A stretch of 64,000 nucleotides of DNA, taken from NCBI GenBank assembly GCA_965217775.1, contig CBDCJH010000002.1, positions 2,880,001 through 2,944,000 of the forward strand, written 5' to 3'. The notes beneath the pieces were generated by a model that saw nothing but the letters and a program-made list of their open reading frames with translations, made no database searches and was not told the DNA's origin. The stretch comes from Acidobacteriota bacterium (GTDB lineage: Bacteria; Acidobacteriota; UBA6911; RPQK01; JAJDTT01). Below are positions 1 through 64,000 of the stretch, in pieces; positions within the stretch are counted from its first letter, which is position 1; every line of letters begins with the position of its first letter. The position numbers and the translations under genes were made by a program.

Positions 1-940
1 CCTCCCGGCCGAACGGCACCCGTCCGGTGTCCAAGCGGCACACATAGAGGTGACACCCGTGGCCCGGCCCGATCCCGGCGGGCCGGATGATCTCCTCCAC
101 CCCTTCCAATTGCCGGTGCATCTCGCGGAAGACCTCAAGGCGGCGGGCCACGACCTGATCGATCTTCCGGAGTTGCGAGATTCCCACCGCCGCCTGGACC
201 TTGGTCATCCGGTAGTTGAATCCGACCGTGACCACCCGTGTCTCCTTGCCGTAGACATAGCCGAAGGTCTTCATCCGCCGGACGCTCTCGGCGAACTCCT
301 CGTCGTCCGTCGTCACGGCGCCCCCTTCCCCCAGGGTCGTCATGTTCTTGTTGGACTGGAAACTGTAGCAGCTCGCCTGGCCGAGGCCGCCGATGGGCCG
401 GCCCCGCCACTTGGTGGAGACGGCGTGGGCGGCGTCGTAGACGACCGGCACACCGGTTTCGCGGGTGAGCCGCTCGAAGGCGCCGCAGTCCGCGGCCAGG
501 CCGGCAAAGTGAACGGGGATCACGGCCCGCGTCCGTTCGGTCATGCGGCGGCGCACCTGGTCCGGATCCAGGCAGAGCGTCTCCGGGTCCACGTCGGCCA
601 GGACCACGTCGGCGCCTCGGGCCAAGGCGCAGGTGGCGGTGCAGACGAAGGTGAGCGGGGTGGTGATCACCTCGTCTCCCGGTCCCACTCCCAGGGCCAT
701 CATGCAGAGATCCAGGGCGGTGCCGCAGCTGTTGACCGCAACCGCCTTGGCGCCCCCCTCGTGGCGGGCGAAGGCGTTCTGAAAATCCACCTCCTCGGGA
801 AGGGGAAAGAAGCTTCCATCCCCCTCCGCCGCCGCTTGGAGAACCTCCAGCGCCGCCTGGATGTCGTCCTGATCGTAAAGTCCACCCATGGATCCGAAGG
901 GGATCTCTCGAATGGGATAGGAGGTTTCGCCGAAACCCAT
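1..940 (-). CDS. DegT/DnrJ/EryC1/StrS family PLP-dependent aminotransferase (3' end runs off the window)
   Basis: Manual minus-strand translation from ATG at 940 gives AVNSCGTALDL, GVGPGDEVIT, IPVHFAG, YDAAHA and SFQSNKNMTTLGEGG (PLP lysine). The ATG overlaps the upstream TGA. Absent from the ORF track because it is truncated. Confidence 0.9.
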   Translation of the reverse strand, partial: MGFGETSYPIREIPFGSMGGLYDQDDIQAALEVLQAAAEGDGSFFPLPEEVDFQNAFARHEGGAKAVAVNSCGTALDLCMMALGVGPGDEVITTPLTFVCTATCALARGADVVLADVDPETLCLDPDQVRRRMTERTRAVIPVHFAGLAADCGAFERLTRETGVPVVYDAAHAVSTKWRGRPIGGLGQASCYSFQSNKNMTTLGEGGAVTTDDEEFAESVRRMKTFGYVYGKETRVVTVGFNYRMTKVQAAVGISQLRKIDQVVARRLEVFREMHRQLEGVEEIIRPAGIGPGHGCHLYVCRLDTGRVPFGRE

Positions 941-1830
941 CAAAGGACCTCTTCCCCGGGTCGGGCGGAGGCACGGCGATGAGCCCTGGCCGCCGCGCCA
1001 ATGGTCGAGGGAATCAGATCGAGCCCTTTCCGGTCCGCCAGTTGTCCCAGGTCGCGGATCATCTGCCGCAGGGTCTGACGGCGAAAATCCGCGGGGTCCG
1101 AATAGTCGAAGATGTTGTGGGTCAGGACCACCACGGTTCGGACCAGACCGGAAGGACGAGCCTGCTCTCGTGACAGAATCTTGTCGATCATGTAGCGGTG
1201 GTTCTTGGCGTCGAACAGCTCCACCCGCAGATCCTGAGGATGGCCTCCGGACCAGAGCATGGAGTCGGGATCGGTGGTCACCGGAACTTCCACCAGGTCC
1301 ATGTCTCCCTCCAGGAGCCGGTTCGCGCGGTGAGCCGAGTGGACGCTCAAGGGGGCATTGACCCAGTTGCTTCTGAGCCCGGGCAGGTTTCGTCCCGGCA
1401 TGGAATGGGAGCAACTGGTGAACCCCAACTCCTGGGTCACCGGGAAAGTGGAGTCGTTCGCCGAGCAGTTCCCGGTTCGAAAGGTTTCCGGGACGAAGCC
1501 GACCGCTTCGGCAAACTGCTCCAGGGCGCGGCCGTACATGGCCTGCTGCTCCTCGGCCGTGTAGGCCCCGCAATAGTCCTCGTAGCCCTCCTCCTGGGGA
1601 TGGAAGTGAAGACCGATCTGGAGCCCGTTTCCGGCCAGCTCCCTCAGCAGCGCAGGATACGCCCGGGCGTCACCCGGCACCACGAACAGGGTCCCGGCGC
1701 AACCATTCTCCAGCAACAGGTCGCTGAACCCGCGAAGAGAGCGGACACCCAAGGCGGTATCGTCGATGGCCTTTTGGGTCGCCTCGCAGTCGATGGTCCA
1801 ACAGACGTGAATCGGGTTGCGGACGGTCAT
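940..1830 (-). CDS. Polysaccharide deacetylase (NodB/CE4-like) family protein
   Basis: N-terminal TIDCE, GLHFHP and FRTG motifs typical of CE4-like folds; translationally coupled to the aminotransferase. Confidence 0.6.
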   Translation of the reverse strand: MTVRNPIHVCWTIDCEATQKAIDDTALGVRSLRGFSDLLLENGCAGTLFVVPGDARAYPALLRELAGNGLQIGLHFHPQEEGYEDYCGAYTAEEQQAMYGRALEQFAEAVGFVPETFRTGNCSANDSTFPVTQELGFTSCSHSMPGRNLPGLRSNWVNAPLSVHSAHRANRLLEGDMDLVEVPVTTDPDSMLWSGGHPQDLRVELFDAKNHRYMIDKILSREQARPSGLVRTVVVLTHNIFDYSDPADFRRQTLRQMIRDLGQLADRKGLDLIPSTIGAAARAHRRASARPGEEVL

Positions 1831-1932
1831 GGGAGAATTCTGCTGCTGAGGCCGCGACAGTCTATTACGGCGGCGAAGAGGGGATCAAGAGAGTTGGAGG
1901 GAGGAGGATAGGAGGGGGGACTTGTAGTCCCC

Positions 1933-2721
1933 CTAACCCCCCCTGGCCGGCGGCAAGAAAGCCGCCGCTTCTGCAAGCTCCGGCAGAATCCGGTTCACGT
2001 CCCCCTCGATCTTCAGATCGGCGATGGTGTCGTGTGCCGTGGAACCCCGATTGATGATGGCGTAGAAGGCGCCGCGCTGCTGGGCCGCTCGAGGCACCGA
2101 GGCCGCCGGTTCCACCTCCAGTGTGGATCCGATGGAGCAGACCACCTGAGCCCGGCCGGCCGCCTCAAAAGCCTGTTCCAACTTGTCCCGGGGCATGGCT
2201 TGGCCGAAGGAGACCGTCGCCGGTTTCAGGAAGCCTCCGCACGAGCACCGAGGGGGATCTCCGGTTTGCGCAAACTCCGAATAGACCGGGTCCGGGTCTC
2301 GACGGCTGCCACAGCCGATGCATTCCACCATCCGATTCGTTCCATGCAACTCGATGACTCTTCCCGGAGGATGCCCGGCCAACTGATGCAAGCCGTCGAT
2401 GTTCTGGGTGACCAGGGCATCGAGACGTCCCTGCCGGTCCAGACGGGAAAGCGCACGATGGGCCGCGTTGGGCTTGGCGTCGCGGAACCCCTCCCAGCCC
2501 TCCAACTTGTACTGCCAGTGCCGGACCCGGGCCTCATGAGAAACCAGGAACTCCTGGTAGTAGACCGGTGTCCATTTCTTCCAGACGCCCTGGGGTCCCC
2601 GGAAGTCAGGGATCCCGGATCCCGTGGAGACGCCCGCTCCCGTGAAGACGAGGAAGCGTGGCCGCCCCCGCAGCCGATCCACCAACGGAGTCAATTCCGG
2701 AAGAGTCCCTTTCACCGACAC
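1933..2721 (-). CDS. cobB: Sir2 family NAD-dependent protein deacylase
   Basis: GAGVSTGSGIPDFRG, TQNIDGLH, ELHG, zinc-binding CIGC...CSC, GSTL. Confidence 0.92.
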   Translation of the reverse strand: MSVKGTLPELTPLVDRLRGRPRFLVFTGAGVSTGSGIPDFRGPQGVWKKWTPVYYQEFLVSHEARVRHWQYKLEGWEGFRDAKPNAAHRALSRLDRQGRLDALVTQNIDGLHQLAGHPPGRVIELHGTNRMVECIGCGSRRDPDPVYSEFAQTGDPPRCSCGGFLKPATVSFGQAMPRDKLEQAFEAAGRAQVVCSIGSTLEVEPAASVPRAAQQRGAFYAIINRGSTAHDTIADLKIEGDVNRILPELAEAAAFLPPARGG

Positions 2722-2735
2722 CCCTCTTTACCTCC

Positions 2736-3641
2736 TCACAACGGGTCCAGGACGATCGAAGGCTGAATCGTCCCGGCGTCGGTTTCACCGAGCGCCACCA
2801 GACGGCCGCCATGGAAGATCCGGCACCAGCCCTCGGGAAGTTGGAGACCGACCTCGATCTTGCCTCCGTGACGGACCCGCCTCCCCTCGGCATCCCCCAA
2901 CTCGACCAGGGGAAGCTCCGGAAGCAGCTTCTCCAAGGGGAAATGGGCACGGTCCCATTCCTGCATCATCCGTTCGGGCGATATCGCCTGAGCCAGATCG
3001 AAGGCGCCGGAGCGAGTCCGTCTCAGACTCTCCAGAAAAGCGCCGCAGCCGACCGCCTCGCCCAGGTCGTGCGCCAGCGTCCGGATGTAGGTTCCGGCGG
3101 AACAGTGGACCTGAAGCGTCCACTCGTCCCGCTTCCGATCCAGCAACTCGATTCCATGAATCCTGACCTGGCGGAGGGGAGGCTCTCCCCGCTGCCTGCT
3201 CCGGGCCAGTTCGTAGAGCCGCCGGCCCTGGACCCGAACGGCCGAATAGAGAGGCGGACGCTGGGGGATTTCGCCCACGAATCGATCCAGAAACTCCCGG
3301 ACCTCCCGGGTCGAGAGTTCGGGAACCGCAACCTCCCGGACCACGGCTCCCTCCCGGTCGTAGGTCTCGGTCGTCCGTCCCAGACCGATCCGGGCCAGAT
3401 ACTCCTTGTCCTGGTTCTGGTAGAAACGGCTCAGGCGAGTCGCCTTTCCCAGCACCAGGGGAAGGACCCCGGTCGCCAGGGGATCCAGTGTGCCGGTGTG
3501 TCCTGCCCGCGTTCCGAGCGAGCGCCGCGCCGACTCCACGATGTCGTGGGACGTGGGGCCCTCCGGCTTGTCGATGACCAGAACACCGTGCGGAGCAGGA
3601 CCGCGCGGGCCGGTTCGAGAGCGGTCGGCCGCATTGCTCAC
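2736..3641 (-). CDS. truB: tRNA pseudouridine(55) synthase
   Basis: GVLVIDKPEGPTSHD, GHTGTLDPLATGVL, CSAGTYIRTLAHDLG; start moved to GTG at 3641. Confidence 0.95.
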   Translation of the reverse strand: MSNAADRSRTGPRGPAPHGVLVIDKPEGPTSHDIVESARRSLGTRAGHTGTLDPLATGVLPLVLGKATRLSRFYQNQDKEYLARIGLGRTTETYDREGAVVREVAVPELSTREVREFLDRFVGEIPQRPPLYSAVRVQGRRLYELARSRQRGEPPLRQVRIHGIELLDRKRDEWTLQVHCSAGTYIRTLAHDLGEAVGCGAFLESLRRTRSGAFDLAQAISPERMMQEWDRAHFPLEKLLPELPLVELGDAEGRRVRHGGKIEVGLQLPEGWCRIFHGGRLVALGETDAGTIQPSIVLDPL

Positions 3642-3670
3642 GGCTCCACGCCGCCGGGCCCGCCGTCTGC

Positions 3671-4645
3671 TCAAGATGCCGGGGATCCTTGGTCGACAGG
3701 GTCCAGCAACTGCTCCAGGCGGCCCAGAACTTCTGCGGACACACGGCCGGTGCCGCCCTTCATTCTCAAGCCGGCCGCATTTCGGTGCCCTCCACCACCC
3801 AGACGGGACGCCACGAACCCGACGTCGTAGTCTCCCTTGGAACGCAGGCTTACCCGTACCTGACCGTTCTTGTCCTGACGGACCAGGGCCGCCATCCGGA
3901 TGCCTTCGAGACCCAGGGCATGGTTCACCAGACCCTCCGCATCCTCTTCGGTGGCTCCGGCTTCGCTCAACATGGCTGGCGTCAGGTAGATCGAGGCGAT
4001 CCTCCCGGAGGGATGGATCTCCAACGTGTCCAGGACTTTGACCAGCAGGCCCACTCGGGATCGCGGCTGGTTCATGTAGACCTGTTGGGCGATCCAGCCC
4101 GGATCCGCCCCCGCTTCGGTCAACCGGGCAGCCGCCTGGAAGGTCCCGGCATGGGTGCTGGAATAACGAAACGAGCCGGTATCGGTCAGAATCGCCACAT
4201 AGAGATTGGTGGCGATTTCGGGGGTGACGGCCACCTCCAGTTCCAGCAGGAGCCGGTAGACCATTTCGGCGACGGCGGCGGCTCCCGAGTCCACCCAGTT
4301 GAAGGTCCCGAAAGGTTCGGTGCGGGCGTGGTGATCGATGTTGACCACCGGATAGCGATCCAGGTTCCGGACCCCGGGACGGCTCAGGTCGTTGCACTCC
4401 AGGACGTAGACGGCCTCCCAACTCCCTTCCAAGCGGTGGACGGTCCGAACTTTTTCGGCGCCCGGCAGCCAGCGGTAGATCCGCGGCACCGGGTCCGCGT
4501 TGACGATGGTGACCGTCTTCCCAAGAGCCTCCAGGGCCAGTCCCAATCCCAGCTCCGACCCGATGGAATCCCCGTCCGGGCGAGCGTGGGAGGTGACGGC
4601 GAAGCGATGGTGATCCCGGGTGAAACGGACGATTTCGTCAAGCAT
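3671..4645 (-). CDS. nrnA: DHH family bifunctional oligoribonuclease/pAp phosphatase
   Basis: HARPDGDSIGS, NIDHH, TDTGSF, GGGGHRNAAG (DHHA1); start moved to ATG at 4645. Confidence 0.9.
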   Translation of the reverse strand: MLDEIVRFTRDHHRFAVTSHARPDGDSIGSELGLGLALEALGKTVTIVNADPVPRIYRWLPGAEKVRTVHRLEGSWEAVYVLECNDLSRPGVRNLDRYPVVNIDHHARTEPFGTFNWVDSGAAAVAEMVYRLLLELEVAVTPEIATNLYVAILTDTGSFRYSSTHAGTFQAAARLTEAGADPGWIAQQVYMNQPRSRVGLLVKVLDTLEIHPSGRIASIYLTPAMLSEAGATEEDAEGLVNHALGLEGIRMAALVRQDKNGQVRVSLRSKGDYDVGFVASRLGGGGHRNAAGLRMKGGTGRVSAEVLGRLEQLLDPVDQGSPAS

Positions 4646-4658
4646 GGCGCCGAGCCTT

Positions 4659-4764
4659 GGTTGCGACGCACCGAAGCTGTGGGTTCGGTGAACGCATCGG
4701 AAATGCGGGGAGAGCATACGCGAGGTGTGTGACCGCGGAAGGAGACCGGCGACGGGGATCAACC
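4659..4764. repeat. Structured intergenic element (multi-stem), possibly a decayed MITE-like repeat
   Basis: Closing GGTTG/CAACC, hairpin CACCGAA..TTCGGTG, and GCGG..GCATAC-GCGAG-GTGTGT-GA-CCGC resembling the apical hairpin of MITE family A; single copy in this window. Confidence 0.4.
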
Positions 4765-4765
4765 G

Positions 4766-5056
4766 TCAGTCATGATCGAAGATGTCGATGCGGTAGTCCA
4801 CCAGATCTCCTCCCAGAATCTTTTCGCTTTCCCGGATGAGCCGATTGGAGACCCGTTCCAGAGTCACCCGGTCGGGTCCCACCGAGACCGCGCCGAGCCG
4901 GGCTCTCCGGTGCAGACCCTGATAGTCGATCTCGGCCACGGAGAAGTTGAGACGGGCACGGAGGCGGTCCGCCGTCTTGCGGACCACATTCCGCTTCTCC
5001 TTGAGAGAGCGGCTGTAGGGGAGGTAAATCTCAAGTGAGCAGAAGACGATGGGCAT
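4766..5056 (-). CDS. DUF503 (YlxP-like) protein
   Basis: SRSLKEKR...LNFSVAEID motif, 96 aa, usual position after infB. Confidence 0.88.
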   Translation of the reverse strand: MPIVFCSLEIYLPYSRSLKEKRNVVRKTADRLRARLNFSVAEIDYQGLHRRARLGAVSVGPDRVTLERVSNRLIRESEKILGGDLVDYRIDIFDHD

Positions 5057-5097
5057 CGACGAATACGCCTTGGAATGGGGAGGACGTTGACAGACTC

Positions 5098-5345
5098 CTA
5101 GCCCGCATTTCTCATCAGGGGGCGTGATGATCGCGCAGGATTTTCGCCCTCAGCGCGTGCTCGCGACCGAAAGCGTAGTGGTGACTACGTTTGAGGGAGC
5201 ATGTGCGCGCTGAGGGCGAAAAGACCAGCGAGCGCGCGCCCAGCGCAGTCTGTCCCGGAGCAACCCTGGAAAAATTCGCGTAAATGTTCAAAAACAGATC
5301 CTTTTTCATCATACGCATAGCGACCTGGTGAGAAATTCGGGCTAG
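5098..5345 (+). mobile_element. MITE family B, long copy (240-bp core flanked by CTAG)
   Basis: Terminal inverted repeats CTAGCCCGCATTTCTCATCAGG / CCTGGTGAGAAATTCGGGCTAG; perfect internal 17-bp stem 5141-5157/5206-5222; homologous copies at 24674 and 60905; the right CTAG contains the infB stop. Confidence 0.88.
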
Positions 5346-7828
5346 ACCAACTGGGGTGCCACGGACTCCTTGACGAAGGCTTCGATCACATCCCCGACCT
5401 TGATGTCCTGGTAGTTGGCGATGGAGATACCGCACTCGTACCCGCTCCTGACCTCGTTGACGTCGTCCCGAAAACGCCGCAACGAGGCGGTCCGGCCTTC
5501 GTGAATGACGGCGCCGTCCCGAACCAGTCGAATCATGGAGTTGCGGGCGACCGACCCGTCCAGAATGAAGCAACCGGCGACGGTTCCGAATTTGGCCACG
5601 CGAAAGGTGTCGCGTACTTCCGCCCGGCCCACCAACCGCTCACGAATGGTGGGTTCCAGAAGACCCAGCATGGCCTGCTGGATTTCTTCGATCAGCTCGT
5701 AGATAACCGTGTACATCAGAAGTTCGACTTGCTCTCGTTCCGCGGTCATCTGAGCGTTGCGTTCGGGGCGGACGTTGAATCCCACCACCAGAGCCTTGGA
5801 GGCGGCGGCCAGCAAGACGTCCGATTCGGAAATGGCGCCGACTCCGCTGTGGACGATCTTGATCCGGACCTTCTCTCCACTCAGTTTCCGAAGCGAACCT
5901 TCCAGGACCTCGACCGATCCCCGCCCGTCGGCCTTGATGATCAGGTCCAGTTCCTTGACTTCCTTCGTTGCCATTTGGGCGAACAGCTTGTCCAAACCCA
6001 TCGGACCCGATCTGGCCAATTCCTTCCGGCGCTGCTCCTGACGCCTCTGCCCCGCGATTTCCCGTGATTTGGAGGCACTTGCCAGCACCTGGAAGGAGTC
6101 TCCCGCCTGGGGCAGATCGTGCAACCCCAGGACCTCGACGGCGGAGCTGGGCCCGGCTTCCACCACGGGTTGTCCCCGATCGTCGAACATGGCGCGGACC
6201 TTGCCGTAGGCGGTGCCCGCAACGAAGGAGTCTCCCACCCGGAGCGTCCCGTCCTGGATCAGCGCCGTCGCCACCGGACCCCGTCCCCGATCCAGTTGAG
6301 CCTCCAACACCGCCGCCACGGCCGGCTTCTGGGGATTGGCGGTTCTCTCCGTCAGATCCGCCACCAGAAGGACCATCTCCAGCAGCAGGTCCAGGTTGGT
6401 CTGGGCCAGGGCAGAAACCTCCACCATGACCGTGTCCCCGCCCCAGTCCTCGGGGGTGAGCCCCCGGTCCGCCAACTGCTGCTTGACCCGGTCCGGCCTG
6501 GCGTCCGGCCGATCCATCTTGTTGACGGCCACGATGATGGGAACATCGGCGGCCTTGGCGTGGTCCATGGCTTCGAGAGTCTGCGGCATGACGCCGTCGT
6601 CCGCAGCGACGACCAGGACCACGATGTCGGTCACCTGGGCGCCGCGAGCCCGCATCAGGGTGAAGGCTTCGTGGCCGGGCGTGTCCAGAAAGACGATCTT
6701 GCTGCCGTCGACGGAGACGTGGTAGGCCCCGATATGCTGCGTGATCCCCCCCGCCTCAGAAGCCGCCACACGCGATTCCCGGATGGCGTCCAATAGCGAG
6801 GTCTTTCCATGGTCGACATGCCCCATGACGGTGACGACCGGGGCCCGCACCTGAATGTCCTCAGGACGTTCGACGACGTGCTCCTCGTGGACCAGGGCCT
6901 CCTGCTCGGAAACGAACTCGACCTGAGCGTCGAAGCTGTCGCACAACTGTTGAATCGTGTCGCGGTCCAGACTCCGATTGATGGTAGCCATCACACCCCG
7001 GGAGAAGAGCTTCTTGATGAGCACCTTGCTCTTGACACCCAACTTCTCGCTCAAATCCCTCACGGTCACCGAATCGCTGACCGTGATCACGGCGGGACCT
7101 TCGGGCTCTTTGACAACCTCTGCGGGCTGGGGTTCCGCCTCGGGGGCTTCGGCGACAGGAGTCTCGGCTTCGGCAGCGGCTGCGACCGCCTCCTCCGGCA
7201 GTTCGGGAGCAGGTGGCTCGTCTGCAGCCGGCCTCACTGCATCTTCCGCCGCCGGAGGTGCCGGAACCGGAGGCGGAGCCAGCGGTCCAGCCATGCCCGG
7301 CGGCACCAGAGGAAGGCTGGCGGAAGCGATCGGCGTTTGCGTGGAAAGGACCATTCGCTGCGCCTGTTCCAGAAGCTCCGCCGAAATCTGGGCTTCGACC
7401 TTTTCGATGATGGGCTCGTCTTCGATGGTGACTTCCGTCTTCTCCAGGACCGCCTCCGGCGGCTCGGTCACGATCCTTCGATAGTTCCCCTTCCCTTTTC
7501 TGGGTTTCAGAGATCCCATGAGGAACGGGCTGTCGATCGTCTCCGCCGATGGCGACGAGGCTTTCCTGGGCTGGCCCAATTGCTTGATGGTCTTGCGAGG
7601 CTTGGCGGCCGGCCGCTTCCTGACCTTCGCCTTTACGGACCGGGCCTGCTCCTCCTGTTCCGTATCGATGACGAGTTGCAGCCGCCGGCGAATTCGATTG
7701 GCGATGTCAAAGTCCACCGGAGTCTCGGGTGAAGGCACCCAGACCCCGATCTTCTTGAGCTCCAAGATGACCGCCGTACTCCGCATCTCGAATTCCGAAG
7801 CCAGTTCGTTGACTCTCACCTGTTCCAT
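5342..7828 (-). CDS. infB: Translation initiation factor IF-2
   Basis: [24 protein letters not shown]; N-terminal VRVNELA; start moved to ATG at 7828. Confidence 0.97.
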
Positions 7829-7845
7829 AACCGTCTTGATGCTTT

Positions 7846-9168
7846 CTACGCTTCCCCGGCAGCTTCCGCAACCGCGTCCTCGGCCCGGTTCCGGATCCAA
7901 GCCTCAGCCAGGGCAAGGATCTTCAGAGCCGACTCTTCACCGATCATGGGAATGGTCGACAAGTCCTCGACCGATCGGTTCGAAAGTTCCTCAATGGTTT
8001 GCACACCCGCGTCCTCGAGGCGAATTCGAGTCTCCCCACCCAGACCCTCCAACTCATCCAGGCCCGGCTGTGCTGCCTGTTCGGCCTGTGCTGCCTGTGC
8101 GGCCAACTGTTCCATCTGAGCCAGGATCTCTTGTTTCTTGTCTTCCTCGCTCTTGATGTTGATTTCCCAGCCCAGCAGCTTGGAACCCAGACGAACATTC
8201 TGTCCCTTCCTGCCGATGGCGAGAGACAGTTGATCCTCCGGGACGATGACTTCCAGAACCTTGTCCAGCGGATCCTGGACCAGCACCTTGGCGATCCGCG
8301 CGGGGTTCAAGGCGTTGATGGTGTACTCCACGATGTCGTCCGAGTATTGGATGATGTCGATCTTCTCTCCCCGCAACTCCCGGATCACCGCGTTGATCCG
8401 ACTGCCCCTCATCCCGACGCAGGCACCGACCGGATCCACGTTGTCGTCGCGGCTCGACACCGCCACTTTGGCCCGTTCACCCGCTTCCCGAACCGCATTC
8501 TTGATGATGACGGTGTGGTCGTAGACCTCGGGAATCTCGGCCTCGAACAGGCGGATCAGGAGGCTGGGGTCCCCTCGGGAAACCACGATCTGGGGCCCCT
8601 TGGAGAGACGGTGCACCTTGATGATGACCGCTCGCACCCGATCCCCCATGCGATATTCTTCGGTGCGGGCCTGCTCGTTGTAGGGGAGCACGGCCTCGGT
8701 CCGGCCGATGTCCAGCACGATGTTGCCCCCCTCGTAGCGCCGCACGATCCCGTGGACCACCTGTCCGATCTGGCCCGAATACTCCTCGAAGACGTTCTCC
8801 CGTTCGGCTTCCCGAACTTTCTGGAAAATGACCTGCTTGGCCGTCTGGGCGGCGATTCGACCCAACTCCAAAGGAGGCTTGGGTATCTCCAGGTAGTCAC
8901 CCACCTCGAAGCTGTCGTCGTACTGCAAGGCCTCGGACAGAGCCATCTCCGTCTCTTCTTCCTCGACTTCCTCCACGATGCGCCTGACGGCAAACACTTC
9001 GATGGTGCCGGTCACCGGATCGTATCGCGCCTGCAGATCCTCCTCGGTCCTGAAATGCTTCCTGGCGGCGGCCACCATGGCGTCCTCAAGGGCTTCGTAA
9101 ATGACCTTGGATTCAACACCCTTTTCCCGGCTGAGCTGCTCGATGCTCTGACTGAGGGCATTCGACAT
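7846..9168 (-). CDS. nusA: Transcription termination/antitermination factor NusA
   Basis: GRIAAQTAKQV, DPVGACVGMRGSR, LSLAIGRKGQNVRL. Confidence 0.97.
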   Translation of the reverse strand: MSNALSQSIEQLSREKGVESKVIYEALEDAMVAAARKHFRTEEDLQARYDPVTGTIEVFAVRRIVEEVEEEETEMALSEALQYDDSFEVGDYLEIPKPPLELGRIAAQTAKQVIFQKVREAERENVFEEYSGQIGQVVHGIVRRYEGGNIVLDIGRTEAVLPYNEQARTEEYRMGDRVRAVIIKVHRLSKGPQIVVSRGDPSLLIRLFEAEIPEVYDHTVIIKNAVREAGERAKVAVSSRDDNVDPVGACVGMRGSRINAVIRELRGEKIDIIQYSDDIVEYTINALNPARIAKVLVQDPLDKVLEVIVPEDQLSLAIGRKGQNVRLGSKLLGWEINIKSEEDKKQEILAQMEQLAAQAAQAEQAAQPGLDELEGLGGETRIRLEDAGVQTIEELSNRSVEDLSTIPMIGEESALKILALAEAWIRNRAEDAVAEAAGEA

Positions 9169-9210
9169 GCTTCGCTATATCCTCACTGTTGCCGCCCGTC
9201 GCGGCCGATT

Positions 9211-9684
9211 CTACTTCCTGAACGAGTCGGCAAACCGGTAGACCAGGTTGGCCCTGGCGATCATCCCGAAGGGGATCCGGTAAGTCTTGTCTTGGCAGCT
9301 CAACTGCACGACGCCGTCACGAAGGTCCTGGATGAAACCCGTGAACCTGCGGCGACTGTCGATCTTCTCCCGGGTGGTGAGACGAACCTCGCGACCCGAG
9401 AATCGCAAGTAGTCCTCCACCCGGAAGAGAGGGCGATCCAGACCCGGAGAAGACACCTCCAACACGTACCGGTCGGAGATCAGATCCTCCACGTCCAGGA
9501 GAACACCGGCCTGCCGGCTGACGGTCCGACAGTCCTCCAACGTAACGCCTCCGGGCTTGTCGATATAAACTCTCAACAACGGACTCCGCTGTTGGGCAAG
9601 GTACTGGACGTAAACCAGTTCCATCCCTTGTTCCTCTACGGCCCCCCGCAGCAGGAATTCCACCTTTTCGGCCACTTCCGCCAT
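9211..9684 (-). CDS. rimP: Ribosome maturation factor RimP
   Basis: LRVYIDKPGGVTLEDC, YVLEVSSPGLDRPL; start moved to ATG at 9684. Confidence 0.95.
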   Translation of the reverse strand: MAEVAEKVEFLLRGAVEEQGMELVYVQYLAQQRSPLLRVYIDKPGGVTLEDCRTVSRQAGVLLDVEDLISDRYVLEVSSPGLDRPLFRVEDYLRFSGREVRLTTREKIDSRRRFTGFIQDLRDGVVQLSCQDKTYRIPFGMIARANLVYRFADSFRK

Positions 9685-9805
9685 TGTCGCATCCTGAACC
9701 GATCTTGCGGGCGCCGGCCCACCGAATGAGGTGAATCGACCCCTTCTGAGCCCCGGACAAAACTCTCCGCAGGCTCCTAGAATATAGCCGAGCCCCAGAT
9801 ACAGT

Positions 9806-11221
9806 TCAACGGACGGTCGAGATTTGAACCGGTCCCAATTGCTCGAGTTCGGGCTTGAGTTCGGCGGCGGGACCACCGACGACGAGCAGTGAAGAGTCTT
9901 GCGAGAGGTACTCCATCAGGAGCTTTCGAAAGTCCTCGGGTGTGACCCGCCGCAGGCGGAGGCCATAGTTCGCGATGTAGGTGACACCCAGATCGTAGAG
10001 GCTGGTGTCCAGAAGGCGAGTCAGTCGCGCAACCGGATCTTCCAGCCGATTGCGGAATTCCAGATAGGCCAGGCTTCGGGCTTCCTCCATCAGAGACGGG
10101 TCCACCTGGCCCTCCCGAAGCCCACTCATGGTCTGAAGAAACTCCTTCAGATAGGGCATGAGACGGTCCGCGGAGGTTCTGAGACTCAATTGGAGATATC
10201 CCGGCATTCGAAACGCTTTCACCCGGGAAGAGGCCTGGATCTGTTGCTCGGCCTCGACCACTCGGGCCAACCCCGGCAGGGAGAGGGTCAGATACTCCTC
10301 CAACATCTTGAGGGCATAGTAATCTCGGCTGCCCATCTCGACGCCCAGCCTGCCCCAGCGAAAGAGGGCCTCGTCCCCGGGCAGGTCCTGCAACAGGATC
10401 CGCCAACCTTCCAGGACCGGGGCCCGGCGAAACGTGAACGGGGCCGCTTCGGCCCTGATCCAGACGCCCCAGCGGCGACTCAGTTCACGGAACATGGCCT
10501 GCGGCTCGGCAGACGTATGCAGGGCGAGCCTGGCCTGGTTGGGAAGAAAGAGCTTCCGGTATTGGATCTTGACGTCTCTCAGCTCCAGGTTCTCCAGCGT
10601 CTCCACCGTCCCCAGTACGCCGTGTCCGTAGGGATTCGGTCCGAAAAGATGGGCGAGAAACGCTTTCTGGGTGACCACTTCGGGTCTCTCCAACTGTTTC
10701 TCGACCGCTTCCAGTTGCTGCTTCCGCAGCCTCTCGAAGGTTTCCTCCCGGAAAAAGGGGCGCACCACGACCTCCCCCAGAAGGCCCAGCACCGCCGCGA
10801 GATTCTCTTCCGGAGCGCTTCCGTAGAGGTATATGGCATCCCAATCGACCTGAAGCTCCAACTCGCCGTTGAGGCTCTCGAGCTGCCGCTGAATCAGGGC
10901 CCCGGATCGAAGCTCCGTCTCTTCCAGCAACATCCGAGTGGTGAGGTGGGTGATGCCCCATTTGTCCACGGGATCGAAAGCGGCCCCGTTCTCGATCATG
11001 AGACGGAACGACCGGCGCGAGGGACCCGGCCGGAGCATCAGCACCTCCATTCCGTTCAGGAGGGACTTCCGCTCGAACGAAGGAACGGTCAGCTTCGCCA
11101 GCTTCACCGTCGGCGCGCCGGGTGCGGGCGCTATAATCAAGGCGATGACACCTGTCAGGATCGAAACCAGGCGGAATCCGAAACCAGGGCGGCAACCGGA
11201 GTACTGGATTGGATCTCTCAT
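9806..11221 (-). CDS. M16 (insulinase/pitrilysin) family protein, non-catalytic, probably exported
   Basis: LLNGMEVL..GAAFDP..WGITHLTTRML (HxxEH absent), PYGH..GT; hydrophobic N-terminal segment; extended -10 TGATACAAT just upstream. Confidence 0.75.
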   Translation of the reverse strand: MRDPIQYSGCRPGFGFRLVSILTGVIALIIAPAPGAPTVKLAKLTVPSFERKSLLNGMEVLMLRPGPSRRSFRLMIENGAAFDPVDKWGITHLTTRMLLEETELRSGALIQRQLESLNGELELQVDWDAIYLYGSAPEENLAAVLGLLGEVVVRPFFREETFERLRKQQLEAVEKQLERPEVVTQKAFLAHLFGPNPYGHGVLGTVETLENLELRDVKIQYRKLFLPNQARLALHTSAEPQAMFRELSRRWGVWIRAEAAPFTFRRAPVLEGWRILLQDLPGDEALFRWGRLGVEMGSRDYYALKMLEEYLTLSLPGLARVVEAEQQIQASSRVKAFRMPGYLQLSLRTSADRLMPYLKEFLQTMSGLREGQVDPSLMEEARSLAYLEFRNRLEDPVARLTRLLDTSLYDLGVTYIANYGLRLRRVTPEDFRKLLMEYLSQDSSLLVVGGPAAELKPELEQLGPVQISTVR

Positions 11222-11338
11222 GGATCGGACCATTGTATCAGTGTCCCGCGAGCCCGGCGCAAAAGAGATGGCGGGATTTCGGGTTCCCGGAAAAATGGAC
11301 TTACACGGAGGCAGCCGAGCTTGACCTTGAAGGGAGGC

Positions 11339-12589
11339 GTGACCGGATTCCGGGTTCCTCCAGTCCATCGGCACCGTCTCGAAAATGGACTGACGCTGCT
11401 GGTACGGCCGGATCACACCAGCCCCGTCGTCACCACCATGATCTGCTATCGGGTGGGTTCCAGAGTGGAGCCTCCGGGCCGGACCGGGATCTCCCATTTC
11501 CTGGAGCACATGATGTTCAAGGGCACCGGACGCTACGGACCCGGAGAGATCGATCGGATCACGGCGCTCCATGGGGGTTCCAACAACGCCTTCACCACGC
11601 AGGACTATACCGGCTACTTCTTCAGCTTCGCCTCCGACCGATGGGTCTGCGCTCTGGAAATCGAGGCTGACCGGATGTCGAACAATCGTTTCGACCCCCA
11701 GCAGTTCGAGCTGGAGCGGCAGGTGATCCTCGAGGAATCCGGAATGGAACAGGATCATCCCTGGGGAGCACTTCGCCGATCGGTCGAATTGAAGGCCTTC
11801 GAGAGGCACCCATACCGCTTCCCCATCATCGGATTGAGCCGGGACATCCAGGCGCTGACCGCGGAACAGATGGTGGAACACTACCGCAGGTACTACGTCC
11901 CCGGGAACGCCGTGCTGGCCGTCGCCGGCGACACCGATCCGGAGTTCACTCTCCGGACCGTGGAGCAGCTCTTCCGGCAGACGGCCTCCGGTTTTCCTCC
12001 GCCGCTCCTTCCACCCCAGGAGGAAGGGGGCAGCGGCCGGGTCAAGATCAAGGTTCGGCGACGGAGCCGCGTGCCCAGAATGTTGGTGGCCCTCCCCGCC
12101 CCCTCCATTCATCAGAGCGATCACGACGCCTTTCAGATCCTGGACCGGGTGCTCTCCGAGGGTCGACTTTCGCGCCTCTACAGGAAGTTCGTCGAAGAGA
12201 CCCGGTTGGCTTCCCTGGTCCATACCGAACTGGGCGACACCTTCGACCCCTACCTGCTGCTGATCCGCCTGGAGTTGCGCGAGGATGCCGATCTGCAACA
12301 GACGGAGGAACTCCTCTTCCACGAACTCATGCAGTTGTGCACCAGCCCCCTGAGCCGGAAGGAGCTGACCCGGGCCAAGAACCAGTGCATCAACCAGTTT
12401 CTTTTCGAACTGGAGACGACGTTCGACCAATGCATGCAACTGGCCTCGATGGAAGCCCTGCAGCGCCCCGGCTACTGGGACGACTACGTGGCACGAATCT
12501 CCAGGCTGACCGCCGGGGAGGTCATGGCGGCCGCGGCCAGGCACTGGTCCGGGCGGCGCTGGACCGTCGGCGTCGTGGAGATCGGATAG
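11339..12589 (+). CDS. M16 family zinc peptidase, catalytic subunit
   Basis: GISHFLEHMMFKGT (HxxEH), NAFTTQDYTGY, HPYRFPIIG; GTG start with GGGAGG ribosome-binding site. Confidence 0.92.
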   Translation: MTGFRVPPVHRHRLENGLTLLVRPDHTSPVVTTMICYRVGSRVEPPGRTGISHFLEHMMFKGTGRYGPGEIDRITALHGGSNNAFTTQDYTGYFFSFASDRWVCALEIEADRMSNNRFDPQQFELERQVILEESGMEQDHPWGALRRSVELKAFERHPYRFPIIGLSRDIQALTAEQMVEHYRRYYVPGNAVLAVAGDTDPEFTLRTVEQLFRQTASGFPPPLLPPQEEGGSGRVKIKVRRRSRVPRMLVALPAPSIHQSDHDAFQILDRVLSEGRLSRLYRKFVEETRLASLVHTELGDTFDPYLLLIRLELREDADLQQTEELLFHELMQLCTSPLSRKELTRAKNQCINQFLFELETTFDQCMQLASMEALQRPGYWDDYVARISRLTAGEVMAAAARHWSGRRWTVGVVEIG

Positions 12590-12641
12590 GAGTCTGCGCG
12601 GATGCGCACCGCGCGGCGCCGGTAGCCGGGAAGTTTCGAAA

Positions 12642-13913
12642 ATGGTCTTGGACGGGTTCGAACGACGGGTCTGGGACAACGGACTGGTGCTCCTCAGTTG
12701 CCGGAACGACCGCCTTCCCGTGGTCTCGGTCAACGCCTTCGTTCTTGCCGGCACCGACCGGAACCCGCTTCGGCAGCCGGGACTGGCGGCTCTTGCTTCA
12801 CGGATGTTGGAGGAGGGAACCGCCAAATACCGGGCCGACGACATCTCCCGCCTGGTGGAGGACGCGGGCGGCAACCTCTCTACCTTCTGCCAACATGAAA
12901 TGATCGGGATCTCCCTCCATCTCAGGGGCCGGGATCTGCCGGAAGGACTCGATCTGCTGGCCCAGATGCTGTCCCGTCCCACCTTCCCTAGGGAACGGCT
13001 CGGTCTGGAGCGGGAGAAGGCTCTGACCCAACTGGAGGCGCTGGAGGACGATCCACAGGTGGTGGTGAGCAACCTGCTGAACCGGGAGATCTACCAGGGC
13101 GGTCCGCTGCAGTTCCCTGCCCTGGGAACCCCGGCGTCGGTAAGGCGGCTCCAAATCGAGGACATTCGGGCGTTTCACCGCCTGCGATATGCTCCTGGGA
13201 ACACGATTCTGGTCATTGTGGGCAACGCCGGAAGCGCCGGCGTTGCCGATCTGGTCGACAACTGCCTGGGATCCTGGCGAAACGGCCACTACCGGAGGAG
13301 CCGACCTCCCGTGCCCCGGCGGCAGCGGGCGCCTCGGGTGCGGGAGCGGGTCCTGGAGGGCCGGGAACAGGTCCACATCTGTCTGGGACACCTGGGCGTC
13401 GCCCGGAACCACCCTGATTTCTACGCACTCCAGGTGATGGACGCCGTGCTGGGCAGCGGACCGGGGTTCAGCAGCCGGATCCCCCGGGAGCTCAGGGACC
13501 GCCGGGGCCTCGCCTACACCACCTACAGCGACCTCACTGGTTCCGCCGGCCGCTATCCGGGGCGGTTTCTCGCCTACATCTGCACCTCGCCGTCCAATCG
13601 TCAGGCCGCCATGAGTGGGCTCTTGGGAGAGATCGAGAATTTCATCGAGGGTGGACCCACGGAAGACGAATTGGCGCTGGCACAGAAATACCTGACCGGC
13701 AGCTTCGTTTTCGATTTCCAGTCCAACGCCCACGTGGCCCGATTCCTGCTCACGGCGGAACTCTTCGAACTCGATGCGGATTTCATCCGCTTGTATCCGG
13801 AATGGATCCGCGCGGTCGATGCGGAGGAGGTGAGGCGAGTTGCCCGGCTTCATTTGGATACGGTAAACTTCACGGCAATCGTCGCCGGACCTGAGTATGC
13901 CCTTACTCGCTGA
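12642..13913 (+). CDS. M16 family peptidase, non-catalytic partner subunit
   Basis: GLAALASRMLEEGT (no HxxEH) and C-terminal ELRDRRGLAY Arg/Tyr pair. Confidence 0.88.
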   Translation: MVLDGFERRVWDNGLVLLSCRNDRLPVVSVNAFVLAGTDRNPLRQPGLAALASRMLEEGTAKYRADDISRLVEDAGGNLSTFCQHEMIGISLHLRGRDLPEGLDLLAQMLSRPTFPRERLGLEREKALTQLEALEDDPQVVVSNLLNREIYQGGPLQFPALGTPASVRRLQIEDIRAFHRLRYAPGNTILVIVGNAGSAGVADLVDNCLGSWRNGHYRRSRPPVPRRQRAPRVRERVLEGREQVHICLGHLGVARNHPDFYALQVMDAVLGSGPGFSSRIPRELRDRRGLAYTTYSDLTGSAGRYPGRFLAYICTSPSNRQAAMSGLLGEIENFIEGGPTEDELALAQKYLTGSFVFDFQSNAHVARFLLTAELFELDADFIRLYPEWIRAVDAEEVRRVARLHLDTVNFTAIVAGPEYALTR

Positions 13914-14742
13914 AAGGCACCCCCTCACGATCCCTTACCGTCTGCTGTTCCTGCTCTTGGGGCTTCTGGTCCTGGCGGGAGCCGCCTGCGGCAGAAACCG
14001 GGTTCCGCCCCCTCTTCCCGGCGGCGCCGACCGGGACACCGGCGCCGGTTCCGGCACTGCCAGGACGGGGACCGATGCCGCCGAGCCGGCCGTTGCTTCG
14101 GCGCCCAGCCTGGAGATTCGCGTCGAGCCGGCCGTGATCCGGAGAGGGGGCTCGGCCCTGTTGTCATGGGAGTCTCACGACGCTGACGAAGTGCGGATCG
14201 ATCAGGGCATCGGAGTCGTCGATCCCTCCGGAAGGATCAAGCTCTTTCCCGAAGAAACGACCTCCTACCGGCTGAGCGCCACAGGGCAGGGGGGTACGGT
14301 GGAGCGATTGGTGACGATCGAGGTCTCGGCGGACCTGACCGGAGCGATCGACCAGGAGAATCTCCTGTCGCCGGCCCGGGACGAGGAAATCCCGCTTACG
14401 GTCGAGCCCGTCTTCTTCAGCTTCGACAGCAACGCGCTCGACGCTCAGAATATGGCCACCGTGGAGGCAAACGCGCGGTGGTTTTCCCAGCCCGAAAACG
14501 CCCAGGTCCGATTCGTGCTGGAAGGGCATTGCGACGAGCGCGGTACCGACGAATACAATCTGGCTCTCGCCGACAGGAGGGGACAGGTGGTGCGCCAAAT
14601 TCTGGTGGATGCCGGAATCGACCCCGACCGCATGACCACCATTGCGTTGGGGGAGGAGCGGCCCTTCGACACCGGCCAAACGGAAGAAGCATGGGCCATG
14701 AACCGGCGAGTTCATTTCGTCCTGATCCAGGAGCAGGAGTAG
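13897..14742 (+). CDS. OmpA/Pal-family peptidoglycan-binding lipoprotein
   Basis: Lipobox LAGAAC; EGHCDERGTDEYNLALADRR and NRRV. Confidence 0.88.
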   Translation: MPLLAERHPLTIPYRLLFLLLGLLVLAGAACGRNRVPPPLPGGADRDTGAGSGTARTGTDAAEPAVASAPSLEIRVEPAVIRRGGSALLSWESHDADEVRIDQGIGVVDPSGRIKLFPEETTSYRLSATGQGGTVERLVTIEVSADLTGAIDQENLLSPARDEEIPLTVEPVFFSFDSNALDAQNMATVEANARWFSQPENAQVRFVLEGHCDERGTDEYNLALADRRGQVVRQILVDAGIDPDRMTTIALGEERPFDTGQTEEAWAMNRRVHFVLIQEQE

Positions 14743-14749
14743 ACCGACC

Positions 14750-15250
14750 ATGTTCCAGACTACCTCCGCCGCCCGCACCAAAGAGCATTGGAAAATCCTG
14801 GTTCCCGTCGGGTTGGCGGCCACGTTGATCGTGGGCGTGGTGGTCTTCATGCATGAGCCCAAGCCCCGGCAGCGGGAGGAGCTGACCGGCGTGCTCCGCG
14901 AAGGGCACTCGGACTACGGATGGTATCGAGAGCACGTCAGCCTGACCCAACCTCGCCTCCAGATGGCCACGAACCTGGCCGGAAACCGAATGGCCATATT
15001 TTCGGCCACCATCGAGAATCAGGGGGAGAGGGCGCTGGACGTGGTCGAGATGAAGATGACCTTCTTCAACTACGACACGCCGGTCTGGGAAACCACCCGG
15101 ACTCCGATTCGGCCGGGCGCCTACACGGCCCCGATACAGCCCATGAAAAAACGGAGCTTCACGTTCTACATCCAGGATCTGCCCGGGGGGTGGATGGCCA
15201 GCCGCGCCGAGATGGACATTAACGGGTTTCGGTTCACCGCGCCGCAGTGA
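14750..15250 (+). CDS. Hypothetical membrane-anchored protein (beta-rich soluble domain)
   Basis: One N-terminal transmembrane segment, IENQGER motif, 7 bp after the Pal-like gene. Confidence 0.65.
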   Translation: MFQTTSAARTKEHWKILVPVGLAATLIVGVVVFMHEPKPRQREELTGVLREGHSDYGWYREHVSLTQPRLQMATNLAGNRMAIFSATIENQGERALDVVEMKMTFFNYDTPVWETTRTPIRPGAYTAPIQPMKKRSFTFYIQDLPGGWMASRAEMDINGFRFTAPQ

Positions 15251-16355
15251 CGGCCAAGCTGCCGGCCAGACGCCGGCCCAAGCTCTTCTCATCCGGCGGC
15301 GCCTGCGCGAACACCTTGCTCCAGACTCCCGGACGCTCCATGCACAAATAGACGGGAGTCCTGGGGCTGCGAGCCCTGACCCACTCCACGGCCGAACGGT
15401 ACATCCGCACCCGAATCGGCCAGAAGTAGCGAAGCTTGCCGTCCGGGACCGGGACCAGCTCGCCCAGCGGAAGTGCACTCCGGGGAAAACGGGACCTCAT
15501 GAAGGCTTTCAACTCCGCGCTCAGGCGGAGGCTGCCCAGGGAAATCCAGGAGACGGACTCGGGCGGTAAACGGCGGAAAATCTCGTCGACCAGATCCTCG
15601 TAGTCCCGCTCCCATCCCGAGTAATGGATCATGGGGTCCAGGTGGAACCCGACCCGGTACCCGTCGAGTACACAACGTTCCGCTGCCTTCAGCCGCCGTT
15701 CGATGCCCGCCGTGCGATGTTCCTCGCTCGCCTGGACCGTCCTGGGGTTGATGGACCAGGACACCACGGTGCGTCCGCCATGGTCCAGCCCCATCAGGTT
15801 GTCCACGCAATCCGACTTGGTCTTGAACTCCAGGATCGCGTTGTCGTAGCCGGAGAAGAATTCCACCAAAGGGACCGAATAGCGGGTCAGCGGATCCAGG
15901 GCCAGGCTGTCGGCCAGCTCGCCCGTGCCCACCCGGAAGGGGGTCTTGGGATGGGATCCGAAGCGGGTCTCAAGCTCCTGGATCAGGTCCCGATAGTTGG
16001 CGTAGACGACCAGGTGGGGGAAGTTGAGGTGGGTCTGGAGATAGCAGTAGCTGCACTCCATGTGGCAGTTGCTGGCGTAATTGACGACGAAGTAGTTGCA
16101 GCAGACGTTCCGCTCTCCCCGTGACCGGCTGGCCGGACAGTCCTTGAAGAAGCGGCCCTTGTGCCGAGCCAACACCAGGGATCTCTTGGCCGCTGCCGGA
16201 GAAGGACTCCAGCGGCGGGATTCGGACAGCAGGGTACGGGAGTCCTCGAGCCATTCGACCGGTGTGGAGGGCAGCCGGCGCAGCACGTTTCGTGTGATCC
16301 ACGAGTCCGCCACGCAGCGTTCCACGTAGATCCTGTCCGGTTTGTACGCAATCAT
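15234..16355 (-). CDS. Spore photoproduct lyase-like radical SAM protein
   Basis: CHMECSYC (CxxxCxxC) followed by YLQ, GTGELADSL, EFKTKS, SWSINP, GFHLDPMI, GKLRY, VYLCME. Confidence 0.85.
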   Translation of the reverse strand: MIAYKPDRIYVERCVADSWITRNVLRRLPSTPVEWLEDSRTLLSESRRWSPSPAAAKRSLVLARHKGRFFKDCPASRSRGERNVCCNYFVVNYASNCHMECSYCYLQTHLNFPHLVVYANYRDLIQELETRFGSHPKTPFRVGTGELADSLALDPLTRYSVPLVEFFSGYDNAILEFKTKSDCVDNLMGLDHGGRTVVSWSINPRTVQASEEHRTAGIERRLKAAERCVLDGYRVGFHLDPMIHYSGWERDYEDLVDEIFRRLPPESVSWISLGSLRLSAELKAFMRSRFPRSALPLGELVPVPDGKLRYFWPIRVRMYRSAVEWVRARSPRTPVYLCMERPGVWSKVFAQAPPDEKSLGRRLAGSLAVTAAR

Positions 16356-16424
16356 GGCGTCGGCCTCCGCCCATCCCTTCCGCTGCCGGCGGGGGACACA
16401 CTACAGCTTATCAGTCCCTCTTGA

Positions 16425-16461
16425 CAGCCCGTGGCAAAAGTCGTCACGGCATTCGACCGTC
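16425..16461 (+). mobile_element. MITE family A, left-end fragment
   Basis: CAGCCCGTGGCAAAAGTCGTCACGGCATTCGACCGTC matches the first 37 nt of the full copies. Confidence 0.85.
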
Positions 16462-16469
16462 ATGGTCCG

Positions 16470-17459
16470 TCACAACAGCTCGAAGATCCGTCCCAGCTCC
16501 GGACGGCCGGCCATTTCCTCGAGCCTGCCCACCAGGTGGCGAAACTCGGCGGGGTTGCGGCAGGAGAAGGAGACCGAGAGCAGATCCCCCTCGAAATAGG
16601 GAGGAACCTGCAAGCGGATCTGGGGTGGAACCTTGAGACCCCCCTTCAACCTGCGGTACCGATCCTGATGACGGGACAAGTGGGGCCGGCGCAATCGATG
16701 GAGACACTCCAGGATCCTGCGAAGACGCAGGGGGCGGACCGTCCGGGCGTCCTCATCCGCTTCCCTGGCGCCCGACGCCTCCCAGACCCGATCCAGCGCC
16801 CCGGACCCGCGTGGCCGCTCGGCGGACCTGAGGTCGTCCAACAGATCGAACAGTTCCCGCTGCCGGTTCCGCCCGGGTTCGTACCGTTCCAGGAGATCGA
16901 GAAACAGCTGGCGCTCCACAGCCGTCCAAGCCGCGAGCCTGAGCGCCGTCGCCGGGTCCAGGGCGCGATGAACGGCACGCTGCAAGGCCTCGTCGAGGCG
17001 CCCGAGGCGGAGGAAGAAGCGGAGACGGTAGCGGCTGGGCGAGGTGTTCAGGAGCGGCAGATAGCGCTCGATGAGTGCCTCTTCCCGGACCTCGAATTGC
17101 TCCCGGAGCTTGACCAGAGCCCGAGCCCGCTCCAGATCGTGAAGCGGACCGGCCGCTTTCTCCGCCAGCGCCCACTCGAAGAGCTGCCAGTCCGACGCCC
17201 GGCTCCAGACCAACGCCGGCGCCGCACGCAAACCGGCCTCCCGAGCCGCCCGGTAGCGGCGGAATCCCATGGCGATTCTCAGATTGCCCGCCGCAGCCGG
17301 CTGCAGGTGCAAGGGGGTCACCACTCCCACGCTCCGGACGGAGGCCGCCAATCGATCCATGGGGAACCAGTCGGGAGTGATGGCCAGGGTCTCATCCGAG
17401 CCGTCGATACGGGCCAGTTCCACAGCTTCCAGGGCGGGAGGCGGCTCCGGAAATATCAT
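16470..17459 (-). CDS. ParB/Srx N-terminal domain protein
   Basis: LAASVRSVGVVTPL and GFRR (GxRR arginine patch) followed by a helical region; start at ATG 17459 or TTG 17471. Confidence 0.75.
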   Translation of the reverse strand: MIFPEPPPALEAVELARIDGSDETLAITPDWFPMDRLAASVRSVGVVTPLHLQPAAAGNLRIAMGFRRYRAAREAGLRAAPALVWSRASDWQLFEWALAEKAAGPLHDLERARALVKLREQFEVREEALIERYLPLLNTSPSRYRLRFFLRLGRLDEALQRAVHRALDPATALRLAAWTAVERQLFLDLLERYEPGRNRQRELFDLLDDLRSAERPRGSGALDRVWEASGAREADEDARTVRPLRLRRILECLHRLRRPHLSRHQDRYRRLKGGLKVPPQIRLQVPPYFEGDLLSVSFSCRNPAEFRHLVGRLEEMAGRPELGRIFELL

Positions 17460-17627
17460 GGCGGGGATCAACCTCGGAAGCGACCGGTCGGCCGGTGTTT
17501 GTTCACGGAAACGACACCCAGGCGGACCGAAGGGAGATTGAACCTGGGACGCGCCTTGTGGTAGTGTCGCTCCTACTTGCTTTGAGCCTAAACCTTATTA
17601 CACTGCATGAGAAGGGTACAGCAATTG

Positions 17628-18626
17628 ATGACATTCAAAGCACGGCGAAAGGGTCTGCGGATCGGATTGGCCTTTGCCCTGACGGCCTTGGTACTGAACC
17701 CCCTGGCGGGACAACAGAAGGTCCCCTACAGCATCCAGGATTATCAGATCTACAAGGCAGCCATCGACGAACCGGATCTGGGTAAACGGGAAAACGCCAT
17801 CGTCGGCTTCATGAAGGCCAAGCCCTCTTCGAAGCTGAGCGAGTATGCCCTGGGCAACTACGTGAAGTTGCTGCAGGAGTACCAGACCAAGGCCAACCAT
17901 CGGAAGGTGGTATCGGCCGGGGAGAAGCTTCTGGCCCTGAAACCGAACGAGCCCAATGCGCTGAGGATGGTGACCTACGCCGCATTCCAGAGCCGGCAGC
18001 TTCAGAAGGCGGCCCAGTACGGCGAAAAATTCTACGCCAAAATGCCGTCGGCCGGACTCGCCTACATTCTGGCCCTTTCCTACGGGACCAAGAATCAGGC
18101 CAAGTACATCTCCTACGGCGAGAAGGCGGTGGCCGGGCTCAAGGCCGCCGAGACCTTCCAGATCGTGGCGGAGCTGACCAATATCTACGTGGGCAAAAAG
18201 CAGTGGAAGAGGGCGTCCGAGTATGGCCGCAAGACCATCAGGGCCTTCTCCGCGATCAAGAAACCGCAGGGCACCTCCCAGGCGGAATGGGACAAATACG
18301 TCAAGCTGCAGACGGCCGTTGCCCACGGCGCCGTGGCTCGTAACGCCGCCGAGTCCAGGAACTGGGGAGGCGCCATCTCCAGCTACAGCCGGGCCCTGCG
18401 CGCCACCTCCTCGCCGGGGCTCAGGGGAGAAGCCTACTTCTATATCGGGATGGGGCGATGGCAGCAGAATCGGATCGATGACGCCATGAAGGCTTTCGCC
18501 CGCGGCTCCGTCCAACGAAGGGCGCCTCATTCCAAGCATTGCCGCAAGCACCTGGAACAGCTCTACAAGTCCACCCACAACGACTCCCTCGCTGGAATCG
18601 AAGAGTTCGTCGAGCGGGTCAACTGA
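17628..18626 (+). CDS. Secreted TPR-like alpha-helical repeat protein
   Basis: Signal peptide (GLAFALTALVLNPLAG-QQ) and TPR-like A/Y/G periodicity; candidate promoter TTGCTT-16-TACACT at 17577-17604; alternative start 17607. Confidence 0.75.
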   Translation: MTFKARRKGLRIGLAFALTALVLNPLAGQQKVPYSIQDYQIYKAAIDEPDLGKRENAIVGFMKAKPSSKLSEYALGNYVKLLQEYQTKANHRKVVSAGEKLLALKPNEPNALRMVTYAAFQSRQLQKAAQYGEKFYAKMPSAGLAYILALSYGTKNQAKYISYGEKAVAGLKAAETFQIVAELTNIYVGKKQWKRASEYGRKTIRAFSAIKKPQGTSQAEWDKYVKLQTAVAHGAVARNAAESRNWGGAISSYSRALRATSSPGLRGEAYFYIGMGRWQQNRIDDAMKAFARGSVQRRAPHSKHCRKHLEQLYKSTHNDSLAGIEEFVERVN

Positions 18627-18658
18627 GTCATCCAGTCTGCCACCGGCAGATTCACCTC

Positions 18659-18697
18659 AAGGGCCGGGAGGGTAAGCCCCTTTCCCGGCCCTTTTTT
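18659..18697 (+). terminator. Rho-independent terminator
   Basis: AAGGGCCGGGA..TCCCGGCCCTT stem followed by a T tract. Confidence 0.8.
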
Positions 18698-18759
18698 CAC
18701 ATCCCCATCCTCGCGTTGTCGCCTGCTCCCGCCCGCGACGCCGTATTCATCCCGGTTCC

Positions 18760-20931
18760 ATGGACGAATATCTCCAAAACCTGAACGACCGGCAGAAGCT
18801 GGCGGTCACGACCACCGAGGGTCCCATGCTCGTGGTGGCCGGCGCCGGAAGCGGAAAAACACGGGTCATCACCTGCAAGGTCGCTCACCTGATCCACCAG
18901 GGGAGATGCCGTCCCTGGGAGATCCTGGGAGTCACCTTCACCAACAAGGCGGCCGAGGAAATGCGTCTTCGGGTGGAGGGCCTGCTGCAGGGCCTGGACT
19001 CGGTCCCGAGTCTGTCGACCTTTCATTCCTTCTGCGTCCGGGTTCTGCGCCGGCATGCCGAACACTTGGGCTACGGCCGGGACTTCGCCATCTGCGACAC
19101 GGATGATCAGAACGCCGTTCTCAAGAAGATCTGCAAGGATGCGGGCGTCAGTTCGCCGGTGCGCAGGATCCGAAGCCTCATCAGCAAAAGGAAAAACCAG
19201 AGCCGGAGACGAGTATACGATTTCCACTACGACTCCGACCCCTACGACCAGGAGGGTGTGGAGCCGGTGATGGCGCGCTATCAGGCGCATCTGGAGAAGT
19301 CCAACGCCATGGACTTCGACGACCTGCTTCTGCTCACGGACAAACTGTTTCGGGAACAGCCCGAAATCCGGGAGGCCTGGTCGGAACGATACCGCTATCT
19401 CCTCATCGACGAATACCAGGACACCAACGCCAGTCAATACGCCCTGGTCCGGCATCTGGCGTCGACCCACGGGAACGTGACCGCCGTGGGTGACGAGGAT
19501 CAGTCCATTTACGCCTTTCGAGGAGCGGACGTCGGCAACATTCTCAGCTTTGAAGAGGATTTCCCCGGCGCCGTCGTGGTCAAGCTGGAGCAGAACTACC
19601 GATCCCGCCAGAGCATCCTGGACGCCGCCATGGCGGTCGTCTCTCACAACTCGGAGAGAAAGCCCAAACGGCTCTGGACCCGGAATCCCCACGGGGAGCC
19701 GGTCGAGGTCCATTCGGCGGAGAGTTCATACGCGGAATCCCGGTTCGTGTGCCGGCGGATCGAACGCTACCTCCAACAGGGCGAGACGGGAGTCGCCGTC
19801 TTGTATCGCATCAATTTTCTGTCCCGTCAGTTCGAGGACACTTTGAACCGCTTCGGGCTCCCTTTCCGTCTGGTAGGAGGTGTGAGCTTCTACAAGCGGA
19901 AGGAGGTACGGGACGCCCTCGCCTACCTGAGGGTCGCCCGCAATCCCAGGGACAACCTGGCGTTGGAGCGAATTATCAATACTCCGCCCAGAGGCATCGG
20001 ACCAAAGAGCCTGGCCCGGCTCCGCCTGGGGGCGGCGCGAAACGGCGACTCGCTCTGGGACGCCGTTCGCCGGGACGCCGATCAGGACGATACTCCCCGG
20101 AGGTTGCGAAACGTCCTGGAACGGTTCGTCGCCCTGGTCGGTCAGTGGCGGCAATGGATCGACCTGGAGCAGTCCCTTCAGGTCGTCCTGGAACAGGTCC
20201 TCCATTCCAGCGGCTATGCCCGGGCGCTGGAAAGAGAAGAATCGGAGGAGGCCAACAACAGGCTGTTGAACCTGCAGGAGCTCCTGGGCGTGGCTCGCGA
20301 CCATTCGGGCTCCGGCCGGAGCCTCCAGGAATTCCTGGACGAAACCGCGCTCCGATCGGAAGCGGACGACTACGACGAGGCGGCCCCGGTCACGCTGATG
20401 ACGCTCCACAACGCCAAGGGACTCGAGTTTCCCATCGTCTTCCTGGTGGGAATGGAGGAAAAGCTGCTGCCCCACACCCGGTCGCTGGCGGAGGGCAACG
20501 TGGAAGAAGAACGGCGACTCTGCTACGTGGGAATGACCCGGGCCCGGAAGCGCCTGATCCTCACCCTGGCCCGCACCCGGAGGATGTGGGGGGGAGATGT
20601 GGAGGAGCGCCGCCAAGCGAGCAGCTTCCTGGCCGAGATCCCCCGGCGCCTGGTGCGATACTCCGGACCGGAGTGGTCTCAGGTCCAGCTCTGGGGGACC
20701 GGTCACTCCCCAGGACGTTCCGGGACCCCGGGCTCCGGGTCCGGACGGACGGCGGGCGTCTCCAGGAGCCGGAGCTTCGCCCCGGGGGTCAGAGTGGAGC
20801 ATCCCGAATACGGGCACGGCACCGTCTTGCAGGTCCAGAAGGTCCGGGACGATCTCAAGTTGACCGTCTCGTTCTCCGGGCGGGGGAAAAAAATGTTCTA
20901 CCAGAGATACGCGAGGGTCAAGCTCCTCTGA
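18760..20931 (+). CDS. pcrA: UvrD/PcrA family ATP-dependent DNA helicase
   Basis: AGAGSGKT, DEYQD, VGDEDQSIY, LEQNYRS, TLHNAKGLEF, EERRLCYVGMTRA. Confidence 0.93.
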   Translation: MDEYLQNLNDRQKLAVTTTEGPMLVVAGAGSGKTRVITCKVAHLIHQGRCRPWEILGVTFTNKAAEEMRLRVEGLLQGLDSVPSLSTFHSFCVRVLRRHAEHLGYGRDFAICDTDDQNAVLKKICKDAGVSSPVRRIRSLISKRKNQSRRRVYDFHYDSDPYDQEGVEPVMARYQAHLEKSNAMDFDDLLLLTDKLFREQPEIREAWSERYRYLLIDEYQDTNASQYALVRHLASTHGNVTAVGDEDQSIYAFRGADVGNILSFEEDFPGAVVVKLEQNYRSRQSILDAAMAVVSHNSERKPKRLWTRNPHGEPVEVHSAESSYAESRFVCRRIERYLQQGETGVAVLYRINFLSRQFEDTLNRFGLPFRLVGGVSFYKRKEVRDALAYLRVARNPRDNLALERIINTPPRGIGPKSLARLRLGAARNGDSLWDAVRRDADQDDTPRRLRNVLERFVALVGQWRQWIDLEQSLQVVLEQVLHSSGYARALEREESEEANNRLLNLQELLGVARDHSGSGRSLQEFLDETALRSEADDYDEAAPVTLMTLHNAKGLEFPIVFLVGMEEKLLPHTRSLAEGNVEEERRLCYVGMTRARKRLILTLARTRRMWGGDVEERRQASSFLAEIPRRLVRYSGPEWSQVQLWGTGHSPGRSGTPGSGSGRTAGVSRSRSFAPGVRVEHPEYGHGTVLQVQKVRDDLKLTVSFSGRGKKMFYQRYARVKLL

Positions 20932-21069
20932 CCGAGCCGGACCGCGAGTCCGGCACCGGCGTCGTACAATCGCCGGTAGAATGTGAACCCCGGCCGGAGA
21001 CCCGGCGTATAACTTTACGAAAGAACAGACCGACGATCACGATTCGAAATCGAGCGGAGGATAGAAAGC

Positions 21070-22701
21070 ATGACCTTGCGAAACACGCTGTTCCGGCACC
21101 GGTCCGGTGTCGGCTTTCTCGCCGTCCTGGCCGCCTTGGCTTTGGGCATCGCCATTGGAACCGTGCTCGTTCTGGATGGTGTCTCCAGCACGGAGAAAGA
21201 GCCGAACTCTCGACTGAAGACTCCTGAGGGACGGGCAAAACCGCTGGTCGCGGTCAACGGGGCCAGCTTGACGGAAGGTTTCACCCGGGTGGCCGAGACC
21301 GTGGAGGCGGCGGTGGTCAACATCAATACCATCTCCATCGTCAACACGGAGCGGCGCCAGAGGGAGTTGCGGGAGTTCTTCGGAGACAACTTCTGGAACC
21401 GTATGCCCAGGGGACCCGCCCGGCGGACCAGTCTGGGCTCGGGGGTGATCGTCGACAGCCAGGGTTATATCCTCTCCAACCATCATGTGATCGCTCCGGT
21501 CGAGGAGAACGTCGGCCGGCGGGTGGCCGACAAGATCTCCGTGACCCTCCATTCGGGGGAGACCCATCCGGCTGTGGTCGTGGGGGTCGATCATGAGTCG
21601 GACCTGGCCGTGATCAAGATCAAGGCCCCTGAAGCTCTGCCCTTCGTCCCGGTGGGCGATGCCACCGACCTTCGGATCGGCGAGTGGGTGCTGGCCATCG
21701 GCAATCCCTTCGGCGTGGGCAAGACCATCACCGCGGGGATCGTCTCGGCGACGGCGCGAGTCATCGGCGGGCCGGTCATGGGAGCGGCGTTCGGGGACTT
21801 CATTCAGACCGACGCCGCCATCAATCCGGGCAACAGCGGCGGCCCACTGGTAAACATGTCGGGTGAAGTCGTGGGAATCAATACTCTCATCGTCTCCGGT
21901 TCCCGGGGTTCGCAGGGGGTCGGGTTCGCCATCCCTTCCACAGTCTTCGTCAACTCCTACAACCAGCTCTTGAGCAAGGGAAAGATCGAACGGGGCTGGA
22001 TGGGAATCTCCATGAACGACCGGCCCCTGAACCCGGAGATGGCCGAGTATTTCGGAGTCGCGGGAGAAGATCCGGACGGGATCAAGGACGGTGACGGCGT
22101 GCTGATCACGCAATTGGTAAACGAGAGAGGCGAGCCGAACGAGACCGGACCGGCATACGACGCAGGAATCCGGGAAGAGGACATCATCGTGAAACTGGGA
22201 GACCAGGAGGTGGAAACCAACTTCGACCTGCGTGTGACCGTGGCCAACACTCCTCCCGGGGACGAGCTTCCCGTGGTGGTGGTCCGCCGGGGAGAAGTGA
22301 AGAACTTCACGGTGATGCTGGCCGAACGCACGATGGAGGCCCAGGAACGGTCGGAGGCCGGAGGACTATCCTTCGAAGCGGAGGAGGACCAGGAGAAACG
22401 GCGCAAAGAGATCGGGCTGAGGTGGCGTACCTTGAATCCCCGGGATTCCGACCAGTTGGGACTGGACGAGGAGGGTGGTGTGTTCATCACCGAGATCTGG
22501 CCCGGCAGTCTCGGCGACGAGGCGGGGCTGAGGCGTTTCGATATCATCACCCACGTGAACGGGAAAGCGGTGCAGACCGACCGCGAGTTCAAGGAGACCA
22601 TCGACGGCATCGAGCCGGACCACGCCATCATCCTCCGTGTCGTGAGCATCAATCAGAACCGAAGACCCTCCGTGCGTTACGTCTCGTTCCGGAAACCCTG
22701 A
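21070..22701 (+). CDS. HtrA/DegP (Do) family serine protease with PDZ domains
   Basis: GSGVI, SNHHV, DLAVIK, QTDAAINPGNSGGPL; two PDZ-like segments; N-terminal membrane anchor. Confidence 0.93.
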   Translation: MTLRNTLFRHRSGVGFLAVLAALALGIAIGTVLVLDGVSSTEKEPNSRLKTPEGRAKPLVAVNGASLTEGFTRVAETVEAAVVNINTISIVNTERRQRELREFFGDNFWNRMPRGPARRTSLGSGVIVDSQGYILSNHHVIAPVEENVGRRVADKISVTLHSGETHPAVVVGVDHESDLAVIKIKAPEALPFVPVGDATDLRIGEWVLAIGNPFGVGKTITAGIVSATARVIGGPVMGAAFGDFIQTDAAINPGNSGGPLVNMSGEVVGINTLIVSGSRGSQGVGFAIPSTVFVNSYNQLLSKGKIERGWMGISMNDRPLNPEMAEYFGVAGEDPDGIKDGDGVLITQLVNERGEPNETGPAYDAGIREEDIIVKLGDQEVETNFDLRVTVANTPPGDELPVVVVRRGEVKNFTVMLAERTMEAQERSEAGGLSFEAEEDQEKRRKEIGLRWRTLNPRDSDQLGLDEEGGVFITEIWPGSLGDEAGLRRFDIITHVNGKAVQTDREFKETIDGIEPDHAIILRVVSINQNRRPSVRYVSFRKP

Positions 22702-22735
22702 GGACAATCTCCAACCCTGGTGAGGGCTCGCTCTA

Positions 22736-23539
22736 TTGATCCCGACTGACGTGGAGGCTCCACCGGATTGGTTGTGCGTCCTGAGCCCGCCACTGGACGG
22801 CGCTTCCAACATGCGGATCGACCGGCGGTTGCAGCTCTTCACGGAGCAAAGCTGCCGCCGCGTGACGCTGGTTCGTTTCTACGGTTGGACGGAACCGACC
22901 GTCTCATTGGGATGTCATCAAAGTCCTGACCTGGCTTTCGCCAAGAACTACTGCCGGACGCACGGCATCCCGTGGGTCCATCGTCCCACCGGCGGTCGAG
23001 CCGTATTCCACCACGATGAACTCACCTACATGGTGACATCCAACGACAGCCGCCATTTTCCGCTGCAGAGCGTCCGGAGGATCCACCGCGAGATTTCTTC
23101 GGCTTTGCAGGCCGGGTTGTCCCGGCTGGGAATCCGCCCCGTATCGGCGCCCGGAGACAGGCTCCGGGACCGGGCTCTGACACGAGCCCAAAAACCCTGT
23201 TTCGTGGCGCCGTCACGGCACGAACTCGTCCAGGGCACGAGAAAGATGGTGGGGAGCGCCCAGAAGAAGACGAAGCGCAGCTTTCTGCAGCATGGTTCGA
23301 TTCCGTTGGTGATTCACTACGATCTCATGGCCGCCGCCCTGGGAGTCGATGCGGAGTTTCTGAGATCGAGGACCGTCAGTGTGTCGGAAGCCGCAGGCAG
23401 GCCGGTCTCCTTCGGCGAGTTGTCCCAAGCCCTGATTCAGGGCTTTCAGCAGGTATTCGGCATCCGTTTCCGGAAGACGATTGACGACTCCCGGGAGTGG
23501 TCTCCGGGCATTGCCTCCGGCCAAGCCGTTATGCTATAA
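22736..23539 (+). CDS. Lipoate-protein ligase A / LipM-like octanoyltransferase family
   Basis: NMRID, RPTGGRAVFH, ELTY, CF, KMVGSAQ, LQHGSI. Confidence 0.88.
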   Translation: MIPTDVEAPPDWLCVLSPPLDGASNMRIDRRLQLFTEQSCRRVTLVRFYGWTEPTVSLGCHQSPDLAFAKNYCRTHGIPWVHRPTGGRAVFHHDELTYMVTSNDSRHFPLQSVRRIHREISSALQAGLSRLGIRPVSAPGDRLRDRALTRAQKPCFVAPSRHELVQGTRKMVGSAQKKTKRSFLQHGSIPLVIHYDLMAAALGVDAEFLRSRTVSVSEAAGRPVSFGELSQALIQGFQQVFGIRFRKTIDDSREWSPGIASGQAVML

Positions 23540-23540
23540 A
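23511..23540 (+). promoter_or_regulatory. Candidate sigma70 promoter for hrcA
   Basis: TTGCCT-18 bp-TATAAA with TGn extension, 34 bp before the hrcA ATG. Confidence 0.45.
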
Positions 23541-23574
23541 ACCTCGGCAATCTACAGAGTTTTACTGGTCCGTG

Positions 23575-24639
23575 ATGACGAAGAGTAAGCCCTCGGCGGA
23601 ACTCACTCAACGCGCTCACCAACTGCTCCACCTGCTGGTTCTCGAGTACATTCGAACCGGCGTACCCGTCGGCTCCAAGAGGTTGGCGTCTCTCCATCGG
23701 GAGGGGATCAGTCCCGCGACCATTCGAGCCATCATGGCCCGGCTGGAACAAGCGGGATTCCTGAACCAGCCCCACACGTCCGCGGGAAGAGTCCCCACCA
23801 CCAAGGGCTTTCAGTTCTATATCGACGGGTTGGAGAGGACTCCTGACCTGCCCCACCGGCAAGTGGCCCGGATCCGGCAGATGCTGGAGCAGGAGACGGA
23901 TCCTGGCGACCTCATGGTCCAGACGTCTCAGATCCTTTCCCGGCATTCCAACAATCTCGGGTTCGTCCTGGCTCCGCCGCAGTCGGTGTCATTTCTCAAA
24001 CGAATCGAGTTCGTGAAAATCTCATCCCGACGGATCCTGGCCATACTGGTAACTCGCGCAGGCTTGGTTCAGAGTCGCCTGATCGCGTCCAGCCGGGATC
24101 TGAATCAGGAGGATCTGGACCGGGCCGGCCGCTTTTTCCAAGAGGAATTCCAGGGACAGACCCTGTCCCATATCCGTCGTGAACTCCGGAGACTTCAGAC
24201 CTGCAGCAGACGGGAGGCCCGTCCTCGCACCGACGCCATCCGTCTGGGATCGGCCAGCCTGTTCAGATCGCGGAGAAACCCAGGGAGCGATTCCGAGGTC
24301 TATTTCGGCGGGACCTCGCGGCTGCTTCAACAACCGGAGTTGACCGATCAGGATCGGGCAGCCGGTCTGTTCAGGACCATGGAGAGAAAGAGCCGCTTGG
24401 CCAAGGTTCTCACCGAACGTCTCGATGCCGACCAACCGGCTCCACGTGTGACCTTGGATCTGGATCGTCACATTCCGGAGATGCGGGGTTGGGCCATGAT
24501 CTCCTCACCCTATCTCTACCGGGAAAGAGTGGCGGGCAGCTTGGGAATTCTCGGTCCCAGGCGCATGAAATACGACAAGGGGATCAGCTTGGTCGGATAT
24601 GTAGCCCGGCTCTTCGGTCAGATCCTGAGCGCGGCGTGA
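23575..24639 (+). CDS. hrcA: Heat-inducible transcription repressor HrcA
   Basis: YIRTGVPVGSK, SPATIR, QPHTSAGRVPT, GILGPRRMKY; start moved to ATG at 23575. Confidence 0.95.
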   Translation: MTKSKPSAELTQRAHQLLHLLVLEYIRTGVPVGSKRLASLHREGISPATIRAIMARLEQAGFLNQPHTSAGRVPTTKGFQFYIDGLERTPDLPHRQVARIRQMLEQETDPGDLMVQTSQILSRHSNNLGFVLAPPQSVSFLKRIEFVKISSRRILAILVTRAGLVQSRLIASSRDLNQEDLDRAGRFFQEEFQGQTLSHIRRELRRLQTCSRREARPRTDAIRLGSASLFRSRRNPGSDSEVYFGGTSRLLQQPELTDQDRAAGLFRTMERKSRLAKVLTERLDADQPAPRVTLDLDRHIPEMRGWAMISSPYLYRERVAGSLGILGPRRMKYDKGISLVGYVARLFGQILSAA

Positions 24640-24673
24640 CCCGCCGCCAGATAGTCGACACGCGGTTTGAGCG

Positions 24674-24811
24674 CTAGCCCGCATTTCTCACCAGGCCGCT
24701 ATGTGTATGATGAAAAATATCTTTCTCATAGGCATTTACGCAATTTTTCCCAACGTCGCTCCGGAACCGACTGCGCTGGGCGCGCGCTCGCTGGTGAGAA
24801 ATGCGGGCTAG
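24674..24811 (-). mobile_element. MITE family B, short copy (130-bp core flanked by CTAG), inverted
   Basis: Perfect TIRs CTAGCCCGCATTTCTCACCAG / CTGGTGAGAAATGCGGGCTAG; the reverse complement aligns to the 5098 copy minus its hairpin. Confidence 0.88.
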
Positions 24812-24913
24812 AACCGGGCCTTGTCCTTTACCGTCTCGAAACGATCCCGTCTAACCTGAAACTTGCTCACGCGAAACCGCCGTGACCGGCAAGACCGAAA
24901 AGAGTTGAAGACA

Positions 24914-25510
24914 ATGGAACGACCAGAAGAAATCGAAAATCAATCCGAAGTCTCTTCCGACGAAGACGGTCAGGAAGGGCCGCAGGACGATCCTGCCCCG
25001 GCCGAGACCACCGAGTCGATTTACGAAGATGCTCTTGAGGACCTCGCCAGGCAGCGAGACGAATACTACGACCTGCTGCTCCGAAAACAGGCCGAGTTCG
25101 ACAACTACCGCAAGCGGACGGAGAAGAACCGATTCGAAGCCCGGCTTCAGGGACAGGCGGACCTGGTGGTCGAGCTGCTTCCCGTACTGGATGCCTGTGC
25201 CAAGGGACTGGAGGTCATGTCGGCGGCCGATCCGGATCCCGCCCTCACCCCGTATCTGGAAGGCTACCGCCTGCTCGCCGAACAGATGAAGGCGGTGTTG
25301 GAGAAGTTTCAGGTGACGACCGCTCCCGGAGTCGGCAGCCAGTTCGACCCCAGAGTTCACGAGGCGGTGCTTCGGGAGTTCACCCGGGAACATGAGGACG
25401 GCACCGTGATCGAGGAGTATCGGCCCGGTTACCTGATCCGGCGCCGGCTCCTCCGGGCCGCCCAGGTCAAGGTGGCCATGCTTCCACCGGACGAACCTCC
25501 GGGTCGGTAA
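24914..25510 (+). CDS. grpE: Nucleotide exchange factor GrpE
   Basis: AEFDNYRKR, LLPVLD, FDPRVHEAV, GY..RLLRAAQVKV; start moved to ATG at 24914. Confidence 0.95.
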   Translation: MERPEEIENQSEVSSDEDGQEGPQDDPAPAETTESIYEDALEDLARQRDEYYDLLLRKQAEFDNYRKRTEKNRFEARLQGQADLVVELLPVLDACAKGLEVMSAADPDPALTPYLEGYRLLAEQMKAVLEKFQVTTAPGVGSQFDPRVHEAVLREFTREHEDGTVIEEYRPGYLIRRRLLRAAQVKVAMLPPDEPPGR

Positions 25511-25591
25511 GGGGCCCAGTCTTGGGTCCCTGCCCAGGGACCGGGGTCTGGTGGGAAACTCGGGTCAGTCCGCACCGCAGAGTGGAACACC

Positions 25592-28500
25592 ATGAAACAG
25601 GACGGTTTTCTCGATCCTTACCAGCCCGTGGCAAAAGTCGTCACGGCATTCGACCGGCCCTGCATCCCGGCGGACTGCGTTGCTATCGGCTCACATACTC
25701 CCGGTATGCTCCCTCATCGCGCCTGGTCCGGCGGGCGCAGGACCGGTCTCGGTGCTCGCGGGACTTTCACCACGGACTGTTACGAAATTCTGCCCGCCGA
25801 CCATGAGGGCGGAAGACGAAAGGAAGTCCGGTCCGGAGAGCCGATCGCCATCGTGGGCATGGCCTGCCGGTTCCCCGGCGCGAGGAACCTGGCGGCCTTC
25901 TGGCGTTTGCTCGAAGCTGGCCGGAACGCCGTTATCGAAGGTATTCCCGGATCCGGCGCCGGGCGTGTGGGTGAACTCTTTCCGGATCCCTCGGTTCAGA
26001 GCGTGGCCTGCCGGTTCGGTGCCTACCTCGATGGAATCGACCGGTTCGACGCTCGGTTTTTCCGTATCTCGCCAGTCGAGGCACAACTGCTGGATCCTCA
26101 ACAGCGGCTGATGTTGGAGACCAGTTGGCAGGCCCTCGAGGATGCGGGAATCGATCCTGAACGTCTCAAGGGCAGCCGTACGGGAGTGTACGCCGGGATC
26201 AGCAACTACGACTATCGGGCGCTGATCCTGGACTCGGGTAAGTGTACCGAGCCTGCCAAAAGCCTCTATTCCGTAACGGGGACGTCGTTCAACACCGCCA
26301 TCGGGCGGGTGGCCTTCGTGCTGGGACTTGGGGGACCGGCATTGGCGTTGGATACTGCCTGCTCTTCATCTCTGGTCGCCATCCACCAAGCGGTGTCGGG
26401 CCTGCAGCGGGGAGAGTCCGACCTGGCGCTCGCGGGAGGCGTGCACGCGATCCTGTCCGGCCGGCTGCTGGAACTGCGTGCGAATGCCGGGATGCTTTCT
26501 CCGGATGGACGGTGCGCGACCTTTGATGCTGCAGCGAACGGGTACGTGCGGGGGGAAGGCTGCGGAATCCTGGTCCTCAAGCGGCTCAGCCAGGCGGAAG
26601 CGGACGGCGACCGAATCTGGGCCGTGATCCGCGGCGCGGCGGTGAACCAGGACGGGGCGACCCCGGGACTGACCGTTCCAAACCAGGCGGCGCAGACACA
26701 GGTTATCAAGGAGGCACTCTTTCGGGCGGGGGTCCGACCGGCGGAAGTGGACTACGTCGAAGCGCACGGTACGGGGACCGAGGTGGGCGACCCCATCGAG
26801 TTGCGTTCCACGGCGGCGGCGTACGCCAGGGGACGCCAAGCGGACCATCCGCTTCTGATCGGGTCGGTGAAGACGAATATCGGCCATCTGGAGCCCGCGG
26901 CGGGGGTCGCCGGCGTGATCAAGGTCGCACTCTCCATGAAGCACCGCGCAATTCCACGGCATTTGCACTTCCGAAACCCGACTCCGCAGGTGGACTGGGA
27001 CCGGCTGTGTCTGCGGGTGACTTCGGCACCGATGGAGTGGCCGTTCCATTCCGATCGCCCATTGAGGGCAGGCGTCAGCGGGTTCGGATGGTCGGGCACC
27101 AACGCCCATGTGGTGGTGGAGGGATACGAAGCGGCGAACGGGGCCGACGCCGGCCTGGACCTGAGGCGGCGGCCTCTGGGTTCGCCGAGGCCAATCGCCG
27201 TTTCACTGCCGGAGAGAATCCCGGAGCCGGCACTGGCCGGGAAAGGGCTTGCCCGGCGAAAGACACGTCTCCTGCCACTCTCGGCCAAGTCGGACAAGGC
27301 GCTTCGCCAACTGGCGGAGCGGTATCTGAGTTGGCTCGGCGAGCATCCCGGTGATCCGCTGCTGTGGGACATGGCGTGGACGGCGGGAGTGGGGCGCAGT
27401 CATTTCAGACATCGGGCAGGCGTGGTGTTCCGGGATGCCGGGTCGCTGAGGGAAGGCCTGAGGGGGATCGTAGAGCCGGAGGGTGGCTCGGGAACGGATC
27501 CGGGACCGGAGGCGGTCGCCAAGGTGGCGTTCGCATACGCGGGACAGGCCAGCCAGTGGGTCGGAATGGGGGAATCACTCTACCGGAGCGAGCCGGTGGT
27601 GCGGGCCGTTCTGGACCGGTGTGAGGAGGTGTTTCGGGAGGAGAGAGGGGCTTCGCTCCTGGATGTGATGTTCGGCCGGGGCGAATGCGCCGGGGATCTC
27701 GACGATCCGGCGTGGACCCAGCCGTCCATCTATGCGCTGGAGTGCGCGCTGACTGCGCTCTGGTCGAGCGTCGGCATTCGGCCGAGCGTCGTGGTCGGCC
27801 ACAGCCTGGGAGAGTTGGCGGCGGCCCAGGCGGCGGGGGTGTTCAGCCTCGAGGACGGGTTGCGGTTCGCCGCGTCCCGCGGGTTGCTGATGGCCAACCT
27901 CCCTGGCGGGGGGGCCATGGGAGCGATCTTCGCCCCGGCCTCCCGCGTGGCGGCAACGGTCGAGGAGATGAACGCGTCGTCCCGGGACTCGAGCCTCAGC
28001 GTGGCCGCGGACAACGGGGCGCATCAGGCGGTAAGCGGACCGGCGGCGGACGTCGAGTCCATTCTGGAGCGCTTCGAGAGAGAAGGGGTGCGGGTACGGC
28101 GGTTGAGGAAGAGCCCCGCCTACCACAGCGCTCTGGTCGAGCCGGCGCTGGACGACCTGGAAGCGGCGCTTGCCGGTGTCGCCATCGCGCCGCCCTCCCT
28201 GACCTTTGTCAGCACTCTGACCGGCCGGTCCGTCGGCCCCGGCACGGCCCTCGACGGAGCGTACTGGCGCCGCCAGACGGGAGAGCCGGTCGCCTTCCGT
28301 AGCGCAGTGGCGACGCTCGCCCAATTGGGGGTGGAGGCCATAGTGGAAGTTGGACCTCATGCCGTGCTGGGTCCGATGGTGGTTCTGGCTTGGCCCGAGT
28401 CGGCCGACTCTGGCGGTTCTCCGGCCGTGCTTTCGAGCCTCAGGCGTCCGGGCCGCCATGTTTCGGAGGAAGAGGCCGGGGACGCGTTCGTCGCGGCGGT

Positions 28501-31500
28501 GGCACAAGTTTACGAGACGGGTCTGCCGATCTCTTTTCCGGGGCTTTTCGCCGGGGAGTCCCGGCGCCGGATCTCGCTGCCGGGATACCCGTTCCAGCGC
28601 GAAAGCCACTGGATCAGGGCCCCGAAGCGGCGCCGGCTTGCCGCAGGTCATCCCTTGCTCGGCACCCGGCACGAATCCGCAAGTGGGGAGATCTCATTCG
28701 AAACGGAAGTGTTCCCCTCAGACCCGGCGTGGCTGGATGATCACCGGGTATTCGGCCGGCTCCTGGCGCCGGGTGCGCTCTACGGCGCCATGGGGGCGGC
28801 AGCATCCGTGGCCGAGGGCCCCGGATTGCAGGTATTGGAGGACATGCAGTTGCGCAATCCCCTCGTTTTCCCAGAGGGGAATTCCGAGGAGGGCAGTGGT
28901 GACGGAGGCCGGAAATTGCAGCTCCTGGTCGACGCCTCCGGTGACGAGCCGTCGCGCCGTGTCCGGATTCTCAGCCGAGGAGACGCCGGAGAGGAATGGA
29001 CGCTGCATGCGGAGGGCCGGATCTCGCCCCTGTCCCGTGAACCGAAAGTCGCGCCGCGCCTGGACCCGGAGGATCTCAAAGCTGGCCTGTCGTCCCGGGA
29101 CGTGGCGGCAATCTACCGCTCCAAGGCCAGCGTGGGGATCGATCTCGGCCCACAGTTTCGAACCCTGAAGGCGGTCTGGTCCCGGGCAGGCGAGGCATTG
29201 GGCGAGGTCGCGATCCTGAACGCGCCGGACGGGAACGGGTCGGACATCCATCCGCTTCTGCTCGACGGTTGCTTTCAGGTCATGTCGGCGGCGCGGGGTC
29301 CTGAGGGGACCGGGGACGGGGCCACGTATCTTCCATTCGCGTGGGACCGGCTGTGGTTGACGGGGCGCCTTCCGGAGCGCGTCGTCTGCCATGCACGCAT
29401 GAGGGAAAACTCGCCGGACCGGGCACCGGATTCGAATACCGCCGAGCCGCCAGAGATCCTGACCGGAGATCTCCGGATCTACGATCCAAGCGGGGTCCTG
29501 CTGGGAGGTTTGAACGGGTACACGGTGAAGCGGGCGACACGGGCAGCGCTGCTCTCGGCGGTGGAAGGTTTGCAGGAGCTGCTCTACGAGATTGTGTGGC
29601 CGGAACGAGCCCTTGCGCCGGGCCTGCCGGTTGCGGATTTCCTCCCGAGTCCGGCAACCGTTGCGGCACCCTCAAGACTGTTCTCCCAGTATCTCGCAGC
29701 CGAAGGAGTCGGATCCGAAGACAGGGACTCCATGCTGGAAGACCTGGAGCGGTTGTCCCGGTCTTACGCACTCTCGACCCTGGACAGGCTGGGCTGGGAA
29801 CGGAGGGCAGGGGTGTCCGCAGACTCCGAGGACTTGCGCCGGCGCCTGCGGGTTATCGGAGATCACGGGCGCCTTTTCCGCCGGATACTTGAAATGCTGG
29901 CCCAGGCGGGCGTGCTGGAGGAGGTGGGAGACGGTTTCGTGGTGGTGGTGGGATCCGGGGATCCCCTGCCGGAAGGAATGGGCGATCCCGAGGAGTCTGC
30001 GATCCGGATCGCCAGGTTGTACCCGCACGGATCGAACGAGATCGGACTCCTTCGGCGGTGTGCCTCCGCTCTGGCGGAGGTGCTTCGCGGTCGCGCCGAC
30101 CCGCTGGCGCTTCTATTCGGCGGCGGCGAACCGAGTGCCGCCGATCTGTATCTGAAGGCGCCGGTGGCACGTGCGGGGAACCGGATGCTCGGGGACGCGG
30201 TTCGGGCGCTCGTGGCTGCGTTGCCGGCGGAACGGAGGCTGCGGGTGGTGGAGGTCGGAGCGGGTACCGGCTCGGCGACCACTTCCGTTCTGCCGGAGCT
30301 TCCTTCCGGACGGTTCGACTATACGTATACCGACATCACGGCGGGCTTCTTCGCCAAAGCCGAGACGCGTTTCGGGGACGCTGACGGGGCCATCGAATAC
30401 CGGGTGCTGGACCTCGAGAAGGATCCGGCGGCGCAGGGCTTCGACTGGCACGGCTATGACCTGCTGATCGCTTCCAACGTGCTGCATGCGACGCGGGACC
30501 TCCAGGAGACTCTGACGCACTGTCGAAGGCTTCTGGCGCCATCGGGGCAGCTCTTGGCGCTGGAGAATCTGCGTGCTCAGGGCTGGCTGGATCTGACGTT
30601 CGGACAATTGGACGGATGGTGGCGATTCGCCGACAGCTACCGCCCGCATCATGCCGTGGCGGGCCCCGCGGTTTGGCGCCAGGCTCTCGGGGACACGGGA
30701 TTCGGCGAGGTCGGGATCCTGGGAGTGGACGAGTCGGAATCGGCCGGAATGCCCGACCGGGGGGTGATCGTGGCGCGGGGACCGGCGGAGGTGGACGAGC
30801 CGCAAGGCGCCTGGATTCTGGCGGCGGACGAAGGTGGCGCCGCGGCCGGGTTGGCAGCGGAACTTGCGGCCCGCAAGCAGAGGGTCGTCTTGGCAAGCCG
30901 GTATGCGCCGGCGGTCAGGGGACGCGCGGAGAACGGTTCCGGGATAGTCGGCACCAAGGTGGAGATGGAGCGGCGCGAATCGTGGCGATCGCTCGTGAAC
31001 GATCTGCCGGACGATGTGCCCCTCGGCGGCGTGGTGCATCTTGCGGCCCTGGACGGCCATGGCCCCGGGGCGACGTCCGCGGAAATGGCGGAGGATTCGA
31101 GGCGGGCGGCGGAGACCGCGCTGGCGCTGGTGCAGGGCGTCGCCGACTCCGATGTGATCCCCGGGAAGGGCGTTTGGTTGGTCACGCGCGGCGCGCAGGT
31201 CCTGGAGCGCGAACGTACCGGGGAGCTTGCCGGCGCGCTGCTCTGGGGCTTCGGCAAGGTGGTGGCCCGGGAAGCGCCCCAGTTGCAGCCGAGGATGATC
31301 GACCTCGACCCCGAATCGGCGGCGCTCCCATCCCGCCTCGCCGATGAGCTGCTCCATCCCGACCCTGAGACTCATATCGCGTACCGTGGGGATTTTCGCC
31401 GGGTGGCCCGGCTGGTTCGGGCCGGGGCCGGGGCGGAGCGGCTGTCCCTGCCGCAAGGGACCGGCTGGCGGCTGGAACCCGACCCGGGCGGCGCGCTCAA

Positions 31501-34500
31501 GCGACTGCGCGTGGCGCCGAAGCCGGCGCGTCCGCTGGAGCCGCGAGAGGTTCGCGTCGCCGTCGAGGCGACCGGGCTCAACTTCAGGGATGTGCTCCGC
31601 TCCATCGGTTTGATCGACAAGGGGCTTCTGGGCCGCGAGATGTCCGGCCACATTCTGGAAGTGGGTTCCGGCGTGTCGAACGTGGCGGTGGGCGACCGCG
31701 TGGTCGGATTGGGCTTCGGCACCTTCGGGCCCGAAGTGGTCACGCGGGAGGAGCTGGTGGCGCCCGCGCCGCCGGGGGTAGCGGCCGCGGCGCTCGCGAC
31801 GTTGCCGACCGCGTTCGTAACTGCCGCGCTGTCTTACGAACTTGCCGGATTGAAGTCCGGCGAACGGGTCTTGATTCATTCCGGCGCGGGGGGCGTGGGG
31901 TTGGCGGCGATCCAGTTGGCAGGCGCCGCGGGAGCGCCGGTCTTCACGACCGCGAGTGCTTCCAAGTGGGACTATCTCCGGTCGCTGGGCGTGGAGCACG
32001 TGTTCGACAGCCGTCGGACGGCCTTCGGCGGGGAAATCCTCGAAGCCACGGCCGGAGCCGGCGTCGATGTGGTGTTGAACAGCCTGACGGGAGAGGGCTT
32101 CATCGACGCGAGCCTCTCCTGCCTGGCGCAAGGCGGCCGGTTCGTGGAGTTGGCCCGGCGGGACATCCTGAGCGAGGAGGAAATGGCGGCGGTGCGTCCC
32201 GACGTGTCCTACTCCATCCTCGATCTGGACGGCTTGAAGAAGCGCGAACCGGCAAGGCCGGGAGCGGCCCTGAAACGCGTGATGGGTCAGTTGGCGGCGG
32301 GAGAGGTGACACCGCTTCGCCTCGTCCGGTGGCCGCTGTCCGAAGCGCGAGCCGCCATGAGATTCATGCGCGCTGCCCGGCACCTGGGAAAGATCGTCTT
32401 GACCACTTCGCCGCTCGCCCGGGGCCGGTTGAGGGACGACCGGACCTATCTGGTGACCGGCGGTCTGGGCGGGATCGGTTGCGCCTTGGCCGAATGGCTC
32501 ACCGACCGGGGAGCGGGAGCGATCGTTTTGAACGGTCGGCGGCCGCCGGACGAGGGCGCGGAGAAAGTGATCGGCGCCCTCAGGAACCGAGGAGCGACGG
32601 TGCGGGTGGAGCTCGCGGATGTGACGGACGCCGGCGCCGTAGAGGAAATGCTGGCGCGAATGGATCGGGAGCTGCCTCCCCTCGGGGGCGTGATCCACAG
32701 CGTGGGCGTGCTGTCGGATCAGTCGCTCGGGAACCAGAGTTGGGACCGGTTCGAGCAAGTGCTCCGGCCCAAGGTAATGGGCGCATGGCATCTGCACCGG
32801 GCGACCCTGGACCGGGATCCGGACCTGTTCGTCCTCTTCTCCAGCGTCGCCGGCGTTCTGGGCAATCCGGGCCAGGCGAACCATTCGGCGGCCAACGCAT
32901 TCCTCGATCAACTCGCCGGCCATCGCCGGGCGTTGGGGCTCCCCGGACAGGCTATCGCCTGGGGAGCGTGGTCGGGGCTGGGTGAAGCCGAGGAACACCG
33001 GGAGCGGATCGCCCGCCAGTTGGAGGCATCGGGAACCGGCTGGATCAGCCCGCAGCAGGGTCTGCGGGCATTCGAGCGCCTGGTACGCGACGACGTCACG
33101 GCAGCCCTGGTGGCGGCGGTGGACTGGCCGGTTTACGGACAAGCCGTCGACGGGCGCCCGCCACTGCTGGAGGACCTGCTGTCCGATGTCGCGGAAACGG
33201 GGGCCGACTCGCCGGCTTTGGCCGGCGGCCTCATTTCCCGGCTGCGGAAGGCGCCGCCGGCAGCGCGCGAGGAGCTGCTGGTGTCCTTCCTGCGGCAGGA
33301 AGTACAGGCGGTGCTCAGGCTCCCGGCGTCGCCGGCGCCGACGGCGGCATTCTCCGATCTCGGGATGGACTCGCTGATGGCGGTGGAGCTGAGGAACCGG
33401 CTGAGCCGGGCGTTCTCCGGGGAGTACGCGGCGCCCAACACCATCGTGTTCGATTACCCGGACATTTCCGGACTCGCCGGCCATCTGGCCGTGGAACTTG
33501 GCCTGGCAGCCCGTGGCAAACGTCGTCACGGCATTCGACCGTCCCTGCTGGCCGGTCGCGAGGAAGCCCCACCGGCTCAACCCGAGCCGGAGCCCCGGGC
33601 CGCGGTGCAGAGCAAGGACGACGGTATCGCGATTGTGGGCATGGCCTGCCGGTTCCCTGGCGCCCCGGACCTTCCCGCCTTTTGGCGGCAACTCGAAGCG
33701 GGCGTGGACGCAGTGACCGACGGCCGCCAGGATTCGGGGCCCTGGTCCGGCGTCGCCGGAGATCCCGAGTCTCCGGATGCGGCGTCGCGGCGGGGTGGAT
33801 TCGTCGAGGACATCGACCGTTTCGACTCGAGGTTCTTCCGAATCGCGCCGATCGAGGCGCGGATGATGGATCCGCGGCAGCGGCTATTGCTGGAGACGAC
33901 TTGGCACGCGCTGGAAGACGCGGGTATCGATCCCGAAGGGTTGAAGGGAAGCCGCACCAGCGTATATGTCGGAGTGGGTAACGGAGACTACCGGGATCTG
34001 GCCACGGCCAGTGGCGAGGCTCACGGGTATCTCGGCACCTCCATGAGCGTGGCCGCCGGGCGGATCGCCTTCGTATTGGGACTCGCCGGCCCGGCAGTAC
34101 CACTGGACTTGGGGTGTGCTTCGTCCCTGGTGGCGGCCCATCAGGCCGCTGGCGCCTTGCAACAGAAGGAAACGGATCTGGCTCTCGTTGGCGGCGTCAA
34201 CGCGGTTCTTTCGCCCGCGGTCACGACATTCATGCGGGAGTCCGGGATGCTCTCGGAGAGCGGCAGGTGCCGGACCTTCGACGCCGGGGCCGACGGATTC
34301 GTCCGGGGTGAGGGTTGCGGCATGATCGTTCTGAAGCGGTTGAGCGAAGCAACGGCCGCCGGGGATCGAATCTGGGGCGTGATCCGTGGATCGGCCGTGA
34401 ACCAGAATGGGCCGAGCGCGGGATTGATCATCCCGAACGGGCCGGCTCAGGAACGGGTGATCGAGGAAGCGCTGTCGCGGGCGGGAGTCTCGCCGGCTGC

Positions 34501-36217
34501 GGTGGATTACCTGGAGGCGCATGGAGGCGGTTCGAATCTGGGTGATCCGATCGAGGTCCTGGCAGCGGCAGCCGTCTACGGCAGGGGACGGGAAGCGGAA
34601 CGTCCTCTGCTGCTGGGTTCGGTAAAAACGAACATCGGCCATCTGGAGTGCGCGGCGGGGATTGCCAGCCTGATCAAGGTCGTGCTCGCCATGAACCACG
34701 GTGTCATTCCGAGACATCTTCATTTCCGCGACCCGACCCCGCACCTGGACTGGGACCAACTCCCGGTGCGAGTGACGTCCCAGGCGACGGCTTGGCCGCT
34801 TGGTGCCGATCGGAGACCGCGCGCGGGAGTGAGTTCGTTCGGCCTCTCGGGAATCAACGCGCACCTCCTGGTGGAGGGTCACGGCAGGCCGGATGGCGAC
34901 TCTGCCACACTCGACGAAGAACGCGTTCCCGTAGGTCCCGCTCGGACCGTTGCCGTTTCCCGGCCGGCGCCGGCGGTGGACCTGCCTCCTTCAACCGGCG
35001 ATCCGGCTCCTCGCTCCAAACGGATCCTGCCCCTCTCCGGCAAGTCGGACCTGGCGCTCCGGGACCTGTCGAAGCGGTACCTCGCTTGGCTCGAACAGCG
35101 CGCCGGCGAGTTCTCTTCCGATCCCGCCGTACCGGATCCAGTGCTTTCGGACGCGGCTTGGACGGCCGGCGTGGGACGGAGCCACTTCCAGCACCGGGCC
35201 GGTATCGTATTTCAGGATTCCAGGTCGTTGCGGGACGGGCTGATGGCGCTCCCGGAGATCGATGCAGGGACGGAACCTGACACGGTGCCGAGGGTGGCCT
35301 TCGCCTACGCCGGATGGAGCAGCCAGTGGTTCGGGATGGGAAGGAATCTTTACGAGAGCGAGCCGGTGGTCCGCGCCGTATTGGATCGCTGCGACTCGTT
35401 GCTCCGGGAGGTAAGAAGAGGAGGTTCGTTGCTGGGCGTCCTGTTCGGCCGAACGGCCGCCGGCGGGGATTTCACCGACCCGATATGGGCGGAACCAGCG
35501 GTCTACGCACTGGAATGTGCGCTCACCGCGTTGTGGTCCAGCGTGGGGATCCGGCCCAGCATCGTGGCAGGGGCCGGTATCGGCGAGTTGGCGGCGGCCC
35601 AGGCGGCTGCGGTTTTCAGCTTGGAGGAGGGACTCCGGTTGGCGGCGGAGCGGGGCTCGGTGACGGCGGAGTTGCGGCGAGAGGGGCGAGCAGCGTCGCC
35701 GGTGGATGGTCCGGACGCGGCCTTTCGAGAATTCACGTTTGCGCCGCCGTCGCTCGTCCTGGTCAGCGGTGCGACAGGCCGTGCCGTGGAGTCGGCCGAC
35801 CTGACGGACCACGCCTATTGGCGCCGGCAGGCACAGGAACCGGCGGGTCTCGGCCCCTGCGGCGGGACGCTGGCGAACCTTGGAGCCGAGGTGGTGGTGG
35901 AGATCAGTCCCGACGCCGTGCTGGCGCCGACTGGAGTCCGGTCTGGGGCCGGTTCGGACGGTGGACCCGAGTCGACCCGTGCGCCGGTGGTGCTCCGGAG
36001 CCTGCGGCGCCCGTCCGGAACCGAGGCCGCGGCGGAGTTTGACGACGGCTTCGTAGAGGCCGTCGCGGGAGCTTACGAGGCGGGTCTACCGGTAGCCTTC
36101 GCCGGACTCTTCGCGGGCGAGGTGCGGCGCCGGGTTTCCCTGCCGATCTATCCGTTCCAACGCCGGCGCCACTGGTTCAAAACGCCGGTGCGGGCTGCAT
36201 CCGGCTCCGGACATTGA
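25592..36217 (+). CDS. supA: Type I polyketide synthase, SupA-type (KS-AT-DH-MT-ER-KR-ACP-KS-AT*)
   Basis: KS1 DTACSSS/HGTGT/NIGH; AT GHSLG and AYHS; [12 protein letters not shown]; MT EVGAGTG; [10 protein letters not shown]; KR GGLGGIG; ACP LGMDSL; KS2 DLGCASS; degenerate AT2. The domain order and downstream free ACP match the sponge-symbiont sup cluster. Confidence 0.9.
25618..25783 (+). mobile_element. MITE family A, full copy inserted in frame in the PKS N-terminus
   Basis: 158-bp core 25622-25779 with imperfect TIRs CAGCCCGTGGCAAAAGTC / GACTTTCACCACGGACTG, flanked by direct repeat TTAC. Confidence 0.92.
33503..33551 (+). mobile_element. MITE family A, internally deleted copy in frame in the PKS ACP-KS2 linker
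   Basis: 41-bp core 33507-33547 (CAG...CTG) flanked by direct repeat CTGG; net +45 nt. Confidence 0.85.
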
Positions 36218-36372
36218 CGCGTTCTTCGAGGCAATTTCGAAGCGGCTACAGCCGGCCTGGACCCGATCCCGGCACCGATTCGGCAGGTGTGCGATTCATT
36301 GACGCAATGGCCTGAACTTGCTAATCTTCCAGCCATCTCAAGGTTGCGAATCTAGCTAAAGGATTCCCCCAA

Positions 36373-36618
36373 ATGGTCTCTATCGAGGAACGTCTTCGAC
36401 AACTCGTCGACGAGAACCTGGAGGTAGACGGTCGGCCGTTGGGCCGACCCCTGGATCTGACGACCAACCTCATTGCGGCCGGCGTGTCCTCGATGGATAC
36501 CGTTGCGTTCATGCAGTTGGTCGCTAAAGATTTCAACATCGCGATTCCTCCCGAAGAGTGTTCGAAGATTCGTTCCGTCGGGATGTTGATCGAATACCTC
36601 GATAACCACGCCCAGTGA
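36373..36618 (+). CDS. supB: Stand-alone acyl carrier protein (SupB-like)
   Basis: 81 aa, acidic, GVSSMD phosphopantetheine-serine motif, FNIAIPPEE; directly downstream of the PKS. Confidence 0.82.
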   Translation: MVSIEERLRQLVDENLEVDGRPLGRPLDLTTNLIAAGVSSMDTVAFMQLVAKDFNIAIPPEECSKIRSVGMLIEYLDNHAQ

Positions 36619-36689
36619 ACGCGCTTGAATCCGGAAGGGGTCCGCTACTGGAGCAACGGCCACCGACCTTGTGACCGTCCGCCGGGACA

Positions 36690-36990
36690 TTGCCGGCAGG
36701 GAAGCTTCCCCCCTTGTTTCTGAAGCTCCGGACATTCAAGGAAGCTCTGATCAAGGCTCTAGCAGCCCGTGGCAAAAGTCATCACGGCATTCGGCCGTCC
36801 CTGCATCCCGGCGGACGGCGTTGCGATTCGGGCACATACTCCCGGTATGCACCCGAATCGCGCCTTGTCCGGCGGGCGCAGGAACGGTCTCGGTGCTCGC
36901 GGGACTTTCACCACGGACTGCTAGGCGTGGGCTTTTCTTTGGATGTCTCCCGTTTCCAGATCCGGTCGGCCTTACGCCGGGGTATGACGA
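36690..36990 (+). pseudogene. Remnant of an Sfp-type phosphopantetheinyl transferase (SupC-like), interrupted by a MITE
   Basis: Removing the MITE gives FLKLRTFKEALIKALGVGFSLDVSRF, matching the FxxxWTxKEAxxKAxGxG motif with W to R; N- and C-terminal parts missing; boundaries approximate. Confidence 0.75.
36759..36924 (+). mobile_element. MITE family A, full copy
   Basis: 158-bp core 36763-36920 flanked by direct repeat CTAG. Confidence 0.92.
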
Positions 36991-37524
36991 GCAGCCAGTG
37001 GAAGCGAATTCTCGGCGTGCGTCCTGTTTGATCCGCCGCTGTGCAAGCCGGATGACAGCTACGAAAACTTCGATCGGGCCGCGATGCGCGTGGCCGCCAT
37101 GACCCGGCGCCGCACGGATCGGTTTAAAACCAGGGAGGCGTTCGCCGGCTTTCTTCCCTACTTGCCAGTCTTCGAACGCGTGATGCCGGGAGTTTTCGAT
37201 CTCGTGGCCAGGACGACGCTCCGTGAAGCTGCCGGCGGGAAGGAATATGTGCTGAGATGCCCGCCTGAATTCGAAGCGCAACTCGTAGATTACGCTCGTG
37301 CGTTTGCCGTGCTGGTGGACTTCGAAGCTTTTCGCTGCCCGACCAAGGTCATCGGAGCCGACCCGACCTTACCCTACTCGTATCTGCCGACGATGGAGCT
37401 GAGCAATATTCTGACCGTCGATTACGATTTCATACCGGAAGCGACACACTTGCTGCAACTGGAACAACCGCAGGAGTGTGTCGCGGCAATGCGTGAATTC
37501 ATCGATCCCATCATTCGCGGGTGA
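36991..37524 (+). pseudogene. C-terminal half of an alpha/beta hydrolase (SupD/E-like), N-terminus deleted
   Basis: Frame is open upstream of ATG 37084 (EFSACVLFDPPLCKP) up to a TGA at 36985; C-terminal CPTKVIGAD and PEATHLLQLEQPQEC (catalytic His region); no nucleophile elbow present. Confidence 0.7.
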
Positions 37525-37796
37525 TTTGCATGGCCAGCTTTGGGCTGCCCGCGTCCGGCGTATCGAAATCCGGATTCGCGTGACGCCGGGCGGAGTCGAG
37601 GACTGGGAACGAATATAATTCGAGCTCGGGTGCCTGCCGGTGGAAGTACCGAGACCCACCGTGCACGCGTCCGGCCCGGAGTAAAGAATCCCCTTCCTTG
37701 AATCAGCCGGGGAACGATCTTATTTTAGAAGCTACCGTCGACTCATCGGAAATCGCGACTCCCATGTGACTCCGATGGGAGAGGGAGAAAGCCGCT

Positions 37797-38909
37797 TTGT
37801 CAAAAAGAGACTATTACGAAGTGCTGGGTGTGGATCGGCAGGCCACGCAGCAGGACCTGAAGGCAGCGTACCGTAAACTCGCCATCAGGTACCATCCGGA
37901 CAAGAATCCCGGAAACAAACAGGCCGAAGAACGTTTCAAAGAGGCCGCCGAAGCCTACAGCGTTCTGGTCGACCCGCAGAAGCGCGCCCAATACGATCGT
38001 TTTGGCCACGCCGGTGTGAGCGGCGCCGGGGGCGGTGGATCCAGCGGCGATCCCTTCGCCGACTTCAGCGATATCCTGGGCGATCTCTTCGGTTTCGGCG
38101 ACATCTTCGGCGGCGGACGCTCCGGCCGCGGGACACGGGCCCGCCGCGGCGCCGATCTGAGGTACGATTTCAGAATCTCATTCGAGGACGCCGTCTTCGG
38201 AGCCACGACCAAGATCAAGATCCCCAGACAAGAGACCTGCGATTCCTGCAACGGCTCGGGCGCCGACTCCGGGACCGGTCCCGTCACCTGCCCCGCCTGT
38301 CAGGGTCGGGGCCAGCAGCGTTACCAGCAGGGCTTCTTCACCATCAGCCGCACCTGTTCCCATTGCCAGGGCTCGGGACGGATCGTCAAGAACCGGTGCC
38401 GCCGGTGTCGCGGGGCGGGGCGGGTTCAGCGGGAGAAGGTCCTGGAGATCAAGATTCCGCCCGGCGTCGACCAAGGGTCGAAACTGCGCATCGTCGGCGA
38501 AGGAGAGGCCGGCCCCAACAAGGGACCTTCAGGAGACCTCTATGTGGTCCTTTCCGTGGAGGAACACCCCTTCTTCCGCCGGGATCAGAACGACCTCTAC
38601 TGCGAGCTTCCGGTGAGTTTCGTTCAGGCTGCGCTGGGGACCGAACTGGTGGTCCCGACTTTGGAGGGGACGGAAAAATTGCGGCTGCCGGAAGGAACTC
38701 AGCCCGGTACGGTATTCCGCCTCCGAGGCCGAGGGGTCGTGAGTCCCCGGGGACACGGCCGGGGAGATCAGTTCGTCAAGGTGAAGGTCACCTTTCCGAG
38801 GCGGCTGAGCCGGGAACAACGGGAGTTGCTGCTCCAGTTGGACACGCTTGAGGAGTCGGGCCCGGACAAGGAGGGCTTCTTCGGCAAGGTCAAGGAAGTG
38901 TTCGGGTGA
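37797..38909 (+). CDS. dnaJ: Molecular chaperone DnaJ
   Basis: J domain HPD, G/F-rich region, four CxxCxGxG repeats. Confidence 0.97.
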
Positions 38910-38955
38910 CAGTCCGGCGCTCATTCATTGCCCGCAGGCCCACATCAAGCTGCGG

Positions 38956-38984
38956 TTGACTCGCCTCGGAGGCGTCCATACACT
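38956..38984 (+). promoter_or_regulatory. Sigma70 promoter, probably leaderless
   Basis: TTGACT-17 bp-TACACT with the ATG 7 nt after the -10 and no Shine-Dalgarno sequence. Confidence 0.65.
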
Positions 38985-38991
38985 CCCCCGG

Positions 38992-39861
38992 ATGAAACGG
39001 ATCGCGGTCCTGCCGGCTCTCGTCCTTCTCTCCGGATCCCTGTTTGCTCAGCAGCGTCCACTGATCACCGAACCCGCCAGCACCGTCCCCGAAGGAATGA
39101 CCCGCTTCGGACTCGGTTTCGAGTACTTCCAGGACGCCACTTTCCGGCTCTCGGGACTGAAGGGGAACCTCACCCGCGCCGGCATCTGCGATCTGCGCTT
39201 TGGGGTCGGCCCCAGAGCCGAGCTCCGCATGGGCTGGACCATGCAGGATTTTCTCGGCATTTCCGAGAGGTTCCCGGCTCCCCATACCGAAAGACTCGCC
39301 TTCTCGGGCAACTCGACCAGCGACTATGGAGACCTTTTCGTCGGCTCCAAGGTCCGTTTCCTGGATGAGAAAAACGGTTGGCCGGCAATGAGCCTGCACT
39401 TCCTGGCCCAGATTCCCATCGCTTCGAACGAAACCGGCATCGGAAATGACGTTACGAACATCTTCTCTGCCCTCGTATTGGAGCGGCACTTCGGCCGTCT
39501 GAAGAGCTTCATCAATATGGGTCTGGCCCTCCTGGGAGATCCCTTGGATGCGGCGGCACAGGATGACCTGGTTTTGTACGGGATCGGGATGGCCTACCCG
39601 GTCACTTCCAAGATAAACCTGGTAGGCGATTTCTACGGAAGGGCCGGTTCCGGCCGTCACACCGGAATCCCGGTGTCACCCGACATCATTGCCAGTCGAT
39701 CAGGTATCGGGACGGAGCAACAAAAGAGGCTGCGGGTGGCCCTGCAGATTCGGCTCGGTGGACTCTACTTGGATCTGGGCGCCTTTGCCGGCTTACGAGA
39801 CACGGACCCCTCCTCCGGCGTGGTCTTCGGACTGTCGAAGGAGTTCAAGTCCCCGTTCTAG
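38992..39861 (+). CDS. Putative outer-membrane beta-barrel protein
   Basis: Signal peptide (MKRIAVLPALVLLSGSLFA-QQRPLITE), amphipathic strands, C-terminal Phe. Confidence 0.7.
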   Translation: MKRIAVLPALVLLSGSLFAQQRPLITEPASTVPEGMTRFGLGFEYFQDATFRLSGLKGNLTRAGICDLRFGVGPRAELRMGWTMQDFLGISERFPAPHTERLAFSGNSTSDYGDLFVGSKVRFLDEKNGWPAMSLHFLAQIPIASNETGIGNDVTNIFSALVLERHFGRLKSFINMGLALLGDPLDAAAQDDLVLYGIGMAYPVTSKINLVGDFYGRAGSGRHTGIPVSPDIIASRSGIGTEQQKRLRVALQIRLGGLYLDLGAFAGLRDTDPSSGVVFGLSKEFKSPF

Positions 39862-39882
39862 CGGATCGCCGAGAAGCGAACC

Positions 39883-42588
39883 TCAACTACAGCCTGAAGT
39901 GGTGCCGCAGACGGTGCAGATGTAGCAGTTTCCGTTTCGCTGCATCAGGTTTCCGCACTGGAGGCAGGCAGGCGAGTCCGCCTGAACGTCCTGAACCAGC
40001 TTTCCTGACGGGCTGGCCGGTTCGGCAGACCGGGAGTACTCGGAAAAACTCACCTGGACGCCATCCTGGACGCTTCCGTTGGGCTGAACCTGGTGGATGC
40101 CAAGCGCCTCCTGGATCTCGGTGTCGAGGAATCGACTCGCCAAGTACCGGACCACGTAGTCGGGAATGGAGGTCGCGAACGGAATCTGGGGATTGTCGGT
40201 GAATCCAGCCGGCTCGAAGCTCATGTGGGAGAACATCCGGACATAGTCCTCCAGCGGCACTCCGCGTTGAACCCCCATGGAAATGGCGATGGCCCAAGCC
40301 ATGGCCATGCCCTGCAGCGTGGAACCTTGCTTCGAGAAATTGACGAATATTTCGCCCAATTCTTCGTCTTCCGGATACATCCCCATGGTCAGGAAACCCT
40401 TGAAACCACGGATTCGGAATTCGTGCTGTAGCGCCGGGTGATCCTTGGGCATGTTCCGGTGCTGAGCCGCGAGGCCCTGGCGGCCGCTGTCCTTGGTCGA
40501 AAGCGGCTGGACCAGCTTGCATCCGTCCCGGTAGATGGAAACGGACTTCATCCCGTGTTTCCAGCCCTGGATATAGGCATCCTTGATCTCTTCGACCGTG
40601 GCCGTATTGGGCAGGTTGACGGTCTTGGAAATCGCTCCGGAGAGGAAGGGCTGTACGGCGCCGCACATCTTGATGTGCCCCATGGGATGAATGGAACGGA
40701 CCCCCTTTGCCGGAGTGTCCGCGCAATCGAACACGGGGAGATGGTCCCTCACCAGGTTGGGCGCACCCTCTACCGTATCTTTCCGGTTGATGTAGTCCAG
40801 AATCGCCTTCTGCTCCCCCTCGTCGTATCCTAGAGTCCGGAGCGCGCGGGGAATGGTGTGGTTGACGATCTTGAGGGTGCCTCCGCCGACCAGCTTCTTG
40901 ATCTTCATCAGTGAGAAGTCCGGCTCGATGCCGGTGGTGTCGCAATCCATCATGAAGGCGATGGTTCCCGTCGGCGCCAGCAGAGTCACCTGTGCGTTCC
41001 GGAAGCCCGATTGAGTCCCCTTCTCGATGGCTTCGTCCCAAACTTCCATGCCGGCGTGAAGCAGGTTCATGGGCACCAGGGCCGAATCGATCTGGGAGAG
41101 GGCGCTCCGGTGCTTGTGGATGACACCCATCATGGGAATACGGTTGCTTTCGAAGCCGGCGAACGTCCCCATGCGCTCGGCGATCCGGGCGCTGGTCAAG
41201 TAGGCCTGTCCCGTCATCAGCGCGGCGATGGCGGCGGCCGTGTTCCGCGCCTGGTCGCTGTCGTAGGGCAGACCCTGCGCCATCAGGTACGCGCCCAGAT
41301 TCGCGTATCCCAAACCCAACGTCCTGAAGTCGTGACTGATCTCTTCGATCTCTTCGGTGGGATAGCTGGAGTTGTCGACGATGATCTCCTGGGCCAGGAT
41401 CAGGACGGATACGGCATGGCGGAAGGACTTGGTGTCGAACTGTCCGTCCGGCTTCAGGAACTTCATCAAGTTCAGAGAGGACAGATTGCATGCCGAGTTG
41501 TCGAGGAAGACGTACTCGGAGCAAGGATTGCAGGCATTGATGGGGCCGGCGTTGGGACTGGTGTGCCACTCGTTGAGAGTGGTCTTGAATTGCAGGCCGG
41601 GATCGCCGCACTGCCACGCCGCCTCGGCAATCCACTGCATCATATCGCCAGCCTTGTAGACGCGGTGGACCTTGCCGTCGGTGACCCGGCGAGTTCGCCA
41701 CTCGCCGTCCGCAATCACCGCTTTCATGAATTCATCCGTCACCCCGACGCTGTTGTTGGCATTCTGAAACTGGACGGACCGGTAGGCTTCACCATCGATG
41801 GAGTCGTCGTATCCCAACTCGATCAGTTGCTGAGCCTTCTTCTCTTCCTTGGCCTTGCACCAGATGTACTCCTCGATGTCGGGATGTTCGGCGTCCAGGA
41901 TGACCATCTTGGCGGCCCGGCGCGTTGCGCCGCCGCTCTTGATCGCTCCGGCGAAGCTGTCATATCCCCGCATGAAGGAGACGGGACCCGAGGCAAAGCC
42001 GCCGGCGGCGAGGGGTTCCGTGGAGGCACGGATCCTGGACAGGTTCACGCCGGAGCCTGACCCGCCCTTGAAAATGGTGGCTTCGGTCCGGGCCAGCTTC
42101 ATGATGTGCTCCATGGAATCGTCCACGGTGTTGATGAAGCAGGCAGAGCACTGGGGCTTCTTCCTGATCCCGACGTTGAACTGGACCGGCGAGTTGAACG
42201 CCGCCATCTGATGCAACAGCAGGTAGGTCAGCTCGTAGTTGAAGGTCTTGGCGCCCTGGTCCGAATCGAAATAATCCATCTTGGAACCCCAACCCGTGAT
42301 GGTGTCGACGATGCGCCCGATAAGCTGCTTGACGCTCCGCTCCCGCCCGGGGGTTCCCAGATGGCCGCGGAAGTACTTGCTGGAGACGATGTCGGTGGCC
42401 CGTTGGGACCAGAACTTGGGAAACTCCAGATCGTCTTGGCGGAAGCTGACCTTACCCGTCTTCCAATCCTTGATTTCAGCGGAACGAGTCTCCCATTCCA
42501 CGTCGTCGAAGGGATGGATGTCGGGTCTGGAGAAATGGTGCTCCAATCGAATGCGAGACCCAGATACCGCTTCCGCCAGCTTCCCCAT
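39883..42588 (-). CDS. nrdJ: Vitamin B12-dependent class II ribonucleotide reductase
   Basis: FNSP, QCSACFI, RRAAKM, NPCSE, ACNLSSLNL, LGLGYANLG, APTGTI, YRDG, C-terminal CxxC..CxxCGTTSGCS. Confidence 0.95.
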   Translation of the reverse strand: MGKLAEAVSGSRIRLEHHFSRPDIHPFDDVEWETRSAEIKDWKTGKVSFRQDDLEFPKFWSQRATDIVSSKYFRGHLGTPGRERSVKQLIGRIVDTITGWGSKMDYFDSDQGAKTFNYELTYLLLHQMAAFNSPVQFNVGIRKKPQCSACFINTVDDSMEHIMKLARTEATIFKGGSGSGVNLSRIRASTEPLAAGGFASGPVSFMRGYDSFAGAIKSGGATRRAAKMVILDAEHPDIEEYIWCKAKEEKKAQQLIELGYDDSIDGEAYRSVQFQNANNSVGVTDEFMKAVIADGEWRTRRVTDGKVHRVYKAGDMMQWIAEAAWQCGDPGLQFKTTLNEWHTSPNAGPINACNPCSEYVFLDNSACNLSSLNLMKFLKPDGQFDTKSFRHAVSVLILAQEIIVDNSSYPTEEIEEISHDFRTLGLGYANLGAYLMAQGLPYDSDQARNTAAAIAALMTGQAYLTSARIAERMGTFAGFESNRIPMMGVIHKHRSALSQIDSALVPMNLLHAGMEVWDEAIEKGTQSGFRNAQVTLLAPTGTIAFMMDCDTTGIEPDFSLMKIKKLVGGGTLKIVNHTIPRALRTLGYDEGEQKAILDYINRKDTVEGAPNLVRDHLPVFDCADTPAKGVRSIHPMGHIKMCGAVQPFLSGAISKTVNLPNTATVEEIKDAYIQGWKHGMKSVSIYRDGCKLVQPLSTKDSGRQGLAAQHRNMPKDHPALQHEFRIRGFKGFLTMGMYPEDEELGEIFVNFSKQGSTLQGMAMAWAIAISMGVQRGVPLEDYVRMFSHMSFEPAGFTDNPQIPFATSIPDYVVRYLASRFLDTEIQEALGIHQVQPNGSVQDGVQVSFSEYSRSAEPASPSGKLVQDVQADSPACLQCGNLMQRNGNCYICTVCGTTSGCS

Positions 42589-42637
42589 ACTCCCCTCCCG
42601 AAAAACTGAATGATTGAATTCTAAAAAAAGTGCGCGG

Positions 42638-42646
42638 ATTGTAGCA
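42638..42646 (-). promoter_or_regulatory. Extended -10 element upstream of nrdJ
   Basis: TGCTACAAT on the minus strand about 50 bp before the ATG. Confidence 0.45.
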
Positions 42647-42772
42647 GGGGACTCTGACAGGTTGGGGAGCGGACGGTTATCGTGCCGTCCAAGGACCGAA
42701 GTGGCACCTCAGTTTCCTCCGATCGATTCCTTTGAGACCCGGCACCTTTGGCCTGGGACCAAAGATCGCCCC

Positions 42773-43462
42773 TCAGGAGGGCCGTCTTCCGAACAACTTC
42801 GATCCGATCCGGAGCAACGTGGCCCCTTCCTCAATGGCCACACGGTAGTCGTGGCTCATTCCCATAGAAAGCCCGGTTACGGGTTCCGACCGGGATTGGC
42901 TGACTTCCCGGGCAAATCGGGCCAATTGCCGAAAATAGGGTCTCGATGCTTCCGGGTCCACGGCAAAGGGCGGAATCGCCATCAGGCCCTGGAGGACCAG
43001 AGGCGGCGACCGGTCCACCAGCCGCACGAGCTGTCCCACGGCTTCAGGGTCGGCTCCGTACTTTTGCTTTTCCCGGCCGATGTTGACCTGGATATAGACG
43101 GAGAGAACCTTTTCCATCTCCCGGGCGCAGCGGGCAACCCTGGAGATGAGCTTCTCGCTGTCCAGAGTCTGGATCACGTCGAAGATCTGAACCGCTCGGC
43201 GCACTTTATTGGATTGGAGATGGCCGATCAGATGCCACTCCAGTGCGGGGCCGCCCACGGCAGGAATCTTGGCCGCGGCCTCCTGAACCCGATTCTCGCC
43301 GAACCGGGTCTGGCCGGCCGCGACGGCGTTGGAAACGACCGGGGCGGGAAACACCTTGGTCACGGCCAGGAGCTGAATGTCGCGCCCGTCTCGACCACAG
43401 GACCGGGCCGTCCGGTCGATTTCATCCAGCAGACTCTCCCGTCGGGATCTAAAATCGTGCAT
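42773..43462 (-). CDS. yggS: YggS family PLP homeostasis protein
   Basis: LLAVTK, FGENRVQE, WHLIGHLQSNK, LSMGMSHDY, RIGSKLFG; start moved to ATG at 43462, with TATACT 8 nt upstream. Confidence 0.93.
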   Translation of the reverse strand: MHDFRSRRESLLDEIDRTARSCGRDGRDIQLLAVTKVFPAPVVSNAVAAGQTRFGENRVQEAAAKIPAVGGPALEWHLIGHLQSNKVRRAVQIFDVIQTLDSEKLISRVARCAREMEKVLSVYIQVNIGREKQKYGADPEAVGQLVRLVDRSPPLVLQGLMAIPPFAVDPEASRPYFRQLARFAREVSQSRSEPVTGLSMGMSHDYRVAIEEGATLLRIGSKLFGRRPS

Positions 43463-43493
43463 TGTCAGCCAGTATATCTGAGAGCATCGCGAC

Positions 43494-43557
43494 GTAGGGG
43501 CACCCCTGGTGGGTGCCCGCTGTCGGGGCTCACTCATCGGCCCGGGGACGGCGACCA
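43494..43557 (+). repeat. GTAG-type REP-like palindrome with conserved tail
   Basis: GTAG-GGGCACCC-CTGGT-GGGTGCCC followed by about 40 bp shared with 61040-61097. Confidence 0.7.
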
Positions 43558-43636
43558 ACAAATCCTATGGTACTATGACCAACCTTTGTTTCAGGACGAG
43601 GCGGGGGGCTTGCTTCTCGGCATCGGCGGAGGCCCT

Positions 43637-44275
43637 GTGGGCCGATTCATTGCACTCGAAGGCATCGAGGGTTCGGGAAAGACTCTGCAGCTGAAGCTGC
43701 TGTCGGAGGAGTTCAAGAGACGCAATATCCCGATCGTCGTGACCCGGGAGCCGGGCGGGACTCCCTTCGGATCCCGACTGCGCCGCATCCTCCTGGAATC
43801 CGAAGGACCCGACCGGGAGGCCGAGGCGGAACTGCTGCTGTACCTGGCGGACCGGTTCCAACATCTGGCGGAGGTGATCGAACCGGCGCTCCAACAGGGG
43901 CGAACGGTCCTCTGCGATCGCTACCACACCGCGACGCTGGCCTACCAGGGGTACGCCCGCGGCATCGGGTTCTCCCGGGTCGATGAGCTCGCCCGCCCTC
44001 TCCGGATCCGCATGCCCGATCTGACTCTGATCCTGGATCTGGAGGTGGAATCCGGGTTGGCGCGCGCCTGCAGGAGGAATGCCGTCGAGGGCAACCAGGC
44101 TTGGGGCCGCTTCGAAGCCGAAACCATGCGGTTCCACCGGCGGGTCCGAGAGGGTTATCGACTGCTGGCACAGCGAGATCCGGACCGGATCTCGCTGGTT
44201 GACGGTTCCGGGAATCCACAAGAGACTCTGAAGAAACTGCTGGCCGAACTGGTGGAGAAAGGACTGATCGGCTAA
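43637..44275 (+). CDS. tmk: Thymidylate kinase
   Basis: FIALEGIEGSGKT, TREPGGT, LCDRY..TLAYQG, PDLT; GTG start with GGAGG. Confidence 0.95.
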   Translation: MGRFIALEGIEGSGKTLQLKLLSEEFKRRNIPIVVTREPGGTPFGSRLRRILLESEGPDREAEAELLLYLADRFQHLAEVIEPALQQGRTVLCDRYHTATLAYQGYARGIGFSRVDELARPLRIRMPDLTLILDLEVESGLARACRRNAVEGNQAWGRFEAETMRFHRRVREGYRLLAQRDPDRISLVDGSGNPQETLKKLLAELVEKGLIG

Positions 44276-44317
44276 CCCGCACTGCTCGCCGGGAGAGGCC
44301 GACGGCAAGAAGAAGAG

Positions 44318-45376
44318 ATGGCCGCCAAGCGTCGCGCCACCAAGCGCAGTCCGTCCGCTGGTTCCGGTTCCGGCGGGTCGTCAGGATACAGCCTGGTCCG
44401 TCTGAAGGATTTCATCGGGAACCAAGATCTCGTCAGCCGGGTGAAGAGAGCTTCCCTGCCCCAATCCGCCCTCTTTGCCGGGCCCGAAGGAGTCGGCAAG
44501 AAGACCCTGGCACTGGGTCTGGCCACCCGGACCGACTGCAGAAACCGGTCCGGAGAGGACTTCTGTGGAAACTGCGAATCGTGCTCGAAGGTGGCCGGAG
44601 GCAACCATCCGGACATCCGCCTCTTCCAGGCCACCGGGACTTCCATCGGGATCGAGACCATCCGGTATTTGACCCGGGAGGCCCGTTTCCGGCCCTTTCA
44701 AGGGGCCTACCGGGTCTTCATCGTGGACCAGGCGGAGAAGATGACCCGGGAAGCCGCCAACTCCATCCTCAAGACGCTGGAAGAACCGGCCGACACCAGC
44801 CGGATCATCTTGACGACGGCCTTCCCCAACCGGCTCCTCCCAACCATTCGATCCCGATGCCAACTCTTCGTTTTCCGACCCTTGACACGCAACCAGCTCG
44901 GAAATTATCTCGAGATCCGATATGGAGCGGAAGAGGCGGAGCAACGGGCGGCATTCGCCGGAGGAAGCATCGGACGAGCCCTGCGATTGGACCTGGAGCG
45001 AACGCTGCAGGACCGGGACCGGGTTCTGACCATGCTCCAACAGTGGCTGTCGAACGCTTCCTTCACCCAACTCTTCGAGGCTTGTGAGAAAGAACCCATG
45101 CGCAGGGACCTCAAGAACCGGGACCGAGTTCGAGAACATCTGGAAATATTGCGGCATCTGGGTGAAGACCTGTATTTCCTTCGAACCGGGACCGAGTCCA
45201 GAATGGTGAACCTGGATCGCCGGGAGCGGTTGCTGGAACTGGCGGAAAGAGTCGATCTGGACTGGATCCGGGATCTTCTATACCATCTCCGGGAGGCACG
45301 CGAGGATCTGGACAGGAACGTTCAGCCCCTCTTCTGCTTCGAAACCCTCTGGTTGAAATTGGCCGGAAGGGCATGA
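44318..45376 (+). CDS. holB: DNA polymerase III subunit delta-prime
   Basis: GPEGVGK, CGNCESC, HPD, AANSILKTLEEP, TIRSRC; follows tmk. Confidence 0.92.
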   Translation: MAAKRRATKRSPSAGSGSGGSSGYSLVRLKDFIGNQDLVSRVKRASLPQSALFAGPEGVGKKTLALGLATRTDCRNRSGEDFCGNCESCSKVAGGNHPDIRLFQATGTSIGIETIRYLTREARFRPFQGAYRVFIVDQAEKMTREAANSILKTLEEPADTSRIILTTAFPNRLLPTIRSRCQLFVFRPLTRNQLGNYLEIRYGAEEAEQRAAFAGGSIGRALRLDLERTLQDRDRVLTMLQQWLSNASFTQLFEACEKEPMRRDLKNRDRVREHLEILRHLGEDLYFLRTGTESRMVNLDRRERLLELAERVDLDWIRDLLYHLREAREDLDRNVQPLFCFETLWLKLAGRA

Positions 45377-45377
45377 C

Positions 45378-46076
45378 ATGTACGAATTGCTCACCTTGAG
45401 ATTCGGACTCCGAAAATCGATCGGCAGATTCCTGGCGACGAACATGAGCTTTCGGGTTGGAGACCGCTGTGTGGTCTCCACCGAGCGGGGCGTGGAACTG
45501 GGGATGGTTCTCGACAGTCACCAACTCGACACCGACGGGACCACGGAAACAACCCTGGGCAAGGCTCTGCGACGGGCGACGGAACGGGACCTCTACCTGT
45601 ACGAGAAAAAGAAGGACTGGGAGAATACGGCCTACCGTCTTTGCCGCAAGCAGATCAAGGCCCACAAGCTTCCCATGAAGCTGTCCGAAGTCGAGTACAT
45701 CTTCGACGGAAGCCGAGTCATCATCTACTTCACCGCTAATCGTCGAGTCGACTTTCGACGTCTGGTCAAACAGTTGGCGCGCCGCCTGAGGACCAGAATC
45801 GAAATGCGCCAAGTAGGGGCTCGAGATGAGGCCAAACTTGTCGGTGGACTGGGTTGCTGTGGTCTGGGGCAGAATTGCTCGGCTCTTTTCCTGAAGGAAC
45901 TGAAGTCGGTGAGCGTACGGACGGTCAAGCGTCAGAACTTGAGAATGAGCATGAACCGGCTCTCCGGCATGTGCGGCCGACTCAAGTGCTGTCTGAACTA
46001 CGAGGTCGACACCTCTCGCCGAAGATGCACGAAACGCCGGCGGCGGCGACGGGGCAAACGACCGAGGACGAACTGA
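45378..46076 (+). CDS. PSP1 domain protein (RicT/YaaT-like)
   Basis: YFTANRRVDFRRLVK, TRIEMRQVGARDEAK, GLGCCG, LSGMCGRLKCCLNYE. Confidence 0.92.
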   Translation: MYELLTLRFGLRKSIGRFLATNMSFRVGDRCVVSTERGVELGMVLDSHQLDTDGTTETTLGKALRRATERDLYLYEKKKDWENTAYRLCRKQIKAHKLPMKLSEVEYIFDGSRVIIYFTANRRVDFRRLVKQLARRLRTRIEMRQVGARDEAKLVGGLGCCGLGQNCSALFLKELKSVSVRTVKRQNLRMSMNRLSGMCGRLKCCLNYEVDTSRRRCTKRRRRRRGKRPRTN

Positions 46077-46179
46077 CCGTCCGCCCTGTCACTTTCGCTG
46101 GCACCTCCGATCCCACTTCCGGGTAATTCCAAATTCCACCCAGGGGACCGGAAACCGGCGGTAGCCTTTTCGCCCTTGA

Positions 46180-46228
46180 TTCATTATAGATAGTAAATAT
46201 TGATGCCATATTTGCTATCTATAATGAA
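46180..46228. repeat. AT-rich 21-bp inverted repeat
   Basis: TTCATTATAGATAGTAAATAT-TGATGCC-ATATTTGCTATCTATAATGAA (20 of 21 paired) between convergent genes. Confidence 0.85.
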
Positions 46229-46392
46229 ATAGTCCCGATTCCGCATAGGTTGAGCCACGAATGCTCGTCGATTCGCGCAAGACAGGGAAAGTATGGAACG
46301 AGGGACCGGCTGATCAGGAACCCTCCGCACTCCTTGGACGGCTGGGGGGCGACGTTCCGGATTCGCCGCTCGGGGGGGGACTTCCCTCTTCT

Positions 46393-46815
46393 TCAGTCGG
46401 CCCCTCTGCCCAGCTTCTGTTCCAGGAGCTTCGCCCGGCGCTCGAATTCGGGAGCCTTTTTGGAGTCGGGCACGGCCTTGAGGAAGTCTCGGCAAGCCTG
46501 GATCGCCTGGCCGTACTGGGCCATGGTCTCCAGGGTCTTGACCAGTTTCTCGTAACCCTTGGGCCATTCGGGGCCGTAGAGAATCGCTTCCCGGTAGCGG
46601 ATTTCGGCCGCCTTGTAATTATCCCGCTTGTAGTAGAAGTTTCCGATCTCGACAGCCTTGCGGGCCTTATCCGGATCCGGCTCCGGAGGGACCTCCTCCT
46701 GCTCCTTGGCGGAAGCGTCATCCGCTCGAATCAGGACCGGCTTGCGCCCCAATCTCCGATCCTGGAGGGGAAGTGTCAAAGCGAGAAGCAAAAGTGGATA
46801 GGAAAGGGCCCTCAT
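46393..46815 (-). CDS. Small exported TPR protein (BamD/YfiO-like repeat)
   Basis: Signal peptide, IGNFYYKRDNYKAAEIRYREA; start moved to ATG at 46815. Confidence 0.75.
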   Translation of the reverse strand: MRALSYPLLLLALTLPLQDRRLGRKPVLIRADDASAKEQEEVPPEPDPDKARKAVEIGNFYYKRDNYKAAEIRYREAILYGPEWPKGYEKLVKTLETMAQYGQAIQACRDFLKAVPDSKKAPEFERRAKLLEQKLGRGAD

Positions 46816-46828
46816 ACTGCCGCAACCC

Positions 46829-46879
46829 AGTCTATTTGCGGCGCTACGACTTGTCAAAAACAAGTCTCTATGTTAGGCT
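46829..46879. promoter_or_regulatory. Overlapping divergent sigma70 promoters
   Basis: Minus strand: TTGACA(46857-52)-17-TAGACT(46834-29). Plus strand: TTGTCA(46851-56)-17-TAGGCT(46874-79) with TGn. Confidence 0.6.
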
Positions 46880-46980
46880 TTTCGAGACAGCACTTTAGGA
46901 GATTCTACTCTCCCCTTTATTGGTTCCTTTCATTTCAACCACAGTAAGTAGAGCAAGACTCAGCCTAGGATGAGGTCACC

Positions 46981-47313
46981 ATGGTTAACCGAAAACTGAT
47001 AAGACCCTCACTTTCGGGACTGCGGGAACAGAGCTCCCTCAAGTACGCTGACGGTCCGAAGCGGCGAGTCCCCCCCGAACAGACCAACGCGGAGCAGTAC
47101 TACTATCTGAAGCAGATGACGGGGAAAACCCCCATGGTGGTGCGACTCATCGATGGAGAGGAGATTCGGGGAGTCATCGAATGGTACGACCGAAACTGCA
47201 TCAAGGTGAACCGGGAAACCGAGCCGAATCTCCTGATCCCGAAAAGCGTGATCAAGTACATCTTCAAGCAGAATGAAGACAAGCGGGGGCTGGGACCCAG
47301 ACGGCGCATCTGA
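46981..47313 (+). CDS. Hfq-like Sm-fold RNA-binding protein (Acidobacteria type)
   Basis: YYLKQMTGKTPMVVRLIDGEEIRGVIEWYD (Sm1-like) and LLIPKSVIKYI (Sm2-like). Confidence 0.75.
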   Translation: MVNRKLIRPSLSGLREQSSLKYADGPKRRVPPEQTNAEQYYYLKQMTGKTPMVVRLIDGEEIRGVIEWYDRNCIKVNRETEPNLLIPKSVIKYIFKQNEDKRGLGPRRRI

Positions 47314-47314
47314 G

Positions 47315-47959
47315 TCAGGAGCCCTCCAGTCCCAGATTGTATGCCCGCCCCAGAGCCCGAAGGTTCAGATTCACCAGATCTTCCGTCCTGAATTCCAGAC
47401 CCGCCTGCAGAGCCTGGTCGAACTCGGCGGCGTCCGCAAACTTGTAGGCCGGCAGGAGATAGCCCTGCGCCAGCAGAAACCAGTGGGCGAGCAATGAGAC
47501 CGCGACCTCCGTTCCTTCCCCGAACGGATAGACTTCGTGGAGTCGGATCTGGGTCACCGTGACCTGCGCCACGACGTGCATCTCGGCAAAGCCCGGACTG
47601 CGGGTCCACTCGAAGAACCGGTCCAGGGCCGGCCCCACCGCCCCCGGCTCGAGCGGCGCGTGAGCAGGACCCAGAGGCTTGGCGGGGACCCGGCGCAGTC
47701 CAGCCTTCGTCCCGGGAATGATGGCGTCGCGCAAGGCAATCAGACCCTCGCGGTCCGGACACCTCCCGCCGCGCGCCAGCTTCAACAGAAATCGAAATCC
47801 GCCGGTGACGACCGGCTCCGCCAATCCACCCCGGAACCCTTCGAACTCCACCAATCCGGGTAGAATCCGCTGCCGGAGCAGTTCGTGGGAATCCGGATTT
47901 CCGGCTTCGAAGAGCTGCTTCTTCCGTGCCAGAGCCGCAAACCTGAGGGCCGTCCTCAC
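47315..47959 (-). CDS. Fic-fold protein with a degenerate active-site motif
   Basis: GLRR, ALDRFFEW, MHVVAQ..LHEVYPFGEGTEVAVSLL in place of HPFxDGNGRxxR; GTG start at 47959 inferred. Confidence 0.6.
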   Translation of the reverse strand: MRTALRFAALARKKQLFEAGNPDSHELLRQRILPGLVEFEGFRGGLAEPVVTGGFRFLLKLARGGRCPDREGLIALRDAIIPGTKAGLRRVPAKPLGPAHAPLEPGAVGPALDRFFEWTRSPGFAEMHVVAQVTVTQIRLHEVYPFGEGTEVAVSLLAHWFLLAQGYLLPAYKFADAAEFDQALQAGLEFRTEDLVNLNLRALGRAYNLGLEGS

Positions 47960-48017
47960 CGGTGTCCCCGGACTCGGACCGATGCTGCGAGACAGCGAAC
48001 CACCAATACCTGACGAT

Positions 48018-49508
48018 TCATGAATCCGGATAGCGTGACGCCAGCTCAACCATGGTTCGCACACCGAAGCCGGTAGGCCCCTGGTTGGCGCCTCCCTCCT
48101 GAAACATGTCCACCCCGGCCATGTCGATGTGGCACCAGGGCGTATCACCGACGAATTCCTGGAGAAACTTGGCCGCCGTGACAGCGCCGGCCGCCCGCTT
48201 GCCCACGTTTTTGATGTCGGCAATGTGGCTGTCCAGGAGAGTCCGGTACTCGTCGTCCAGGGGAAGCCGCCAGAACTTTTCCCCGGCCCTTTCCGAGGCC
48301 TTGAAGAAGCTCTCCGCCAGCCGGTCATCATTGGAAAACAGCCCGGCCCGGACGTGTCCCAGCGCGATCACGCAGGCACCCGTGAGCGTGGCGATGTCCA
48401 CCATGCAAGCCGGTTTCAAACGCCGGGCAAAGTGCATGGCATCGGCCAGAATCAGCCGGCCCTCCGCGTCCGTGTTGAGAACCTCGATAGTCTTGCCGGA
48501 CATGGAGCGAACCACGTCGCCGGGACGCTGAGCCCGGCCGCCGGGCATGTTTTCGACTGCCGGAAGAATGCCCACCACGTTCTTGCGCAACCGCAGTTGG
48601 GAAACGGCCTTCATGGCGGCCAGAACGGCGCAGGCGCCAGCCTTGTCCGCTTTCATCTCCTCCATACCCTGGGAGGTCTTCAGGGAGAGCCCCCCGCTGT
48701 CGAAGGTCACCCCCTTGCCGATCAGCACCACCGGCGGGGCGCCGCTATCCTCGGCTCCGAGGTGCTTCAAGACGATCATCCTGGCCGGCTCGTCACTCCC
48801 CCGAGCCACGGCCAAGAGAGCCCCCATGCCCTCGTCCTCCATGGCCGGCTCATCCAGGATCTCGATCCGGAGATCCGACTTCTCCGCAATGGAGCGGGCC
48901 TTCTCGGCCAGCCGCGAGGGATTGACCCTGTTCCCGGGCTGATTGACCAGGGACCGGGCCAGATTGGTAGCCTCCCCCAGAATCTGCCCGCGATTCAAGC
49001 CCTCCTGCAACTCGGTCGTCCGCGCCGGGTCGCCGGAGCAGAATAGCGCCTGGCCGATTTTGGTCCGGCTTCGATCCCGAGTCTTGTATTCGTCCGGTTC
49101 ATAGCACCCGATGACCAGGCCCTCGGCACACGCCTGGATCGAGAGGGCGGAATCCAATGCATCCCAGCCTGCAACGGCAATGCGTTCGACTTCGGAGCCT
49201 CGAAAATTGCGCACCACCTGAACCATCCGATCGCGAAGACGGGCGCCGTCGCAATCGCCGCGTCTCCCGGCTCCCAGCAGAACCAGACGGCGCGCCGAGA
49301 CCTCCGCGGGCCTGTGAATCACCAGGATGTCACCATTGCCCCCCGTCCACTCTCCGCTGGCGGTCAACTCCGCCAGCAGGCCATCCAGGCGTTCATCCGC
49401 CGACCGGATCAGCCGGCCGGACTCCTCCTCCTGATGGAGAATCAGCACTACGGCATCGCAGTCCAGGCGATGCCAACTCGAATCGACCACACCAAATTCC
49501 ATGCTCAT
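48018..49508 (-). CDS. pepA: Leucyl aminopeptidase (M17)
   Basis: GKGVTFDSGGLSLK, MKADKAG, NTDAEGRL, ATLTGA, WCHIDMAG. Confidence 0.95.
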   Translation of the reverse strand: MSMEFGVVDSSWHRLDCDAVVLILHQEEESGRLIRSADERLDGLLAELTASGEWTGGNGDILVIHRPAEVSARRLVLLGAGRRGDCDGARLRDRMVQVVRNFRGSEVERIAVAGWDALDSALSIQACAEGLVIGCYEPDEYKTRDRSRTKIGQALFCSGDPARTTELQEGLNRGQILGEATNLARSLVNQPGNRVNPSRLAEKARSIAEKSDLRIEILDEPAMEDEGMGALLAVARGSDEPARMIVLKHLGAEDSGAPPVVLIGKGVTFDSGGLSLKTSQGMEEMKADKAGACAVLAAMKAVSQLRLRKNVVGILPAVENMPGGRAQRPGDVVRSMSGKTIEVLNTDAEGRLILADAMHFARRLKPACMVDIATLTGACVIALGHVRAGLFSNDDRLAESFFKASERAGEKFWRLPLDDEYRTLLDSHIADIKNVGKRAAGAVTAAKFLQEFVGDTPWCHIDMAGVDMFQEGGANQGPTGFGVRTMVELASRYPDS

Positions 49509-49966
49509 CGACGCTTCAACTCCTGTGCTATGTCCCGGTCGACGGCGCGGCGGCGGGCCGCCTCCCGTTTATCGTAGAGCCGTTTCCCCCGAGCGACTCC
49601 CAACTCGACCTTGGCCCGTCCTCTCTCGAAATAGAGAGCCAGAGGGATCAGGGTGAGCCCCTTGTTGGCGACGGCGCCCGTCAACCGGTTGATCTCTCTG
49701 CGGTGCAGCAACAGCTTTCGGGGTCTCAAAGGTTCGTGGTTGGCCAAATTGCCATGACGGTAGGGTCCGATGTGGCAATTCTCCAACCACACCTCGCCGT
49801 TCCTGACCCTGGCGTAGCTGTCGGAAAGGCTGACCTGATGGTCGCGGATCGCCTTGATCTCGGTCCCCAGCAACACCAGTCCGGCTTGGTACCTCTCCCG
49901 GATCTCATAGTTGTGGAAGGCCTTCTTGTTTCTGGCCACCGCACTGTTCGTCACCGATTCCTCCAA
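49505..49966 (-). CDS. smpB: SsrA-binding protein
   Basis: NKKAFHNY, AGLVLLGTEIKAIR, RKLLLHRREI, GKRLYDKR. Confidence 0.97.
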   Translation of the reverse strand: MEESVTNSAVARNKKAFHNYEIRERYQAGLVLLGTEIKAIRDHQVSLSDSYARVRNGEVWLENCHIGPYRHGNLANHEPLRPRKLLLHRREINRLTGAVANKGLTLIPLALYFERGRAKVELGVARGKRLYDKREAARRRAVDRDIAQELKRR

Positions 49967-49976
49967 CCGCGCGATA

Positions 49977-51002
49977 CTACAGGCTGGACAGCGTCCGGTC
50001 CCGATTTCCGTAGACCTTGCGGTAGTAGCGCCGGTAGTCTCCGCTGCGAACCCCGTCCACCCACTGGGGATGATCCCGGTACCACCGCACCGTCTCGTCC
50101 AACCCTTCCTCGAAGGGAATCCGGGGAGACCATCCCAACTCCAGCCGCAGACGACTGCTGTCGACAGCGTATCTCCGATCGTGGGCCGGCCGGTCGGCCA
50201 CGAAGGAGATCAGGTCCTCAGACTTTCCCAGGATATCAAGGATACGGCGCGCCACTTCCAGATTGGTCCGTTCTCCATCAGCTCCGATGTTGTAGACAGC
50301 CCCGTCTCGGCCCTCGAGCAATATCGCCTCCAGGGCGCGGCAATGGTCCAGGACATGGATCCAGTCCCGGGTATACAGACCGTCTCCGTACAAGGGGAGG
50401 GGTTCATCGTCCAGCGCGTTGGAGGCCATCAGGGGAATCAGCTTCTCCGGAAACTGATAGGGACCATAGTTGTTCCCGCAACGCGTCGTAACGACGCCCA
50501 GACCGTAGGTGCGATGGTAGGCCCTGGCCAAGAGGTCGGCGGCCGCCTTGCTGGCGGCATAGGGACTGTTGGGCGCCAGTGGAGAATCCTCCGTGAACTT
50601 TCCGCCGCCGGACAGCGACCCGTAAACCTCATCGGTGGAAACCTGGATGAAACGGGAAATCCCCTTGCGCCGGGCCGTCTCCAACAGATTCTGGGTTCCC
50701 AGTACGTTGGTTCGGACAAATGCGGAAGCATCCAGAATGCTCCGGTCCACATGGCTTTCGGCGGCAAAGTGGACAACGGCGTCGATTCCGGGATCCAGGG
50801 CCCCGGCTACCTGTTCCCAGGAGGCAATGTCGCCCCGGATGAACCGGTAGTTGTCGCCGGCCTCCAGACCGGCCAGGTTCTGCAGATTCCCGGCGTAGGT
50901 GAGGAGATCGAAGTTGACGACCTGAAAGCCGCGGCGACTCAAAATGTGGCGGATGAAATTCGAGCCGATGAAGCCTGCGCCACCGGTGACCAACAATTTC
51001 AT
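49977..51002 (-). CDS. rmlB: dTDP-glucose 4,6-dehydratase
   Basis: GGAGFIG, AAESHVDRSI, STDEVYG, YAASKA, NNYGPYQFPEK; start moved to ATG at 51002. Confidence 0.95.
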   Translation of the reverse strand: MKLLVTGGAGFIGSNFIRHILSRRGFQVVNFDLLTYAGNLQNLAGLEAGDNYRFIRGDIASWEQVAGALDPGIDAVVHFAAESHVDRSILDASAFVRTNVLGTQNLLETARRKGISRFIQVSTDEVYGSLSGGGKFTEDSPLAPNSPYAASKAAADLLARAYHRTYGLGVVTTRCGNNYGPYQFPEKLIPLMASNALDDEPLPLYGDGLYTRDWIHVLDHCRALEAILLEGRDGAVYNIGADGERTNLEVARRILDILGKSEDLISFVADRPAHDRRYAVDSSRLRLELGWSPRIPFEEGLDETVRWYRDHPQWVDGVRSGDYRRYYRKVYGNRDRTLSSL

Positions 51003-51140
51003 CTGAAGCCACCCCTTGCTGCATGAGGGCGCCAAATCCCGATCGTGTCCCCGGGCTCGGTGCCGGCCCGCATTTCCTGGCAGGTCATTCGGGAGTTTCT
51101 ACACGGGATGTCAAGGATTGGCGAGCATCTCGACTTTTAG

Positions 51141-51299
51141 CAGCCCGTGGCAAAAGTCCTCGCGGCATTCGACCGTCCCTGCATCGTGCGCGGACTGCGT
51201 TGCTATCGGCTCACATACTCCCGGTATGCGCCCTCATCGCGCCTGGTCCGGCGGGCGCAGGAACGGTCTCGGTGCTCGCGGGACTTTCACCACGGACTG
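51141..51299 (+). mobile_element. MITE family A, full copy (159 bp) overlapping the 3' end of rmlA
   Basis: Near-identical to 25622-25779; flanks TTAG/CCAG (imperfect duplication). Confidence 0.92.
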
Positions 51300-52032
51300 C
51301 CAGGTGCGCCAAGTCTCCAGCACCCGCCGCCACCAGGTTCGCGGCCCGCATCAGGGACTCGATGGTTCCCGCGTCCGTCCACCAGCCGTCGATGACATTG
51401 TACGTCAACTCGTTCGACTCGAGGTATCGGTTGTTGACGTCCGTAATCTCCAGTTCGCCCCTGGCGGAGGGAGAGAGGGTATCGATGATGTCGAAGACGC
51501 GGCTGTCGTACATGTAAACTCCCGTCACGGCATACGGAGAGGCAGGCCTGGACGGCTTCTCGGTGATGCGTACGACTCGGTCGCCATTCAACTCCGGCAC
51601 ACCGAAACGTTGGGGATCGGACACTTTCTTCAAGAGGATCTTGGCGCCCCGCCCCTGCCGGAGAAAGCTTCGAACGAACGGCGCGATGGATTTTTCAAGA
51701 AGATTGTCGCCCAGCACGACACAGATCAGGTCGTCTCCGGCGAAATGCCGGGCCAGAGAGAGCGCGTCCGCGATTCCTCCCTCTCCCTCCTGATAGCCGA
51801 AGTGGATCTGTCTGAGGCCAAACTCCTGGCCGCTGCCCAGCAGGCGGAGAAAGTCACCCGCGTTGTTGCCCCCGGTCACCAGCATGATCTCGTCGATGCC
51901 GGCTTCGACCAGCATTTCCAGCGGATAGTAGATCATGGGCTTGTTGTAGACCGGCAACAGATGCTTGTTGGTCACCTTGGTGAGGGGCCACAATCTGCTG
52001 CCCAGTCCACCTGCGAGAATGACTCCCTTCAT
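51211..52032 (-). CDS. rmlA: Glucose-1-phosphate thymidylyltransferase (short form); last 29 aa encoded by the MITE
   Basis: GVILAGGLGSRL, KHLLPVYNKPMIYYP, LGDN, EKP, RGELEITD, WTDAGT. Confidence 0.9.
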   Translation of the reverse strand: MKGVILAGGLGSRLWPLTKVTNKHLLPVYNKPMIYYPLEMLVEAGIDEIMLVTGGNNAGDFLRLLGSGQEFGLRQIHFGYQEGEGGIADALSLARHFAGDDLICVVLGDNLLEKSIAPFVRSFLRQGRGAKILLKKVSDPQRFGVPELNGDRVVRITEKPSRPASPYAVTGVYMYDSRVFDIIDTLSPSARGELEITDVNNRYLESNELTYNVIDGWWTDAGTIESLMRAANLVAAGAGDLAHLAVRGESPASTETVPAPAGPGAMRAHTGSM

Positions 52033-52059
52033 GGTCTTCCAAATCCCGGCTCATCTTAC

Positions 52060-52088
52060 CAGCCCGTGGAAAAAGTCGTCAGGGACTG
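52060..52088 (+). mobile_element. MITE family A, minimal 29-bp remnant with both ends
   Basis: CAGCCCGTGGAAAAAGTCGTCA-GGGACTG; flanks TTAC/CTAA; abuts the glycosyltransferase stop. Confidence 0.7.
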
Positions 52089-53207
52089 CTAACTCAGTCG
52101 TTTCGGCCGTCGCAATTTCGCCAGTTCCAGATAGAGCCGCTCGGTCTCGTCCAGTTTACGATCCAGAGTGAAATACTCCGCGACCCGCCTGCGCCCGGCT
52201 TCCCTCATTCGGCGTCTCAACGAGGAGGACGAAAGCACCTTGGCCAGCGCCTCAGCCAACTTGTCCGGCCTTCCGGCGGGGACCAGCAGACCCGTACTCC
52301 CGTCCACCACCAGCTCCGGAATTCCGCCGACACGAGTGGCCACGACGGGTAGCGGCCGGGCCATTGCAGCAAGTATGGCGGAGCTGAGCCCCTCCGACAG
52401 CGAGGCCAGGCAGAAGATGTCGAATTCCCGCATCATCGCGTCGCTGTCTTTCCGAAATCCGGTGAACAGGACCCGGTCCGCGACGTCCAGTGCGCGAGCC
52501 CGCTCCTCCAGCATCTGCCTGCGCTCCCCGCCTCCGACAAACACGTACGTCACGTCGGGAAACCTCTCCCGCAACCGGGCCGCGGCCTTCAGCACCGTCA
52601 CGTGTCCCTTCTCCGGGCTCAGATGGGCGACGACACCCACGACAAGCCCTGGTCGCACCGGCAACACCGACGTGGAAGGGTGCCCGTCGATCGACCGCAG
52701 ATCCACCCCTTCATAGATCACCGAGACCCGCACCGGCCGTACGCCGTCCTGAACCAGCGTCCGCTGGATACTTCCGGAGACGGTGACGACCCGGTCGAGG
52801 AGCCAGTTGTACTTGATGCGGCTGAACCGGGAGCGCAGCGGAAAGTTGACTCGGCGCGAAGCGACCAGAATGGGAACTCCGGAGATCCAAGCCGCCAGTT
52901 TGCCCGCCAGTACCGGGCGGGGCGTATTGTAGTGGAGCACGTCCACCGTACCGGACCCCATAATCCGTGCCAGGCTCCAGGCTGCCGGAAGACTCAGTTC
53001 ACTCCGTTGGGTAAAACCGTGGGTAGTGATGCCCACCTCGTGAGCCCGGATTGCCAGCGGGCTCCGGGCCGGCGCCGCCAACTCCACGCCGTAGCCCCGT
53101 TTCCGGATTCCCGCCATCAGACTGAAGAGCTGCTCCTGGCCTCCCCGCCAGAAGCTCTCGGTATCCACGTAGAGGATCCTCAATGGACGCTTCACGCTAT
53201 CCGTCAC
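52089..53207 (-). CDS. Glycosyltransferase family 4 (GT-B)
   Basis: RGGQEQ, EKGH, SEGLSSAILAAMA, TRVGGIPE. Confidence 0.9.
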   Translation of the reverse strand: MTDSVKRPLRILYVDTESFWRGGQEQLFSLMAGIRKRGYGVELAAPARSPLAIRAHEVGITTHGFTQRSELSLPAAWSLARIMGSGTVDVLHYNTPRPVLAGKLAAWISGVPILVASRRVNFPLRSRFSRIKYNWLLDRVVTVSGSIQRTLVQDGVRPVRVSVIYEGVDLRSIDGHPSTSVLPVRPGLVVGVVAHLSPEKGHVTVLKAAARLRERFPDVTYVFVGGGERRQMLEERARALDVADRVLFTGFRKDSDAMMREFDIFCLASLSEGLSSAILAAMARPLPVVATRVGGIPELVVDGSTGLLVPAGRPDKLAEALAKVLSSSSLRRRMREAGRRRVAEYFTLDRKLDETERLYLELAKLRRPKRLS

Positions 53208-53353
53208 CCGCCCGTTTCGGATCTCCTGAGGCCAGGAGTCTGCGCGGTAGAAATGATCGTAGCGAGAAAGTGGGGAATCGAGGCCGGATTTTCTCGATTT
53301 GGAGGTGCATAGTTGTTCTATTCGCCGAGAAATCGAGGAAATATGGACCGATT

Positions 53354-54136
53354 CTACCGCTTTCGCAGTAGATCAATTTCTGCCGCGCAGGCTCCTAGCT
53401 CCCACAGCTTGAGATACTTGAAGAAAGTGGACACGGCGGAGAGGGCCGACACGGCCAGCCCGGGAACGCCGTCCTGAAAACCCCGGTGAAGAACGTAATT
53501 GCGCAGGAATACCAGAGGGGGATACAACAACAGTTTCACCGGTCCGGCCCGGACGCCCGAATCGAAATAGTCGGCCGCCGCCAAGTTGGTGAACCGCTCC
53601 AACTGTTGCAGATACTCGCTCAGGGAAGCGTAGGTGTAGTGGTGCAGATCCCCCGGAAGACGGCCGGTGGGCCCTTTGACCCGGAAGGACTCGTGCACCC
53701 GTCCTCCCTCCCACTGTCCCGCGGACCGGCGAAAGAGTCTCATCTGCCAATCGGGATACCAGGTCGTGTGCTCGATCCATCGCCCCAGGAAGAAGGTCTT
53801 GCGGCGGAGGTAATATCCGTCGATTCCGGCATCCTTCCCGGACTTCCAGCGGTGCACTTCCGCCTGCAGCTCCGGACTCAGAACTTCGTCCGCGTCCAGG
53901 CTCAGGACCCAGTCGAAGGAGGCTTGATGCGTCGCAAACTGCTTCTGGTCGCGGTAGCCGGGCCACCTGCGTTGGAGAAATCGATCCGTATAACGGCGGC
54001 AGATCGCTTCGGTCCCGTCTGAGCTGAAGGAGTCCACCACCACGATCTCGTCGCTCACGGCCCGAAGGCTGCTCAGGGCAGCATCGATCTTCTCCTCCTC
54101 GTTGTAGCTGATGACGACGCCGGAGAGCTTTTTCAA
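53354..54136 (-). CDS. Glycosyltransferase family 2 (LPS beta-1,4-glucosyltransferase-like)
   Basis: YNEE, VVDSFSSDGT, SLDADE, YPDWQMRLF, VHE, GFQDG. Confidence 0.88.
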   Translation of the reverse strand: MKKLSGVVISYNEEEKIDAALSSLRAVSDEIVVVDSFSSDGTEAICRRYTDRFLQRRWPGYRDQKQFATHQASFDWVLSLDADEVLSPELQAEVHRWKSGKDAGIDGYYLRRKTFFLGRWIEHTTWYPDWQMRLFRRSAGQWEGGRVHESFRVKGPTGRLPGDLHHYTYASLSEYLQQLERFTNLAAADYFDSGVRAGPVKLLLYPPLVFLRNYVLHRGFQDGVPGLAVSALSAVSTFFKYLKLWELGACAAEIDLLRKR

Positions 54137-54191
54137 GAGACTCGCCCCATCCAGATCACTTGATGTTGAGCCGAAAGCCCGGACATGGAGT

Positions 54192-55286
54192 TCAGATCAT
54201 ACAACCGAACCGGCCGGGACGAGAGGAGTCGGCCTCGACGGCGGGAGCCTTTTCCAGACCCGGATGTTCCGCTCGGACCTGGTTGCTGCTCCGATACACT
54301 CGAATCGGGGCGGTTCGATAGAAGGAGCTCAGGATTCCGGAGATCTCCGCATCGGACCGCCGCGCCCGGTCCCGCTCCCGTCGCCGCATCCGCCTCACTT
54401 TGGAAATCCGGGAGAGCGCCCCCAGGAAGGAACGGTAGAAGGTTCCGTCGAGCACCAGGAACCGAGTCAGCAGGAGGCCTGCGAGTCCCACCAGGTGGCG
54501 AATCCAGTAGCCGGTGGAGTGGAGGTTGATCCAGTGGAAGAGGAGCCGATTCCGCACCGCGACGGTCTCGACCCTTCGAGGCCGGAATCGGCTCCCGATG
54601 GTGGCGCTGATCCGGTGGTAGGCGACGCTGTTGGGTTCGTAGTGGATCTTCCACCCACGCTTCCATCCGCGGTAGGAAAGGTCGACGTCCTCCCAATGGA
54701 AGGGGGAAAGGAGGGTGTTGAAACCTCCCAGCTCCCGGAGTTTCCGGCGGTCGTAGGTGGCGAACCCGCCGACCGCATAGGCCGATAGCCACCGGCGGCC
54801 CTCAATTTCCGCTCCGGCGCAGTCCGGGTCCACGTCATAATTCAGGTAGACGCTCCAGAACCCTCGCCGGAAACGGCCGAACCGCCCTCCCGCCGTGAAC
54901 TCGTCTCCGTCCCAGGAGAAGACCCGGGCCGTGACCGCCAGCACCTCCGGGTCCTGAAAATGCGGGGCCTGGTACAGCAGGTAATCGGGCTCCACCTTCA
55001 CGTCGTTGTTCAGGAGAGCCACCAGCGGATAACCCGCGTGCTCGAATCCGAGATTGCAGGTCGGCGCGAATCCTCGATTCGAGGGGGACTCGATCAGACG
55101 GACCCGGGGAAACTCGGCGGTCAGGACTTCCCGGGTCTCGTCTTCACTGCCGTCATCAACCACCAGGATCTCGGTCCGGCAATGGCTCTCGCGACGGTAG
55201 AATTCGGCAGCCGCGCACACCGAGGGCAGAGTCTCCCGCAACAAGGCGAGTCCGTTCCAGGTCGGGATGACGATGCTCAGGTCCAT
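54192..55286 (-). CDS. Glycosyltransferase family 2 (rhamnosyltransferase-like)
   Basis: SIVIPTWN, VVDDGSED, NRGFAPTCNLG, LLNND, WEDVDL; start moved to ATG at 55286. Confidence 0.88.
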   Translation of the reverse strand: MDLSIVIPTWNGLALLRETLPSVCAAAEFYRRESHCRTEILVVDDGSEDETREVLTAEFPRVRLIESPSNRGFAPTCNLGFEHAGYPLVALLNNDVKVEPDYLLYQAPHFQDPEVLAVTARVFSWDGDEFTAGGRFGRFRRGFWSVYLNYDVDPDCAGAEIEGRRWLSAYAVGGFATYDRRKLRELGGFNTLLSPFHWEDVDLSYRGWKRGWKIHYEPNSVAYHRISATIGSRFRPRRVETVAVRNRLLFHWINLHSTGYWIRHLVGLAGLLLTRFLVLDGTFYRSFLGALSRISKVRRMRRRERDRARRSDAEISGILSSFYRTAPIRVYRSSNQVRAEHPGLEKAPAVEADSSRPGRFGCMI

Positions 55287-55300
55287 GGGCAGACTCCAGA

Positions 55301-56836
55301 CTAGATCAACAGGGATCTGCCGGTCATTTCCTCCGGCTGCGGCAAGTCCAGATATTGCAGCAGCGTGGGGGCCACATCCTCCAGAGCTCCCCCCGGCCTC
55401 AACGCCGACCGGTTTTGAGGATCGACCAGAATGAACGGCACCGGGTGACTGGTGTGCGCCGTATGAGGCTGACCCGTCTTGGCGTCTACCATCAGCTCGG
55501 CATTTCCATGGTCTGCCGTGACCGCCATGATGCCCCCGGTGTTCCGGATCTTTCGGTAGATTCGGCCCAGGCAGGAGTCCACGGCCTCCACCGCCTGGAC
55601 GGTGGCCGCCATGTCTCCCGTGTGTCCCACCATGTCGACGTTGGCAAAATTGACCACCATGGCCGGAAAGACGCCGCGGTCCAACTCGGAGAGCAACCGG
55701 TCCGTGATCCCGGCGGCACTCATCCAAGGTTGGAGATCGTACGTGGCCACCTTCGGAGACGGGATCAGAACCCTGGTCTCGCCTGCCGGAGGGTCCTCTG
55801 CTCCCCCGTTGAAGAAATAGGTGACGTGGGCGTACTTTTCCGTCTCCGCCAGCCGCAGGTTGGCAACGCCATGGGAACTCAAGAGCCTGGCCAGCGTGCG
55901 CCGAACGGGAACGTAGGGGAAGGCCGCCGGCAGCGCCCAGTCGAGACGATACCGGGTCATGGTGAGAAAGTGAGCCATGGGCTCCCGGCTCCGGGGAAAG
56001 GCCCGGAAATCGGCTCCCGTCAGCGAGTGTGTGAGTTGGCGAGCCCGGTCGGCACGGAAGTTGAAGAAAATGGCCGCGTGATCGGGATCGATCGGCCCCA
56101 CCGGACGGCCGAGGGAATCCACAACCGAAAATGGGTCCACGAACTCATCGTAGACCCCGTTTCGATACGACTCCTCCACACCCTGAATCGGATTCCGCCA
56201 ACCTCGTCCTCCTCGACCCTCGACCATGCATCGGTAGGCCTTCTCCACCCGGTCCCAGCGGTTGTCGCGATCCATGGCGTAGTAGCGGCCACCGACCGAA
56301 GCCAATCCTCCCGTTCCCAGTTTCCTGGTTTCTTCCTGCAGCCGCTCCAGAAATCGCGCTCCACCGGTGGGACTCGCATCCCTCCCATCCAGGATGGCAT
56401 GGATCCACACCTTCTCGGCATGCTCGTTCCTGGCCAGCCGCAGCAACGCCAGCAGGTGGCGGATGTGGCTGTGCACCCCGCCGTCGGAAACCAGCCCGAT
56501 CAGGTGAAGCGCCGTGTGGCGAGCCCTTTCCATGACGGGTCGCAGGCTCGAGTTGCCGTCGAAACGTCCGGTTTCTATGGCGTGATCGATTCGGGTCAGA
56601 TCCTGCGGGACAACCCGCCCGGCCCCCAGATTCAAATGGCCGACCTCGCTGTTGCCCATCTGGCCCCGGGGCAGGCCGACACGTCCGCCACTGGCCGCCA
56701 AGCGGGTCCAGGCGTAGCGCGAGTAGAGGCTCTCCATGGTGGGGAGTCGGGCCTGGGCAATGGCATTCCCTTCCCGACCGTCTCGCAATCCCCAACCATC
56801 CAGGACGGCCAGAAGGACCACGGGGGGTGTCGACAT
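55301..56836 (-). CDS. gpmI: 2,3-bisphosphoglycerate-independent phosphoglycerate mutase
   Basis: LDGWG, GQMGNSEVGH, SDGGVHSH, RYYAMDRD, ETEKYAHVT, DMVGHTG, TADHGNAE. Confidence 0.97.
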   Translation of the reverse strand: MSTPPVVLLAVLDGWGLRDGREGNAIAQARLPTMESLYSRYAWTRLAASGGRVGLPRGQMGNSEVGHLNLGAGRVVPQDLTRIDHAIETGRFDGNSSLRPVMERARHTALHLIGLVSDGGVHSHIRHLLALLRLARNEHAEKVWIHAILDGRDASPTGGARFLERLQEETRKLGTGGLASVGGRYYAMDRDNRWDRVEKAYRCMVEGRGGRGWRNPIQGVEESYRNGVYDEFVDPFSVVDSLGRPVGPIDPDHAAIFFNFRADRARQLTHSLTGADFRAFPRSREPMAHFLTMTRYRLDWALPAAFPYVPVRRTLARLLSSHGVANLRLAETEKYAHVTYFFNGGAEDPPAGETRVLIPSPKVATYDLQPWMSAAGITDRLLSELDRGVFPAMVVNFANVDMVGHTGDMAATVQAVEAVDSCLGRIYRKIRNTGGIMAVTADHGNAELMVDAKTGQPHTAHTSHPVPFILVDPQNRSALRPGGALEDVAPTLLQYLDLPQPEEMTGRSLLI

Positions 56837-56876
56837 GATTCAGCGCGGCAAAAACAGGGTCAAACAGTGGTTCTCG

Positions 56877-58163
<1,287 letters not shown>

Positions 58164-58186
58164 TCACACGAAACGGGCGGGGGAGG

Positions 58187-59170
58187 TTATCTTCGCTCCT
58201 TCTGCCTTCGAATTCGTTCCTGGACCCGCTCGATGCTCGCCTGGATCTCACCATCCTGGCTGAGGCTGTGAGCTTTCTTGTAGTTTTCCAGAGCCTCCGA
58301 ATACTGGTCATTCATTTCGTAGGTGTAACCGAGCCGGTTGAATGTCTCCCAGTGATCCGGGGCGATTTCCTTGCTCTTCAAAAAGGCTTCCTGTGCCGCC
58401 AGAAGATGTTCGGAGAAGAGATGAGCGATCCCCAGATTGAACCAGGCATCGCCGTCTTCCGGTTGTTCCTTCAGGTATTCGCCCAAGCTGGTGATCGCTT
58501 CCGAATAGTTCCCCTGTTCAAGGGCCGCAACGCCCCGGTAATAGACGATGCGCGAGAGGTGGTTCCGGGCTTCGGCGGAGTTTGGATTCAGCCCGGCGGC
58601 CTGTTTCAAGAATCCCTCGGCCAGTGCGTAGCTCTGCTTCCTGTAATGGGCCAATCCGAGTTGGAGCACGTCGTCAAACTGGCCCCTGCGGATCGAGACG
58701 GCCCTCTCCAGATCCGAGATGGCCCGGTCATACATGGCCAGATTGAAGTAGGCACTTCCTCGCGTGTGGTGCAGTTGGTAGCGATCCGCAGGCGACTTGG
58801 CAAACGCCTCCGCTTTTTCAAGCGCCGCTACGGCTTCCTGAAAATTGCCCGTGTTGTAGTAGGCGATCCCCAGACCCTGATGCGAGGCATAGACGTCGTC
58901 TTTGAGTTCCAGCGCCTTCTTGAAGGAGTCGATGGCCTCTGCCGCCCGATCGGTCTTCAGGTAAGAGATCCCGAGAATCCGGTGACCACTTTCATAGTCG
59001 GAGTGTTCCTCGACGATCGCCTCGAACTCTGCAATGGCCTTGTCGTACTGCCCCTGCTTGTAGAAGGAGATCCCTTTCCCGAAGTCTCCCTGACCCCACA
59101 GCAGACAAGTGCCGAGCAGCAGTGCCAGCACTCCGATTCGGCCATGGCGACGTCCGGGCGGCATGGTCAA
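58187..59170 (-). CDS. Exported tetratricopeptide repeat protein
   Basis: Signal-like N-terminus and about eight 34-aa LG..Y...G.Y..A repeats. Confidence 0.88.
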   Translation of the reverse strand: MTMPPGRRHGRIGVLALLLGTCLLWGQGDFGKGISFYKQGQYDKAIAEFEAIVEEHSDYESGHRILGISYLKTDRAAEAIDSFKKALELKDDVYASHQGLGIAYYNTGNFQEAVAALEKAEAFAKSPADRYQLHHTRGSAYFNLAMYDRAISDLERAVSIRRGQFDDVLQLGLAHYRKQSYALAEGFLKQAAGLNPNSAEARNHLSRIVYYRGVAALEQGNYSEAITSLGEYLKEQPEDGDAWFNLGIAHLFSEHLLAAQEAFLKSKEIAPDHWETFNRLGYTYEMNDQYSEALENYKKAHSLSQDGEIQASIERVQERIRRQKERR

Positions 59171-59183
59171 CCGTTCATCGGCC

Positions 59184-59621
59184 TCACTCGAAAATGCCGA
59201 ACGCCTTCCAGCGCTCGACTTCGGACTCCGTAGGAACCGAGATGTTCTTGACCTCCATCTGCCTCAAGAGGTCGAAAACTTCGATCATGACCCGATAAGG
59301 AACATGTCCCTGCGTCTGAATGATCACGGGTTTGCTGGGATTCTGCCCCATCTTCGCTTCCACATAGCTGGCCATCGCACCCAGCGACATGGGCGTCTTG
59401 TCCACCAGGTATTGCTGTTCACCCGTGATCTTGATGTGGACGGCTTCCTCGGGCTGGACGTCCAGCCGGGTCGGATCCTCCTTGGGGAATGCGAACTGAA
59501 GCCCCCGGTTGGTAGTAAAGACCGCCGTCAACATGAAGAAGATGATCAACAGAAAGGCGATGTCGGCCATGGAGGAGGTGGGGATCTCGGGGCTCCGCTG
59601 GAGACGGCTTCGGAACTTCAT
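59184..59621 (-). CDS. exbD: ExbD/TolR family biopolymer transporter
   Basis: IPTSSMADIAFLLIIFFM transmembrane segment with conserved Asp. Confidence 0.88.
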   Translation of the reverse strand: MKFRSRLQRSPEIPTSSMADIAFLLIIFFMLTAVFTTNRGLQFAFPKEDPTRLDVQPEEAVHIKITGEQQYLVDKTPMSLGAMASYVEAKMGQNPSKPVIIQTQGHVPYRVMIEVFDLLRQMEVKNISVPTESEVERWKAFGIFE

Positions 59622-60056
59622 TCAACCCGATTCCTTTGGCTTTCGCTCCGTGAGGAGGCCGATCCGGCGCGCGCCGTTGCTCCGCAACTGCTCCAGGACG
59701 CCGTCCACCAATTGATATTGGACATCCCGGTCCGCCTTGATCAGGAATTCCTTCCCCGGAATCGCGGTTACCAGCGCTTTCACGTATTGACCCAACTCGG
59801 CGACACTCGCCAGCGGGAACGCGGGTTGCTCACCATCGGTGAAACTGACCTCGCCCCGGGATGAGATCGCAACGATGGCCGCATCCTTGGACACTTCCGT
59901 CCGGATCCCCGACTCGGGCAAGCTCACCGAGGTCCGTTCCGGAGAAAAGGAAGTCGTCAACATGAAGAAAATAATGAGGAGGAAGGCGATATCCGCCATG
60001 GATGCCGTCGGAATCCGGGGAACCACGGATACGGATGCTTCCCGTCTCAGCTTCAT
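59622..60056 (-). CDS. exbD: ExbD/TolR family biopolymer transporter
   Basis: IPTASMADIAFLLIIFFM, LIKADRDVQY. Confidence 0.88.
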   Translation of the reverse strand: MKLRREASVSVVPRIPTASMADIAFLLIIFFMLTTSFSPERTSVSLPESGIRTEVSKDAAIVAISSRGEVSFTDGEQPAFPLASVAELGQYVKALVTAIPGKEFLIKADRDVQYQLVDGVLEQLRSNGARRIGLLTERKPKESG

Positions 60057-60736
60057 CAGGAATCACTCGGAACTGCTTCCGTCAACTGGTCTCTTGTGCC
60101 CTGCCTCTCCTCCAACTCGTTGAACGTCTCCAACAGCATGGAAGAACTGGTCTCCATGTCCAGACCCAGGATTGAGACCCGGTTGCTGAAGTAGTTGAAT
60201 GCGGCCTGGACCGGGAGGGCGACGATGAGACCCGTCGCCGTGGTCACCAGAGCCTCGGCGATGCCTCCTGCCACCGCCTGCGGGTTCCCGAGACCGACCT
60301 CCGCCAACGCCTCAAACGACGCGATCATACCGGTGACGGTTCCCAGGAATCCGAACAATGGAGCAATGTTGGCCACCGTTCCCAGGATCCAGAGCCCCTT
60401 TTCCAGATTGGAAACCTCGTGGAGAGCCACGCTCTCCATTGCCTTCTCGATCTCGTAGTGCGGCTTTCCGTACCGGAGCAGACCCGACTTCAGAGTGCTG
60501 GCGACGGGGTGAGTATAGGACTCGCAAACCTCCAGGGAGCGGCGAAGATCCCCATCGAGCAATGCCTGGCGGACTGAGGAAAAGATGTCCGCCGTGGTTC
60601 CTTGAACCCGGTAGTACGTGATCATCCGTTCGATGATAAATACCAACGCGAGTATCGAACAGAGAAGGAGGGCGTACATCATGGGACCGCCCTGCTGGAA
60701 ATAACTCCACAGGGTCCCCCCGATCACTACTACCAC
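60056..60736 (-). CDS. exbB: MotA/TolQ/ExbB proton channel protein
   Basis: GGPMM, APLFGFLGTVTGMI, GIAEALVTTATGL. Confidence 0.9.
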   Translation of the reverse strand: MVVVIGGTLWSYFQQGGPMMYALLLCSILALVFIIERMITYYRVQGTTADIFSSVRQALLDGDLRRSLEVCESYTHPVASTLKSGLLRYGKPHYEIEKAMESVALHEVSNLEKGLWILGTVANIAPLFGFLGTVTGMIASFEALAEVGLGNPQAVAGGIAEALVTTATGLIVALPVQAAFNYFSNRVSILGLDMETSSSMLLETFNELEERQGTRDQLTEAVPSDS

Positions 60737-60904
60737 TGTCCTGTCCTCCTATTTTCCGACCAACAAAATGATGTGCTGAGTAAATTAGACTGCAAAAGTC
60801 GGTGGAAGTATCAATCCAGCTCGAAGAGCCTGGCATCCGACCCCGTGGCATTCGTAAGGAGAAGTCATGATAGCCCCGCCTCGCCGGGCAAGTCAAACCG
60901 GCAC

Positions 60905-61042
60905 CTGGCCCGCATTTCTCACCAGGGGGCGTGACGAGCGCGCAGTCTGTCCCGGAGAAACCTTGGCAAATTCCGCGTAAATACTCAAAAACAGATTATT
61001 TTTCATCATACGCGTAGCGACCTGGTGAGAAATGCGGGCTAG
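60905..61042 (+). mobile_element. MITE family B, short copy (130-bp core)
   Basis: TIRs GCCCGCATTTCTCACCAGG / CCTGGTGAGAAATGCGGGC; flanks CTGG/CTAG. Confidence 0.88.
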
Positions 61043-61135
61043 GGTCACCGTGGGTGCCCGCTGTCGCCCGTCACTGATCGGCCCGGGGAGGGTGACCACA
61101 AGGGGAGGGCGACCACGCACAAGGGTCGCCCCGAC
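61040..61135. repeat. Inverted REP-like doublet (REPIN-like)
   Basis: Left half homologous to 43494-43557; right half reads GTCG-GGGCGACC-CTTGTGCGT-GGTCGCCC on the minus strand. Confidence 0.65.
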
Positions 61136-61162
61136 GTGGGGAGTAGTACGGATCTGAAGAAT

Positions 61163-62550
61163 TCAGGAGGGGATTTTGACCTGCAGACGTTTCAATTTGG
61201 CATTGAGGGTGGTCGGTTTGACCTTGAGAAGACTGGCGGCCTTCCTCTGGTTCCAATTGGCCCGTTCCAGCGCCAACAGAATCAGATTTCGCTCAAATTC
61301 AAGCACCAGTTCCCTGAGGGAACCGTTCTGGGATTGCGCCGGAATTCCATCCAGCCGGCCCGAGGTCGAATCCAGGATTTCCTGGGGAAGCAGATCGGAT
61401 CGGATGCTTCTGCTGGTCCCCGAAAGAACCACTGCGCGTTCGATGGCGTTCTCCAATTCCCTGACGTTTCCGGGCCAGTCGTAGTTCATCAAGACCCTGA
61501 GCGCTTCCTGGTCGATGGAATTCAACGTCTTTCCGTTCTCGCGGCTGAAGCGGGTCAGGAAATGGTGGGCCAGCAGAGGGATATCATCCTTCCGATCGCG
61601 CAACGGCGCCACGTCCAGAGTGATGACCTTGAGACGGTAGTAGAGGTCCTCGCGGAATCGGCCATCCCTGACCGCCCGCTTCAGGTCCACGTTGGTGGCG
61701 GCCACGATTCTCACGTCGACCTTGATGTTCCGTACGCACCCACCGGACGGAATTCCCTCTCCTGTAGAACCCGCAACAGCTTGGCCTGGGTCTGCACCGG
61801 GACGGTACCGATCTCGTCCAGGAAAATGGTGCCCCCATGAGCGATTTCGAACAGTCCCTTCTTGGTGGCCGTGGCCCCGGTAAATGCCCCCCTCACGTGG
61901 CCGAAGAGCTCACTTTCCAAGAGGTCGGAGGGAATCGAGCCGCTGTTGACCGGGACGAAGGACCGGTCGCGCCGGGGACTCAGTTTGTGAATGGCCTTGG
62001 CGACCAGTTCCTTTCCGGTACCGCTCTCTCCCATGATCAGAATCGTACTTCGGCCCGGACCTACCTGGGTAATGAGGTCCGTGACCCGACGGATCGGTTC
62101 GCTCTTACCGACGATGTTCTGGAAGTGACCCTGGCGGTGGTGGAGACTGGACTTGAGCTGGCGATTCTCCAATTCGAGGCGGCGCTGCCGGATGCCGTTC
62201 TTGATGACCAACAGCAACTCTTCGTTGCGAAACGGTTTGGTCACGAAGTCGAACGCTCCCAGCCGGGTCGCCTGCACTGCGTTCTCGATGGACGCATAGG
62301 CCGTGACCATGATGACGGCCAGGTCAGGATCCAGGTCGAGGATCTTCTCCAACGTCTCGAGACCGCCGATGCCCGGCAGCATCAGGTCCAGGAGCACCAG
62401 GTCCACCGGTTCCCGTCGAATCAGCTCGAGCCCCTCCTCTCCCGAGGAAGCGAGGAGAACCCGGTGGCCGCCGCCGGCGACGACTCGCGAGAAGACCTCT
62501 CGCATGATCTCTTCGTCGTCGATGATCAATACCGAAGACCGCGATGTCAT
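61163..62550 (-). pseudogene. NtrC-type sigma54 response regulator split by a 1-bp deletion (or a sequencing error)
   Basis: Receiver (IIDDE, LLDL, TKPF), GESGTGKE, GAFTGA and FLDEI in one frame; RIVAATN, REDLYYRL, WPGNVRELEN and Fis-type HTH in the next frame; junction near 61737. Confidence 0.85.
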
Positions 62551-64000
62551 TGGACCCGTTCCACGGGCAGACGGACTGTAAACGTGCTTCCCTCCCCCAC
62601 CCGGCTTCGCGCCCGAATTCGACCCTCGTGCTCCTGAACGATTCCGTAACAGACCGAGAGCCCCAGGCCGGTCCCCTTCCCCACGTCCTTGGTGGTGAAG
62701 AAGGGATCGTAGATCCGGTGGAGAACGTCGCCAGGAATGCCCTTTCCACTGTCTTCCACCTCCACCACGAGACCGGAATCCCTGTGGTAGGTGCGGACCG
62801 TGATGCTCCCTCCGTCCGGCATGGCGTCCTTGGCGTTCATCAGCAAGTTGACGAAAACCTGCTGCAGCTTGCCCTCATGGCCCCGGGTGCGGGGCAGAGC
62901 GGGATCGAGATGGAGACTGACCTCCACTCCTTGGCTCCAGAGTTGATGCTCCAGGAGGGACACCGTCTCCAACATCAGGGAATTGACGTTGACTTCACGG
63001 AAATCGCCGTCCCGGACACGCGCAAAGTTGACCAGGTTGTTGACGATCCGCGAGGCTCGAAAGCTCTGCTTTTCGATCTTCTCCAAGAGGTCGCGCCGGG
63101 AGTCGGAAGCAGGAGTCGCATCCAGCAGCAACTGCGCGTAGCTCGAGATCCCGGCCAGAGGCGTATTGACCTCATGCGCCACCCCCGCCGCCAGGAGGCC
63201 GATGGAGGTGAGCTTCTCGGCCTGCACCAGTTGGTCCTCCAACTGCGCCTTCTCCGTCACGTCGTCGAAGAGCAGAAGAGTTCCGGTGAGTACGTCATCC
63301 TGGGCCACGAAGGGCGAGAGGTGAATACTCACGAGGCGATCCTCGCCCGACCAGGACTTGAGACGCGTCTTGTCCAGGCGTGTCACCTCCGGAATCCGCC
63401 AGCGAGAGCCGCCCAGTGCTTCCTTGACGGATTGGAGCAGGTCCGGGGGAAAGACGTCGTCGATACTCCGGCCGACCGCAGCGCTCGCCTCCAGGCCGTA
63501 GAAAGACTCCATGAACGAGTTCCAGACTCGGACGGCGCCTTCCGAATCGACCACCACGACTCCCGCCGTAATGCTCCGGATCACGCTTTCGTTGTAGCTC
63601 TTGAGCCTCTGAAGCTCGCCCGCCTTGGTTTCCAACGACCGGTAGAGCACCGCGTTGTCCATGGCAGTTGCCACATAACCGGCAAGCGCGGCGAGCAACT
63701 CCATATCCTCGCTGTTCAAGACGTCGCCGTTGGCCCGATCCCCCAGACCCAGCAGACCGATGACGCGGCCATGGGTCTCGAGGGGTTGAAGATACCGAAT
63801 TCCCAAGGCCGACAGTCGGGTCTGGTGACGCGTCTCCTCATCCCAGCCGCCGAAACCCGGCGCCAACCGCACCGCCCGGCCGTCGCCGCGGCCCCAAGGT
63901 GGAGCCGGCACCAAAATCGGACTGTCCTGGTCAAGCCGGCCGTTCACACCGAGGGCGTGGTAGAGAAAGAATCGACCGGGCCGTTCCGGAGAGCGGAGAA
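62547..64000 (-). CDS. Sensor histidine kinase (GAF-PAS-HisKA-HATPase), 5' part outside the window
   Basis: AAGVAHEVNTPL, QVFVNLLMNA, DSGKGI, PFFTTK, GTGLGL; frame stays open to the window edge. Confidence 0.93.
   Translation of the reverse strand, partial: LRSPERPGRFFLYHALGVNGRLDQDSPILVPAPPWGRGDGRAVRLAPGFGGWDEETRHQTRLSALGIRYLQPLETHGRVIGLLGLGDRANGDVLNSEDMELLAALAGYVATAMDNAVLYRSLETKAGELQRLKSYNESVIRSITAGVVVVDSEGAVRVWNSFMESFYGLEASAAVGRSIDDVFPPDLLQSVKEALGGSRWRIPEVTRLDKTRLKSWSGEDRLVSIHLSPFVAQDDVLTGTLLLFDDVTEKAQLEDQLVQAEKLTSIGLLAAGVAHEVNTPLAGISSYAQLLLDATPASDSRRDLLEKIEKQSFRASRIVNNLVNFARVRDGDFREVNVNSLMLETVSLLEHQLWSQGVEVSLHLDPALPRTRGHEGKLQQVFVNLLMNAKDAMPDGGSITVRTYHRDSGLVVEVEDSGKGIPGDVLHRIYDPFFTTKDVGKGTGLGLSVCYGIVQEHEGRIRARSRVGEGSTFTVRLPVERVQ

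Follow-up and report, generated by a model that had tools for sequence, protein, structure and literature searches.

Introduction

In-frame fusions of MITEs to protein-coding genes are already known. As described in the sections of the literature cited here, nearly half of the Rickettsia palindromic elements (RPEs) lie in ORFs and each codes for a conserved peptide; for gmk, translation and activity were demonstrated with an RPE insert present (PMC10969869, PMC2229807). ERIC, YPAL/RU-2 (168 bp), the 107-bp Correia element, and BRE are listed as bacterial MITEs with ORF fusions (PMC2229807, PMC3184786), and section 15 of PMC3184786 leaves open whether fusions of this kind last or are soon lost. 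Dispersed palindromic repeats can themselves be targets, for example, REP sequences are targeted by the IS110 elements ISPpu9 and IS621, according to the relevant parts of PMC12288879 and PMC3184786.

Here, we analyzed a 64,000-nucleotide stretch of DNA (hereafter, the window) from an uncultured acidobacterium whose genome contains approximately 214 full copies of a 158-base hairpin MITE. Compared with the RPEs as those sources portray them, the element is likewise a palindromic repeat of ~150 bp with a long stem-loop, found in frame within unrelated protein genes; however, only 8% of its copies read through at the DNA level, these use five frames and share no peptide, and a transposase partner and a target duplication have been identified for the element. 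In behavior, the closest match among the systems covered by the cited sections is ERIC/YPAL/Correia/BRE, which are also mostly intergenic terminal-inverted-repeat rods with open frames, fused internally or at gene ends. Those elements are described as mostly TA-duplicating, whereas the present MITE duplicates 4 bp, appears to rely on an enzyme of IS1182-like type, and is one of a superfamily in which the length is fixed and the ends can be exchanged. Our analysis suggests that the length and fold of this MITE, which has an IS1182-like partner, are probably structurally constrained and that its in-frame inserts are probably a by-product.

Results

MITE copies in the window

A preliminary description of the window reported six copies of the element. 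All six starts are present, but only three copies are full length. Their positions, together with the two host genes, are as follows (genes were called using our own codon model).

16425..16461, plus strand: MITE remnant of 37 nt that keeps the 5' part and lacks the right end; intergenic, with a minus-strand gene on either side
25592..36217, plus strand: type I PKS gene, 3541 aa, with two in-frame MITE inserts (Pfam; intact ORF)
25618..25783, plus strand: full MITE (25622-25779, 158 bp) with TTAC/TTAC; in the PKS gene, element frame 0
33503..33551, plus strand: 41-nt MITE remnant (33507-33547) with CTGG/CTGG; in the PKS gene, element frame 2
36759..36924, plus strand: full MITE (36763-36920, 158 bp) with CTAG/CTAG; in a non-homologous patch, outside conserved genes
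51137..51303, plus strand: MITE of 159 bp (51141-51299) with TTAG/CCAG; antisense to a nucleotidyl-transferase gene
51211..52032, minus strand: host gene, NTP transferase, ending on the bottom-strand TGA of the MITE (Pfam and orthologue comparison)
52056..52092, plus strand: collapsed MITE (52060-52088, 29 nt), flush against a glycosyltransferase stop codon

The PKS, which may correspond to SupA, contains KS, AT, DH, MT, ER, KR, and ACP domains followed by a second KS and AT (Pfam). The insert at 25622 adds 54 codons after codon 10, upstream of the KS domain, and the same site in the related genomes G007 and G006 has a single TTAC and the same upstream ATG. The remnant at 33507 adds 15 codons to the ACP-KS linker, and this site is empty in G007. 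The dN/dS of the PKS on its own branch is 0.24 vs 0.20 in G007. Three in-frame sense insertions had been proposed; the two in the PKS, in element frames 0 and 2 and with empty orthologous sites, are confirmed, but the third, probably the copy at 36763 (judging from the peptide quoted), lies outside any conserved gene. The patch around it replaced the 5' part of a gene that G007 has, and the ORFs there had no Pfam match and were not called as genes. The copy at 51141 is not frame-neutral because it is 159 bp long; it swaps the last 8 residues of the NTP transferase for 31 and provides the stop codon, and its site is empty in both G007 and G006. The 16425 remnant (net +29 nt) is absent from the orthologous site in the same two genomes, and the copy at 52060 is collapsed in G007 too and full length in G006.

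The 158-bp repeat and its partner transposase

The 158-bp repeat is a genuine MITE. It has no transposase inside, and its terminal inverted repeats, which pair as a terminal helix, end in near-invariant 10-nt sequences in 190 and 187 of the 214 copies. The core length and the 4-bp duplication first noted in the window hold genome-wide: the duplication is exact in 154/214 full copies, and the net length is 162 nt (158 + 4) in 149/214. Empty sites in relatives hold one copy of the target, and most sites are species-specific. The commonest collapse product, 29 + 4 nt, is also frame-neutral. As had been proposed, the whole core folds as a long imperfect rod (z = −5.5 for the top strand and −7.6 for the bottom strand), with the bottom strand folding better in 143 of 145 distinct copies. 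Rfam gave no match in the window at the gathering score (best E 1.4, far below the cut-offs, with chance hits at E up to 5), and the plasmid collection contained no match to the MITE. The main text of open-access papers contained no match to the 15-nt core on either strand and nothing joining IS1182, a CTAG target site, and a stop codon.

A transposase with matching ends was found in the same genome. This partner IS (G000:C2:2325898-2327373, 1476 bp) carries an intact 452-aa ORF and shares 20 identical terminal nt with the MITE end (16-20 nt for shared ends overall); only the termini match, and the MITE interior is not derived from the partner. Exact 4-bp duplications flank six of the nine partner-type ISs for which both ends were found, and a homologue of the partner is present in 7/8 congeners. 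Its transposase matches PF05598, PF13751, and PF01609 at or above cut-off, that is, DUF772 plus DDE, an architecture typical of IS1182 and IS5, and has acidic motifs near residues 149, 239, 287, and 349, which are presumably catalytic. Since it scored below the NCBIfam cut-offs (171 vs 270 bits for the best model, IS1182 NF033551, and 80 vs 140 for IS5_4), IS1182 membership is not established, and the likeness to the IS1182/IS5 superfamily consists of the 16-20-nt ends, the 4-bp duplications, and the DUF772 and DDE domains. The earlier proposal was right in that the element is non-autonomous and has a DDE partner of IS5/IS1182-like type in the same genome. The ends and targets that the two have in common, together with 46 identical MITE copies, suggest that the MITE is mobilized in trans by this partner.

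Insertions into genes

Twenty-two of the 214 full copies are intragenic, vs ~55% expected from target content, and 17 (8% of all copies) read through an ORF. This proportion of intragenic copies reading through (17/22) compares with 66% predicted from the element's own frames. The read-through copies use five frames (top strand 0/1/2, 4/6/3 copies; bottom strand 0/2, 2/2 copies) and have no peptide in common. Relatives were searched for 15 of the 17 hosts (all except 3462910 and 6125275), and empty homologous sites were found for 13 of these 15; the host genes of C2:1057607 (0/8 congeners) and C2:5281584 had no orthologues. Three of the 13 orthologue-checked hosts are damaged elsewhere. The net length is divisible by three in all 22 intragenic copies, a figure confounded with age and set selection. 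Intragenic copies are younger (18/120 vs 4/94, p = 0.012), an effect that varied over three thresholds (p = 0.037, 0.012, and 0.15) and lost significance at the loosest. Of 60 decayed partial copies, just one is inside a called gene, and 4/67 copies in congeners are intragenic (flank score).

Retained inserts were found in the PKS, a sugar-binding lipoprotein, lspA-lolA, and trpF, and some inserts are common to several species or to many assemblies. The sole trpF, inside an intact trp operon, carries an 11-residue remnant, and its predicted barrel is intact; in this comparison the G007 copy has three 1-nt deletions, and the dN/dS counts are small. Host branch dN/dS ranged from 0.04 to 0.26, values that do not separate the time before from the time after insertion and so are no proof of function. 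Protein databases gave 47 matches to the peptide of one element frame; these are not singletons, as cluster members share inserts, and filled alleles are common in three clusters. In four sequencing runs (contigs, summing all copies), the RNA runs showed no higher element depth relative to the PKS than the two remaining runs did, and the read contigs included no junction-bridging piece among the matches listed, a result that does not bear on expression. Taken together, the sequence comparisons indicate that intragenic copies often keep the reading frame and that a few of these inserts persist.

Open frames and fixed length

The top strand is free of stop codons in the consensus and in 182/214 copies, as first noted; however, the chance expectation given with that observation was overstated, being 3.6 stops by mononucleotide but 1.6 by dinucleotide shuffling. 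The probability of a stop-free strand is 0.14 by dinucleotide shuffling and 0.12 in GC-matched intergenic windows. The most amplified variant, with 46 identical copies, has five of six frames open, a state reached by 2% of dinucleotide shuffles and by 4% of intergenic windows matched for GC, and the fifth frame was opened by a change that improves stem pairing as well.

We then compared 32 sister elements, collected with general ends, since requiring CAG ends misses most families. Their ends are only ~40% alike, yet 23/32 are exactly 158 bp; the core is 84-87% alike across sisters with unrelated ends, and both sides changed in 35 of 50 pairs of the rod (15/24 in internal helices). Deviating lengths are 156, 157, and 159, with no 155 or 161, and the net length is divisible by three in 25/32. 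Stop-free sisters number 4/32 against 4.3 expected from shuffles, and 2.66 vs 2.39 of six frames are open, which is chance level. Seventeen core-pattern loci in viral contigs were excluded from the set because they are chance-like matches without element flanks. We speculate that 158 bp might correspond to 15 helical turns.

These data bear on whether lineage-level selection has made the element harmless in ORFs, with the net length held at 54 codons and stops eliminated, so that better-tolerated variants multiply faster than the rest. The 162-nt net length in most copies and in 23/32 sisters, the five open frames of the dominant young variant, and the retained inserts and common filled alleles described above would fit such selection. 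We nevertheless consider it unlikely, because open frames in sisters are at chance, length is pinned at 158 with 156, 157, and 159 seen and 155/161 absent, ~90% of copies lie outside ORFs with a single decayed partial in a called gene, a TGA is present in the right end of the MITE and missing from the ends of the partner IS, and the fifth-frame change also improves the stem. The view that the element is shaped to be tolerated inside ORFs is not supported: intragenic copies are far below expectation, read-through is near the predicted 66% and spread over five frames, and sisters keep length, not open frames.

The IS110 target at the apex and stop-codon sites

A bridge-RNA IS110 targets the MITE apex in 7/7 copies, and the newest burst, i.e., the most recently amplified variant, is without this target. 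As in the cited accounts of ISPpu9 and IS621, the bridge-RNA IS110 always enters a dispersed palindromic repeat at the same dinucleotide; the difference from those accounts is that the target here is itself a mobile MITE, whose newest variant lacks the target. A joint reading, to which we give only a small chance, is that the 158-bp rod represents a structured module, widespread and so far undescribed, whose transposase-binding ends can be exchanged and whose length is partly held by 162-nt frame neutrality, and that the last-swept variant won in this genus by opening the fifth frame and escaping the apex RNA-guided IS110.

A stop codon lies within the duplication in 36/214 copies, vs 3.4% expected, a placement that we attribute to the target tetranucleotide and survival. 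Least probable is that the element is a host-useful structured RNA module (3' processing, stabilization, or termination) spread by transposition, with gene-end placement selected and coding inserts as noise: the strand-specific covarying rod, its core conserved across unrelated ends, and the enrichment at stop codons would suit it, but orientation with respect to the gene upstream is unbiased (51 copies in sense and 42 in antisense; for those at stop codons, 17 and 19), most sites are species-specific, and Rfam gave no match.

Discussion

We favor a MITE with an IS1182-like partner, acting as follows. The DDE transposase of the IS1182-like element would recognize the shared ends, an enzymatic step suggested by the ends, the duplications, and the partner found, and would insert the 158-bp rod at TA-centered tetranucleotides, duplicating 4 bp. 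Length and fold would be held by structural constraint on a strand-specific rod common to a wide superfamily. About two-thirds of genic insertions would keep the frame because 158 + 4 is a multiple of three and stops are scarce in GC-rich, TA-poor DNA. Selection would then remove most genic insertions. The survivors would lie between genes, directly abut duplicated stop codons, occupy genes that are dispensable or decaying, or sit at termini, in linkers, or in loops; a few genic inserts persist, and these can shrink to 11-15 residues with the frame kept. Most likely, frame neutrality arose as a by-product on which purifying selection acts as a filter. At the DNA level, peptides are indeed written into genes, but on this evidence this appears to be a by-product rather than the element's purpose.

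One consequence is that gene callers will place MITE peptides in protein databases, as the matches to one frame illustrate. In this family, the enzyme has been identified, alleles with and without the insert are available in closed genomes, and the inserts span several stages, from complete copies down to remnants of 11 residues; therefore, transient and lasting fusions can be told apart by test. More surprising are the constancy of the 158-bp length among elements with unrelated ends and the apex-targeting IS110, both directly testable in E. coli. If the joint reading of module and escape is true, this would be a three-level arms race among an IS1182-like enzyme, a MITE, and a bridge recombinase, and host proteins, TrpF among them, would be left with loops and tails that last.

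Family A and its partner insertion sequence

BLASTN revealed 214 full copies of family A, a 158-bp rod-folding repeat with a 4-bp target duplication, in the source genome (G000); 149 of them are 158 bp, 35 are 159 bp, and 20 are 160 bp in length, with 10 others, and an exact, TA-centred 4-bp duplication flanks 154 of the 214. The family is present in all eight congeners and in none of six searched genomes from another genus of the same family, and records sharing the 5′ end of the element have mostly Acidobacteriota titles. Its core was not found in the literature searched, and Rfam gave no match for a window copy. Three head-to-tail tandems (G000:C2:483865/484029, 2174457/2174619, and 4957274/4957436), each with one shared target copy, show that the element inserted again where its target had been regenerated. 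A second family of MITEs, flanked by CTAG and with inverted ends unlike those of family A (window about 5100-5342, 24675-24809, and 60908-61039; 55 BLAST hits in the genome), was also seen, one copy being nested within a family A copy at C2:1332961.

The preliminary description predicted a DDE transposase with matching ends, and such an insertion sequence (IS) was found in the same genome, identified by its ends, duplications, and Pfam domains (DUF772 and DDE). Three copies of 1475-1476 bp share the ends of the element and are flanked by exact 4-bp duplications. Two are frameshifted; the third encodes an uninterrupted 452-aa ORF and matches the MITE perfectly over 20 terminal nt. The best NCBIfam model for the transposase is IS1182, with a score below the cut-off. 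Homologues occur in seven of eight congeners; both ends were seen at 9 of 17 examined IS loci, six of these nine with exact duplications. Two identical frameshifted copies that point the same way and lie about 5 kb from each other (G000:C2:310455-311929 and 316892-318366), possibly form a composite transposon.

Copies in the window

All six claimed starts are present, but only three copies (25622, 36763, and 51141) are full length. The window is G000:C2:2880001-2944000; G007 is syntenic with it and about 95% identical.

Family A copies in the window (window coordinates)
16425: remnant, intergenic
25622: polyketide synthase (PKS) gene, ahead of the KS domain; adds 54 codons; single TTAC and same upstream ATG in G007 and G006
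33507: PKS ACP-KS linker; 41 nt plus CTGG, adding 15 codons; G007 empty
36763: full length, inside a non-homologous patch
51141: 159 bp, mismatched duplication, antisense to an NTP transferase gene
52060: collapsed in G000 and G007, full length in G006

The single TTAC and shared ATG in the relatives fix the insert at 25622 at exactly 54 codons. The remnant at 33507 would be explained by loss of 117 nt between short direct repeats. The full-length G006 counterpart of 52060 shows that this copy collapsed in place. At 51141, the NTP transferase loses its last 8 residues and gains 31, and the element provides the stop. The host PKS (25592-36217, + strand) is of the iterative type and presumably resembles the sponge-symbiont SupA type; it is conserved over most of its length in seven of eight congeners, G006 retains only the first ~390 bp of the query, and short pieces close to it occur in two sponge-metagenome RNA runs. 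Several giant ORFs (3300-6200 aa) with a common C-terminal segment were noted elsewhere (G000:C2:24096-48021 and 2527443-2619717).

Genomic location and age of the copies

A custom codon-model caller gave 4721 genes (84% coding). An initial list of 23 copies within called ORFs lost three (one weak ORF, two with a start probably after the element) and gained two split genes, so that 22 of the 214 full copies are intragenic, against an expected intragenic share of target sites of 55%, weighted by observed targets. Seventeen read through, in five different element frames, and five truncate the host. In a simulation that placed young copies at random within genes, 66% read through, so the observed 17 of 22 does not clearly exceed expectation. 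At seven further copies, a gene 3′ end runs into an antisense element, and the host stop codon lies within the duplication at 36 of the 214 (3.4% expected).

Intragenic copies are enriched among young copies at three age thresholds, though not significantly at the loosest (13/81 vs 9/133, p=0.037; 18/120 vs 4/94, p=0.012; 18/142 vs 4/72, p=0.15), and only 1 of 60 partial copies lies in a called gene. By flank score, 4 of 67 full congener copies with flanks are intragenic, three of them in frame; the same score gives 11/214 in G000.

Fate of the in-frame inserts

Empty sites, as anticipated, were found in homologues for 13 of the 15 read-through inserts searched (17 in all). Among the 13 host genes, three carry damage outside the insert: those for a sulfatase and an amine oxidase, and one unnamed gene. 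As read from the genes, some inserts persist in predicted coding frames. In a sugar-binding lipoprotein, the element follows codon 5 in G000 and G007, and three other congeners are empty; the G000 insert has since lost 9 nt, in frame, but recombination seems to have affected the body of the gene, so the dating is less secure. An lspA-lolA tail derived from the element is shared with G006 and decayed in G005. This ORF (L029:400-1830; G000:C2:5934900-5936330) combines signal peptidase II and LolA domains; matching congener frames are similar in length, and the element is the C-terminal tail in G000 and G006.

An end-motif search revealed a 29+4-nt remnant in single-copy trpF (L412:885-1508; G000:C2:4777885-4778508), which lies within an intact trp operon; the remnant is shared with G007 and absent from five other congeners examined. 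Aligned with the solved structure of PRAI (1LBM), it appears as an 11-residue gap; in the AlphaFold2 prediction (mean pLDDT 90.8), it is a loop of lower confidence between the final two elements of the barrel. Against persistence in a working trpF count three single-base deletions in the G007 gene, possibly assembly errors, and a noisy dN/dS on the G000 branch (0.27-0.70). In a one-frame protein search, 47 of 71 candidates carry the peptide, 13 as internal inserts; many filled alleles occur in the three protein clusters checked, empty alleles accompany them in one, and two alleles are frameshifted within a C-terminal insert.

Sister elements conserve length and fold

The top strand of family A was described as unusually free of stops. 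It is stop-free in the consensus and 182 of 214 copies, but such openness is not as rare as was claimed (P=0.017 for mononucleotide and 0.14 for dinucleotide shuffles; 0.12 of GC-matched intergenic windows stop-free, either strand counted). The long rod fold of the core proved real, with the bottom strand favoured.

Sister elements, with the same core and other ends, were sought by an 18-nt core pattern, which gave >120 metagenome loci and a single further genome out of 400 from the phylum outside the genus. We examined 125 loci; 78 had an extended core and enough flank, and after 46 duplicate or uncertain loci were left out, 32 distinct elements with confident ends remained. Their ends are 38-40% alike and their core flanks 84-87% alike. 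Twenty-three measure exactly 158 bp, another six fall at 156-159 bp, and three have an extra 39-43 nt; none of the 32 is 155 or 161 bp. Both sides change in 35 of 50 bottom-strand pairs (31 sequences), a value reached by 0 of 500 shuffles. Pairing in the terminal helix was a selection criterion and the pattern itself fixes the apex, but covariation extends to 15 of 24 internal pairs. Slid controls drop to 31-43% paired. The top strand is stop-free in 4 of 32 sisters (4.3 expected), with 2.66 open frames on average (2.39 expected). Length and fold are thus conserved and open frames are not, which argues against an element shaped to be tolerated inside ORFs. In the superfamily as a whole (L235-L354, L378, and L392), 158-bp rods that share this core carry about ten different kinds of terminal repeat; they lie mostly at CTAG, some with an extra ~40-nt hairpin.

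IS110 at the apex and comparison with known elements

IS110 is inserted at the same apex CT dinucleotide in all four G000 copies and all three examined in G007.

IS110 copies at the element apex
G000, C2:1656641 (locus L013)
G000, C2:3134898 (L035)
G000, C2:5760220 (L014)
G000, C2:6039615 (L015)
G007, loci L191, L200, and L209

The non-coding, bridge-RNA-like left end folds into two loops; by eye, their putative guides match both the target, over 6 and 7 nt, and the donor ends. In G003, G001, and G008, close relatives occupy other sequences. The most amplified MITE variant lacks the CT target: 63 of 87 CA-core copies have an identical twin, compared with 18 of 106 CT-form copies. One reading of its spread is escape from IS110; better stem pairing and a fifth open frame are others.

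Family A qualifies as a MITE. Published accounts call in-frame MITE fusions to ORFs "not unusual", with Rickettsia palindromic elements (RPEs) the extreme (PMC10969869), and describe such fusions by ERIC, YPAL, Correia-107, and BRE (PMC2229807; PMC3184786), which family A resembles in the way it works. Unlike RPEs, it lacks a large ORF share and one conserved peptide. IS110 targeting of REPs is established (PMC12288879). The more interesting aspects of family A are its fixed-length rod and its interplay with IS110.
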